A stretch of DNA of 64,000 nt from Moniliella sp. 'wahieum' (Eukaryota), in contig RSEE01000048.1 in the NCBI GenBank assembly GCA_003971905.1, positions 186,001 to 250,000 on the forward strand. The letters run 5' to 3'. A program made the translations under genes and the position numbers. How positions within the stretch are numbered: position 1 is the first letter of the stretch; every line of letters starts with the position of its first letter. The notes under the pieces are model-generated. The model saw only the letters and a program-made list of their open reading frames with translations, was not told where the DNA came from and searched no databases. Positions 1 to 64,000 of this stretch are shown piece by piece.

Positions 1-284
1 ATTTCAGAAATTTCACGCTTGATCTAAGTTCCCATTTCCAACTGCGTCAGGCCTCACCTCAGGCCGGCCAAGTGCAGGTCCTTATACTCGCTGGCTGTGC
101 CAACATACTGTTTGTCTATGGCAGGGAAACAATGGAATGGGTTATGCAGATCCATGATCATGGAAAGAACAGACACACAGAGATGAACTAGATGAGTGGA
201 AATCAGTGCAGGCAAACAAGGCCAACAAGTCAGTCAAACGTAATCTTGGTCCCTTGGCTGCCCTCAGCAATTGCCCCCGACTGC

Positions 285-1514
285 TTAGCCACTGCCGATG
301 CTACCGTTGGAGGATTGGAGGGGTTGTCGGTTCGGCCGGGCCTCCTCCGAATCCGACTTATCGTCATCCCATCGCACACGCTTGTTTTGGCTCTTGACTG
401 GCGTTTCAGCTTCCTCCTGGGCTTTCGCGAGGCGCTGGCGCCGCTCCTCAACCATCCGCATCCGGCGATCAAACATGATCTTTTCCGACGTAGTCATCTC
501 CCGTGCGGCGCCTTCCATGGGCGGAAGCAGAGATTCGATGGTCTGCTCTTGTTCATCCGGAGGGGGGACACTGAAAGGACGCCGGAGTAGACTGCCATGC
601 AGCGTAAGCATGTGCTTGGCGACGGTCATGCTCACGATAGTGAACGTCAACTTGCCGTCTGCGCCGCCAAGGCGCGAGAGGTCGTCCTTGTTCCGCCAGT
701 AGCCAAGGGAATGAGGTGCATCTCCTCTTCATCCTGGTCAAAGGGCTGCTCCGCGGCAGTGTCATTCTCATCCTGCTCAGGCGCCTCCGATTCGTCATGG
801 ATAAACTCCCAACGAGTGAGGTCAATGTGCTGCGAGCTGATCGACGCGTTGAACAAGCCATCGAGCAACAGCGACACATGCGATGGCGACGACAAGATGA
901 TCTTCCCCTCCACCTTCATGCCTATCCTCGGGCTCCACACTAGACATCCGACTTGGATGGGGACCAATCCGAACGCGCCATCGGCCTCGATCCGGCCGGT
1001 GGGACGCTGGAAGGACTTGGGGGTGGCGTGGTGGGTAACAAGAACACCTTCAAGCTCAGTACGTACCTGAAAACTCCCGCGTTAGTCGCTCAGATCATCA
1101 AGACAAAGGGGGAGTGGGATCAGAGGGAAAAAAGCAAAACGTACTGGCAAGAGCATCGTGTCGAACAGCTCGGCCACCGCTTGGGTTGGGTCGGCTGCAA
1201 AGACGGGGGGATAGCCATGTGAAGGGTAGGGTACATTTTGCGGTAGCATGACACTGCCCCTGAGGTCTCGTCCGAGTCGACATCGTCAAGCGGGGGCTGG
1301 TCGGAGGCACGGGGGCGGCGACTGCTCTCTTCAGAGTGGGAATGGACTTGGACTTGGAATGGGACTTGGACTTGTGGGTCTTGCTGCTGCTGTGCTTGTC
1401 GCTGGAGCGGGGCTTGGTGTGCTTGTCTGATTTTCCTTCGCTGGTGCGGGGCTTTTTGGACTTGCGCTCGGCGGGCGAGGGATTCTTGCGCTTAGATGGC
1501 GCGTCTGAAGACAT
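285..1514 (-). CDS. RPA43: RNA polymerase I subunit A43 (Rpa43 family), frameshifted in this assembly
   Basis: ATG at 1514 (MSSDAPSKRK, Lys/Ser-rich N-terminus). Intron ~1067-1144 (GTACGT..CTAAC..CAG). OB-fold segment 'CLVWSPRIGMKVEGKIILSSPSHVSLLLDGLFNASISSQHI' and 'FTIVSMTVAKHMLTLHGSL' resemble fungal Rpa43. Confidence 0.8.
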
Positions 1515-1960
1515 GGTGGTGGTAGGGTTGGGGGGGCGGGTGGCAGAGAAGGTGTGGAGGGGCGCAAATATTTTTTCCTGGCTGGCTGGAGGACGCGGAT
1601 GTGAGGGGGGGGATGGGTGTGACGGCGTTGCACCGAACAGGGGTCTTGCGAAGGCGATGCAGTTTAGCATCTGAGATTAGATTTCAGATTTCAGAGAGAA
1701 GCTCCAACGCGCGCGACGGCACTGGGATACACATCATGCATCATGCATCAATGTTTGCGGCGGGCACAGTGGCGCTGCGCTGACGACCATTTTTTTTTTT
1801 TTTTCGTTCCGCCGGCGGTCGTAGGACCGTTTTGCTTGAGTGCGCAAGTGCGGGTCTGGCCGCCGGTCTGTGCGCTGGGCTTGTTGGTCTCGTCACTTTT
1901 TGCTTGTGGGCCCCTCAACGCCAAACTTTTGCCACCACCCTTCTTCCTTACCACCCCACC

Positions 1961-2673
1961 ATGGCTGCTGAGGTTCCTACATTCAAGCTTGTGCTAGGTG
2001 CGTGTCCCCCCTGCCATTCTTTCCTTGCTCCCATCCCGTCCTAACCGGTCGCTCTCTTTCGCTCAGTCGGCGATGGCGGTACGGGCAAGACCACGTTTGT
2101 CAAGCGCCACTTGACGGGCGAATTTGAGAAGAAGTACATTGCCACCCTCGGTGTCGAAGTCCACCCGCTCTCTTTCCACACCAACTTTGGCAACATTGTC
2201 TTCAACGTCTGGGACACTGCCGGCCAGGAGAAGTTTGGTGGTCTGCGCGACGGCTACTACATCCAGGGCCAGTGCGGCATCATCATGTTTGACGTTACTT
2301 CGCGCATCACATACAAGAACGTGCCCAACTGGTACCGTGATCTGGAGCGCGTTTGCGAGAACATCCCCATCGTTCTCTGCGGAAAAAGGTGGACGTCAAG
2401 GAGCGCAAGGTGAAGACGGGCGCTGTCACTTTCCACCGCAAAAAGAACCTGCAGTACTTCGAAATCTCGGCCAAGAGCAACTACAACTTTGAGAAGCCTT
2501 TCCTCTGGCTCGCCCGCAAGCTCGTCGGCAACAACAATCTCGAGTTTGTTGCCGCGCCGGCTCTCGCTCCTCCCGAGGTTCAGGTCGATGCGGCTCTGAT
2601 GCAGAAGTACCAGCAGGAGCTTGACACGGCCGCGGCCGCCCCGCTGCCGGACGAGGACGATGGCGACTTTTAA
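1961..2673 (+). CDS. GSP1: Ran GTPase (Gsp1/Spi1)
   Basis: [12 protein letters not shown], intron 1998-2066, then [15 protein letters not shown] and [14 protein letters not shown], ending in acidic DEDDGDF. One base is missing in the GNKVD motif at ~2385. Confidence 0.98.
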
Positions 2674-3109
2674 GCGACGCGCATCAGTCGTACCTGTATT
2701 CGCCTTACACTCCCTCGTTTCTGTCTCCCTTTTACTTGAAAGGGCTCGTGCCCCAAGCGCTTTTTTCGGTCCCTGTCTGCGTCATATCCAATTCGTCCGG
2801 GCGTCCACGATGCATGACGACCCCAGAATCCATTTCCCCCGCATGCGGCTCTTGGCCAATTTTTTCTGCATTGGCTAGCCGAATAGATAGCCCGCGAGCT
2901 ACATGCATATCGAGTACCATCGTCGAACATGCAGGAGAGGGGAGCAACACTTACAATAGATGAAATATAAGTAGACGTGTGCTCAGCCTGAAGAAGCAGA
3001 AGAGAATGCAAGGGAAGGCGGCAGGGAAAAGACAGGTCAAGATTCTGCATCTGACAGGATTGGTTCCCCGTTCCAGATTTTGACTTGGTTCTGCCGCGAG
3101 GACCGGCGT

Positions 3110-4974
3110 TTAGATGAGAGGCATTGATCCGACGAAGGCGGAGACGCCGGACGGGCAGGCAAGAAAGGGGTGAAGGAGCGGACCGAGGGTTGAAGCGGGT
3201 TTAATGCACTGCCCTGTGTTGAAAAAGTCGGCAGCCCTGCGGGCGACAGCCAAGCCTGCCAACGCGCCTTCTCGCTCCCGGAGCAACTTGTTGTGCGACC
3301 CCGCATCCGGCACGAAAAAGTACCTTTTCGGCCGTTTGCGGTGCGTTTTATCCTCATCCAGCGCAGACGAGGTTAGGTCGAAGCTAGGTCGTGACTGAGC
3401 CTGCTAGGGTTTCGATTGGACGCGTCAGGGGCATGGGAAACCTCATTGGGCGGGGGACGGTCGGGAGGATCCATTACGAATGCCCCCATTCGCCGGGGGA
3501 GGGGCCAGGGCAAAGCTGCCCAGGCCTGGCTTGAGCTGGGGGTCCTTGGCGCTATCGTCATCTCCCTTTTGTTGGGCCATCGGTACCTCATCCTCCGAGT
3601 CGCTCAGGTCGTTGCCTGCCTGGAGACGTGGTTATCACGCAGTTTGCGGCTGATGCGTACGTCCAGATCCGAGTCCTCGTCATCAGAGTGCTCTGCCATG
3701 GCGCTGCCAGCACCCGACTCGACCATGGGCCGCGACTGGACGCCTGGGCAAAGGGCATATCTTTGAGATGTTGAAGGATTTGGACACTGTAGAGGAGCGA
3801 GGATCACTGGCATGTCAGAGCTGCTTACGAGGTGGCGTAGGAGTGTAACGTACCGGATTGACTCAAGGTATTGGCGCGTATTGTTGTCAGCCATGCTGTT
3901 ACGTGGCACATTGAGCTTGTATTCGGGCCAAAATACTCCATGTACTGGTTGTAGGGTAAGTTCTCGTCCAGCTCCTTGTTGCAGATAATGCCCGTCTCGT
4001 TGGTCCAGGTACGCGCGACGTTGCGGATCGTGTACCCACCTCCACCGACCGTCATCATGGGGATTCCAAACGACTTGACAAAGCGCACACAATCGGAATG
4101 GCCTTGCATCGACAGGTTGAAAGAACCGAGCTTGTCCCCGGCTAAGCTGTCTGTCCCACACTGCAGCACGATCGCCCCCGGCCGGAACCAGGCGATAATG
4201 TGGCCAATGACTTCACGAAAGATGAACCCATACGACTCATCGCTGATCCCGTCGCGCAACGGCACGTTGACAGCATACCCCTTTCCTCTGCGGACACCAA
4301 TGTCGTCCACATGGCCCGTACCGGGGAAAAAGTCGCCGTACTTGTGAAAGGAGCAGGTCATGACACTGGTTGGTGTGTAGAATGCCTCCTCTACCCCGTC
4401 TCCATGGTGAACGTCAATGTCAATGTAGAGCACGCGAGGATGTACTTTGAGCAACTCAAGAACAGCAAGAACAATGTCGTTGACGTAGCAAAAGCCGCTC
4501 GCCTCGCGCTTCTTGGCGTGGTGCAGGCCACCACCCCAGTTGATGCAGATGTCGGAAGCACCTTGATTGAGCTTGGCGGCGGCGGACACGGAACCACCGG
4601 CGGAAATGGTGCAAAATTCATACAGCCCCTCAAATCCAGGGCAGTCGTCCCCGTAGAGGTAGCGGGTGCCGCCAAAGGTTAGCTTCTCCACCGTCTCAGG
4701 GGAGCAGTGCTGGAGAAAGTCGATGTATTCGTCGGTGTGGAAGCGGGTCAAGACCGCAGGTGTGGCACGGGTCGGGCGAAGAACCTGCATGTGCTGGTAC
4801 AGGCCGTAGTTGAGGATAAGGTTGTTGGCCATGCGCATGCGATGGGGCTTCATGGGGTGCCCATAGCCATACGAGTAGTTGCCCACGTCGTGGTCGTAGA
4901 AGTAGGACACGCGCTGCTTGGTCCCGAGCGAGCGCTCGGGGGGGGGCTCGGATGCCTGCGTTCGCCACCGACAT
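3110..4974 (-). CDS. Class I histone deacetylase (Rpd3/Clr6 family)
   Basis: [56 protein letters not shown] and [14 protein letters not shown] motifs in ORF 3825-5045. Probable start MSVANAG at 4974. Intron ~3788-3853. C-terminal boundary is uncertain because of frameshifts. Confidence 0.93.
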
Positions 4975-6179
4975 GGCCCAAGCAATGAGGGCAGATGGAG
5001 ATGGTGGCGAGGTAGAAGTGTGCGGGGTGCCCCGGACTGGATCACGCCCAGCTGCCAGCCCAGAGCAGGCGAACGCGAGGAAATGAAAGTTGCATGCGGC
5101 CAATTGCGACGACGATTACGTATGTGCTGCCGCTTTCGGTCTGATCGACATCTGGATTAGATCGATTTATCGATTAAGCGATAATCGATAATCGGCTGAT
5201 GATCATCGAGCATCGATCAGCGCTCAGCGCAGCCGACGCTCCTGTGGCGTCCAAAGCGCCAGGAGAACTTACCAGGCTCCAACGCATCGGCTACGGGGAC
5301 CATTGAATCGACGAGGAACTGCCTCAACCCGTGGGCGCCTCTCGGCATCCAGCCGAGGTCATCAAGACGGCCGCTTCTCTGACTGTTTCCCCTAGCTTGG
5401 CGCAGGGGCGCATATGTGGCAAAAAACCGGTTGGGGTCCCCTCCAGTGAAGAACCCACACGAAAACTACAAGAGAGACGGGTTTGTAACGGGGCGACACG
5501 GCGGGCGAGCGAGCCCGGCCAAAGTCATACGCTCTCCTTGTCCCCCCTGCCTGGGTTGTGTCTACACGTCACGCGTCACGACAGGAAGGGCCTGTCTGAA
5601 CACACAGTACGTTGAACGTTGAACCAACCCATGTACTCCATTGCGTCTAAACAGAGTACGTTCCCTGCAACTTGGATCGAGCCCCTTTTCCATTCGACCA
5701 AGGTATCCGTGCGTTGGCGTTTTGGGTCTCTGATTTGCCTTGAAGTATTTGTGGACTATTTTGGTCGTGGACGCAAGCGAGCTTTTCTGAGTTTAACTTC
5801 CGGATCTAGGCGAGTTACATAGTTCCCTGGTATGTGCGTTTGGCTTCGCTGCGAGGCTCTTACCTGAGCACCCTGAGCCTCAGGCCTCATGCTGGCCTCA
5901 TGCATCAGCGCATCAGCAATCCGGGTTTCTTCCGCCTCGATCCAAGACGAATGGAAAGTCAAAGAGGGCGTTCATTCTTTGAAATTAAGGAAGATGCAAG
6001 AAGGGGGAGTGGCACTGAGAGTTATATCTAGGTAGGAGAGAGACGCTTTTCCACCTTCAAATTGTCTTCAGCTTGATTGTTCAGGTCTCAGAACAACGGC
6101 TACGAAAGTTGGTCCCTGGAATGGTAGCGATGCTTGTCCATATCCATCGCAATGACAGAGTACTTTTGAGATAGCCGAC

Positions 6180-8217
6180 TTACGCTTCAGCACAAGTGTC
6201 GGCGGCCACGGTCCAGATGGCTGCCGAAAGGGTGCCGCGGGCAACAGGGTCCGGATGGCTCAGTCCCAGACGAGCCAGCAGATCATCCCCAGCACCCAGG
6301 TGCGGGGTCGAGGACAAGGATGCCAACAAGTTCGGTAGCTCAATGCGGTCAATGGCCTTGGCGACTGCTGAGCGAGTCAATCGACCAGACGTAGGGCCCA
6401 ACTGCGCCTTGACGGCCTGCATCACCGTCTCAATTACGTTCCACCCAGGAAGGGCGAGGTGGGGGAAGCGACCCGGCTCGCAACCGACGTTAGCGCCTCC
6501 TCTGCCCGCACCACTTCGTACACAAGTGCTCGGGCCCCTGCCTCAGGCAACGCTTTGGGTGCCAAGGCAATCCCTTGCGCCAAGGCAAAGATGCAAGCAC
6601 GACCAGCAGCATGGGCACCTTGAATATAACCCTGCTCCAGCGAATCGAGTTTGGTATGCAGGAAGAGGGGCAGACCCAAAATGGCCTGCCACATGGCCGT
6701 CCAGTCCATACTTGCCCTTCCTCGTCGTGGGGTGCGAGGATGCCTTTGCGAACGCATTGAGGGACAATGCCCAAACCCGAAGTGCCAGTGCGTGCCCGGC
6801 GCCATCAAGGCGGCGACCTAGGTTGTGGCGCAGAAAGCAACAAGCCACATACAGAGCGTGTAGTGGGCTATGGTTGGCGCCTCTTCGCTTGGGGGGGAGG
6901 CGAGCCAGGAAGGGGCGGGAACAGTAGGTTGGCCATACCGCGCGGTAGCCAGATGGACGGTAGGGGCCCCTAGTGCAGCCGAACATGCTGTGGGGGCACG
7001 GAACAAAATAGAGCTCAGAGTGCTCAGAGCCAAATGGGCATACGCATTGGCTCGGGGGGAAGCAGATGCGTTGGTGGATAGATAACTAGCCAAACTGATC
7101 ACCGGCGCGACGGCCACCGGACTATCCGATTCGGTACGGAGCATCAAGTCCAAGAATCGATGGTTGAGGTTGCACAAGAGAAAGACAGGCAGCAAAGACA
7201 AGGTTGCTTTACAGGTCTGTCTCCTCATAACGGTTCGTCAGTGAGGTTGTTCATGTAGCAAAGTGGACGGGGGTAGCACACACAAAGCACTTGGGGAGAT
7301 TTGGCTGGTTTGCGGCGAATGTCGTGGCCTTGACATGGATTGAGGCCACAAGGAGGTGGAAAGCCACTCTGCCCATGTTTGGCTCGATGGATCGAGAGCG
7401 GGTTGGATGGGGTCCGGGTCGTATGCCTCGACCGCCTCGGCAAAGGCGGAAGCTGAGACAGATGCAACGGCACCCAGCTCGGTCCGCGTGTCCCATGCAG
7501 CAAGATGGTGTGCATATCTGGATGCGTGCGCGGCAGCGGCGGCAGTATCGAGGGCGGCTTGGGGCGTGAGACGGAGGGAGGCGGGTACACAGGAAGCAGT
7601 GTACATTAGGGCAAAGATGAGGGATGTGCGGGCGATAAGTAGGTCCAATGCGGGAGTGTGGTGGGCAGCAGCAGCGAGCAAGGCGCGGAGCTGGGGGAAC
7701 AAGTCTGGCTGGAGGAATGTGCTGGCAAGGGAGGAACGGCCGGCGCGCGCAAGCCAAACGAGCAGGAGCTGGGTGGTTGCCTGCGCCTCGCGCACGGCAT
7801 CTGGGTCGGGAAGGGCGGGGGCGGCAGCTTCCAAGGCCTGCTTGACAGCGGCTACAAGCGTAGCCAGGTCGGCGTCGGCGCTGGCCACGCTGCTGCACAG
7901 GAGACCGAGCATGGTGAGCGGGGGCAAGTTGCGGGCCAGGAGGGCGCCGGCCATGGAGGCAACGAGCTCGGCAGCGGTGTGCATGGTGAGGGGTTCGCGG
8001 GCCTGCCACGTGGCGACGGCATGGGACCAAAGAAGGTATATGCGCCGGCGGGGGGTTGGGCGCGAGTGGGGGAAGTGTCGGCGAGGGCGCGGGCGGGGAT
8101 GTGACGGAGGGCATGGGCGGCGGCCTGGGCGACAGAGGGCTGGCGCAGCAGCGCAGCCACATCGGCGTGCTCGGCGGGGGCGGAGGCGTCCAAGAACGCC
8201 TGGAGACGGTGCTCCAT
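6180..8217 (-). CDS. ARMH3/C10orf76-like armadillo-helical protein (DUF1741)
   Basis: Frameshifted segments 'LLPVFLLCNLNHRFL..ISLASYLSTNASASPRANAYAHLAL', 'CCFLRHNLGRRLD' and 'MDWTAMWQAILGL..FL..LVYEVVRAEEAL' follow the order of conserved blocks I recall for the DUF1741 family. Start MEHRLQAFL at 8217. Confidence 0.65.
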
Positions 8218-9035
8218 GGGGAGGCGGGGGGCGGGGGCGGAGGCGAGGAAGCGAGGGAGAGCCGGGTGGGGCTGGGTGGGCCGAGGCCGAGGCCTTCTGG
8301 GGGGCAGTGTCGGCCGGCTGGATGGGCGCGGGCGGTGGATGGGTGGCCTACGTACGGGCGGCCGGCAGCGGGGGAGCGACACGGCTGTCGGAGGCCATCA
8401 CGCGTCATGCGTCATCCATGCTTGCTCGGTGCAACGCAACCGCCGCCGGATGAAAGTTGCAAACGCTTTAAAGTGCAGGCCTGGGACACAGGAGATGGCG
8501 CTGCGCAGGGGCAGTGTGGGTGCTTATCGCGTGCGAGACACTGTCCCCGCGGCTGGGCTGGCTGGGCGCCGTGGTGGCGCTGTGCCCCAGGCTGCTCCTC
8601 TGCGGCCCCAAAGCGGCAGGGAAGACACTGGAGAATGGTGTGTTCGTATACGTACGCACGTCGCAGCGCACGGGCGCTGTGCTGCGGCGCCCAGCCCCCT
8701 GCAGAGAACAGCAATGGGGTCGATGGACGCGCTTTCACCCAGCCGCGGCCGCCTGATACTCGCCGTCGGAGCACTGGTCCTCCCGACCGCAGGGCTCGCA
8801 CCCAGCACGCAGGACCCAGCACCCACCAGCACTCTTCACCGGCCACGCCGCTCACCCGTCCTGCGTTCGCCTCGGGCCGCACCAGCCGAGCAGCATCCAT
8901 CCACGCCGCCGCCCTCCGCCGCCGCAGCCCCGCCCGCAGGCTATGTATGTGTGCCTGCTTCTTCCACGCCCCTCAAACATTCCCGCCCCGCTCCCGCCCC
9001 TCCTGCCCCTCCTCCTCCACCGCCACTCCACCGCC

Positions 9036-12000
9036 ATGGCGCCCCCCCGAAGTGCGCATCAACAAGGCGTGTGTGCGTTGCCGCGCCAGCAAGCGCCGTT
9101 GCGACGGCGCCCGCCCCAGCTGCGGCGTCTGCCGCGCCATAGGCGTCGACTGCCACTTCTCCTCCGTCCGCATCCCGCGCGGCCCACCCAAGGGCTTCCG
9201 CGCCGCCGGTGCCGAGGGGGTCCGCGCCAAGCTGGTTCGCACCCTCGAGACTACCCTGCGCGATCTAGTTGTCAAGCTGGGCCAGGAGGATGCCGAGGCG
9301 GAGCTCGCCCGTCTCACCTCCCTCCGTGGCATCCGTCTGGCCACCGACGCCACTGACGCCACACACACACAGCAAAAGCAGCAGCAGCAGCAATGCCGAT
9401 CCTTCCCCTGTCATTCCTACAACTCCATATCCGTCTTCGACCCCACCGGTCCCCCCATCAGGCTCTCATCCCAACAACACCACTCTCTTGGCACCCCCTC
9501 GTCCGCCACCTGGACTGGAACGGCCCCTGTAGTAAACAGACATGGCCCCGCCATTGCAGAATGGGCGTTTCCCACCTACTCGGCCCGCAAACGTTCCTTC
9601 CCTGGACCCCCTGAAACGATGCATACCAACAAGCGCGGCCGCCCCGGTTTCGAACGGGACCCACACTTAATTTGGGACGAGTCGGGAGGGGGGTCGTTTG
9701 TGCCGGCTGCCCAACCCCGAGCACGAGAAATCGGCCCCAGTTACCAGCAAGATTCGAACCCTGGCGGAATCCGTCCTCGCTCCGTTTCTCCCACCCAGGC
9801 CTTTACGCCCATTTCTGTTCGTTCACCCGGAGTAGCAGGGCCAAATCCGGCCCCAGGAGACCCCGATCGGAGCCATCGGGAGAGGTATGAGGGAGATACG
9901 TTAGGGATGACGGAAGGCGGGGGTACACTTCACCTAGGCTCATCATCCGGTCTTCAACTTTTATCAGGACGTACTCTCCCTCCGCTACCAGGACGTGGAG
10001 CAACGGCGGGGACGGTCACCTTGCCCTTTGGGCTGAGCCCACTCCGTGATTCTAACCCCCTGCGGCGTCGCAGCATGGGAGGTACTCACAACCATACATC
10101 GCTGTCTGCTTCTCGTACCGACTTGGGCGCACAAAGGACACACTTTGCTTCAGCAGTCCGTCGCTGGGGGTCGGGTACCGAAGGCAATGGACCATTTGTT
10201 TCTACATCGCTTCCTTCGTCCCGCCCCACCTCTCACGAAAAGGCCTCAGGACCAAGCATGAACAAGCCTAAACCCGGTACTATCGCGCTACCCTCTTCCA
10301 CTTACTCGGCGACCGATGGCGTGTGGCCAAGGGCAGAGCACTTCCCACCCCAGGGAGCGCAGGCGTTCTTCCTGCGCCTTCGTCGCCATCGCAACAGCCT
10401 CTTCAACTTGCTCGGGCACCTTCATTTGCTGCTAAACCTGATCAGTTGGATTTAGCGAATGACCCTACAATTAGTGTTGAGGAGTGCAGGCGGTGGTTTG
10501 GGCTGTACTTCAAGGGCTTCCATCCTCTCTGGCCAGTACTATACAAGGTATGTTTTATTTACATCCCCTCTTTCTTGATTGTGTCCATGTTAACTCACCG
10601 CGATCCGTGTGATTAGCCTGCTATTCGTCATATTCCTGCCGAGGTGGTGCACGAGCACTTGGAACGCTGCTTGCTCTATGCCGTGTACGCGATTGCCTCT
10701 TGTATGGCTACACCGGGTAAAGAACATCATGGCGGTAGTGCTGAACGTCAGGCCCAACTTGCCAAGGGTCGTGCCTTTTACCATCGTGCCGAAGAGTACA
10801 TATATGCCTCTCGCCTTCGCCCATCGCTCTCAGCGGTGCAGGCAATGTTCCTATTAGCCATGTACTCGCATGGGACTGGAGATATCTCGCAAGCCTGGCT
10901 TTATCACTCTCTATCAGTCGCTATGGCGCTTGATATGGGCCTTCATCGCTGGCCGATCGATCGATACGACCTGTTCTTTGAAGATAACGAGCGTGAATCC
11001 CGCGTACGCCTCATCTGGCATATTTACATCCTGGGACTTATGCTGGCGGCCGAGATGGGACGGCCTGTTCCACTCAAACGGTCCGACATTGACATGCCCT
11101 TCCTCTCTGAAACCCAAGAGGATGACATGGAATTGGTGAATTTGGACGGATTTGAGCCAACGGATTCCGAAGCGAAAAATGGGGACGGAGCATCCATCTC
11201 GGTCGGACCCCGTCGGCTGCATGTAGCGGCCTGCATTAACCTGAGCATCTCACTCTTCACCATCATCGAACGAATTCTTACCGAGTTCCATTCATATGGA
11301 CGCAAAGCTGCTCTTCGCAAGCGCAAGGACGAAGTTAAATCCTTGGTGACTGAGATGGATCAGGCGCTGGATCAATGGCACGCGGAGTGTGCCGCCCCAC
11401 TTTCGTGCAGACCAGCATCTGGAGCACCTTCAGCGAGACAAAAGCCAAAACTCAGTGCCCTCCCTGCTTTTGTTGCTGTCGAACTCTGGTTCTACACTGC
11501 TAAAATCTTCTGCACCGCAACTTTATTCCCCAAGATGAAGGGGATACCTTGTCTGACATTTTGGCAAACGATTCGTTTCGCAAAGCCACCAATGCAGCCC
11601 AAGCGATTTCCGACTGTGCTGGCGCAAGCCGGTGCTTGCGAGTGATTGATCTCCTTTCCGCCGACCTGAGCTACTGTTTCTTCACCGCTGCCGTCATGTG
11701 GGTTTTTGTTGCCAGCCTAAGTGACAAAGCACTTGCACTGAATGCCCAGGAAGGGTATACCCAATGCAGAGATGCTCTGTCTCGTCTTTCGGATACTTGG
11801 CCGACCGCTTCGGGACACAGCAAACTGCTGGATGGGTTTAGTTACCTCACCGAGGGGGTTTGGGACGAACGCGCCGGCAAACTGGTCCCTCGCTCGTCCA
11901 TTGAGAATTCGGGACCTTCGACGCGACGAACGTCGGCCATACACCTCGAGTCACTCCAAAAAGCGGGACGGACGCCCGCACGCCTCTCCTCTCTATTGCC

Positions 12001-12902
12001 ACAGATTCAATCGGACCTGTTCCGGCCCAACCTTCGTCACCGCCACATGCGCCATGGCCAACTAAACTAAGTCCACGCTCCTCCATCAGTGGGCTCCGCC
12101 CCCGGAGCAGCAGCGGGAACAGATGTTCAAATGGTTTGAGCAGTCGGGGGAAAGCGTGCCTGGTCCGAGACCGAGTTTGGCCAATTCGGCACAGCTTTAT
12201 GCCCCGGGGTTATTTGATCTGGAACATGTGTACTACAATGAGTGTCCCGGGTTGGGGTTTGCTTCTTCTTTGCCGACGCCGGATGAGACGCCTGTGGGCT
12301 CTTCAGCTTTGACGTTCGGTTCCAGCGGGCCTTCTGGTGGCGTCGCATTGTACATGCCCAACGCTGGGTCTTCCTCAGGCCCATCTGGAGGTGCAGGTAC
12401 GGAGGCAGAGGTGATGCCGAGCTCCTATGCCCTGTGTGCCGCCAGCGAGGGGGGCTCTAGCTCTACTTCGGGATCGCTCTATTCTGGTTCGCATCCGCCT
12501 TTGATCTCGCCCACGAGTGTTCCGGACTTGCCGCCTCCGCTGCCGACTGCACGCACGGATCCATGGGCACGACCAACTGGACTTTCCGCGACCGCCTCGG
12601 CTGCCTCCTCACCCGGCATCTTTCAACTACACACCCTCTCTCAGCACGTTGACTATCCTACTCCCCCTCCGCCAGCTTCGATGGCCCACCTATACAGTAC
12701 CCCTCTGGGTCCGATGAGCGGTGCTCCCGTGGGCACCGATGGCAACCCACCGTTGGGCCCCGTGACCTATCCCTCCGGCCCAGGAAGCGCCTCTGTCGTA
12801 CGTGCTGCGGCACTCGACATGGAAGCGCCTGGCCCCAGTGGCGTGCCCGATCTTCTTGCTCTTTTGCAGCTCCCACCTTCGTTTGGCCTGGGATCAGCGT
12901 GA
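9036..12902 (+). CDS. Zn(II)2Cys6 transcription factor with fungal-specific TF (middle homology) domain
   Basis: CVRCRASKRRCDGARPSCGVCRAIGVDC binuclear cluster at ~9070-9153. 'LYFKGFHPLWPVL', intron from ~10548 (GTATGT), and 'VQAMFLLAMYS..AVAMALDMGLHR..ERESRVRLIWHIYIL'. Ser/Pro-rich C-terminus. Several frameshifts. Confidence 0.92.
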
Positions 12903-13083
12903 TTGTTGTTGCCGTGGCTACTGCAGTATATGCCCTTACTTTGGAGGCAAATGATGAGTATCTAGGCTCGAGGTGAGGTGGCCATCTTCTGCGATAGACC
13001 GAGATAGAGAATGTCAGAGAAAAATAGCCCTTAGGTCGCACAAGCAGTCAGCTTCTGATTAACGAAGGAGATAGGCATTGGAT

Positions 13084-13117
13084 ATTGAACGTTCAACGTC
13101 ACTGTTGAACGTTCAAT
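13084..13117. repeat. Perfect 14-bp inverted repeat with 6-bp spacer; each arm contains a 12-bp palindrome
   Basis: ATTGAACGTTCAAC gtcact GTTGAACGTTCAAT, between the Zn2Cys6 gene and the carrier gene. Confidence 0.9.
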
Positions 13118-13450
13118 CTTCCCCACCCCCCAAGGTCGAGTGGACTACGTACTGGCTGGATGACCGATGATCGATCGCAGGCCCAGCGGCGCAGTCCTGC
13201 GGCTGAGGCTCAGCGCTGGTTCAGCTGCAGGCCAAAACGCGCTGAGCCGAGCTCCTTCGATTTGGATTTGGGGCCGTGGCCATCTCAGATCTCAAGCATT
13301 CAGCTACGATCTGTCGACCCCACCACCTCGTCCGCACCATCACTTCTTCAACGCCCAACGTGTAACCCGTTGGAGCGCGCCCCTGTTCCGCCCTACCGTA
13401 CCTCGCCCCGCCTGCCCTCCCCCCTCCCCCTTCAAAAAAGCACACGACAG

Positions 13451-14467
13451 ATGGAGGACACGGTCGTGGCGGGTGCGTTCGCGGGGCTGGTGTCAGCCGT
13501 GCTCACCTGCCCGTTGACGTGGTCAAGACCCAGCAGCAAGCTCATGGCGCCTTCGCTCGTGGTGTCGGTCCTTTTCATGGAGCCGGTACTGAAGCTCGCG
13601 GGGTCCGCCATACTTCTAAGGCATCACGACCCCCGACAACGGCTACGGCGCGTCAGATTGCTCCCAAATCTTGCCAAAGACGCATCCGGGGGTTGTACCA
13701 TGGGCTGGGACCGACCGCCCTCGGCTACCTCCTACCTGGGCCATCTACTTTTCCGTATATTCCGAGTGTAAGAAGCGCTTGGCCAAAGTGTATGGTACAG
13801 GTGACATGCAGTTACCCAGCACATTCTTTCAGCAATGGTGGCCGGCTCGGCGAGCGTGGTAATTACATCGCCTTTGTGGGTGATCAAGACGAGGTTTATG
13901 GTGCAAGCACTGCCACACGCTGGGGATGAGGCGCCGTATCGCAACACCTTTGACTCGTTTGTGCGCATTTACCGAAGCGAAGGTTGGGGGTTCTACAAAG
14001 GTCTGGTGCCATCCTTGATGGGGTGAGCCATGTGGCGATTCAGTTCCCGTTGTATGATGGGTTGAAGCGCACGCTTCACCGCCGACTTGGTCGTGGGCCA
14101 ACCGAACCATTTAGCGTCTACGAAATTCTCGCGTGCTCTGCGTCCAGTAAATGGTCGCCTCGTGCCTCACTACCCCCACGAAGTGCTGCGTACCCGGTTG
14201 CAAATGCAGCCTGCGGCAATGGCCTCCCCCACTGCTCATGCGCGAGCAGGGGAGAGGATAGGGTTGGTGGACACAATTCGGGATATATGGTCCCTCTCGG
14301 GCGCGGGTTCTACCAAGGCATGTGGGTTAACTTGGCGCGCACCGTGCCCAACGCGGCAGCCACGATCCTGGCGTATGTATTGCTGTTCTGATGGATAAAG
14401 ACGTGCTCAGTACTGACCTGGAAGCAGATACGAGTTGGTGCTCCAGAAGCTACAATCTCTGCACTAA
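13451..14467 (+). CDS. Mitochondrial carrier, NAD+ transporter (Ndt1/Yia6)-like subfamily
   Basis: Three Px[D/E/W]xx[K/R]T[R/Q] signatures (CPLDVVKTQ, SPLWVIKTR, YPHEVLRTR) and 'GLGPTALGYLPTWAIYFSVY', typical of NAD+/folate-type carriers. Last intron 14373-14427 gives the end YELVLQKLQSLH*. Confidence 0.85.
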
Positions 14468-16211
14468 CCGTAGGAGTCGAGCCCCTCAAGATTACGCCTG
14501 GACAACCTTTTCATTGTTGGGCCTATCATCCACAATTACGCACCGACTCGCGCCATATCCGGCTCACCCTTGCTTCTCTCGAGCTGCACGCTGTTGTCAT
14601 TTTGGAAGGAGGCATCGAGGCGTTTAGGTCTATCCTCATACATCGCTTTTACAACGCCAGTGTTTGCCAAGGAGACGATTGTCCCAGTCCTATCCGAGAG
14701 TTATCGTTTCCGCCCTCTCGGACCACACGAAATCATTACTGCAATACCGAACGGTCATGAATGCGTCCGCAAACTAGCCCTCTCAAAAAAGCTGGAACCG
14801 TAGGACTACACGAAGTCCTATTCATGCCCTTACAATGGAAGGTGCTCAGCTCGCGTAAGGGCCTCGCTATACACGCTACACGGCTGGTAAGCAGACCCCT
14901 CATTCTCTTGTTGGGGGCACTATCACGATCTTCGCTATGGGCACTTTTTCCCTCCGTGCATTCTACAGCTGTGGACGGCAGTGGCGCGCGCGACTGATTG
15001 TGATGGTCTATGATTCCGACGGGTACGCGTCCCCCATTCACCTTCAGCATGTGCTCACTAGATTGTTCTTGTTGGCTCCGTATGATGTTTCTTTCCCGTG
15101 GCGGGCTTGCCCCCCTCCATGGGCTCGGCATATGGCGCGCGGGACCTCGCATCTCCCGCCACCGTCCAGAATAAATGGCGGAGTATGAGGTATAGCAGGG
15201 TCGCCGTCACTAAGGTTCACACGAACATGTCATTCCATGATGGAGGAGGGAGTCATAGTGAGGATCATCCGGTCACTAGCTGAAAGGGCGCTAAAGGGGC
15301 GATTGAGTATGGAAAGCCGTACGACGTTGGGCTGGTCAGCATGATGTGGCTGCTAGATTGACGCCCACAAGTACTGGACTGGCAGCTGTCGCCTGACTGC
15401 GTGAGGGGTATGGCAGACCGGGGGTAAATCTCGAGCCGGAGCCACGTTACGCGTTAATCACGACCAAGCCGTTGGAGCTCGGGGTGGCTATCGAGCCATG
15501 CTGCCTGGAGAGACGCTCCACGCGGAGGAGCCACCGAAGCAGTGTTGGTCAATGGATTTGCTTTCTGGTTTTGGGTGGCTGCGATGCACGACGCATGATG
15601 CATGACCGGTGACCAATGCACAATGGCTGTGACTGACCGGTGACCTGCCTGACCAGTTTCCCACTGCCGGAGTCTGAGCGTTGAGCCTCCGCCTCCATGC
15701 AGCAGCAACACGCCTGGCTGGCCAGGGTCCCAGCGGCCACACTGGCCCCCGGCTGCGGCGCGAGCGACGCGTGGGGCTCTCACCAGCCCCTGCACGGCGC
15801 CGCTCTCTGACTCGCAGGTGATTGAGCGAGCACCGCTGATCCCTACGCATCACACTGCCGCCGTGCGGACTACAGGGGGCATCGACACGCCCAGCGCGCC
15901 CAGCACCAGGGCACTGCGACGGCCAACGCTCGTCCAGTCGCTCAGGCGCGGGGGGGCGAGGCATTCGGCCTGCGGGCGTGCGGCCTGAGGGCGTGAGGCT
16001 GGCTCAGGCCGGAGCCGAGAACATGGCCCTCGGGATCTTGCGACTCCACTCTCCACCACCACGACCGCCGTTGGCATCACCAACACCTTCTCTTTCATCA
16101 TAACCACGCCTCTCTCGCCACCTCCCGCGCTGATCTCGGGGAGCGTGTGAACTCGATCCAGCTCCCTCTGCGCTTCCATAGCGCACCGCCATTGCGGCTG
16201 CGCTGTCTCTG

Positions 16212-19200
16212 ATGCACCGCTCACCACCTGCATCCAGACGCGCGCCTCGCTGCTCTCGGCGCCCGTCCTGCTGCTCCTTGTCGTTGGCCTTGCCTCTCTG
16301 CCGTTTGCATATGCGTCCCACTACACCCCGCTCGCCCTGCGCCAACAGAACGGGGGCCTGCAAGGGAGTGGCAGCAGCGCTGGCCCCCTTGGCCTCCTCA
16401 GGCTCCGATTCCCCCGTTGCCCCCCACATTCCCGATGTTTCGTTCACCAACCAAATGGAGCCATGGCTGTTTATGGCCGTACTCAACGATGGAAATGTCA
16501 CTCTTGCAGGCGGCCGCCACGACAGACACACGACTGATATCTCCTTCTCCTCGTGTGATGGACATACCCAACAGGCTGTCGCTCCCGAGGCACGCATCAA
16601 CGTCTCGGCAGTCTTGCCCACATCAACCCTTCTAATCATACCCCGGGTTCTCCTGCCCGGGGCGAGCTCAAGATTGTCGCACTGGGCGCTATCAATACCT
16701 TGACTGATGCCGTTCAGAATGGCTCGCGTCTCGTCAGTACGTACCCTTCCTGCGCCCGTTGATGAACCCATGGCTGATCATATTCCCTCTTGCAGGCTCG
16801 GTTGAGACGAACACCAACTTCCTTACCTTTCCAGTCACCTACAAGCTCGAGAGTTTGTGTGACCGCATCTGGCCGGTTGGTCCGGACAATGGCCACCCCT
16901 TGGCTGGTCAGTACCAGTCGTGTAGCTACGGTCCTGGTCCTGTTGCTTTTGGCGTATCGGTGCCCCTGGAACACGAATACGTACTTGGTTTGCTCCAAAC
17001 GCATCCGCATCAGCGACTCATCAACCCCGGCTTTGACGATCAGTTGTATCGACGTGACGGTGTCCCCATACAAGAGGCATGCGTGGTACTGGGACTTCTT
17101 CCTATGGCTGCCTGCTGCTCTGGTGATCGCCTACTTTATCTTGACCACCGTTTCGCGAATGTTACGTCAATTACGCTCCGCAACCTGGCTTTCAAACATA
17201 AGGCTCGCCTGGCGGCGAGCCCAATCTTTGGAAGGACAAGCTAGCGCCGACCATGACGGATGTGTTGGGTGGCGACTCGGTCATCAAGAGCTCAGCGCTG
17301 CTCCGGTTTGTCACACCGGGCTTTGCGATCTGCTGCTTTATATTCAGTTTGTCAGTGTCCTGAGCATGATGGCGGTGCGATGGCCTGAGTATGCCTACCC
17401 CTACTTTCGTCAGACTGCCTGGGCATCGCTCTGGGCAACGTGACACTCGTCCAGCCGAGCGGAGTGGACAGGCTCCATGCGTTAAGTAGCAATGCCTTCC
17501 TTCCCGCTACCCCCGCCGGTTCGCCCGATTTCGCAACGCAAATGACTTCTAACACTTCCAGCCCACTCTACCTCGACACACAAACGCCCAACACCTTTCT
17601 CAATCTCAATGGCTCCTTGTACGGTATGAGAGCTATGCCCATATGCTCGGCCTGCGGGCGGTCGACGTATTTGGCACTACGACGGCCATCTGGCTGATTA
17701 TGGTCGGCGTCGTGACAGTCGTCAGTCTGGTGGTATGGCTCATCGACAAAAGCCACACCCATCCTGCACAAACAACAGCGCGATGAGGGGTACACTTTTG
17801 AGCTCACTAGTGCGGCGGACGAAATGGAAAAGAGAGGGCATGGCAAAGTGAACCAAGCGCTTCAACGCGTTTGGCTCCCACATCAATTCGTATGCTGGCA
17901 ATTTGCTGCGGCTCTTGATCTTGTTCCATCTCCCGTTGACCATTACAAGCGTGTATCACTTTAGCACCTTTGCTTCCCCACCCAGGCACTACTGCTTGCG
18001 CTGCCCTTTCTTTTCCTTCTTTTGCGTTCTGGCCCCAGCGCTCGTGCTATGGAGGCTGTGCACACACGGTGCGGAAGCGTTATGGTCGGACAAGCAGCTG
18101 CTGTTGAGTTATGGCCCGTTGTACAACTATTATGATGGTAACTCGCACTTGTTCCCCATCATCACGTTTGCCCACTCGCTTGTTTTGGGCATTGTGATTG
18201 GCGCAGGGCAGAAAAGCGGGTCGGCTCAAGCGATCATCTTCCTCATCCTCGAGGTCCTCTTGGCCCTGGCTTACATTCTCTGGCTGCCCTGGGGCGAGGG
18301 GGCAACGATGGCTCCATTGAGCTTTACGTGGAGCGTAGCTCGGATCGCCACTGCGGTGCTCGTCCTCCTTCTGAGTTCCGTCGTGAACTTGTCGTTGCAA
18401 GCTCGAGGATGGATCACATACGTCATTCTGCTCATCCAAGCCATTATGGCCGTTGGCTTTGTTCTTCTTCTTTTGGTCAAAGTGGCAGAGGCACTGGTAC
18501 GGATTGGATGGAAAGTATCGTTTGACGACAACAACTCTGCCCGCAACACAGGCTTGGGCGGGACCATGCACCGGATCCGTCGGCGCAAATACAAGACGCA
18601 TCAGTTGCGCAAGCCCAGCCGCAGACGACCCAAGGCGCAGACGCCTGCTTCGCGCAGTCGCACGCCGAGCATGAACCTCATTGGTAACAAAGCTTCCCCC
18701 AGTGACTACGCGTCCAGCCCCTACGCGGCATATTTTGCTTCCGAGCCTACCGACGAAGGGCAATCATGTCTGCCCTCCCCCCTTGCACGGGGCGGACGGG
18801 GTTCCTTCGGCTGATAGTCAGCCCCGCGGGTTTATTCGGTTGGGTGGGGGCCGAACCACGGACGAGACGCCGTCGTACGATGTGCATGATCCCCCACCGG
18901 GCTCCTCAACTCAAGCTCCTCCCAAAAAGAAGCGAGGCGCGCGAGGACTGTGGTGGAGAAAGGTGCCGGCCGAGTCGGGCAACGAGTCCCTAGCTCGTCG
19001 GACGACGATGACGCCTATGACCTTGGATTCCATACTGCGCCGACCAGTACCCACCAGCGTCCAAGGGGAGAAAATGGGGCTTGGCCGGCGCACTGAAGAG
19101 GGTCGGTGGATCCTCACGCCTCATTCCGACGAGGTAGAAGAGTTGAATGAGTTGACAGCCCTACCTACTTCCAGCACCAGCACACCCGCCTTCTCCGTCG

Positions 19201-19760
19201 TGCGACCACCGCGGGAACACTTTCAGCCCTCTCGGCCGCATCAGGAACTCGGACGGCAGAGCCTGCATCTACCTCTCCTGTAGCGATTCCCATGGAATCG
19301 GTCGGGAGCGGTACGAGCGTTGGGGGTTCTCAGCCACACCCTCCATGGGGAGCACAGGCACCAGCGGTGGCACCGGCAAACCAGCGTTGCGAAGCGCTCC
19401 GATGGCCGCTGGCGGTCATTCTGTCGAATCAGGTGAGATCTCGAGTCCCGCGAGCCCTCACTTGAAGGCACCCATTCGCACCCCGCAGCAGCTCTACTCG
19501 CTGTCGGAGAGCACCCATGCCTCTTCCGAGCCAGTGTATTGGCTTCAGTCTGATCCAGCCGAGGCACACACAGCCGCTGGCTTGCACCTCGAATTCAGGA
19601 ACCCCAGCAGAACGCTGGTGCGGCCCACCGAGAGCCGAAGGCTTCCTCTCGTCCCTCCCAGCCCTTGTCGGCAGCGGACATGTACTCTCCTGCAGGCCAA
19701 GGGTTGTCGACAAGCAACCCGTTCAGCTCTTCCACTCACAACCCCTCGCTTCTTAGTGTA
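16212..19760 (+). CDS. Flc/Pkd2-type fungal TRP-like membrane protein
   Basis: N-terminal luminal region with 'ISFSSCD..INVSAV'. Then 'LRFVTPGLCDLLLYIQFVSVLSMMAVRWPEYAYP', 'LLRLLILFHLPLT', 'LLSYGPLYNYY' and multiple TM helices, followed by a long disordered tail. Both ends are approximate. Confidence 0.8.
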
Positions 19761-20829
19761 GGCGCCAGCGTGCACTCGCGCCGTGTTGTGGAGGGTCAGA
19801 GTGCGGAGATTTTGACGCTGGACGACGACTAGCGCCCAAGGCTTTGTGCGTTTCTCCATCTCCTTCCCAGTAACCACGACCCGTTTCCAAGTTGTTGAAG
19901 CTTGACGCTCGCCTCCTTTTATTTGCCCTCCCACGCCCTTCATCCTCCTTGCCTCTTCCTCTCTTCTCCGACAGTTTCCTGCTCGTTGCGCCCGAGGGGC
20001 TTTTCTGTTGCTCTTGGCACGTATATCCCAACACGTCTGGTGTTGTCCATCAAGTCTATCTTGTTTAACCGTGCAGACCCATAGTGAGTCCGAGTGAGGC
20101 GTTTCGGTTATGGATCGCATCAGGTGTACTGATGGGCAATGACGCGAAGGTAGTCGAGGAGAGCACTTGTGCAAATGTCTCACGTGTATCCCTCCCTTTC
20201 CGCCTCTGGGCGATGGTGAGTAACCCGCGATACGTCTTTGAAGCTTGGTTTCGCAAACGCGTCACGACCGCCACTCTCGGGTCACCCAAGCACCGCACCC
20301 AGTCCACCCAAGGAAGCACTTTGGCCGAACAGGGGGGCGTGGGTCTGGAGTCATTTCCCGATTCTTCCATATCGTTCGTTGCTTTCGTATCTGTTCTCTT
20401 CTCCCGACCATCGTAGTGGCAGACCCCGCGCCCAGGTGGGGAGTCTAGTAATTATCCAGGAACCACAGGCTGCGACTTAACCCTTTCTCGCGTATAGCAC
20501 GCCATTTTCCCCTCGCTCCAGGAAAACTCCCTATTTCATCTGCTTGAAAACTCATCATGTAAACACAATTGACGGTTGTACGATTAGAGGACAAGGGTGG
20601 CTAGATCGGGTAGACCAAACGACGGTCTTGCAGTACTCGCCAAACGAGGAGGAAAGAGAGGGTGGGATACAAAACCAAACTGCTCTGCCAAAAGAGAGAT
20701 CGTCGAATCAGGCAGAATGGAGCGGACAGATCGAGCAGAGATCCGATAGGCCAAAGTACAGTACAAAGAGGGAAGCTACAGCAAAAAAGGCGGCCGGAAA
20801 CCGGGAGCAGGGTTCGACTCGCCTCTGAC

Positions 20830-23800
20830 TCGCCATGAGGAGTGAGGGTCGGGTAATAAGGGAATCAAGGGGAAGGCACCTGTAGAGGTACAGAACCCAG
20901 ATGCGGAGGAACAGGCTCAGATGGCAAAGATGGGCCACGCACCAGTTCCCTCGGTTGCCGGCCCAAAGTCCAGCACATCACGTGGGGTTGCAAGGAGAGT
21001 AGGGGGGTAGGTGACGCCCATCCTGGGGACCAACCGTCGTGGGATGGGCTTGACTGGTTCCTCCTGCAAGGGAAAGAGGGTTGGACGGGTGGAAGGAAAT
21101 GTCCTTGCTCGTCGGTGAAAAGTCCTTTACGTACCCGCCGGGGGAGAAGACAACTCGTCCGCCTCCAAAGGCGACGAGGGCATATCCTGCGCGCGGGAAC
21201 GGCAGGTTGGGCCCTGGTCTTGATGGCTTGTCGCCCCCTTGCCTGAGGGGGGACGAGGGAGCAAGTAGCCCCCCAAGCCATACAGTACGGTGCTGGTCAT
21301 CCCCAGTAGGGACGAGCTGTTGACAACCTGACGGGACTGCTGCCATTCGGGACGAGAATCGCGTCTGGCGCGGCGCAAGTCTCGCAACGGCAACCCTGTC
21401 AGCGGTACAGGGGGAAGATCCAAGCTGTCCAACGAGCTGGACAGAGGGGAAGGCCGAGCTCGGTATTGATCCGAAAAAGTCGTGCGCGTCCACCCTGGAG
21501 TCTGGGACACCGTCGGCGGGGGTTGTTCTCCATGAGCTTGAGCGGCCACGTGCTTCTGCTGGGCCCATTTTTTCTTCGCCTTGGAGGTGGCAGAGGAAAA
21601 GGACCAAGTTAGAGCCGGGAACAATTCCACCTCCTCATCACCAAAGGCGGTCCCTGGTCCATGGCCAGCATGGGCGAGGGTTCCGGTCGCATGTCCTCCG
21701 TTTGAGGTTCGGGTGGAGAGGAAACCCCGTGGCTTTCGGCCCCGGGCGAACTGGTCCCATGGCTGTCCCCCAACTTGGCAACGATGAGCCAGAGAATCCG
21801 TCGCGTACGACGGCATTCTGAGTCATCCCTGTTTGTACCGCAGACGAGGTTTTGGCGAACATGTCTGCAGGCACGTCTTCCGCAACGGGTAAGCCTGCAG
21901 GCACGCCTTCCCCGAGAGGCACATCGAATCCGTCTCGTTCCATGTCAATCGATTCCGATCGCTGGTCCCCATGCTCTGGCATTTGACGTTCCATGTAGGG
22001 TGTGGAACAGCGTCAGGCGCATCGGGCAAACAGGGGGGCAAACTACGTCCTGGTCCCTGGGGTAATGGAGGAAGGGAAGAAGCCGGGAAAGACCGTCGTC
22101 CGAGCTGCCGATGCGAAAGGTGTTTCGTGCCTCGGAAATCGAGATTTCTACAGCCTCGGCCGGACAGAGGAATTGGACAGGTGAAAGCGGCGAAGAGGTG
22201 GCGTCTTCGTTCCAAGAGGGGATGAAGACCGAGGTGGCTCCCCTCGATGAACGATTGGACCGGTGCGGTGGCCTCGGCCGAGACCGATACTGAGAGCGAC
22301 ATGGATCCAGGCGTTGGAGAAACGGGGAGACTTGGGGGAGCCGGAGCCGGGGCCGGAGCAAGGGCAGGTGGTATGGGCTGAAGCGAGCTTTGTGACGTCT
22401 CGGCGAGCGAACGTTCCAATTGCTGTTCTGCCTCGGCGCGGCGCTGCTTCTCGTGCTCAAGGGTGGCGGCCAAGGTGAAGATTTGTTGACGCATGTCTGC
22501 CAACAACTTAATCGTCTCCTCCGCTGGAGGGTGGGCAGGATCAACAAGGGGGGTGGAGACGCCGCGTGGACTCAGGCCAGGGCTCAGTCCTCCAGGTACC
22601 GAGCCAAAGGACCGGCCAACACTGCCGTTGGGCTGGCCTCCCCTCCTGTCTGGGTGGGGGGCAGCAGTTCCCGCGCCGTGACCCGATCTTCCCCTGGCAC
22701 TTCCACCCCAGCCCGATCGAGGTACTTGAGCAGTCGTTGTGCCTTGCCTGCCAAGACGGCGCGGCTGAGCGCCTCAGCCTGCCCTCGCTCCTTTTCTACC
22801 AATAAGAGGACTCAAGGTCGCCGCAGCGCTGACGGCCATCCCATCAACGTCTTCCAGATACGTATCTCGCTCAGCCGACGTGTCAGCAAGTGTGCTCTCC
22901 AATTCGGCAATCGCCAACCGGGACGCGTCTGCCTCCTTTTGCGTCCGAGTTCGTTCTTCCATTGCCTGGAGGGCCTTTGCTTCCCACTCTAACGATACGT
23001 CCCGGGCCTCTTGCAGCGCTGCTTGCGCTTCAGCCACTTGGTTCCGCAATTTCGTCAGCTCCGCCTCGGATGCATCCCGGGCGCACTGCCGGGCCGCATC
23101 AAGCTGCGCCAGGGTATCCGCATGCTTGGCCTGTTCCGTGTGGATATGCGACTGAGCCTTCTCCAGCTCTAATTGGAGGGTAGACAGCTGTTCTGCTCCT
23201 TTTTCAGCGCGCGTCTTGAGGTGCTCCCCGCTCAACTCCATCTGCATCACCGCGCCGTCCGGGGAGGAAGCGGGGGATTTGTGGTACCCGAGCCCACTTA
23301 GGCGGCGTTGGGGCACAGGCATGGGTGCATCGGGAGTGGATCGACCTGGGGCTGCCATGGACGCTGAGGTGGCCAAGCGAAGCATCTTGAGTGAACTGGT
23401 GCTCGGCATAGACTGGCGCCACAGGGCACGGCGGCCCTGCCGACTCATCTGCCGTGCGGACAAAGGTGGTTCACTCGGATCAAGGTCGTAGGAAGGAGCG
23501 ACCAAGCTGCCGCGAAGCCAGCCGAAAGGACCAGGCTTTCCGGTCGCGGTGGTTTTTTGCTCCGTTTGGATTCCTCGTCATCTTCTCGTCGTCTTCTTCC
23601 ACTAATGTGTCCAGCCCCTCGTCGGAAGCAGGGTGAAAGGCAGGTTCGGGACTGGCCTTCTTCTCTGCTGAGGCGGTGCTCTTCTCGTTGGCCTCCAGCA
23701 GACGCGACGAGCGCCGTTCGTCCATCCCATCAATCCCATGCAGCTCATCAAACTCGGGCAACTGGACCGAGCTTTGGCTTCCGCCTGGTCGACCAATGGC

Positions 23801-24548
23801 GCCTCGCGATTAGGAGTAGAAGACGGGGGCAAGCTGAACGCAAGCGTGATGCTCGTTTGGGGCGACCTACCTCGCCCGGCATCCGCATCCGTTCTGCCCC
23901 AGCAATGCGGGGCTTCAGGATGGATCCAGGTAGGCGCGCGGGCCCGCGACCCTCGAGTTTTTCCAACGCCGTCAGCCGGCCCGCCGCGTCCTCCACGTCA
24001 GCAGCAAATCTCTGGTTTGTCCACCAAGTCCCATGGGAAACTAATGTCGCTTGGCTGGAACCTCGAGAGGCCGAGCCAAATAGAACAGCGGCATCCATCA
24101 CGCCCGACCCGCGAGCACTGGTTCGTTGGTTACCTCCCTCGGACACACCTAGTGGACCGAGCGAGGCCAAGCCAAACCCCACGCCACCCATCATCTCCAT
24201 ACTCTGTCGTTTGGTCGCAATGCTACCTTGGCGAAGGTGGCGGGAAGCTCGCTTGCTGGTCCGTTGGCAGGAGGTCGGAGGGGGCTCGTCGTGCTGCGAG
24301 GCAGCGCAGCGGGATCGGGATCTGTGCAGCACGCGGCGGGCAATGGACAACATAAGGGGGCCGCTTCGTCTTCATCAATCCAGGCATGCGCATTGGATGG
24401 GTGGAAGGTGGCAGCGGAGGTGCCGGTCCATGCTCAATGCCGAGAACGATGGAAGTGCGTTCGACTGGGCCCAGTTTCAAGCCCGATGGGCTGCGAGCGT
24501 GAGCAAGGGAACGAGATCCAAGGCGGGAGTGGCCGCGGGCATGGCCAT
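20830..24548 (-). CDS. Large hypothetical protein with coiled-coil core and low-complexity termini
   Basis: Chain of overlapping minus-strand ORFs (23748-24353, 23480-23761, 22774-23505, 21823-22506, 20978-21607). Heptad-like stretches such as 'EQLSTLQLELEKAQSH..ELTKLRNQVAEAQAALQEAR'. No family recognised. Ends approximate. Confidence 0.6.
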
Positions 24549-27499
24549 ATGCGCCGGCTGCGACAAACACTGTTCCGCTTGGGCGAGGAAGGCGTAGGCG
24601 GGTAAGGAGCAGCGGGCACCTCGCCGCGTGGGAGGGAAAGAAGACGGAAGAGGTGCGGGAATGGCGTTTGTTGTGCGTGGTCGCGGCCGCACGGACGGGG
24701 GCGCATGCCGGCTCAGTGCGCGTGAATGACGGCGAGAGGCAAATATTGCCTCGGCTGGGGTAGGAACTGCTGCGAGTGGACGGGCCGCCTGGGGCGGAGG
24801 GTGCGGGGTTGGAGCCGCTGGAGAGCTGGGCCAGCCTAGCGCGCTTGGCGCGGAACGAGTTGAGCTAGAGACAGAGGCAGGGGCAGGGGAGACACAGAGG
24901 GTGTCAGTGGGGGAGCAACAGAAGCTGGGAGCTGCTCACCTTCTTGCGCGCCGCCTGGATGCGCTCATCGCGTCCGCGCGGGTCGGCGGCGGCTGGGGCG
25001 ATGGCAGGGACATCATGACGAGGGGGGGGCGTGGCAAAGTGCAAGCGGACAAGCACAGGCAAGAAGAGCCAGTGGGGGCGGGGGGGAGGGGGAAGGACTG
25101 TGGTGGCGGTGGCGGTGGCGGTGGTCGCTGTTGCAGTGGCTGGTGTTGTGTGGTTGTGGTTGTGGGGGGTCGTAGGCGCTGCGTTGGCTGTCGGGCTGAA
25201 GGCTGAGGCGAGGGGAGCGCTGACAGCTGTCGGCGGACGGCTGACTTCAGCCGGGCATGCAGCAGGCGTCGCCCAGTAGCTCGGAGCTCGCAACCAGCGA
25301 TCCCCGTGCGTCAGAGCACTGCCCCTGTGCCTGCGCCTCCATGGGGGCTGCCGTGGACACCTCATCGATCATCGATCTCGGTCATCGGTCGTGTCGGAAG
25401 CTCACCCACATGCTGCTGTGCCAGCCGTGCCTGCCTGGACGAATTCGTCAGCGCTGAGCCTCACCCATCATGCAAGACAGGGGCCACTGCTCCCTGCGGC
25501 GATGGCGCCCATCACGTGCCAAAGGCATGATTCGCAGTCGATCACCACAGGCCAGCACAGCGGCTGTCCCCCCACACAGCTCAGCCTCCGGCGCTGGCGC
25601 CGTGCCCACTGCCAGCCATGCCCATTCCTGTGCCTTTGAAATGTTCTCCCCATCTCGGGCTTATAAGACGAGCAATAACGGACCCGCGGGTTGGGCCAAA
25701 GACGCATCCACCAATCTGTGGCCGGGTATATATAGCAGAACGCTTGTGCTGCCTATAGGGCGTACACCCCATGGTGGAGAATGAAGCCTGAGGTAAGGAA
25801 CAACGGCACCGATCTGCTTCCATGCGGAGGAATGGGGTGGCTCAAAAGAGGGTGACATAGAACATGATGACTCTACTCATGAAGAGGTCTCGTCCATTGA
25901 AAAGGTGTACGATGACGACAACAGTATATAGTAGAGAAAGATCGACGTTCCATGCACCACCAACCCTCGGTGGTTACTCTCCCACTTTTGACACACAAAC
26001 TATAGTCGATCAGAAAAGGCGGGATGGAGGAGTTCTATGAACCTGCAAGAGCAAATGCTGGATGAAATCCGGAGAGACCATATGGCACTTTCGCTCCATA
26101 GTACGTTGTGTATAGACGCAGCCGTGGTGCCAACGGGCGCACAGTCCAGGGGCTATTCCCCCGGATCCCGTTCTCGGGCTTGCGGTTTCCACCCCTTATA
26201 TTCCCTTCATCGATCATCCATTGTTTTCACCTTCTCTTGTCTGCGTCTGCGAGAGGGTTGCGGATGTAAGTACTAAGCAAAGATAGGAACGAGGGGTATA
26301 TAAGAGCCAATTTTTCGCGGATCGTTTTGGCTTTCAGGATATACAACTGCTAGATGTGGGAGCAAGTTTCTCTCCGGAGGGATTCTCTCTGTGAGGCCCT
26401 ATGGGGATTACTAGGTTACTACTAGTGGGATCAGCGCGATCAGCAGCGCGCTCAGATCCCAGACGGCGTTCCGGGAACTCATCAGCCGTGAGCGCGCGTG
26501 AGCGCGTGATGAACTGCCATGCCGCCTTTTAAAAGTCACAAATTGGCAAGGTGAGATGAAGGCAAAGCGTCAGCGCGTCAGCTTCCCACACCGGTCACTA
26601 GCACTACGCACCTCAGTTCTCGATCTCAGCCCTCTTCTCAAATTGAAGGGCCTCATCAAGTAGGGTGTGTTGAGCTGAGAAAAAGAGCCCTCCGCGCCGG
26701 CAACAGAAGCGGTTACGGCGTATACATTGTGTTACTTCTATTCCTTTTTCCCTGCAAAGGGGCAGTGTAGGCGGTCCAGAATGTGGAGCACAGTGACCTG
26801 TTGGGGGTGGCTAGGATCTGTATTCAAAATGTGTGGCGGTCGGAGCCCCGGCGCCACACCATAATATAACTGGGCGTCTCCTGCCCGATGTTAACTGTTG
26901 CCGCATTCAGAACATTCAACGACTCCGCTATCACCCGTCGTTAATCTTAATCAAAAGGTTGAAGTTTGCTCACAAAATGCCACATCTCACAGACCTCTCA
27001 GCGCCTCAACATTCCCGCGTGTTGTCCGCAATGCTTCCTCTCGGCGCCACCCATCCGGAACACAACACGGTGGTATCCACCCCGGGTATAGCCGAATCTC
27101 TATAGGCAGAATAGACATACTGTTAAGGACACGTCAAACGTTTAAGGGGAGAGACCCGCCACACGGGAGGCGAATAGAAAGATCCTGTTACATATTAGGG
27201 GAGAAAAAGAGCGGCATACGTGTGGGCGACGAGATGCGTTCGATGTCTGCGCTTGCTCCTGCAGGTACCGTGCATTGAAGAGGATATCTGAGTGGACATC
27301 CCTCTCTTTGGCTCTGACCAAAATGATCGACCTAATCCTCTCCCTGCGTGCATGTTGCATGTAGCGTATTGTGGTTTTCGTGATTTAGCAGTAGTGTATA
27401 TATATACTGCTTTTAACCCCCGCATACATCAGTTTCCCCCCCCCGTTTCGCTTTCTTTGCCCTATCATCCCACGTTCTCTTCCTTCTGAGATTGCCAGC

Positions 27500-29058
27500 A
27501 TGTATCCCTTCTCTCTGCCGCCATCATCCTGGTGCTCCCCCTTGCCCCCACCATCGCGGCCGCTGTTGATACCCCTGCCGCAGCGGCCAACAACCTTTTT
27601 GACCCGGCTCGCATTGCTCGTCATCGTCGAGCCTCGAGTCAGTACAGCGGTCGTGCGCACAACAATGCACGCCATCTCGATCTCCCGCCTTCACCCCTTC
27701 AGCCCCGCGGAAGCAACACCAAGGAACATAATGCCCACCTCCGTGATGCTGGCGAGAAAGCATTGTTGGCCAATTCTTCCTCCCCGCCCCGCTAGCCGCC
27801 GCGGCATGACCCGGACCCCCACAACAAGAAACACAACAACAAGGGTCACCCCCATGCTCACCAGCGCGACTGCCCGGAGTGCTTGCCTGGTATGTGGGAT
27901 ATCGCTGCCCCGGCTCAGTACGAATCTGGGATTTCTCTCCCTCCTCGAACGATACTGTGTATGCACCAACGCCGGTAACCAATTTATCATCGAGCCCTGG
28001 ATGGATGGAAACTGGGTAAAGTCCCTCGCGCCCCAGGCGACCGATATGTATACGTTGATTGAGGATCTCGGCGACAACGCCACGACAACCTTGGAGACCA
28101 TTACAACACTGGATCACCGAGGACGATGTTGAAGCGATGGCTAGCGCCAACCTGAACATGCTACGCATCCCGGTAGGATGGTGGTCTTTCCTCCTCAAAC
28201 CGTCTGCCGGCGAAGCCTGGGTATATGCCAACGATCTTTACTACATCAACCGCCTGCTGGGCTGGCTGTATGACCGCAAGATGTATGCCATTATCGACCT
28301 GCACTCGATGCCCGGAGCCAGAGTGGCGACCCAGCTACCGGTCGTGCCCAAACAGGCAACAACTACACCTTTTTCAACTCCACCAACCAAGCACGTTCGG
28401 ACAAGGTAGTGAAGCGGGCGCGACTTTATCCTTGGTTCGTCGTATGGCCGTGCGGTGAGTGCAGTGTTGGTGGTGAACGAACCGTGTGTCAACGAGTTTT
28501 GTGCGGTGGCAAGGGCAACTCGAGCAACTATCCCATCCTGGTCGACTATTATCGCCGTAGCTATGATACCCTCAGCGCGGCCGGCATTCCTATGCTCATT
28601 CATCATGGATGGGCCAATGGAACTTGGCCAACTGGACTTCTCTTTGTCAAGGACGCGACCCGTCATTGTTGATGCCAGCGACAATCCTTACCCGGCCGCT
28701 TACCCTCGCAAACCAACGAGAACACAATCTGGTCCAAGATGTGCGGGGATATTAGCACGTTTGTCAATTATCCCACCAAAGTCATCTCGACCGAGTGGAG
28801 CCTGTCGTCGGGCATGCCCAAAACTTTAGCACACCCTTTTACAACTCCAAGCCTACGGGTACGGCCTCTCGGGCGGCAGTTGTTTCTGGTCGTACAAGGT
28901 GATCGCCTCGTCGTGTTGCAGCCGGCGCCGGAACGGTGGTCGTGGGATATGCTGTTGAAGGATGGCATTGTGCCCAAGCCCCCTCTGGCAGCGGACCGTC
29001 GCCCAACGTGAGCAGCTTCCTGTCCAGCTTGCCCGACAAACACATCTGCAGCACATGA
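27500..29058 (+). CDS. Secreted glycoside hydrolase family 5 (exo-beta-1,3-glucanase-like)
   Basis: Hydrophobic N-terminus. Motifs 'IIEPWM', 'WITEDDVEAMASANLNMLRIPVGWW', 'IIDLHSMPG', catalytic acid/base 'VNEP', nucleophile 'TEWSL' and 'WSWDMLLKDG'. TATA-like run at ~27397-27406. Multiple frameshifts. Confidence 0.88.
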
Positions 29059-30147
29059 GACGGACCCGGGACCAACAAGATTATGTACTGGCATATGGCA
29101 CTTCATCGATCCTCTCATCCCGAAGAGGATGTGCATCTTAAACCTCTCTCTCTCTCTTTTGGGTCGTATTCTCTGTCGATGAGACAATGCGCCCCACCTT
29201 TACTCTCTCTTCTATCCCTTCCTTTCCTCCACACCAGCTCTGTCTCTGGTATAGAAGTTTTGTCATCTTCTCCGCCGCCATCTATAGGCGCTTTCCGTTT
29301 GCCTTTTGGAACTTGTTATTGGTAGTCGAGACACGATCCTTAGTTTTACTGGTGTACCCGCTGTGGTTGTCACATTCCACAGTTCTTTATCCTGTTGGTT
29401 GTGTATACCAATCGGCACCATCAGCGTGGTTGCCACATCTGCCGACTGGACTGCTTGGAGCATACTCATCCTTTTTCTTCTGTGGCCCGGCATCTATTGA
29501 AGGATGGCGTGTATGGTGTTGAAAGCCATGCACGTACCTTGAATGCAACTCGGAATGCATGCCGTGGTGTCTTGTCTGTTTGTGCAACCATTGAATGGCT
29601 TAGAAGAAGGGATGTGCGAAACCCGACTCTAGGCACCATTCAGAGCGGCCCTCTCGGTTTCTCTGAAGCATGGCAAGAAACAGAGGTGAGGAAGAATCCT
29701 TTCTATAACATAGAGCTGTATACTGTACGTGAATCATCCGCGCTGGCTCCCTCCTTATCCTTCCCATCAGTCGCAAGACCAACACCACAGTGGATTGACG
29801 GATCGCTGGTGAGGGATAGAGCAGTGAGAAGCTGGTATAGATAGTGAGAGTTAAAAGCCACCAGGGATAAATGGTCGCCTAGAAAACCCGCCATTCCGTA
29901 TGCATCTTCTCAAGAGTGCATTCAGGATAATCGAGAAAGTGGCCCCCCTCCCGAGCGCAAAACACAGGGCTCTCGTCTCTCCTTGATAAATAGCAGTGTC
30001 ATCCCTGCAAAGCACGAGCCAGGTTTTCCCATGAGAACCCTCGTATAATCCTAGGAACAGGGTTGAGCTACCTGGAGGATCGTACACATCCTACGTAGCT
30101 AGAGCGCCAGAGACCCATGCGCGCTCAAAAGACAAAAAGTAAACCCA

Positions 30148-32619
30148 TCATTCCTTCTCTCGCATCTCGCCCTCCTGCGTGCTGGCTGGGCGGGAGGCGG
30201 CAAGGTTAGGGTCTGTGGCTGCAGCAGCATCCACAGCGATACTATCAACATCCAGAGGCAAGCTCGATCCGGTCGCTTGTGGCGGAGGATGAAGCGGTGC
30301 CTTTTTCTTGCGCGGCGGCAACGGCACCCGTTCCGGCCGCGCCCGACCACTGCGGGTCGAGCGCGAAGGCAGGGCCAACGCGTTGGCCAGGATGGCCCGC
30401 TCGTCTCCCGGGGACGATCGGGGCCAAGCCGTACTCGAACCGTTTCGTGAGTTTCCGCGGGCGAGACGGCGGAGTTGGTCGAGGGGCATCGGGGGAAGGT
30501 GCGTTGGCCGGGGCTGACATCGCGACCGAGGGGGGCGGTGTAAGGGAGTTGCTGGCGACCCGCTCTTCCGCATCGGCCGGCGCTGCCACCGACGATTTGC
30601 GCCGTTTTGTCCCCGTTCCGGTGGAGGTGGATGCGGAGGTGGAGGCCTTGCGGCGTTTGCCACTTGGTTCCCGTTCGGCAGGGGACAGGGTAGAATCAGG
30701 CTCGGGGGCGGTGTTGGGATCGGTGCGTGAGGTGGAGGGACGCTTGCGGCGCCTGGCAGGTCCTTCGAGCACAGGTGGGCCTAGGTCCTTGCTTGGCAAC
30801 GAGGCAGGCGCTGGTTCCTGCTGCTCTGGAAGGTGGAGGCATGGAGAAGCCGGCTCCTCTTCTGTCTCTTGTTTCGCGCCTCGTTCGGCCTCGGCCCAAA
30901 ATGCAGAAAACACCCCACCAGCACCTTGGTCCGCCCGCCGCGTCATAAACGCCCCATAGTCCAACATCGATTCGACGGGGGCTGGCCCCCGCTGCTTGTC
31001 CACTCCAGTCCAGACAAACTCGCCCGCAGTGACCGCCTTCAACGTCAGGGCCGAAGTTCAAATTGGCAATGGGGACATGGGTGTGCGCATCGCGATATAG
31101 CGCGCCCAGACCCGACAGGGGGCAGATGGACTGTATCGGCCGATGGGGTCGGTTGCGAACAGGAACGACAATGGGCGCGGCCCAGTCGGCATGATCGCCC
31201 AACACCTCGTTCCACTCCATCACCCAATCGTCTTCCCATGCCATCGGAAGCGAATGCAGCGAGACAAATGCCTTGCTCTGCAGCTCGACCTTGCTTCCCA
31301 CCTTGGCCGCAGCAACCTTGCCCGCCCGCAGACGCGCCGCCTCGGCGCGCGCTCGGATCACGGGATCCACCAACGCGTCCGAGACTGATACGTGACTTGG
31401 TTTCGGGCTTCCTTCCGGTGCCGAGAGGGAAGCCGGCAAGGGCTGGGAATCTGAAGGAGGAGGGGGCGACTCCACTGGGATCTCGGTGACTCCCGTAGTT
31501 TGGTTCGTAGGACATGCGGGGTAGACTCTTCAGGCGGGGACTGAGTCTGGGTTAAAGGCGTAGTGGTGGTGGCAACAGTGATCCTGGGTTCAGCCGGAGG
31601 CGGGGGATCGGAATGGGAGTTGGGTTCGGTACTCGGGTCCGGAGTCGGACCAGATGGCGGATCGTTTGGACTGACAGCGAGCGGCTCCAGCGTCTCCACC
31701 TTAGGAGGGTCGGGAACGGCAACGGAGCGCCATCTTAGGTAGGGTCCTTGAATCTCATGCTTTTGGGCAACCCGGGCGCGGTGGCGTAATGATTCCTCCC
31801 GCTCCAGCAGGCGGAGCGATTCGCGGTTCTTCCCTTCCACCTCTAGCGCCTCTGCAATCAGCCGGTCCTGGGTCAAGGGCACGTGCTCGGTATGCGTACG
31901 TCGGGCCAATTGAGCCTGGACTTTTTGTTTACGCTGTTCGGCGGCTTGGATCCGATCCTGCAGCAATGCCTTGCTCGCCATCGTACTGGATCGTGAAGAG
32001 GTACGGATGCCATCAAGAGGTTCGAGCATCCGCCGCTCGCGCACTTCTCGTTCTCGCTCCCGGTCCCGGCCGTCCCGGCTCGGGGGATGGGCGTTGGCAT
32101 GAATGATCGACGAGGGCAACTGGCCCGTAGGATGCTTGGGCAACCGAACATGGGAAAGCGCCTTGGGAAGCCGAATGAGAAGCACTGGTACGTGCTTTGG
32201 CGCGATGGGCCTACCGTCACAGCCATTCAGTCTGGTCAGTATGCGCTGGTTACACGCGTCTCCCATGCAGGCCCAGACGCAGCCGAGGGGGAGTGGGTGG
32301 GATGGGACGTACCCGCTTGGCCTCTGCCTGCTGGCGCTCGAGCTCGCGCTCTCCTTCGTCCTCCTCCACCGCCTCCTCATCCGTCTCGTCAAAGTCCGAA
32401 TCAACCACATCGACCACATCTGGAGGTCAAGGCAGGGTGAGTGAGAGCATCTACGCTGGGGCAAGGGGACAACGTACCAGCTGCTTCGTGGAACTCGACA
32501 TCGTTGGCCTCGTCAGGGAACAAGTCGTCCGGCTGCACGCCAGCGGCCATCAGCTCCGCGAGCTTGTCCCCTGCATTGTGTCGCCGGGACCGGCCGGCCG
32601 CCAAACCGATTGTGGCCAT
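30148..32619 (-). CDS. VPS72: SWR1 complex subunit Vps72/Swc2 (YL1 family)
   Basis: N-terminal 'RSRRHNAGDKLAELM', acidic stretch, 'LTQDRLIAEALEVEGKNRESL' and the YL1_C motif 'CPLSGLGALYRDAHTHVP'. Introns near 32420-32477 and ~32190-32312. Confidence 0.88.
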
Positions 32620-33735
32620 CGCTGTCGCCGCAACGCTGGTTGGTCTGCGAATCCAGTCAGACCAGCGAGGGGGCGGTGGGACACTCGGTCTAAGTACTCA
32701 TGCTCACGCCGCAGACACGTGACACCATGGTACGTAACGTAATGATTAATGGTCCTGCTTCCGTAATTTGCCCCGCACTGTGCACGGTTGTTGGGCGGAC
32801 GAAAATAAACACACAAAAGTTGTCACGCTGTCGGGGCTATAAGCGCTAAGGCGAGGGAGACAAGAGTCGGGACTAGGTAAAGGAAAGTAGCAATCATTGG
32901 GGGGGGAAGAAGCAAGAGTAAGGCCCCTGGTGCGAAGCGGAATAACAGGGAAGGAGCAAGATGCTCTCGAGACGAAGGGATTGGAAATGGGCGCGAAAAG
33001 TCGAGCTATATATTCAATGTGCATCCATATTTTCATTGTCAGAGCTGTTTAAGGCGGGGACAAAAAACGCTGCGCCTAAACCGAACCGTTCATCTTGCGT
33101 GTGATGCTTCATAGCACGAACCCCGCTTAAGGAACCAGGGGAATGGCCAGGAAAGGACCTCAACACCCAAAAAAACCATATTATAATGCGCGTAAAATGT
33201 GCACAGGAGATTATGTATTATAGCAACAGATCGACAGCAAATCCATATCATTGGCAAAGCATACTAGACAGATATAGTCAGGGGAACTGCTTTTCGCTCA
33301 CACCATATGTGACTGGGTTCTTCTGCCGTTTTTGCGTAATACACTGCAGCTCATGCATGCTCACAGACAAAAATACTATTGGGAGGCCAAATGACATGGC
33401 CAGAACTGTTGTGAGATCTGAGATCTGAGAGGCTATCGATTATCGTGAGACTTTCTGGTTCCTGTGCGCCATGGATCTGCAAACTGAATGTATCCGCGGC
33501 GCATGTGGATGGACGTGGGCGCCATCTGCAACCACAAGAAACTCCTCAGGCAGTTCTTTCCAATAATGTGGCTGAATTTTTTAGCGCGGTGGTGTTTTCT
33601 TGGCGCCATACAAAAAGCACCATCATATCGATTGCATCACATGCGTTTCACTATAGTCCTATAGTCACTAGTCACTAGAGTCACTATAACCACTCAGGCC
33701 TCCGACTCCCATCGATCTGAAGCTACATGTCACAG

Positions 33736-33780
33736 TCCTCGATATCCTCGATGTCCTCGATGTCTTCGATATCCTCGATG
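33736..33780. repeat. 9-bp tandem repeat, five copies (TC[C/T]TCGAT[A/G])
   Basis: tcctcgata tcctcgatg tcctcgatg tcttcgata tcctcgatg, read directly. Confidence 0.9.
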
Positions 33781-36219
33781 CCATCTTCGACATCAATCGA
33801 CGACCATCGATCATAGTAGAGATCACATACACAGATCGATCATCCAGATCATCAACACTAGAAAACCGAAATCTGTTTCATTAAAAACACAATCACCCGA
33901 CGGGACACACTTTATACTTCTCATAATAGCCTCTTGTTACCTCTCCTCAGAACCACATCCTCCATTCTCCTCCTCCTTCAGCACTCCGTACCTCACCTCA
34001 GGCCCCTCAGGCCTCGATGCGCTCAGTCGCGCCTCCTTAACGTTAAGTGGATATCATCTCGGTGTGAGGCTAAAAAATAAGGAATGAGGCCTTGAGGAGC
34101 TTTCAAAGCAGCCTCTCATACACTCATCGCAAGTCAGCATCATGGAGAGGAGCCAAATGAGTCAAAAAGGCAAAAAGAGCGCATTTGCTCTCAGAACTTC
34201 TCAATCATGCCGACGACAATATAGAACACCGCGGGAAGAATCTGACCGCCAGAGCGCTGCCGGCCTCGCTGTGAAAATGGAATGGGTGGCTATTATATTA
34301 GGTGGACGAGAAGCCTACGAAAGCCTCTTGTGAAATGTGATACCCTGCATACACGAAGGTGGGCTGGGTAGGAATGCGCGTGTGGAGACTTGCCAGGCAG
34401 AGTACTATGAGCAATGATTAATGATTAACAAGCAATCCGTGCGGGCGGGGATGACTGATGCAGTACCCGATGGCTGTACTGGATCGGCAAACAAATGATC
34501 GAGTGTATTGACTGTCTTGGAGTCAGTATTAGCGGGTGTTGGACACACGGGCTCCTCTTTGGTTGCTGGGTGCGATGGCTCGATGATGATGATGGGGCCG
34601 AGATGCAAAGAGGGAGGAAGTGCAGCGCTTGAACTGGCAACTGGCAAACTGGGGGCGGGGGTGAGGCAGGCGCTGGACATGGCTGGCCATCCTTCTTTCG
34701 GCTGGGCAGAAGAGTGTCAGCAGTGGAGTCATTAAGTCGATGAGGCCGGGAGGGGCAAATTAAGGCGAGGTCTGAGATTGGGAGGGAAACCAGAGAACAC
34801 CAAGGAGTTGCGAGCGTATTAGGACGTGCAGGCGCTGCAGGGAATTCATTTTGGTTGAGAGCTGGGGAGGTGGCAGAGATAACGTCACACGGTCCCCTTG
34901 GGCCTTGCCTGTCGCCGCAGCGGATGGGCAGGGTCCAAGTGGAATGTTGGTGAAGCTCGGCTGCTCCCACTTGGAGGCGACGGCTGGCTGAGGGCGCAGA
35001 AGAAGCTGAAGGCAGAGCAGTGTGGCCTGTGTCACGTCGCAGTGCAGTGACATGTGAGGGAGCTAGGCAGAGGCAGTGTTGAACTGAGCGGCTGAACGTT
35101 GACCTGGACGTTGAACATGGCCAAGGCGACGGATGGCAGGGGAGATGGGAATGGGTTAGGGCTGGGATGGGCGATCGAACTGTGCTCTGTGCGCTGATCG
35201 AGGGCCGATGGTCGATGATCGATAATCGATGATCGGCCTCGTCCACACCAGCAAGACAGGCACCGTGCGGCTGCGCACAGTAGCGCAGACGCCGGGCACA
35301 GGGACAGTGCTGAGCCCAGGGCGATGCGCCTGATGTGCAGCTGGCCTTGATATCGGCTGCGATCTCCATGGCCAGCGGCAGCACAGCGCCTGTGTGTGTG
35401 GCTGCGGCGGGGCTCCAGTTGCTAGTTGGGCCCCTGCGGGCACCCAGCGTACCCAGCGCAGATAGCAATCGGGGCGACATGGGGCATCGCGATAGTGGAT
35501 AGGCGCCAGGCCCATCTGGAGTGGGCTATGACGGTCTGCTGCTGCTGTGCGCTGAGGGGGCTGAGGCGCCGAGGCCGCTGAGCGCGCTGAGGGCGCGGGG
35601 CGCTGAGGCCGAGGCCGGCTGAGACGCTGTAGGCGTGCTAGCGCAACAGTATGGAACAACCGATGGCAACAAAACTATACTGCACCTGCTTTTCAAGCTT
35701 CTTCCAGGAGTTCGACGTTGACGTTGACGTGAACGTACTGAGGGTGCTGAACGTACTGAACGTTGACGTTGCTCGGAACGGACTGAACGCGGGGCATGCG
35801 GCAGCTGGCGAGTGGCTTCACTAGTCACTACTAGTGGATGACTTCACTCTTCAAGCTTCAAGCACTAGTGACAGCGAGACTGCTGCCAACCTACCGCTGT
35901 GCCAGTTTTGCGGAGCTTGGGCGTAAAGTTGGTACCTTGGCCTTAGCGCCAATTAAGTGTAGCCGAGGCGGACAGTTTTTCGCACATCCACGCCGGCCCA
36001 CCCAGTGCCCTGTCCCCTCCACCTCCTCCACCACCCCCAACCCTCAACCCCATCATCTCCGCGGCGGCAAGCTGGCTTCGTTGGGATGGCCCTCGCGCTT
36101 TCCCCCGCCGCCTCCCCTTCGTCTTCGCCACGGCCCCAGCGCCCATCCCTGCCCGCCGCACGCCGGCAGAGCACCTCTCGCTTCCTGGCCAGGCTCCTTC
36201 CTTCCTTCCCCTCATTGCC

Positions 36220-39200
36220 ATGCCTCCTGTGGGGGGAGACGACGAGTCGCCGCCGCATCGCACATGCCCGCCATACCAGGAGCGCGTAGCGCCGATGCTT
36301 GAACCCATTGCCCCCCTAGCTCCATTGACCTTATCTCCAACCGCCAGCTTGGACGAGCAACACAATCATACTGACGCCTCTCGGCTGGACGAGCAACACA
36401 CACACGCTGACACCTCTCCGCCGCCTTCCAACAGCCAATACCGCAGTCGCGTTCCACTTGTCACTTCGCCCAGCCCCATACAGTACCATCTTCCCCTGTC
36501 TGCGCAGCACCGTGCGCCAGCATCGGCAGATCTTGTTCCCTCCCCTGCCTTGTCTCGGCTTGCTCCCGATCCAGACTGGGCAGAAGCTGGTCTTTCCAAT
36601 TCTGGTGATAACAATCAACCTCTCGGCGAGTCGATGGCTGCTCTTCGAGCCCCCACACCCCCATCAACGCACGCAGGCCAATCAGCACCTGTGTCACTCA
36701 GTGCGTCGGCTGAAACGTCCAGAGTTACCCTATCGCCCGCCAGCGACTCAACTTGCATCCCTCCATCTCCTACCCTTGCATCGTCTCCCAACCTGTCATC
36801 CCCCAATAGGTCCTCGCCCCCACGCCATCGACGCGAACGATTGCGATCGCGCGATTCCCTCTCGCGTTCGCGCTCCTTGCTCCGCTCGCTCAACATGTCC
36901 CCCGCTGTTGATCCGACGGCCAAATCAAGCCGGCCTCGGATTTTGTCGGAACTTGCTGGGTCGGCCCAATCCAAACGAAATCGCTCCAAATCCCGCTCGT
37001 CCTCGGTGAACAGCCGTACGTCAAGTCATTCGGATGAACCAGGCCGGCGCCTTTCCCTCACCCGCTCGGCCTCGATGCTGGGCGGATCTATACGGGCCCG
37101 CCTGCAAGGCAAGCAATCGGCTTCAGCCACTTCAGTTACCCCCGATGGTGCGATCTTTTGCTTCCCTCTGATCGGTCTGATACACGGGAAGACGAGGGTG
37201 TGCCAAGGCAGCGTCCACTCCGTCAGGGTCCTCAGCCAATTCACCGGGATTCTCGTTCGGGCGTAGTGAAGTTTCCGACAGAAGAGACCGACATTGTCCC
37301 AGGCCTTGAACCGTCGTCGGTGGGATGCCCGTGGTCAGATGATATGGAAAGCAAGGAAAGCCAGTCTGGCGCAGCCGAGCCCCAAAGCAATGGCACTCAT
37401 GAACCGGCGATGGCTACTAGCCCCGAGAGCGAGGGTGTCGCTACACCCGAATCTGTCTCGTCGCCTACTTCTCTTCCTGGACGAAAGGAGAAAACGAGGG
37501 AGTTCAATTCGATCCAGCACCGGGGGCGGTTGAGCCGGAGCGTGCAAACCATGCTCGACATTCACTCGCACCGCAACTCATTGACATCCCTCCCGCCCTT
37601 CTGGGGAGGCTTCCTTTGTCTGTACTCATGCCCATCGTGGTCATCGGGCCGAGATATCACCGTTTGAATCAGCCTTTACCGAGTCGCTCCAGCACCGTGC
37701 CCGTCCCCGTGCCCGTCCGCGTCCCAGCTCCATCATCACAGCCCGGCCTCACTCTCTACATATTCTACACCCCCTCTCGTCCGAGTCGCCCTCCACCGCG
37801 TTCCGCATCGCCGACGACCGTGAGTTTCTGCATGCACTCGAGGATGTTCGACGTCATCACCGCCAGAACCGGCGGGTGAGCTGGGACGTTGGTGGACCCT
37901 CGCCTCCTGCCCTGCCCTGTAAGGTTGGATCAGAACGTAACTCTTTCCCGCTCATGACGAACGTTGCGTCAACGTTTGGACCAGGACAACGGGCTGGGTC
38001 GATCTTTTCCTCCTCCGCCAGTCCTACCGCGATGCACCATACCATTCCGTCACGGTACATGTCTCCCTCCCCCTTGCGCAGCGCGGATGTTGCAAACCGA
38101 GCCAGAAGACCGTCGGTTCTGTTGGATGATCCCTTTTGTGACGATGCTGTCGAAACAAGCGCGATTCGGAGACGGGCTCTGAGCTGGACGGGGAGTGCAT
38201 GCGGCGTAGGCGAAGGTGGGGTAGTGGCGGAGGAGCCGGCCACGGGGCGGAAAGAGGGGGATGTCAAGATGACCCAATCTTTGGCACCAGTCGCCTCACC
38301 TTCCTTGGCCGAACCACTGGATCTGGACAAAGAACCAACTCGAACGTCGCTCGAGTACGAGGCACTGAGCCACGTCCCCTCCCTTTTGTCGGAATACGAG
38401 GCGCAGGGGTACCCATCGTGGCAAGTCAACATGGTGGAATGCGCTTCAGGTCGAGGGGTCGGGTGCGAGGCAATCGAAAACGATGATGACTGGGCCAAGG
38501 AGGTGAAGGCATTGTTCGGTATGTTTTTGCTTTCTACTTTAGCTTTTCTTGGAGATGCTTACCTAGAACTATTTTGTGCCAACTTGGTTCTGTGATCATG
38601 CGAGCAGTCATTCGGGAGCTAATCCAAACGGAGCGAAGCTATGGCCGCCACCTCGAGTGCTTATTGGAGGCAGTGCGACGTGCGGTGCAGCGCGACTCTG
38701 TCCCACCTCCTACCGCCAAGCGCGACTCGAGGCACTTGGAAATTCTCTCTAGCCTTCTTCCCGGCCTGATTGCCTTGAGCCATGAGTTGGTGGATGCGAT
38801 CGAGCGTGCCCCGACGGCGGCCGTGGGAGCGTCGTTTGAAGCAGTGGCGTCCCAGTTGGAAGCAACAATGATCGGTTGGAGCTTTACCGTGGCGGATGTG
38901 ATGGCGCAGCTGCGCACCAGCGAGTTGGGTCCGCGTACCAACAACCGACGTTGTCCCCGTGTAGGCATGGTCGAGGTACCGCCCGACACGTTCTGCCCTT
39001 CGTACCGCGCTGCGCACGGAGTCCTCGTCCTCCGCCGTCACCGCAACAAGGCACACTCCACGACAAGCAGCCCACGCCCCGAATGCACCAACCACGGCGC
39101 AAGGGCAAGGCGCTGACTGCGCTGGACATTGCCATCATGCCCACCCAGCGGTTGCCACGGTACGTTTTGCTGTTGCGCGAGCTAGAAGCGCACACTCCAA

Positions 39201-39295
39201 GCGGGAGCGCCGCATCGTTGGAGCTAGAGGGCGCGTTGCGCATCTGTCGTCGCGTGGCCGACTTGTGCGATGGCGCCTCAGCCGGGTGGGAGTAG
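36220..39295 (+). CDS. Dbl-homology (RhoGEF) domain protein with long Ser/Pro-rich N-terminus
   Basis: DH conserved regions 'RAVIRELIQTERSYGRHL' and 'LDIAIMPTQRLPRYVLLLRELEAHTP' at the C-terminus. Intron donor GTATGT at 38519. Start is uncertain. Confidence 0.8.
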
Positions 39296-40279
39296 TGCCT
39301 TACAGCACATTACACATTCTCGCTGTACGGCTGGCTAAGTCCCCCCCCCCCTCGTTCTGTCTTGTTTTGGCTTGGTTTTTTCTCTCTCTTTCTTCATTTT
39401 ATAATAGGAAAAGTGTGTGTGAGGGGTGGGGGGGAATGGGGGGCTTCCCTGCCCAACCTCATTGGATCATGATCCCTTTGCTTCTTCATTTTATTTACCA
39501 CGACGGTTTTTTGCCATCATTCTTCCTGTGCCGCATGTTTCTTTGTCGGTGTTTTTTATTGTTATTTCTTCGACGTTCAGTTTGTTGTTATTCTTTGTCT
39601 TGTGTGGTTATCATGTCTTGTGTGGGGTTATGTCTTCGTTTTGGCCTCGGCAATGGTTTGACCTGTGGAGCATTAGTGTATTGATCTCTGTTTGGTGAGT
39701 TTTGATTGACGCGCAGATCTGGTTTGTTGGGTGGCAGTGGCGAGGTGGAGGGATGGGCGGTGTTGCTTTGGGCAGAGGCAGTGCTACAACTGAACAGGCA
39801 GTAGTGCACACCGTCGGTCCGAAAAAAGACGCCACGATATATAAACGCCGCTCAGTACTATATACTCAGTTTTGCACTCCCTGTTTCCCATCAAAAAGGG
39901 CCCGTTTCCGAGTAGATTTTTGTACCTACCCCACATGGACGGACACCCGGGCACCTGATCAAATCATCCAGCACTCCCTCCGTTCACGCGTTTTGTCTTC
40001 AACCCCAGGCTCGAGGGCTGTGGCCTCAGCCTGAGGGTTATACCCAGGGGGGGGCTCTGCAGGCTCGGCGGCTCTCAGCTGAACAAGATGCGGGGCCCCG
40101 CACTGGGCCAGCCACTGCGCTTTCTGGTTACTATTTGGGCCAGTCCCCATTCCGCTCGTTTGCATTCCGCCCTTGTTTCCGCTTGGGGAGCCCAATTGCG
40201 TGGTAGATGGATGAGTGCGGGGTTCTCCTGTTGAGACGTACCACCCACCACCACTACCCCCGCCCATGATCCGCCTACC

Positions 40280-41556
40280 ATGAGCGACGAGCAGGACAAC
40301 TTCTCCCGCCTTGCCGCAGCCGCCGCTGCGCTCGCCGGCACTGACAAGCGCCGCGAGCGTCCGTACAAATGCCCACTGTGCCCCCGCGCCTTTTCTCGCT
40401 ACGAGCACCAGCGCCGTCACATCCTTACCCACACGGGCGAAAAGCCCTGGATGTGCGAATTTCTCGGGTGCGGCAAACGCTTCAGCCGTCGCGACGAACT
40501 CGTTCGCCACGCCCGCGTCCACGAGGATGGTAGCCTGACTCGTCGTCGCGTCCGCAAATCCGCTACCACGTCCCCATCTTCTTCCGCCTCCGCCTCCGTG
40601 CCCGGACGCCGAGCTCCCTATCCCGTCTCCATCTCTGTTCCCCACTCGCGGGGACCTTCGAGCTCGCCACCTCCCATGCCATTTGCGGGTACGTCAGCGC
40701 CAACGTCTGCGCTGGGGTCGCCTATTGCGGAAGTCCAGGTTGAGTTGGAAAATGACAGCGAGGAGAGCGAGGACGGGGTGGATCTAGCCGCAGAGGGACT
40801 GAGTGCGGCTGCGCGGCAAGCACCTTATCCCTGCGCATTTTGTACTCGCGCCTTTTTTCGTTTGGAGCACCATCAGCGCCACCTGATCATTCACACGAGC
40901 AGCAAACCCTTCCTTTGTCCCCAAGCGGGCTGCAATAAGCGGTTTCGCCTGTCTGAGGAGCTGAACCGTCACCTCTCCGCTTGCAACTCCCACCCCCAGC
41001 CCATCGTTGCTCCTGGACCGGACTTTGCTCCACCCCAGCCAACGGGGGAAAATGGAAAGAAACGACCTGGTCGCCCTCGCACAGCCTACTATGGCACCTA
41101 CCCTCCCACTCCCGGAGCAGCGCTGGCCCTGTTGGCCGAACAAGAGCTGCAAGCCATGAGGGCCAATCCTTCCTCCGACTTCCACACCCGTCCCGTCACT
41201 TACACCCCCTCTGGGTCCGCTGAGCCAAGCGCCAACCCACATCCCGCCACGTCTACCTCCCCGCTCCTCCGACCCACCAGGACGGCCCGAGCGACGCGGC
41301 TACGAATGTGGTCCCCAGTTTCCCCCTTGCCGCTGCACCCCCGTATGTCCCGAACTTCGCGCCCCCCCTTGGTTCCGCTCCCACCGTCTCTGCTCAGCCT
41401 ACTTTCCCTCACCTCCTCTCACCGACCCAGCAGGTAGAAGCAGCCAAGAGTGGACCCAATGACCCTGAAGTTCCCCCGCCGCCCTCTCCCCCGCCCGCCC
41501 CGATGATTCCCGCAGTCCCCCCTCATTTCGAACAGGCCGAGGCACCGGACGCGTAA
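40280..41556 (+). CDS. C2H2 zinc-finger transcription factor, CreA/Mig1-like, with two finger pairs
   Basis: [55 protein letters not shown] and a second related pair [50 protein letters not shown]. Pro-rich tail with a frameshift. Confidence 0.9.
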
Positions 41557-42325
41557 TTGGCGGTATTCGCTCCTTTTTTTCTCCCTTCTTTCTCCCTATC
41601 CCACTGGCGCTTACGTTGGTCTATCGTTCCTGTTTGAGCGTAGTGGGTGTGGTAGGAGTAGTTCTCCGGGGAAACAGGTAGTCCCGGTATACATCCTTCA
41701 TACCGTGATCAGTTTGCTCCCCATAGCCCCATCGTTGGGACCGACGAGCGCTACATGAGCATGCGACGGGAGGCAAAAGGAGAAGTCATATTATAGCGGA
41801 CGGGGCCGCGGACTGGACAATGAAACGGGATCAACAATCCGTCCTAGTCAACGTCCCTTCGGGTTCCGATGTTTTCTCGCTTCTGGTTTCCCTGTGCTGC
41901 AGTAAGGCTCTGTGGCGACTGAAGGCTGTTTAATGTTCCCAATATGTGTGCGACGGGGCGTCCCCCTTTCGTACTTGAGCTCGTTGGTGGATGCGAGCGG
42001 AGCTAGGGACAGGGAGTGGCGCTGTAGTGGCCTCTCGGCGTGTAGCAGAAGCGGCTGGGGGTGGCCAGGCTGCGTATGGTGCTTGGGCAGTCGTAACGCG
42101 GGGGACTTGCAGCCACGTGATCCTATCGTGACCCTCAGCTGTGACGCGCTCACGCAACCAACGCGCACGTGACAAGTTACGCGTGCCCAACCAACTGATG
42201 CTCCTCCCCCCCCAAACATCCAGAAACTTTGAAAAGAGGAGAGCGCGTGTTGCGTTGATCTGGGGGCTGTCCACCCGCGCTTGGCCACGCGCACGCGCGA
42301 CGTCTTGCCACCACCCCTATCGCCA

Positions 42326-43670
42326 ATGCCCCCAGCGCTCTTCACCGACGACCTGAGCTTTGGCGGCAACGTGTCCGGCCTGCTTGATTGCAGCACCGAT
42401 GCTCTGGACGACCTCAAGCCGTCCACCACCCAAGCAGACCCGAGTCGCATCCGTCCTTCACCCGCCAAGGCCCGGCTTTCGCGTGCCGCCAAGTCGCGGC
42501 CCAGCTGGGGACCTCCTCCCACTGATGTGCACCACCAGGGACTGCGTCTACTCGATGGTCTTGCTGAACCCCCTCAATGGCCCTTGAGCGAGGTGCAGGA
42601 CCAAACCAGTGCCGATACTGGTACAGGTTCAAACGCGAGTCAAACCGCGCCAAGCACCAGTGGTTGAATCTAGCACAACGGGATCGAAGGTCCGACTGGG
42701 AGGGATTGAACGCGGTAAGGGGAAACCTAGGTTTTCTCTTTGCCAAGCCAGCGTATGCACCGCTAAGCGCATCCCAAGCGCTACGGCCAGTTCCTCACAG
42801 TCCGCGAGTGCTCCCGTGGCACCAGCACTTTCTCCCTCGTCGGTGACGTGTCCATGCCTCTTGCGTCTAATGGTTTGGAGGCATCGCCCACTGCTGTGCC
42901 TTCATCAGATAGCCAGGGGCCTCTGCCCACGCGGGACGAGTATATCAACGAAATCGGTCAATTGCGGGCCTTGAACAATGTTTTTAGCAACTACGACGCC
43001 ATGCTCCAAGGTACGGCTGACCACATTGATGTGAGTGTAGATTTTTCTTTCTTCGCTTGTGAGTCCACACTTCTGACACTCTATCGTTATTAGGTTGTGG
43101 CTTCGCGAGTGCACGATGAACCAACTTCTGGATATTTACATCGATTTTCTGCGCCGCTCGCAGCAAATCCATACCCTTCTTACCGATCCATCTTGGCAAG
43201 GGATTAGCGAGGAAGGACGCTTACATGACGAAGCAGTTACCGCAGCAGCTCATGCGGCTGCTAAGCGTCAAGCCGAAGCCGAGGCCAAACAACGGGAAGA
43301 GGAGGCACAACGCGTGGCCCAACAAGAAGCTGCTCGCAGACGTACCGAGGCTGCAGCGTCGTCCAACCGTTTGGGCCCGGCGCTCTACTGCCCCTCGAGG
43401 ACGTGGCGGTCGGACTGCCAGTGCTTCAACCTCTGCATCGGGTCGTGCGGCGCCTTTGAGCCGCTCTGCTTCAAGCCGAGGTGCTATGGCGGGCCGATCA
43501 AGCCGAGCGGCGGCGCCCTCACAAGGCGGTGGCCCGCCACACGATCCTCCACGTCGGTCTCAGCCACGTCGGGTGCAAGGGCCGGCAAGAGAGTAAGTGG
43601 CATTCCTCGTCCCTCAGTCGCTGGGGGCAGGTATAGCCACACCCAGAGTTCAGGCCAGGGGCGTCGGTAG
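42326..43670 (+). CDS. DUO1: DASH/Dam1 kinetochore complex subunit Duo1
   Basis: 'LRALNNVFSNYDAMLQGTADHID', intron 43031-43093, then 'MNQLLDIYIDFLRRSQQIHTLLTDPSWQG' followed by a charged coiled coil and an Arg/Ser-rich tail. This is the typical fungal Duo1 layout. Confidence 0.8.
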
Positions 43671-44088
43671 GCCGATGGGTTGGGGGTCCAATGTCGATAC
43701 AGTGTGATTTATGATGCTGATTCCTATTGACGTGTTGATGGACGAGGCGTTCTTATAGAGCCCAGCGAGCGGCTTGGACGAGCGAGAGAGAGTTGCAGTG
43801 GCGAAAAGCGGGCGGGATTGCGCAAGGGGATGCGTATTGGCGAAGTACAGCCGCTGCGTGTTTGGTCACGTGCCGAGGGATGAACGTTTCAGTGGAACAA
43901 CACAGAGGAGCACGTGATCCCCATGGCTGATGCTGGCGCTGTGCCGCGGTCGCGCGAGTATCTACCTCGTCCTCTGCGCGGTGGGGCGCCACTGGGGCAA
44001 AACACCACCAACCTCCTCGGCAGTCCTTGGCCTTCGTCCCACCACCTCTGCCCCCCTCGCCCTGCTTGTGCGCCAGCCCCCCGTCGCC

Positions 44089-47000
44089 ATGGATCCATAC
44101 GCGTCGCTGGCGTCGCCCGCCGTGTCCACCCCGCGCAAGGCAGCGCGCGCGTCCACCGCAGTCGTAGGCGCCACCCCACACCGCGGCGCCAAAGACCGCA
44201 CGAAGCGCACACGCGCCATGCGCTCGCCTCTCGCACCCCTTCCTTCCTGCCCTCCTGCCCTCAGCCCGCCATCTCCTTTCCTCAAGTCCAATAACAAACT
44301 TGCTCCCAGCCCCAACCCCCGTGCGCGCAAGTCCATCCGGCCTGCGTCCGCACGTGGTGAGCGAACCTTCCTGCCACCAACGCTCGCATCTCGGCACCTG
44401 TCTCCCGCCCCAACCAGGGCGAAGCCAAGCCTCAGAGTGATGGTGTATCCCGCCTGCGCAAGGCCAATAGGCACCGGGCCAGCTTGAGAGCTGATGCTTC
44501 ACTTGTTGCTGAAGCCAAGGCTCATGGCTGGGACCGCCCCTGCAGCCGGAGCCTCCAGTCGAGGTGGTTTGGGTCGATCCTCCTTCTGCTGCCGCTGCCC
44601 CTGATTCTTCTACTCGAAAGAATCGAAGGTCCATTGAACGTTCTGCCCTTGCTCCGCGTAAGAGCCACACCGGATTGGTTCAGTCGGCCCCTCGTTCAGG
44701 GCCTCGAAATGACGGCAAGCCTCGTCACCCGCCCACACTATCGCCGCGACCCCTGCTGCGACATTTGCCACCCCCCACCGCTCTCTTCTCCCCTTTATCC
44801 CTGTCCCCTGAGCCCAAGCGATGACCCACTTTTGCTGAAACCGGTCGAACGTCCTGCTCGGGCTGTTCTCCCGGTAGTAAGCCAAACCAGCTTTTCCCGC
44901 ACCAGCTCGGCCGAGACCAATTGGGCCCCGGCTCCTGGCCACGGGATCCTCGCCAGTGAAGGGGAAGACTCGGACGAGGACCCGGACCAGAGCTTTACTA
45001 CCGAGGCATTGAACGACATGCGCAATCGAACGGCCCGTCTCACTTCTTTCCAATCGCCTCCATTGCCCTCTCCTCACCCCCACGCCCCCTGCGAAAGACG
45101 CAACTGTCGAACCAACCTCAGCCCGGCTCCTCTGTTGGGCGTGAGTGACATGGCGCATGATGATGGTGGTACGTGCAGATTTGCTTTGTCTCTTCCACTC
45201 TACCATATCGGTACTGACCTTGCTTTAGATGACGACGGTTGGACCAGCGAGGCTGAAGAACCATGGGGCAATGACGTGCCGCCAATGAACGACGATGATG
45301 CTCTGACTTTGGTTGGGGGCTCGCAACAATCTGCAACGACCCAAGTGGCGCACGATATGGAGAATGACATTCCGCCTATTTCGGGCCAGTCTCTGAAGCA
45401 GCTCGAAAAGTCTGGTATGCCTGCTCTGGCGGCGCCAGGTTTGTGCCCATCCTCGAGCCCATCTATGCCAAGTTCGATACTTTCCAGGACTTCAACCGGT
45501 CATTCTCTCCTTCTCGCTCGGAGTTGGGCGTGGGGCCAGCGCTCGCTCTCCGCTGCTCCTCTGAAAAGGCTGTCAGCCCCCGCCCCTCGGGTCGAGGTGA
45601 AGGGGAAAGGGAAGACGAGAATGAGGTGGATTGGGAAGATGAGCCGGACGAAGAGATATGACGAGAGGATGAAATCATTCTCCTTAATTCCAGTTTCTCT
45701 CGCAGCGTTTCTTACAATCGCTCCGACTCCAGCCTTGGGGAGCTGACGTTATCCAACGAGGTACCACGGATCAAGGTCAGGTGAGCCTCGCATCAATCAG
45801 GAGGACGCTTCTGAATGCGAAGGAATGTCCCCCCCGCATAAAGTGCATGCGACCCCTCTATTCACTGTTTATGATGGTGCACTGGAGCCCCCGGCTGGTC
45901 CCGATGAGGAGGACGACGACCTTGAGCCGAATTTGGAGGACCTCCCACAAGCGGACGCTGCTGTTGTTCAAAGGCACTTTGCCGAGGAAGCAGACCGAGT
46001 CGAGTTGGAAGAACGTGCGTTCCACGACCACACTTTCGGACAGCTGCATACATTGCAAGACGCGGAGGAGGCTCTTGACGAGGCTGAGGTATCAATGGCT
46101 GCTGTATCGATGGCCGTTCAGCCTTCTCTGTCTATCGAAGGCAGCCACGTATTTTCTCAGTGCCCCGCAAGTGAAAACCAATCAGATCACCAAGAAGCTG
46201 ATGCGGATGTCTCAATGGCGTCTTGTACCCGCTCGGTTCAAGACGGCGACTGCTCAGATATCATTGATACCCGCTTGATTGACCAGTCCCTGGCCTCATT
46301 CCCCCCATGGGCTCGTTCGCTACCCAGACTACGGAAGCTGTTGGCAAGCCGTGCGGCCGTGGCTCAGCTGCTGCACCGGCGCCAACTTCCTCAGCTCCTC
46401 CCGCCCCAACACCACCTCCTATGGTCTTACCCGTTGCTCCGCCTGCCGTGTTTAACAAGTCAACAGTGCTTCCTCGAGCCGACCAATCTACGGACACTAG
46501 TTCCATTTCCTTTGGACTTCGCTGATGGCGGCCCGCAGTGTTATTCTGAACAAGTCGACGCCCTCTTGTCCCGCATCGACCGCGCTTCCCTCCTCATTAC
46601 CATCGACCAAGAAGCCCAACTTCGCAATCTGGCATCGCAAGGACTGGAACCTGCTAGAAGCCACTTGATTGACGCACTCGAGGCCAATCCTGCCTGGATT
46701 CACGCGGACACGACTGTTGCTCGGATCGAGGCAGTGGAGCAAACGCGTACAGGACCTGTGGTAGACCAGTTCCTAAAGGACTATGGATGGATCTAACCCA
46801 AATCCCGCAGTGGTCGAAAAAGGACCATGCCGAGCTTTCCATGGCTTTGAGCGCAGCGGACCGCACCAGCGCTCACTTGCCAGAGGGGGTCCCGCGGTGG
46901 AGCGAACGCGCCATTTCTGCTCGTGCGGCCTCGTTGCGTGCCAGCTTCGCCGCGTTGGTCAAGGCTCATGTGCTTCACCCAGGCACGGTCCGCTCTGACT

Positions 47001-48399
47001 TGGCTCGCTACCGTCGCCACTCCTCGGCTGCGGGTCACGAGACTGAGGAGGACAAGTCTCGCTCCTCGCCTTGCACAGTACCCCCACGCGTGCACAGGAT
47101 TCCTATCCGTCACGCCGGCATCCCCTTGCCAACGAGATTACCACTGCCCAGCATGCGACGTGACCCAACCGACTGTTGCGGAGACTGCATTGGTGCCTTC
47201 TCCGCCTCCGCCTCCGCCCCCGCCTTTTGTGCAGGAGCCACACAACAGCGGAATCGACACGGAAAACATGTCTTCTTCTCGCAGTTTGCTTCAGGAATAC
47301 CGTGCTCTGGTTGATGCCAGCGGTATGGTAAAGCGGCCTGCGCCCGAAGGCCCCGTAGGGCAGAGCTTGCTGGACACCTTGGCGTCCTCAAAAGGCTCTA
47401 CCTCAGCTTCCATGATCCAAGCAAACCACCAGTCCCGGCTCCGGTTCCCGTCCCGCACTCTGCCGTTGCGTTGCCGGACGAGAGTTCCTCGACGCTGGGA
47501 AAAATCGACATGGCTTGCGTTGAGTCCCGACCCCGCTTTAACCGCGGCACGTCCATGGTACACCCGACGATCATTTGTATGCTGGGCGACGCTGGTCTGG
47601 CCGAGGCTCGAAGGGTGGCTGCTCAGCTGGCCGAACGACGCAAAGGACAAAGTGCCCAACCCCGGATCCAGAGCAGCCGCCAGCCGACTCGGGCGCTTCC
47701 TGGCTCTGGCTCCCGCCTAGTCAAACCAACTGCCTGTGCGACTGTCCCAATCACGAACCAACGAACCAACCATCGGTCCGTCCCGCCTTGGCGCCTATAC
47801 CCCCGCCTTCTCAAGTTTCTGTGGCCGAGGTGCAAGCGACCCTTGCTACGCACCCTACGGTGCGGAAGCAATGGACGAGTCCATCAAAGGGACGTCCCTC
47901 CGCTGCGGGCTTCCGCGTTGGCTCTCCCCTAGCCCGGCTCTCCGTGCTCGGAACGCCCAGAGCCGGGCTTGGCGCAGCCCCTTGACGGCGCGGAGGGAAG
48001 CACAGGCTGCTGAAGCGCGTCGCCACGCTTCTCGTTGGGCGCAGGAAGACACCAGTGCGTCACGGACGGGGGTGTGGAAGTCGCCACTGACATTGCGCCG
48101 GGAGAAAGCGTTAGCGGCGGCCCCTTTGCCACTACTTGCCGAGCTTTCCTCTGACCTTAGTGCCCGGGCCGTGGCACGCAAGGCGTGGCGCAGTCCGCGG
48201 ACCGCCAAGCGCCACGCCCGCGGGCCAAATGAGACTGCGCCTGCCCCCCGTCTCTCGGCGGCACGGCAGCGTCGGTGGCGGAGCGGACCCAGCGCTTTGC
48301 CAACTTGAGCCAAGAATAATCTCCATGATCCCGATGATCGATCTCAACGATCTCAAAGATCTTTCTTACTCGCACCCCCAACCGTTCATCCCTTTCTAA
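44089..48399 (+). CDS. Large hypothetical, mostly low-complexity protein (basic termini, acidic middle)
   Basis: Contiguous overlapping plus-strand ORFs from MDPYASLASP (44089) to ..PMIDLNDLKDLSYSHPQPFIPF* (48399). No family recognised. Could be more than one gene. Confidence 0.55.
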
Positions 48400-48624
48400 C
48401 GCACGCCGCGTTACCGTCCGTGGTTGTTCAGCTTCTGCCGTGTGCTTTCGTTCTTTCCTCTTTTTACCCTGTTTATGTTGATGGCCCTTGCGCCGTATGC
48501 CCTACGGGCGAATTATTTCGGAGTGCTTTCCTGGTGCTATACGTCGGGCTCGGAATCTGGAGCCGATTGGTAGAGTAAAATAGTAGTAAAACAGTACGAG
48601 TAGCCCATTGCTGGGATCGCATGG

Positions 48625-50342
48625 TCACACCAGATAGGGGCTGTCAATCACACTGAACCCGACGGCCACGCCGCCTTCGTTACTGTCCCGGCCTTTGGTC
48701 CGGAGCAAGTGGCCGCCACTAATGTTGTCGACAACTTCCAGCGTCCCATCCGCCCGGCGACCAAAGAGCGAGGTGTCGTAAATTCCGAGTTCGGATACGA
48801 CGTCCGGCGCCAGCGCGGCCCCCGCCGAGCCAGCGCCGGCCTTGACCAAGAGACTGCCCAAGTGGGAGGCTGGATGAGAGACATGAGAATGTACCCCTCC
48901 CGCTCGGAAGGTGCTTGAGAGCCAGCATTGGCCTTGTCCCGCGCCTCCATGGCGTGGAGGGCAGGCGGGATATCGGATTTGTAAATGTTGTTGCCCCGCC
49001 CTCGCGTTGAGGTTTGAGCACGAAGCGATCCGGCTCGGTGAGAGCAAGTTGGTACGCCTTTTGGCCCTCCTCGGAGGCCGGGTCAAGCGAGTAGAGTTCG
49101 GTCCATGTGGACCGGACTTGAGCTAGAGTGGCAGCTTGCCAAGCTTGCGTTCCCTCTTCCTTGGCTTGCGCGTTGGGCTGTAGGAAGGACTCCATCACGC
49201 CTGGCTGAGCCAAGACTTGCTGCACCTTCTTCGCACCGGCCAGCTGAAGTGCCACAGAGGGGCACTTGATCGCCCTGCTACGCTCGAGCAACAACCGTAC
49301 GTCCCAGCTCTTCTCGTTCTGGGCTCCTTCATAATCGGCAGGTGTGTACCCAGCGCGGAAGTACACCACTGACACTTCCACCTCCTCCCCGTCTTCTCCC
49401 TCTCCACCATGGGCCCAAGGGGGCGTGACAAACAGTTCCTTGTTCGGCAGGCGCAGTTTGGCTGCATCATGTTTCGAGGGACCGGATCCAGCCAACTCGG
49501 CAAGAGTGAGTCGGATTGCCTTTACGCCGTGGCGCTGAGCCAAAGCATATTCGAGCGCGCGCTGATCAAATGCGTTCCGCTCGCCTGGCTGAACCACAAA
49601 GAGCACAACGGGGTCGCGCGGAATCTTTTGGATCCGAGGCAAGGCTTGGCGCAAGTAGGCATCGTGGGCGCCCGCAATGCCGGCCGCCAGCGTTACGGTC
49701 GCATCGTTGATTGGGATCGATTCGCCGGCATCCGATCCACGAGAGGAAGGCGGTACCAGCGTACCAAAGTAGTTGCGCGTCAGGCCTGCCAAGTAGCGGT
49801 GCAGTTCCGACACTTGGCTACACAGCGGACCAAACGAGGACGAGATGGTGTTGAATTCGACCTGCTTGATCCCAAGGGCCTGTGGCGATCCGGCGCCAGA
49901 CGGATCGGACGCTTGGTCCAGCAGGTAGTCGGACCGGAACAGACCGAGCTGGAGGTGCTGCGCCACGCCCTCGGCGCGGACCGTCTCGTAGACTTGCCAC
50001 AGCCGATGTTGGAACTGGTCAACGTCGATGACGTGTTGGTCGACAAAGACGGCGCGGAGAAAGGCATCGTCGGCCGCGACGCGGGCGTAGAGCTCATTCA
50101 GAACGGGCTGCAGCTGCTGGGCCTGGGAAAAGAGGGCGGGGGAAGGGCGACGGGAGGAGCGCAAAGGGCGCGTGGATGACGGCGGCCTTGTCGACAGCCT
50201 CGGGCGCAGCGCCGGCGGGCAGCGGCGGGCGGTAGACGAGCCCGTGAGCCAGCGCATAGTCCGTCGCCGTCGCTGTCAGATACGCAATGTGCTCGGCGGT
50301 CAGCTCGGCCGGCGGCCACTCGGGTAGCGGACTGGGGGACAT
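48625..50342 (-). CDS. GSH2: Glutathione synthetase (eukaryotic type)
   Basis: HAPFALLPSPFPR, LGLFRSDYL, KQVEFNTISSSFG, VVYFRAGYTP, LAGAKKVQQVL, VLKPQREGG, SELGIY and GHLLRTK..NEGGVAVGFSVIDSPYLV. Confidence 0.96.
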
Positions 50343-50390
50343 GGGGGGGACGCAGATGGCCAGCGTAGCGCACGGCTCTTTTGCTTGCCG

Positions 50391-50424
50391 CGCTTACAAC
50401 CGCTTGCAACCGCTTGCAACCGCT
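50391..50424. repeat. 10-bp tandem repeat (CGCTT[A/G]CAAC x3) in the GSH2/RPL39 divergent promoter
   Basis: cgcttacaac cgcttgcaac cgcttgcaac cgct, read directly. Confidence 0.85.
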
Positions 50425-50803
50425 CCCTCGCCCGCCGGCCTTTCTTCGTCCGACGAAACGCACGCCGCCATCAGCACGTGACACCCACTGCAGTTGACGC
50501 CACGGCCTGCCGCAGCCTCCGCCTCGCTGACATAATGGCAAAGTTCTATGTTCAACCGTGCCATCAAAATACTGCGGCACATTTACATAGGGTTGCCTGG
50601 TGCTAACCCTGGCGCCCAGCCCCCCGTACAGCCACCGATGGCCCAGCGGACACCGACGCTTGCCTCTTAGCTACGGATCCCACCCCCACACAGTAGGTGT
50701 GTATCGCACCGCCTCGTACCCGCTCCCACCGGCTGCGCCTGCATCTCTTTCCAGGCCGCATTCTGACCTTTTCTTCTCTCTTTCCTCTGCACTTCTAGTC
50801 GCC

Positions 50804-51093
50804 ATGCCCTCGCACAAGACCTTCCGGACCAAGTCGACTCTTGCCAAGGCGGGCAGGAAGAACCGGTACGTTTCCCTCTCCGCCTTGAACTAAGCATGCG
50901 CACTGCCACCATCGGTCCCATCCACCGGTGTCCATTCTGCGTTTATGCTCGGCCAGCCTCCTCCCCCTTCTCATGACCTTGACTAACCCGCCTTCTCAGC
51001 CCCATCCCTCAGTGGTTCCGCATGAAGACGGACAACAAGATCCAGTACAACAAGTTCCGTCGCAACTGGCGTCGCACCAAGCTTAACATCTAG
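50804..51093 (+). CDS. RPL39: 60S ribosomal protein L39 (eL39)
   Basis: [21 protein letters not shown], intron 50866-50999, then [30 protein letters not shown]. Confidence 0.97.
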
Positions 51094-51607
51094 AGTGGCT
51101 TGGGGCATGCTCACCCATACATGGATTCCTCCCAGTTTGCATGGGCAGTTAACCCCCCTCTCCTAGTCCCTCTCATCTCTGGAGCACGAGACTATGTGTA
51201 CACCGTCTTGAAAGGGACGCTTGGTTGCACGCATCCACGTTCGCGTGGTGTCCAGTTACTCCCTCAGTTCCTGGGCTTTGTGCATCCTGTCACTTTCCAC
51301 CCCGTCCGGCTGTCGACTGCTTTGACGGGGCTAACCCCCAAAATCGTATGCACTGTCTGCATGAGGATTGGATTCCGTAGAATGGTCACTGCGTACATGT
51401 TATGCCACCACGGCTTTCTGGTACCGCGGCAGTGACCATTGAACAGCAGGATATTCGATATGAGATGAGAGAGGCCAACAGTCTGAAACCATAGACGTCC
51501 CACTGAAAAGCCTGTAGGCAGGTCCACGCAAGAGGGAAGACAGAGAGGAAACCGGAGCCATACCAGCCGCCTAGCTAGTCCGGGATGATGTCAATGAAGG
51601 GTGATGA

Positions 51608-52351
51608 TCACCACTCAAGCTCGGCATTGGCCTTCGCAAACAGATAGTCCCTGCCGTCGACCGAGGCAATGCCATCTTTGAACTGGCACTTCCACTTGTT
51701 GCGTACGCGGGCAACCTATTCAGTAGGAAAGGGCAGGACACGGGTCAGCACATGCGCATCCATGCACAGAAGGAGGGTCGACGTACCTTGTCGTACAGGC
51801 ACAAGATCATGTCCTGGTCCCCATCTGCACCCTCCGCGCCGGGCCCATCCCCATCCTCATCTTCATCCGAATCGTCCAGGTCCGAGCCAATTTCGTCGCT
51901 CTGAGGGTCGGGCGCGGGCCTTGGCGCTGGGGGCAGAGGTAGGACTGTCGGACCGCTTGCGCTTACTGCCGGTCGGATCATCGTCGGACAGAGGAGGAGG
52001 CTTCGGCCAATTGCTTGGCCTGGGCCTCGACAGCCTTGCGCTCGGCGCGACTCTGCCGCGGGGAAGCGGTGGCGCGCCTTCAAATTCAGCAACTTGGGAG
52101 TTGATGATCTTCTGCTCCCACAGCCGCTGCAGCTCCTCGAGGTATTCCTTCTCGATGCCTTGGTCCTCAAAGTCAGGTTGGACGCTCTTGATCACATCGT
52201 CAATGATGGTGCGGTAGGCCGAGGACTGCGAATCAGACGGAAGGCCAATGCAGACGCAGAGCACGCGAGGTCAGTATGGGAACGTCGCAGGTACAGGGCA
52301 AGGAACGAAAACAAGCGCCCAGCCAGCACTCACCACCACGCGGTTGCTCAT
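51608..52351 (-). CDS. TOA1: Transcription initiation factor IIA large subunit
   Basis: MSNRVV, intron, YRTIIDDVI..LEELQRLWEQKI, 'DEIGSDLDDSDE', 'MILCLYDK', intron, VARVRNKWKCQFKDGIASVDGRDYLFAKANAELEW*. Confidence 0.95.
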
Positions 52352-53080
52352 CTTGGCGGATCCGGGTCAACACGTCAAGGCGGAGCAGATGGGAGCACAG
52401 CCAGAAACAGCAAGCGAGGGCACGAAGCTGCACTAACGACGCACAGCGGGCTATCGAGGATCAGCGTCAAGCAACGATGGGGCAAAAGCAAGGTGCGATG
52501 GCAACGCAGACAAGCGGTCTGGGTGGCGACCACGGTGGGCGCGACCGAGTCGGTTTAAATAAGGGCTGTGGCCAGGCGGGGGGTTGCGGATGAGGTAAGC
52601 AGTGCGTGGCCACTGCCCCTGTGAGAGCCCCCCACAGGGCCGCAGAACTGCGCGCCTCCGACGAAAGAGCAACGGTGAGCGTGGTGACCGGTGAGCTCAC
52701 AACAGAGGCCCTGTGCCAGAGGACAAGGAAACAGCCGGGTACACTGGCCGTGTGCCATGTTGGGAGGCACGTTGAACGTTCAGACGTTCAGCAGCTGAGC
52801 GCTGCGCTCAAGTTGAGCCTCAACCGAGAACGGCCAGTGGACCCGTGCCTACCCCCGCTGCATCACGTGCCAGGCGCCAGGAGGCCGCCTGGGCAGGATG
52901 CATGATGTGTACTGGTTGATGCATGATGCCTCCGACCCCATCGAGCGTAGAGCGACCTCGACCGCGTCTCTACACTCTGCCGGACTCACACCGCTGCCAC
53001 GCTCCCCCCCTCCCCCCGCACCCGTCCCTGGGTTGTCCTCTCCACACGCCCTCGTGTCCTGTTCCTCCGCACGCGCCAGC

Positions 53081-54396
53081 ATGCCGCGTGCTTCCTCTTC
53101 CTCCAAGTGGGCCCCACCCCCCATCTTGTACGTCCTCTCTCCATCCGCCCTCCAGCCCCAGCTCTGGCCGCCGCTGACACGCTTGCCTCCGCAGCCACGC
53201 GGATGATCTTGTTCTAGCACGCCTCACGGGGTATCCCGAATGGCCAGCCATGGTACGTACGCGTCTTGCTCACCTTGGCGCCCTGCTGACTCGCCCATGC
53301 CAGGTTGTGCGCAGCAGTCAAGTCCCCGATGCGGTGCGCGTCGCGTTTGCGGAATCGGGCAAGAAGCACATTGTGCGCTTTTTGCCCGACGCTGACTAGT
53401 ATGTGTTGCGTCTGTGTTGTGGTGTGGCTCTGATGGGGGCGGTGACCCGGCGACCCAATGACGCGAGCCTGACCTTTCCCCTTTGTTTGCAGTTACTTTT
53501 ACAATCCGCAGCAGCTGGTCGAGCTGGACGACGCCAAGATCCGCGCCTTTCTGGCCCGGTCCAAGCCCAAGCCGCACTCCATGCTTGCCGAGAGTTTACG
53601 CCGAGCGTACCAAATTGCTCAACATGATGCAATTAAATGGGCGCGCCAGCAAGACGCCCTCGTGGCCGCGGCGCAGATGGCAGCTGCCGAGATGGCCCAG
53701 TCGGATGAGGACGCGGGCTCGGCCCAGGAACCCGAACCTGAGTCGGAAGAGGAACCGATATGGGACAGCGATGAGATGCAGGGAAGCGACGAGGACGAAC
53801 TGCTTCCCCCACGCAAGCCCGTTGCCAAGAAGCCCGAGCCGGAGCGCAGGGCTTCATCCCGCGCCGGAAGGTTGTCCCCGAAACCGAGGATACGTCCGAG
53901 TCGGAGGATCGTCCAGCCAAAAGACAACGCAAGCCGACCGCCAAGCCCCAACCGGCCCCGGCTGTTGCTTCTCCCGCACCGGTCGCCGACGCTTCGTTGA
54001 CCGTAGCTGCTGATACAACCACCGCGGTGGGTGCTGAGAATACCGCTGAGCGGGTTAGGTGTTGGCGATTCGAGCTGCAGCGCATCTTCCTTGGCAAGGA
54101 GGGGATCTTGTTTGACGTATGTACTACCTCTCTCGCTTTGTACCTATCGCTCGTCAGTAGCTAACCTACTCACTCTACCTTGGGAACAGCTGATGGACCG
54201 CGCGGCAGAGGTGTTTGACCTGCTCGAAGCATCCCCTGCAATCACGCGTGAGCACATCAGGTTTAGCAGGATCGACAAGGTTCTCAAACGGGTCGTGGCG
54301 CTCAAGTCTGAGATGCCCGCGGTTGAGAAGAAGTACAAGTTCGCGGTGCGCTCCCAAAAGTTGCTGGTGGAGTGGCGGTCGCGTCTCAGCTTGTAG
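53081..54396 (+). CDS. PWWP-domain chromatin protein with C-terminal TFIIS-N/IBD-like helical domain
   Basis: Micro-exon at ~53217-53252 encodes ARLTGYPEWPAM (PWWP motif). Also 'ESLRRAYQIA', an acidic linker and C-terminal 'ITREHIRFSRIDKVLKRVVAL..YKFAVRSQKLLVEW'. About three N-terminal introns. Confidence 0.8.
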
Positions 54397-54826
54397 TGCC
54401 CCGCGGCCCCGCGCCCGCGGTTCGGGGCTGGGGATGAACGTGAAGTGAACGTGAAGGTTGAACGTCGATCCGTTGGTCGGATGCGTGGTTTTGATGACTC
54501 GAAAGTACAGAAGATGTAAAGGCGTGGGAAGCTGCTGTCCAATTTATTGCCCACGTATACTTGCTGTTGGGGCCGCCATGCCGGCGGCGCTGGTGACGCT
54601 CCAGTTGAAGCTCTAGTGCAAACGAACATCCACGCCCTCATGGCTTGAATGCAACTTGATGCATGATGCGGGTTGCGCCCGGGATCACGTGCATTACATA
54701 ACCAGCCACTGGCAACGCTTCGGCGGAGTTTCCCGGCGGGGTCTGATTCCGCCGTCTGCTACCGGGGGCCCCACGAAGAAACAGGACGGAGGCCAGCGGG
54801 CACCAGCACCAACCACCTTGAGCAGC

Positions 54827-55444
54827 ATGAGCTTCTTTACTGGCGTGTGCGCAGCTGCGCGCCCCGCGGTGCTGTCCCTGGCCGTGCCCCGGACGGCGGG
54901 TGGGTCGCTGGGCTTGAGGATCCCGTCCTCGGTCCGCGGCTTTTCCGCCTCGGCGCCCACGCACGGCACTGCGCTGCGCCTGGTGTACGAGCGGCCCGTG
55001 TCGCGCATCCCCGAACCAAAGCGTACGTCTCCCGCTCTCCCTCTCGGCGTGTGACGAACTTGGGCTGACGGTTCTCCTCCAGAGGGTATCTCGACCCCGC
55101 TCGAGTTTATCCAGGCCATCACGCGTCTCCCGCGGCGAAACTTGGCGGGCGACTCGGGCTTTACCGAGGCGTTGCCGCAAGATTGGACTGCGTTCTTTAG
55201 CTTGACCAGCAACCAGCTGGAGGAGATGGGGCTCAGCACGCGCGACCGCAAGTATGTCTTGTGGGCCATGGAGCGGTTCCGGCAAGGCTACAATATTCGC
55301 CGCATCGCCTACCAAGACAAGAGCAAGAAGGTGGTTCGCTACCACGGTGACCGTGTCCAGCACGGGTACCGTGTTCGCGGCGAGGTGCGCCCTGGCGAAA
55401 AGGTGCCGCCGCGCAACCGTCGCCAGATGAAGCGCCCGTACTGA
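54827..55444 (+). CDS. FYV4: Mitochondrial small-subunit protein mS41/Fyv4 (IGR domain)
   Basis: Presequence-like N-terminus, intron ~55023-55082, then 'TPLEFIQAITR..WTAFFSLTSNQLEEMGLSTRDRKYVLWAMERFRQG'. Confidence 0.82.
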
Positions 55445-55853
55445 TCGCTTTTGGTACGAGGTCTGTGCCATGCATCCTTACTATTCTTTAGGACCCCACC
55501 TCACTCACTTGGGGGTGGCGTCTCTTCTGTCATAAGCTAGGCAGGTCGTGTCGTACAGAAAGAAGATGTGTATCCCTAATCAGTCGAAAGACGCAGATGC
55601 AGAAGGTCAAAGCCGAGCAAAGCCGACGACAGGGGGTGATAAAATGCATAATGTGCAAGCACAAATGGAAGGAGGGAAAGAGGATGCAGATGGAAGAGTG
55701 AGAGTGAACTCGGGGCCATCCGAGAGCAGCAGGCTCGCCACCGATCGACAAGGCCACCGACAAAAACGATGCAATTGGAGGAATAACTCGTAACGTATGA
55801 AGGTGCATAGTACTCCCTCTAACAATAACACAACACCAAGGCAAAGAGCCGGA

Positions 55854-57417
55854 TTAGATCTTGAGCTCACGAAACCCCTCGACAGCCGACGGACCGGCCG
55901 GTAAAGGTTCCGGGGACGTCGTCCTGCCTTTCGTTCGGCCCGAAGCGGCGCCTTCCTACTCAATGCCTTCTCAACCGCCCTGGCCTGTTTCCGCTCCCGA
56001 GCCGTTGGTCGAGAGCCCTCAGCCGCGGCTTTGAGACGGGCTGAACGGCGGCAAGGCTTGGAATCAGGCGTATTGGTATGTGCGACCGAGGAAACTGTGG
56101 AAGGGGACTGACCCTCAGCGACGCGGGAGGGGGGCAAAGGTGAGGTCAAAGGACTGTGGGATCGCCTCTTATTCCCGCGATCGTCCAGGCCAGCGGTCGA
56201 GAGACGCTTGCTCCTCTGTACTGGTTCTTCCACATCGTCCGCCACCGTCGCTGGCGTCGAGACGGATCCCGACGGGGGAGACGAACTGTCAATAGGCTCG
56301 TCGAGCACGACATTGGCATCGGCCTCGGTCAAGATCTCAACGACAGAGTTAAAGTCATGTTGGGCGAGCAAGGCACGAATTTGTCGGACAGGGTGAGGGC
56401 GAGCGAGGCAGCGCTGCACTCGCTTCTCGTCTTCGGTAGGATCCAGGACTTCCTCTGTCTCGGAAACGGTGTCGGCAGTCGAGGATGCCTCCCCAGTTGG
56501 AAGTGCTGGGTGCTCGGGGAGGGTGATCTTAGGCAGACCAGAATGGGGCCCGGCAAGACTGCGCACAGAGCTGTAGTGTTCCCAATTGTGGTAGGCAATA
56601 TACAGCGGTCCAACAGTCTCCAGTGGCACAGAAGATACGGTGGGTGCTTCGGCTAGCGGCTGTCCCTCCTTTTGAGATTGCCGACGGAGTCGCCTCCGCT
56701 GCCGCTCGCCTGCAGCGGGAGAAAGCGGGAGGGTATGAATGGTGCCATCGAGTTCGGCCTGGGCTAGGGCACGAGCGCGTTCTTGCTCTCGTTGGGTACG
56801 CGCCTGCTCGGACACGTCATCTTCCTCCCCCGTTACCACGAGGACCAACTTGGGTTGGATCACCTTGATGCGCTTGAGGCTCAGCTGGGCAAATGCTGAC
56901 AGCTCGACATGGCCGCCGTATGTGCCGTTTTCCCGCATATTGGCCACATATGCATCGTAGCTGCCGTCGACAAAGCCGGCAAACTGGTCGGGATGCGCAG
57001 CAAGGTAGTCGCAAATTTGGGAGCGCAGGTGGGCATACCAACCGGGCGTTCCGTAGAGCTGATCGGAAAGTGCACTGTGAGAAATGGAAGGGTCAGCCGG
57101 CTGCACCTGCACGGGGGGCCAGGAATCCAGCACCCAATGAACCACGTACCGAAAAAGGCAGTTCCCATCGCCAAGAGTGTCGGCGGCATAGAGCCCCATA
57201 TGGCGTAACTGGGAGTTGAACTGCAACTCAACATCCTCGGGGTCGTCGGCATGGGTCTTCTTGCTGCGTGTCACGCGTCCTAGGGGGGGCAAGCGCGGGG
57301 GGTTAGGGTGTCAACGATGTGGGGTCGGCGGCGGAGGGGGGGGGCGGGGCTGGCATACGTACCCGACGAGCCACGCGGGGCTCGGGAGGAGGGCGCGCGG
57401 CGGGTGGTGCGGGCCAT
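55854..57417 (-). CDS. OTU-family deubiquitinase (OTUD3-like)
   Basis: 'GDGNCLFR/ALSDQLYG', 'MRENGTYGGHVELSAFA' and 'IAYHNWEHYSSVR' give the catalytic Cys and His loops. Start MARTTRRAP at 57417, introns ~57280-57362 and ~57075-57149, end FRELKI*. Confidence 0.92.
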
Positions 57418-58813
57418 GGCAGGGGGGCGAGGAGGATGGAGTCGGAGGTGGGAGGGAAGGGTGAGGGCGTGTGCTTAGGAGGCCAGAGGCGGGGCAGCAG
57501 TCATCGCCGGCGCGTCGAAGCGCGCACTGGGGACGAGGCGGAGAGGATGGTGGCAGTGGCGGGGGCGGAGCGCTGACTGGAGCGGGAGGTGTGCGGAGGC
57601 GCGAGGGTTGATGCGTCGCTGGCGGGACTCAGACGACGACGGGAGTGCGTGCTGCGTTACTGACCACGCGCCCAGTCGAGCAGGCGCCAATCAGAAGCTG
57701 GGCCAGCTGCTGTTGCGGCTGCTGCTCTGCTCGACAATCGAGGGCGAGGGAGGGGGATCGATGATTAAATGGTGATCGCTGATGTTGATTGCACCCACTG
57801 CTGCAGGATGCATGATGCATGTGCATGACCGATGATCCATCCGCCAGCAGGCAGCGACAGGCAGCGACGGGCAGCTGAAAAGAAAAAAAAGAGAAAAATG
57901 CACCGTGGGCCATGGCCCGCTCTGTCAGCTCCGCACTGCCCCCACGCCAGGCCCTCGACATCGAATCACGCATTGTATTCCCATCATGCATTGTCTCACA
58001 TGTCAGCGTCCGGTGACGCGGGTGACGTGGTGACGCGCCACTGCCACGCTGCCCGGGTGAAATTGAACGTCTGTTCCATGTTCCGTCCGTCCACACCGCC
58101 TTGCCTCCCCACCTGATACTGTCTTCGTGCTGGGGGCAGCACACCAGCGCCACCACGCCACCGCGGCAGCAACCCTCAGGGCCTCAGTACATCAGTACGT
58201 CAGTGTGCGCAACCACCACCAGCAGAGACTGGCTCTAAAATCTTATCTTCCTCCTCCGTTGAACGTTGACCGTCGCCTTGGCCCGGATGCATGATTGCAT
58301 CATACCCACCCATCAGCGTCTTCTGTACACACTCCCCACGCCGCTCGAGCTGGACAGCTGAGCGCATGCTGAACGTTGTTGTCCGCTGAGCCTCAGCGCG
58401 CTGGCTGTCGAGGACGTTGCAACGTTGAACGCTAATCGACTCCTCACTCTCAGCAGCGCCCGGGCGTGTGCGTTCCGTTCACCACGTCGTCTAGAGGCCA
58501 GCGGCCACCAGGGACACACAGCCTGCAACTGCAGCTAACACGAATCGCTCTCAAATCTAAATCGCAAGCTTCTTCCTCCTGTTCCAGTTGCATGAGTCAG
58601 GCAGCACACCCCCGGCGCACCCAACAGCATGTCAGTGCACACATGTAATGGGTACAAGAACATAGGCCTATGCACCAGAGGAGACGGCGTCTCCTCTGGG
58701 GGTCGAGACGTGCCACAGCACGTCCAGCGCTGGACACACATGCCGTGGTCATATTTTGGAAGGCTGGTCCAGGACAAGGCTTGCACCAGCCAAGCAGCAC
58801 ACCAAGAACACCA

Positions 58814-59294
58814 TTAGATGTAGGTGTCGTACGCAATGGGCGCCAACGTCTCGGGGAGGTTGTCCTCCGTCTTGATGACGCGCGCGTCGCGGGGCAGGGC
58901 AGGGCGGCGCTTGAGGTCAAACGTCTCGCCAGCCTCCTTGGCAATGCGCTTCTTCTCCGCGTTCGACTTGACGCGAGCCAGGAAGTCGTCACGGCACTTG
59001 GAGTGCTTGACGTGCTCAATCCGCACGTTGACGCGCTTCTCCATGTAGCGGCCACCCACAATCTTGTAGATGATCACACCCCGCGCGGGGGGCCACGTTG
59101 TACACCACACCCGTGCGGCCGTGGTAGTACTTGTGGGGCATACCCTTCTGGATCGCACCATTGGCCTTGATGTCGACAATGTCGCCCACGTGGTAAGGCC
59201 GCAGGTACGTCGACAGAGGAATCTGGCCGTGCTGGCGGAAGCCACGCTTGAACAGGTCGCGCGTGCGCGCACGGTAACCGAAGGAGTGAGGCAT
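58814..59294 (-). CDS. RPL21: 60S ribosomal protein L21 (eL21)
   Basis: [33 protein letters not shown] / [24 protein letters not shown]. Frameshift at ~59083. 5'UTR intron 59300-59433. Confidence 0.97.
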
Positions 59295-59853
59295 GGTGAC
59301 TACCAACGCCACCAAGGCATGTCAGTCCTACCGACCTTGTTCAAACCACCCCGAGATACGCTCGACAAAGGACCGGGTGCCCCTTGGCACAATCCAAAGC
59401 ACATCTCTCAGGTAGACAGCCGCTCATACGCACCTAAACTTGCTTGGTGACCTCTTGGCGGGAAGGCCAGCAAGGTGGTACCAGCCACCACCCCAAAACA
59501 ACCACACCAGTGTCAGGGCTAGGGTTGTGTGTGCTGCGGGGGTTCCTCTCAGCCGCACATGGACAGTGTGGAAAAATTATTGCGGCGGATACACATAGGC
59601 GTCTGGCGTGGCGGGACTGTGCAAGTCCCGGCTAGTAGGACACTGGTCTCGCGGCTGCCAAGAACCAGGCCGTTGTCCAGCGCACCCCTGTAGGGTTGGT
59701 TTCGCTCTGTTCTCCTGGTTCGCATCTTCGTCTCCGCTGCTCTTGCCGACATCGGTCCCTGCCGCCAAGCTCAAGGTAAGCCGGCATCCTGGGCAGCCCC
59801 CCTACCATGCTTGCGGGCCCTCGCTGACATGCTTTCTGCGCCACTGAAGTACA

Positions 59854-60432
59854 ATGCCTCTTGCTCCCAGGAAGCAGTCGAAGACGTACAAGGTTCCCCG
59901 TCGCCCCTTTGAGGCGTCGCGCCTTGACTCGGAACTCAAGTTGGCTGGTGAGTACGGGTTGCGCAACAAGACGGAGATCTGGCGCATCTCGCTCACTCTG
60001 TCCAAGATCCGTCGTGCGGCGCGTGAGCTGCTCAAGCTGGACGAGAAGGACCCCAAGCGCCTGTTTGAGGGCAACGCCATCATTCGCCGTCTGGTGCGCA
60101 TTGGTGTGCTCGACGAGACGCGCATGCGTCTTGACTACGTGCTGTCCCTTACTGTCGAGGACTTTTTGGAGCGCCGTCTGCAGACCCAGGTCTTCAAGAC
60201 TGGCCTTGCCAAGTCGATCCACCACGCTCGCGTGCTCATTCGCCAGCGTCACATTCGCGTCGGCAAGCAGATTGTCAACGTGCCTTCGTTTGTTGTCCGT
60301 CTCGACAGCCAGAAGCACATTGACTTTGCTCTCAACTCGCCCTACGGCGGTGGACGTGAGGGCCGTGTGAAGCGCAAGCGCGCCAAGGCTGCGGCTGAGG
60401 GTGGCGACGAGGAAGAGGAGGACGACGAGTAA
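59854..60432 (+). CDS. RPS9: 40S ribosomal protein S9 (uS4)
   Basis: Intact [55 protein letters not shown]. 5'UTR intron 59776-59849. Confidence 0.98.
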
Positions 60433-61080
60433 AACAGACCATCTGATGCCACTGCCTTTCCCTTCCCTCCCTCTGCGTTGTGCGCGGTACCCTTGCCAAG
60501 CTTTACGTGGGTGCTGACGACATGATGTATTGTTGGCGCTCCAGCGGTCCCTGTCTCGAGCGTCCACGCTTCACATACTATGCTTGGTGCAGGCAGGCAG
60601 GATGCCTCCCTTGACTATATGGTCCCCCAAAATCATACTGCTATGCCGACACCAGCGATTGATTTTTACTCTGTATAGCATGTGTAGCGACAATCGTAGC
60701 ATCCACCCGGGCGGCGAGGCTCAGGACCCCGGCCCCTATTAGCACACTTGGAACACACGGTCAGACGATGCCGAGACACGCGTCCAAGCGAACGGAGTCT
60801 GGGCCGCCCGCCCAGCGGCCATGCATTGACAGATGGTCCCGTACTAGTAAACGACTGGCAACAAGAAGGATGCCCAACGCGGCTTTCTCCTGGTGCGGCA
60901 AGGAAAGCAACTGAACGTAGACATCGGCTGCTGAGAACCTCAGGAAGGTCTGGTAGGGCTCCTTCTACAGTCCCAGCGCCTTGCGAGGGATTACGTCAGC
61001 ACGCTGTGTATGTCCAGCCAATAGCAAACCCACGCCCCCACTTGCTCTTTCTTCGGCATCCGTCTACTCCCTCGTGTCCC

Positions 61081-62489
61081 ATGTCGGCCGAACCTGCTAC
61101 GCCGCCCCCACCGGCGTCGGCGTCGTCTAGCATGCCCACTTGGGCGAGACGCGCCATGTCGGCCTTCCCTCTCTGGGAGTGGCCCGCGGCCGAAGTGCCC
61201 TCTGCAGGCCCGGCTTTGCTGCACCCGGTCCTGTACGTCGCCCCAGGCCATCCCACCGCCCCAGCCCGGCCGCGCGGAGCAGTGGGACGAACATGGGCGA
61301 GTGCGGACCCGAGGTGCTTGCGCTGGCAAGTGTCCTTGCTGCTTGCCAAGATTCCCTTTACATCCGTTGCGATTGACCCGCTTGATGCATGGGGGCCAGC
61401 GGACGAGTTCACTGCCACCTTTGTCCCGGGCACACTTCCCTATATGCAATTGCCCCCTCGTCCACGGCGACCACGCGTCATTCCCGTAGCAACCGCGGCG
61501 GGTCTGGTATCGGCTGCTGAGATTCCCGGCTGGCTGGATGGGGAACGCAAGGCCGCCGGGGCTCAGGCGGAGGCCACGGAGCCGGGTTCTGTCGAGGACG
61601 CTTCGCTCGAAGCTGAGGCCACGGTTTGGATATCGCTGTTGGAGACCAAGCTGATGGCAGGCGTTGTGCGTTCATCCCTCCTTGTACAGCGACAAACAAA
61701 AAGATACTAACCCTCTGTTTGGTCTCGTTTCCAGTTGTTGCAACGACACGATGTGTTGTTGCTGGAATGGGAGGCCGAGCTTGCAAAGGACAATTCGGTT
61801 CCTCTGCTCGCTGGCTACACCCGCTCCCATCTCAAGGGGAACTACCTTTCTCTGAGCTTAGGCGGATCCATGCTTATCGCCCTCAACCCAGGGCGGTTGG
61901 GGCGCCGAGACCTTTGGTCTCTCTCCCGTTTCAGAGAAAGGAGCTGTGGGGTTCATGCGCGTCGTGGCTGCCATCACAACGTTCTTGTCCCACGTAAGTG
62001 TCGGCGTGGATGGGTCCGAGGTACCTACAACCGGTCCGGGTGCAGCGAGCAATTCCAAGGCGCAACAGGCTGCCCATGTGGACCCTGTGGCAGTCTATGA
62101 CGCAGCCAGTGCAGCTCTCGGAGCTTTTGTTGCTCGGATCCAGGCCGAGGAAGGGCGGGAAATCGGTCTGTTGAGAACTGACAGCTCGCCGGCCCAACAA
62201 GCCTTGGGCCTTGACGTTTGCCCTGCCACACCCTGTTGTCTCTTCCGTACGACGAGCATCCGAAGCCCGCGTTGGCGGAAGAGAAGCGCCCAGAGCAGCT
62301 GAGGAACGCTACGCTGGGGCGGTGGCGTCTCGCCGTGTTGGGATGTCCCGCCCTCGCGGCATGGCTCCGCTCGTTCCACTCACAAGTCGTGCGGCCGCAG
62401 GGCAAATAGACTCTGCCAGCGTCAATTACACAAACACATCGCTCTCCCCATTGCATTATCTTCCCGCTTGCCTATGCTATCCCGCCTGA
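61081..62489 (+). CDS. Metaxin/Sam35-like GST-fold mitochondrial outer-membrane protein
   Basis: 'MSAFPLWEWP..LYVAP..SADPRCLRWQVSLLL..GTLPYMQLP', 'AEATVWISLLETKL', intron from ~61666, and 'VYDAASAALGAF..ALDV'. C-terminus is uncertain. Confidence 0.65.
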
Positions 62490-62547
62490 GGTTCCTGGAA
62501 ATGCCATCGATGGGAGCGACTGGTTCATAGATGGAATCGGGGGGAAA

Positions 62548-63570
62548 TCAGGCTGCTGCCCGCATCCTGGACCGCTTGCCTGTGATGGCCTGGAACCCAG
62601 TCTTGATCGCAGCCACGGAGCGTTGAGAGCCACACGTCTTGCACTTGACAAAGTAGATGCGGTTCTCGCGGCTCAACTCCGTGTCGGCGGATTTGCACGT
62701 CTTGCACTGGACATACTCGGAAATATACTGCGCAGCACGTTCTGAATCTGCTGTTGCTGGAACCGACCCTTGATGATCAACCGGCCCGCACCATCCTCGT
62801 TACCAATGGTACCCAGTTCGGCAAACAAGAACGCCTGCACGTGTTCATGGTCACGGTGCATGCGCCGGCAAATGTCAGCACAGTTGACAAACGCCGTCTT
62901 CTTCGACCCCTCGCGCTCGACAACAGGCGGGACCATGGTGTACTTCTTCTTGTCCCCAGACAGAGCCGGGTTGTGCTCACGCAACGTGACAAACACCCGT
63001 TCAGTAGCTGGGGGCGGAGGAGAGGGGGGAGGGGGAGGGTCAGCACTTCATGTCACCGTCAGCAAACCAGGAAGGATAGCACAACGTACCCATGCATAAG
63101 GGTACTTGTCGGTGCCCTTGAGGAACTCGACCTCCTTCTCCGGATCGTTGGCAAAGGGTTGACCTCGGGGTTTTCATCAAACTCGTCTTGATCCTCCTCG
63201 GCCGCGCCGCCCTCAGCCAGCGCCTTGTCAAGCTCGGCCAGCTTGTCCTTCTTGGACTTTTTCTTCTTCTTCAGGTCGCCAAACAAGTCTTCCGGTGCGG
63301 GCGGCCGAAGTAGCAGGCTCGGTGCTGGCGGGAGCGGTGGGCAGAGTCCTCCTTGGGCGTGTCCTCGCGGCTTCCTTGGTAGAAGGCAAGTTGTCGAGGT
63401 TGACAGTAAAGTTCTTGGCCGTCTTCTTGCTCTTTTCTTCTTCTTCATACCACCAAACTGGCAGCCAGCTCATCGTCGCCCGTCTGGCCCTCGCCATCGG
63501 GGGCGGGCGTGGCAGTAGGCGAGGTGGAAGCAGCGTCAGCCGCCGGAGTGGTCAAGTCGTCGTGGGTCAT
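62548..63570 (-). CDS. SUI3: Translation initiation factor eIF2 beta subunit
   Basis: Poly-Lys boxes ([15 protein letters not shown]), '[18 protein letters not shown]', '[16 protein letters not shown]' and a C2-C2 zinc ribbon (CKTCKS..CKTCGS), ending [16 protein letters not shown]. Confidence 0.96.
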
Positions 63571-63675
63571 GATGGCGAGGAACCAAAAAGCAGTCGCCAC
63601 TGCTCCTCTTTTTCGCCGGCTGGGGCCAGCGGCTCAAGACGAAGCCCCAGCAGCTAGTCACCGACTCGACCCCTC

Positions 63676-63709
63676 TTCCGCCCACCGTTCCGCCCACCGT
63701 TCCGCCCCC
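63676..63709. repeat. 12-bp tandem repeat (TTCCGCCCACCG x2.8) upstream of eIF2-beta
   Basis: ttccgcccaccg ttccgcccaccg ttccgccccc, read directly. Confidence 0.85.
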
Positions 63710-63804
63710 CGCCCAGCACCACACGACACTGCCGCCCAAGAAAAAAAAAGAAAACGGCAGACGGGCGGCGTTTGAAACGTTGCAATCTAAGCCGAGAAGA
63801 GGGA

Positions 63805-63853
63805 TGATCGATGACCGGTGACCCGTGACCCGTGACCAGTGACATGTGACATG
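63805..63853. promoter_or_regulatory. Array of seven TGA triplets in exact 7-bp phase
   Basis: TGA TCGA TGA CCGG TGA CCCG TGA CCCG TGA CCAG TGA CATG TGA CATG, about 240 bp upstream of the eIF2-beta ATG. The pattern is seen directly. A regulatory function is inferred only from position. Confidence 0.6.
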
Positions 63854-64000
63854 CGACAGGGGACACTCCCCACTTAACCTCTGCCTCCTCAGCAGCTGTG
63901 GAGGGGCAACAGAGGGGGGTCGTTGGCCTGCGAGGGAGACTGATGTGCATACGTGACCCAGTCTTCGTAGATTCTTTTTCTCCAGATGGTGTGCTGTAGT

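Follow-up and report, generated by a model that had tools for sequence, protein, structure and literature searches.

Tandem T-N-A trimers around variable 4-bp palindromes in non-coding DNA of Moniliella sp. 'wahieum': possible scars of a stereotyped mutational event

Why should a short trimer recur at a 7-bp period in fungal intergenic DNA when the four bases between its copies are so often palindromic and differ from site to site? The question is raised by a stretch of 64,000 nucleotides (hereafter the window) of contig RSEE01000048.1 from Moniliella sp. 'wahieum', an organism belonging to the smut subphylum. A preliminary description listed 35 start positions of T[GC]A, a 4-bp palindrome and T[GC]A, using 13 of the 16 possible palindromes. 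The 10-mer is present at all 35, and an exhaustive scan of coding and non-coding DNA in the window adds 13285, 19896, 54242 and 57996, giving 39 sites among 89 occurrences of T[GC]A-N4-T[GC]A; again 13 palindromes are used, with AATT, ATAT and TATA absent. Markov backgrounds of orders 1 to 5, with 150 simulated sequences per model, give 3.4 expected sites at order 1 (maximum 9), 2.9 at order 3 (maximum 8) and 6.1 at order 5 (maximum 13), close to the 2–3 chance hits estimated earlier, and the claimed enrichment holds against each of these. The palindromic excess is specific to spacer length 4, as had been proposed: length 2 gives 6 palindromic spacers out of 32, and length 6 gives 1 out of 63. 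The 7-bp pattern is confirmed as real in the window.

The T[GC]A definition was too narrow, since TAA and TTA obey it too (five sites versus about 0 expected). Sites of the form T-N-A, 4-bp palindrome, T-N-A total 48, and 38 of these carry the same middle base in both copies; this fuller rule, with identical trimers, has an expectation of 1.5. The excess is confined to TNA, the remaining c-N-c' trimers being at chance, and when all trimer pairs around a 4-bp palindrome are compared, TGA..TGA (18) and TCA..TCA (15) stand above the next highest (6). TGA at distance 7 occurs 40 times versus 10.9 expected (z 8.6), the top outlier among 64 trimers and distances 3–14. The middle base agrees in 33 of the 39 T[GC]A sites against a baseline of 0.6 (p 8.5e-4). 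Among exact 7-bp tandem duplications, with low-complexity sequence excluded, 11 of 16 are TNA plus palindrome by our classification and another 4 miss by one base, while we put the share of random 7-bp units that would fit at roughly 2%. Palindromic spacers make up 36/615 (5.9%, chance 6.25%) across 80 eukaryotic metagenome loci (528,559 bases) versus 39/89 in the window, and by this comparison the pattern is lineage-specific. No published description of it was found in the literature; the TCACGAA/TCGTGAA repeats of Ustilago maydis, suggested earlier as a possible relative, led to one full-text match, which is unrelated as judged from its title and abstract.

The sites avoid coding DNA. Predicted ORFs cover 46% of the window and hold 1 of the 48 sites, versus 26 of 85 non-palindromic TNA-N4-TNA (Fisher p 3e-5), which bears out the unequal density claimed for coding and non-coding DNA and is as expected of a frameshifting insertion. 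The statement that all sites are non-coding holds for 47 of 48, and for all 48 with respect to Pfam-supported ORFs; the exception is TCA-CGCG-TCA at 8398..8407 (minus strand), within a predicted ORF (7990–10452) and upstream of its Zn2Cys6 domain. Upstream gaps are favoured on a rough gene map: divergent gaps total 8.26 kb with 26 sites, tandem gaps 8.29 kb with 12 and convergent gaps 4.02 kb with 1. That the pattern recurs in most intergenic regions was an overstatement: on the same rough map four of five convergent gaps and the gaps at 39.1–40.2, 41.6–42.2, 50.4–50.9 and 59.45–59.85 kb hold no site, the full scan finds none between 35860 and 52685, and several promoters, including that of the RPL21/RPS9 pair, are likewise empty. 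Relative to the nearest gene the sites point either way (18 TGA, 15 TCA); for example, TCA-CATG-TCA (57996..58005, minus) and TGA-ACGT-TGA (58260..58269, plus, single flank mirrored) lie between two minus-strand genes.

The anatomy of the sites is informative. In 27 of the 38 same-N sites the half-palindrome mirrors the adjoining two bases on at least one side, where chance would give about 12%; the right-hand side matches in 19 and the left-hand side in 16, with a chance level of 1/16 per side. Both flanks are mirrored on the minus strand at TCA-CGCG-TCA (5569..5578, a 14-mer), TCA-CTAG-TCA (33665..33674) and TCA-AGCT-TCA (35851..35860), and on the plus strand at TAA-TCGA-TAA (5182..5191), TGA-ACGT-TGA (5613..5622) and TGA-TTAA-TGA (34415..34424). 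A single flank is mirrored on the minus strand at TCA-GCGC-TCA (5217..5226), TCA-GGCC-TCA (5880..5889), TCA-GATC-TCA (13285..13294), TTA-CGCG-TTA (15447..15456), TCA-TCGA-TCA (25362..25371 and 26207..26216) and TCA-CTAG-TCA (35818..35827), and on the plus strand at TGA-CCGG-TGA (15634..15643 and 52685..52694) and TGA-TGCA-TGA (52917..52926 and 54657..54666). Neither flank is mirrored in 11 of the 38, among them TCA-GGCC-TCA (47..56) and TCA-TGCA-TCA (5898..5907), both on the minus strand. Further sites are TTA-TCGA-TTA (5167..5176, minus), an A/T-centred variant, and, on the plus strand, TGA-AGCT-TGA (19896..19905, in a convergent gap of the rough map), TAA-GTAC-TAA (26267..26276), TAA-GCGC-TAA (32840..32849), TGA-CATG-TGA (35048..35057) and TGA-ACGT-TGA (35093..35102 and 35757..35766). 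Unoriented sites, in which the middle base differs, include the perfect 10-bp palindromes TGA-ACGT-TCA (13086..13095, 13106..13115 and 52773..52782), TCA-GTAC-TGA (14407..14416, flanked by two ORF fragments of a putative mitochondrial carrier gene), TCA-GCGC-TGA (25448..25457), TTA-ACGT-TAA (34037..34046) and TCA-CGCG-TGA (54242..54251), together with TAA-GTAC-TCA (32691..32700).

Some sites are joined into chains. Three TCA are separated twice by TGCA at 1734..1750 (minus; sites 1734 and 1741), three TGA twice by GATC at 33412..33428 (plus; sites 33412 and 33419), and TGA, TAA and TGA, with unlike middle bases, twice by TCGA at 35216..35232 (plus). In the chain at 15596..15612 (plus), unrelated palindromes, TGCA and then CCGG, are adjacent, and the outer flanks, CA and CC, mirror them. 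A lattice of eight TGA at 7-bp steps occupies 63805..63849 (plus), with spacers TCGA, CCGG, CCCG, CCCG, CCAG and CATG, and CATG after the last TGA; its perfect sites are 63805, 63812 and 63840, and the flanks of the first two, GA and CC, mirror their equally unrelated palindromes. These are the halves expected from two independent events at one TNA. The middle 7-mer of both chains is non-palindromic, and duplication of palindromic 7-mers therefore cannot explain them.

Because the half-palindrome mirrors the adjoining flank in 27 of 38 sites, the minimal event is a 5-bp direct duplication plus two inverted bases. A search for (ABCDE)(reverse complement of DE)(ABCDE) gives 31 matches versus 4.35 expected, with TNA in the required phase in 19, and its mirror form 31 versus 5.35, with 16 in phase; the other matches comprise these same arrays in shifted phase, together with roughly as many as chance would give. 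Mirroring draws on the 'wx' end of TNAwx, the duplicated 5-mer, with just one unambiguous case from the 'TN' end, and there is little or no enrichment when 0, 1 or 3 bases are mirrored (TNA spacing 5, 6 and 8). The spectrum of copied dinucleotides tracks the background of bases beside TNA in low-periodicity DNA.

It is quite possible, though we hold it tentatively, that a single stereotyped mutational event, the repair of hairpin-capped breaks with Transib/RAG-like geometry, left the sites as scars, and that they are not sequence-specific protein sites. The target would be a T-N-A lying in non-coding DNA that is open and mostly upstream, into which seven bases would be inserted, five as a direct copy (TNAwx) and two as the reverse complement of wx (x'w'). 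The product, TNAwx-x'w'-TNAwx, would read as TNA, a 4-bp palindrome and an identical TNA, and the palindrome would differ between sites because the insertion copies whatever adjoined the TNA. Such a geometry would result if a staggered 5-bp break were made, one flank sealed into a hairpin, the hairpin nicked two bases off its tip to leave P nucleotides, and the ends rejoined, as happens to the flanks on excision of a cut-and-paste transposon that hairpins flanking DNA. Since every event creates a second TNA, repeated events at one place would build 7-bp lattices. The agent may be a transposon or another nuclease, and promoters would be the preferred targets. The fold-back or templated process in open promoter DNA, one of two readings offered in the preliminary description, comes close to this anatomy, in which a 7-bp insertion duplicates 5 bases.

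Several observations count against the scar reading. The same-N excess is only of borderline significance against non-palindromic pairs of equal spacing (33/50; p 0.054), and AT-only palindromes are scarce (1 versus about 7 expected). Of the 38 sites, 11 are unmirrored and 8 are mirrored on both sides, where about 2 would be expected if one side only were copied; left and right matches are statistically independent, as they would also be in a decaying 14-mer. Known footprints are far less uniform than this event would be, mirroring from the 'wx' end alone is not what a symmetric transposase predicts, and a density of about 0.6 sites per kb would imply an agent of uncommon activity. Inverted-repeat pairs found in the window number 94, and no terminal-inverted-repeat element stands out in the 25 longest; 214 ORF translations of the window revealed neither a transposase nor a nuclease domain, 27 of the 175 remaining ORFs lying outside the scan.

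An alternative, which we think unlikely, is that a protein or protein pair binds two tandem T-N-A half-sites 7 bp apart, the core 10-mer being selected after local duplication while its flanks drift. The clustering of sites in divergent rather than convergent gaps fits this, as do the recurring 10-mers TGATGCATGA (six times with both strands counted), TGAACGTTGA (four times) and TGACCGGTGA (four times). The core is also better kept than the flanks: beside 38 perfect cores about 42 one-off cores are in excess, with excess misses at T1 and A10 and none at A3 and T8, while flank pairs match in 42–50%. A TGA core is typical of TALE homeodomain sites; the b-binding site of U. maydis is TGA-N9-TGA. 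On the other hand, the 13 palindromes are used roughly in the proportions of the background beside TNA, and we know of no DNA-binding mode that reads 'any palindrome'. The mixed orientation and the siteless promoters also speak against it, and function does not predict palindrome–flank mirroring; the factor reading phased TGA/TCA half-sites, the other earlier suggestion, likewise leaves the flank-copying spacer and the 13 palindromes unexplained.

Alternatively, a 7-bp target x'w'TNAwx, already a small odd palindrome, might be duplicated in tandem, either through a 7-base staggered cut followed by fill-in or through an element that inserts with 7-bp target duplications and is then cleanly lost. 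Full 14-mers of two units make up 8 of the 38 sites; the independence of left and right flank matches fits a decaying 14-mer; and single x'w'T[GC]Awx 7-mers outside pairs are mildly enriched (137/1596, 8.6%, versus 5–8% at other c-N-c' centres). T-N-A-centred symmetric targets are, moreover, typical of DDE transposases (GCTNAGC for Tn10, TWA for PIF/Harbinger). This origin is nevertheless improbable: random targets would give 1/16 palindromic spacers and 33/66 are observed, to our knowledge no enzyme prefers 'any palindrome', the middle units of the 15596 and 63805 chains do not fit, and the flank match falls short of the about 80% that core decay suggests by our estimate. Replication slippage of heptamer microsatellites, whose near-self-complementary units might expand readily and perhaps be made palindromic by hairpin-templated correction, would account for the obvious local 'cryptic simplicity' (variants of words such as ATCGAT, CTGAG and ACGTTGA recur), the threefold units in the chains at 1734 and 33412, and periods of 8 and 9 that consist of TNA, palindrome and 1–2 bases. 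It has little likelihood in our judgement, as it leaves unexplained the exclusive T-N-A centres, the unrelated palindromes in adjacent units, and why most sites hold two TNA without long arrays. An assembly or sequencing artefact, for which we find no positive point, is very improbable indeed, because an error process would not respect coding DNA, and the sites lie away from homopolymers.

Among known systems, hairpin formation on flanking DNA is shared by hAT, MULE, Transib and RAG, and host enzymes open the hairpins before end joining leaves footprints, according to an excerpt of PMC5499845, and Transib/RAG use a nick-hairpin mechanism with P nucleotides (excerpt of PMC4840297). Transib is described in part of PMC1131882 as the sole eukaryotic superfamily with 5-bp duplications, and as present in a basidiomycete, the soybean rust. 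Excision footprints of this type would resemble the sites in the 5-bp direct duplication and in having, at the joint, a short inverted copy of the flank end with an even centre. The target differs, however, being T-N-A plus two bases here and GC-rich or CASTG-like for Transib in excerpts of PMC4840297 and PMC1131882. T-N-A at positions 1–3 of a 5-bp duplication is also asymmetric, unlike known, mostly palindromic target preferences, and here two bases are always mirrored, on one side, at high density and in lattices, with no element or transposase seen in the window. Ac/Ds footprints in a yeast contain P-nucleotide palindromes, and 28 types are recorded in C. albicans, as far as the excerpted PMC5873905 reports. 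hAT elements (Ac/Ds, Hermes) share a kept target duplication and palindromic insertions that stem from opened hairpins and end joining (excerpts of PMC5873905 and PMC5499845), but their duplication is 8 bp (excerpts of PMC5499845 and PMC1131882), against the 5 bp here that would fit Transib/RAG-type elements, and their palindrome is centred on the complement of the element-adjoining base (excerpt of PMC5873905), whereas here N is the same in 38 of 48. Their footprints are heterogeneous and the sites here uniform. hAT elements tend to insert near gene 5' ends. PIF/Harbinger and IS5-type elements share the T-N-A target and, in some members (mPing), a promoter preference, but duplicate a 3-bp T-N-A or T-W-A target in place of the 5-base direct repeat here; they generally excise precisely, and we know of no mechanism that would let them add a palindrome mirroring the flank. 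Bacterial heptanucleotide simple-sequence repeats, by description, are alike in the 7-base period, the TGA core and the intergenic position, but form long homogeneous arrays or hairpin arms of a fixed unit, while the fungal sites mostly hold two TNA around a 4-mer that varies between sites and mirrors its flank.

The arrangement of T[GC]A, a 4-bp palindrome and a second T[GC]A is real in this DNA and lies far beyond chance. All 35 positions listed in the preliminary description bear this 10-mer, and a complete scan of the window found T[GC]A-N4-T[GC]A 89 times, with a palindromic spacer in 39 cases, which adds the sites starting at 13285, 19896, 54242 and 57996. The enrichment over a Markov background and the peak at spacer length 4 both hold as proposed. 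The 39 palindromic sites compare with 3.4, 2.9 and 6.1 in 150 simulated sequences per model (orders 1, 3 and 5, respectively; maximum 13), and the spacer is palindromic in 39/89 pairs at length 4, 6/32 at length 2 and 1/63 at length 6. Among all trimer pairs around a 4-bp palindrome, TGA..TGA (18) and TCA..TCA (15) are followed by a runner-up pair with 6. These two are mutually reverse complementary, and therefore represent a single motif in two orientations. TGA is paired with TCA at six more sites, all of which are perfect 10-bp palindromes. When 64 trimers are compared at distances 3–14, TGA at distance 7 is the top outlier (40 versus 10.9 expected, z 8.6). Same-trimer pairs at distance 7 number 66, and their spacers are fully palindromic in 33, half palindromic in 19 and neither in 14; by our own estimate, about 21 background pairs would yield roughly 1, 8 and 12 of these classes. 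As negative controls rather than relatives, 80 metagenome loci encoding deacetylase relatives (528,559 bases, all at ≤69% identity) have palindromic spacers in 36/615 cases (5.9%, chance level) and contain 34 sites with the same trimer on both sides, from which we attribute the pattern to the lineage of Moniliella sp. 'wahieum'. Full-text literature searches yielded no description of a pattern of this kind.

The limit to T[GC]A in the preliminary description was too narrow, as TAA (three sites) and TTA (two sites) also flank palindromes against about zero expected. In the generalized form TNA-palindrome-TNA, sites with the same N number 38 against 1.5 expected, and those with different N number 10 against 2.8, 7 of the 10 being perfect 10-bp palindromes. 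Those perfect palindromes whose middle bases are complementary form a separate and smaller class. The middle base is thus identical in both TNA at 38/48 sites. For the T[GC]A sites with a palindromic spacer (33/39), this same-N rule is significant against a baseline of 0.6 (p 8.5e-4) and only marginal against non-palindromic pairs of equal spacing (33/50; p 0.054), and local strand skew may therefore contribute to it. There are long strand-pure blocks, such as 35020–35780, which is mainly TGA and lies in a region with a G+C skew of 0.19. One-feature misses of the seven-feature motif are also in excess (80 versus 38 expected). The excess falls on T1, A10, the identity of N and either palindrome pair; single misses at A3 and T8 show none. 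Stop codons in three frames were rejected as an explanation: TAA obeys the rule, but at that 7-bp distance TAG-TAG and mixed pairs of stops are as frequent as chance predicts.

When the 38 same-N sites are oriented so that the middle base is a purine, the palindrome's first half recurs in the two bases after the second TNA at 19 of them, and its second half in the two bases before the first TNA at 16. Both flanks are mirrored in 8/38, neither in 11/38 and at least one in 27/38, compared with a chance probability of 1 in 16 for each side. The symmetry centre of the mirrored copy lies between two bases. An unbiased search for the form (ABCDE)(reverse complement of DE)(ABCDE) found 31 cases against 4.35 expected, and 31 of the mirror form against 5.35, with TNA in the required phase in 19/31 and 16/31, respectively; the remaining 5+2+5 structures are phase variants of the same arrays together with a roughly chance number of unrelated matches. 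From the flank mirroring and this excess, the minimal event follows as a direct duplication of the 5-base unit TNAwx with x'w', the reverse complement of wx, between the copies. A geometry of a 5-bp duplication plus two inverted bases fits about two thirds of the sites, and in most sites mirrored on one side only the direct repeat does not reach a sixth base. It is always the 'wx' end of the 5-mer that supplies the mirrored bases, apart from one unambiguous case in which the 'TN' end does so. TNA spacings of 5, 6 and 8, corresponding to 0, 1 and 3 mirrored bases, are not or weakly enriched, and local repeats of period 8 and 9 are frequently TNA plus palindrome plus one or two bases. The copied dinucleotide tracks the background beside TNA. 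AT-only palindromes fall short of expectation (1 versus about 7), and the fixed positions are solely T1, A3, T8 and A10.

The window, 64,000 bases of fungal nuclear DNA, has a G+C content of 59.2%, at which only 8% of it is free of ORFs, so that ORF coverage is of no use as a coding mask. Genes were mapped with an iterated codon model and Pfam. The housekeeping genes encode RPA43, a Ras-family GTPase, a histone deacetylase, a Zn2Cys6 transcription factor, a TRP-like channel, a GH5 cellulase, YL1, a RhoGEF, a C2H2 protein, DASH Duo1, glutathione synthase, TFIIA, a PWWP protein, mS41, an OTU protease, ribosomal proteins L21e and S9 and an eIF5/eIF2-beta domain protein. Six abutting ORFs on the minus strand at 21130–25368, about 1,400 codons in total and lacking a Pfam match, either belong to a single long gene interrupted by short introns or frameshifts, or encode a protein specific to the lineage. 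The best named match of the glutathione synthase is from Tilletiaria anomala (57% identity), and matches from run assemblies reach 80% and 73%; these place the organism in Ustilaginomycotina, near Georgefischeriales. The matches listed between one public run and window positions 1–20000 include the conserved genes for the Ras-like protein and the deacetylase, as well as a 254-base contig, which matches the divergent promoter at 1722–1967 with 7 mismatches and 18 gap letters. The share of words that this run has in common with the query is 0.07, and its sample seems to contain a close relative of Moniliella sp. 'wahieum' at low depth.

The sites occupy bins of low three-base periodicity. As the preliminary description had suggested, their density differs between coding and non-coding DNA: one of 48 sites (8398) lies in the codon-model ORFs, which span 46% of the window, and none of the 48 lies in the Pfam-supported ORFs (25% of the window). 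Non-palindromic TNA-N4-TNA controls fall in these two sets in 26/85 and 15/85 cases, respectively (Fisher p 3e-5 for the coding avoidance of palindromic sites). On the gene map, which is rough enough that gap classes could shift, there are 26 sites in 8.26 kb of divergent gaps, 12 in 8.29 kb of tandem gaps and 1 in 4.02 kb of convergent gaps (binomial p 3e-4). Several upstream gaps on the same map contain no TNA-palindrome site, and the divergent gap between the L21e and S9 (RPL21/RPS9) genes at 59450–59848 has none, unlike most divergent gaps. Orientation is mixed (18 TGA, 15 TCA) and, in the few one-directional cases, unrelated to the nearest gene.

The upstream location, with divergent gaps far richer than convergent ones on the rough map, is what a functional promoter signal would predict, either a transcription-factor site or a homotypic cluster. 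Such a signal would have no fixed recognition sequence, as thirteen palindromes are used at near-background proportions, and we regard this explanation as improbable. Protein recognition does not leave a palindrome that varies and repeats the adjacent bases; this is a hallmark of templated synthesis or of hairpin opening. The other reading in the preliminary description, a fold-back or template-switch process, came near the mark.

Simple 7-bp duplication of pre-existing small palindromes would agree with the sites mirrored on both flanks and with the independence of the two sides. It fails for the chains CA-TGA-TGCA-TGA-CCGG-TGA-CC (15596–15612) and GA-TGA-TCGA-TGA-CCGG-TGA-CC (63805–63821) because their middle unit is non-palindromic, and is thus very improbable. 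Two independent events of the minimal kind at an original CA-TGA-CC or GA-TGA-CC yield exactly these chains. Little more can be said for hairpin-aided slippage of a heptamer microsatellite, which would be expected to produce homogeneous arrays of any unit, differing in copy number. Most sites consist of two TNA; two of the chains repeat one unit, and two combine different units. Furthermore, by our own classification, 11 of the 16 exact 7-bp tandem duplications that are not of low complexity have the TNA-plus-palindrome form, and 4 are one base off it. Slippage is likewise very improbable.

Some arrays depart from the 7-bp lattice. Four TCA stand at 8-base steps at 58170–58200, and their spacers (GGGCC, GTACA and GTACG) are each a palindrome with one extra base, as if the usual event had been accompanied by one untemplated base. 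At 13085–13116, two copies of the 12-bp perfect palindrome TTGAACGTTCAA lie 20 bases from each other, and a third copy of its 10-bp core is located at 52773–52782. The G+C-rich stretch at 35520–35630 contains CTGAG six times on one strand, separated by GC-only spacers that vary between 9 and 17 bases; the TGA core is present there off the lattice. ATCGAT or TCGAT words cluster at irregular short spacing at 5160–5216, 33700–33850 and 35200–35240; a 9-bp tandem repeat, CCTCGATRT, lies among them at 33736–33790, and GATAA words 7 bases apart overlap some of them at 5179–5195. Tandem repeats not based on TNA are found at 50397–50424 (CAACCGCTTG, 10-base unit, about 2.8 copies) and 63676–63707 (TTCCGCCCACCG, 12-base unit, about 2.7 copies).

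The reading that we favour is that the sites are scars of a hairpin-type break at TNA with a 5-bp stagger. Most likely, such a break would stem from a cut-and-paste element of Transib/RAG-like geometry that was excised, or from another hairpin-forming nuclease. P nucleotides repeat the terminal bases of a flank in inverted, even-centred form. A transposase or nuclease would make a 5-bp staggered break at TNA and the flank would be closed into a hairpin; opening of this hairpin exactly two bases off its tip would leave two inverted bases at the joint, and end joining would seal the ends into a 7-base scar in which TNAwx is duplicated around x'w'. The new TNA of each scar could then serve as a target for repeated events. 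On this mechanism, 7-bp lattices would arise because every scar adds a TNA, and sites would be excluded from coding DNA because a 7-base insertion shifts the frame. The upstream bias might come from a preference for open DNA, which several transposon families have.

Several misfits hold our belief in the scar reading a little below an even chance. An inverted-repeat scan of the window found no element-like pair of terminal inverted repeats among the 25 longest of 94 pairs, and Pfam detected no transposase domain among 214 ORF translations from the window, which covered all but 27 of the last 175 ORFs. Ordinary end joining would not give so uniform an event; its mirrored copy is one-sided, and its target is asymmetric, with TNA at positions 1–3 of the 5-mer and positions 4–5 free, which resembles no transposase target that we know of. 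The 11 sites with neither flank mirrored, the 8 with both, the independence of the left and right flanks and the marginal same-N rule are further misfits. Other origins were considered and rejected. With a constant TGA flank, P nucleotides would invariably supply TC/CA fillers, yet the palindromes vary; remnants of transposon termini would predict a single palindrome per family; Mariner/Tc1-type TA-CWG-TA footprints require self-complementary flanks; the odd-centred hairpins of hAT elements predict complementary middle bases; fill-in of 2–4-base staggered cuts yields direct, not inverted, duplications; and a C/D-box or RNA-duplex reading finds no pairing.

More broadly, and with considerable doubt, the pattern could reflect a hitherto undescribed, promoter-targeted and recently active DNA-breaking activity that writes an exact 7-base scar at T-N-A and thereby builds self-feeding lattices. 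Its agent might be a hairpin-forming transposase, Transib/RAG-like or of another kind and possibly domesticated, or else an unfamiliar nuclease; to our knowledge, no Transib/RAG-like activity has been described in this fungal lineage. If this were true, the 7-bp lattices would be a visible share of promoter DNA and a mutational engine for new cis-regulatory sequence. At about 0.6 sites per kb, extrapolation to the approximately 19 Mb genome size given for the nearest named relative suggests on the order of 10,000 events, and scars would thus record thousands of hairpin-type breaks at promoters, repaired with much less variation than is seen in any known footprint. They would also raise the questions of which basidiomycete enzyme opens hairpins exactly two bases off the tip, and what share of promoter sequence such a process makes. 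If the sites are functional instead, they would represent a DNA signal in which symmetry and spacing, not sequence, are what counts. As the preliminary description remarked of motif finders, such programs will split or miss the pattern in practice, and so will repeat maskers.

The transposases of hAT, MULE and Transib elements and RAG are described as closing flanking DNA into hairpins, which are opened by host enzymes and sealed with footprints by end joining (PMC5499845). The papers cited here assign 5-bp target duplications among eukaryotic superfamilies to Transib only (PMC1131882), and report Transib in fungi solely from soybean rust, a basidiomycete (PMC1131882, PMC4840297). As in a Transib/RAG-type excision footprint so described, a 5-bp duplication would be retained here, as the TNAwx repeat, and an even-centred inverted copy of the flank of the P-nucleotide type is found at the joint in the 27 mirrored sites. 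Transib/RAG-type footprints are heterogeneous in P length and nibbled at either flank, whereas the sites described here are uniform and one-sided, and the published target is GC-rich or symmetric and CASTG-like (PMC4840297, PMC1131882), in contrast to TNA plus two free bases. hAT fits less well than Transib: its target duplication is given as 8 bp (PMC5499845, PMC1131882), against a period of 7 with a 5-base direct repeat, and the centre of its palindrome is described as the complement of the base adjoining the element (PMC5873905), which predicts complementary middle bases where most sites here have identical ones. Collectively, the comparison leaves it not quite probable that the sites are transposon-type excision scars with P nucleotides, which would differ from known footprints in their unusual uniformity, density and target.
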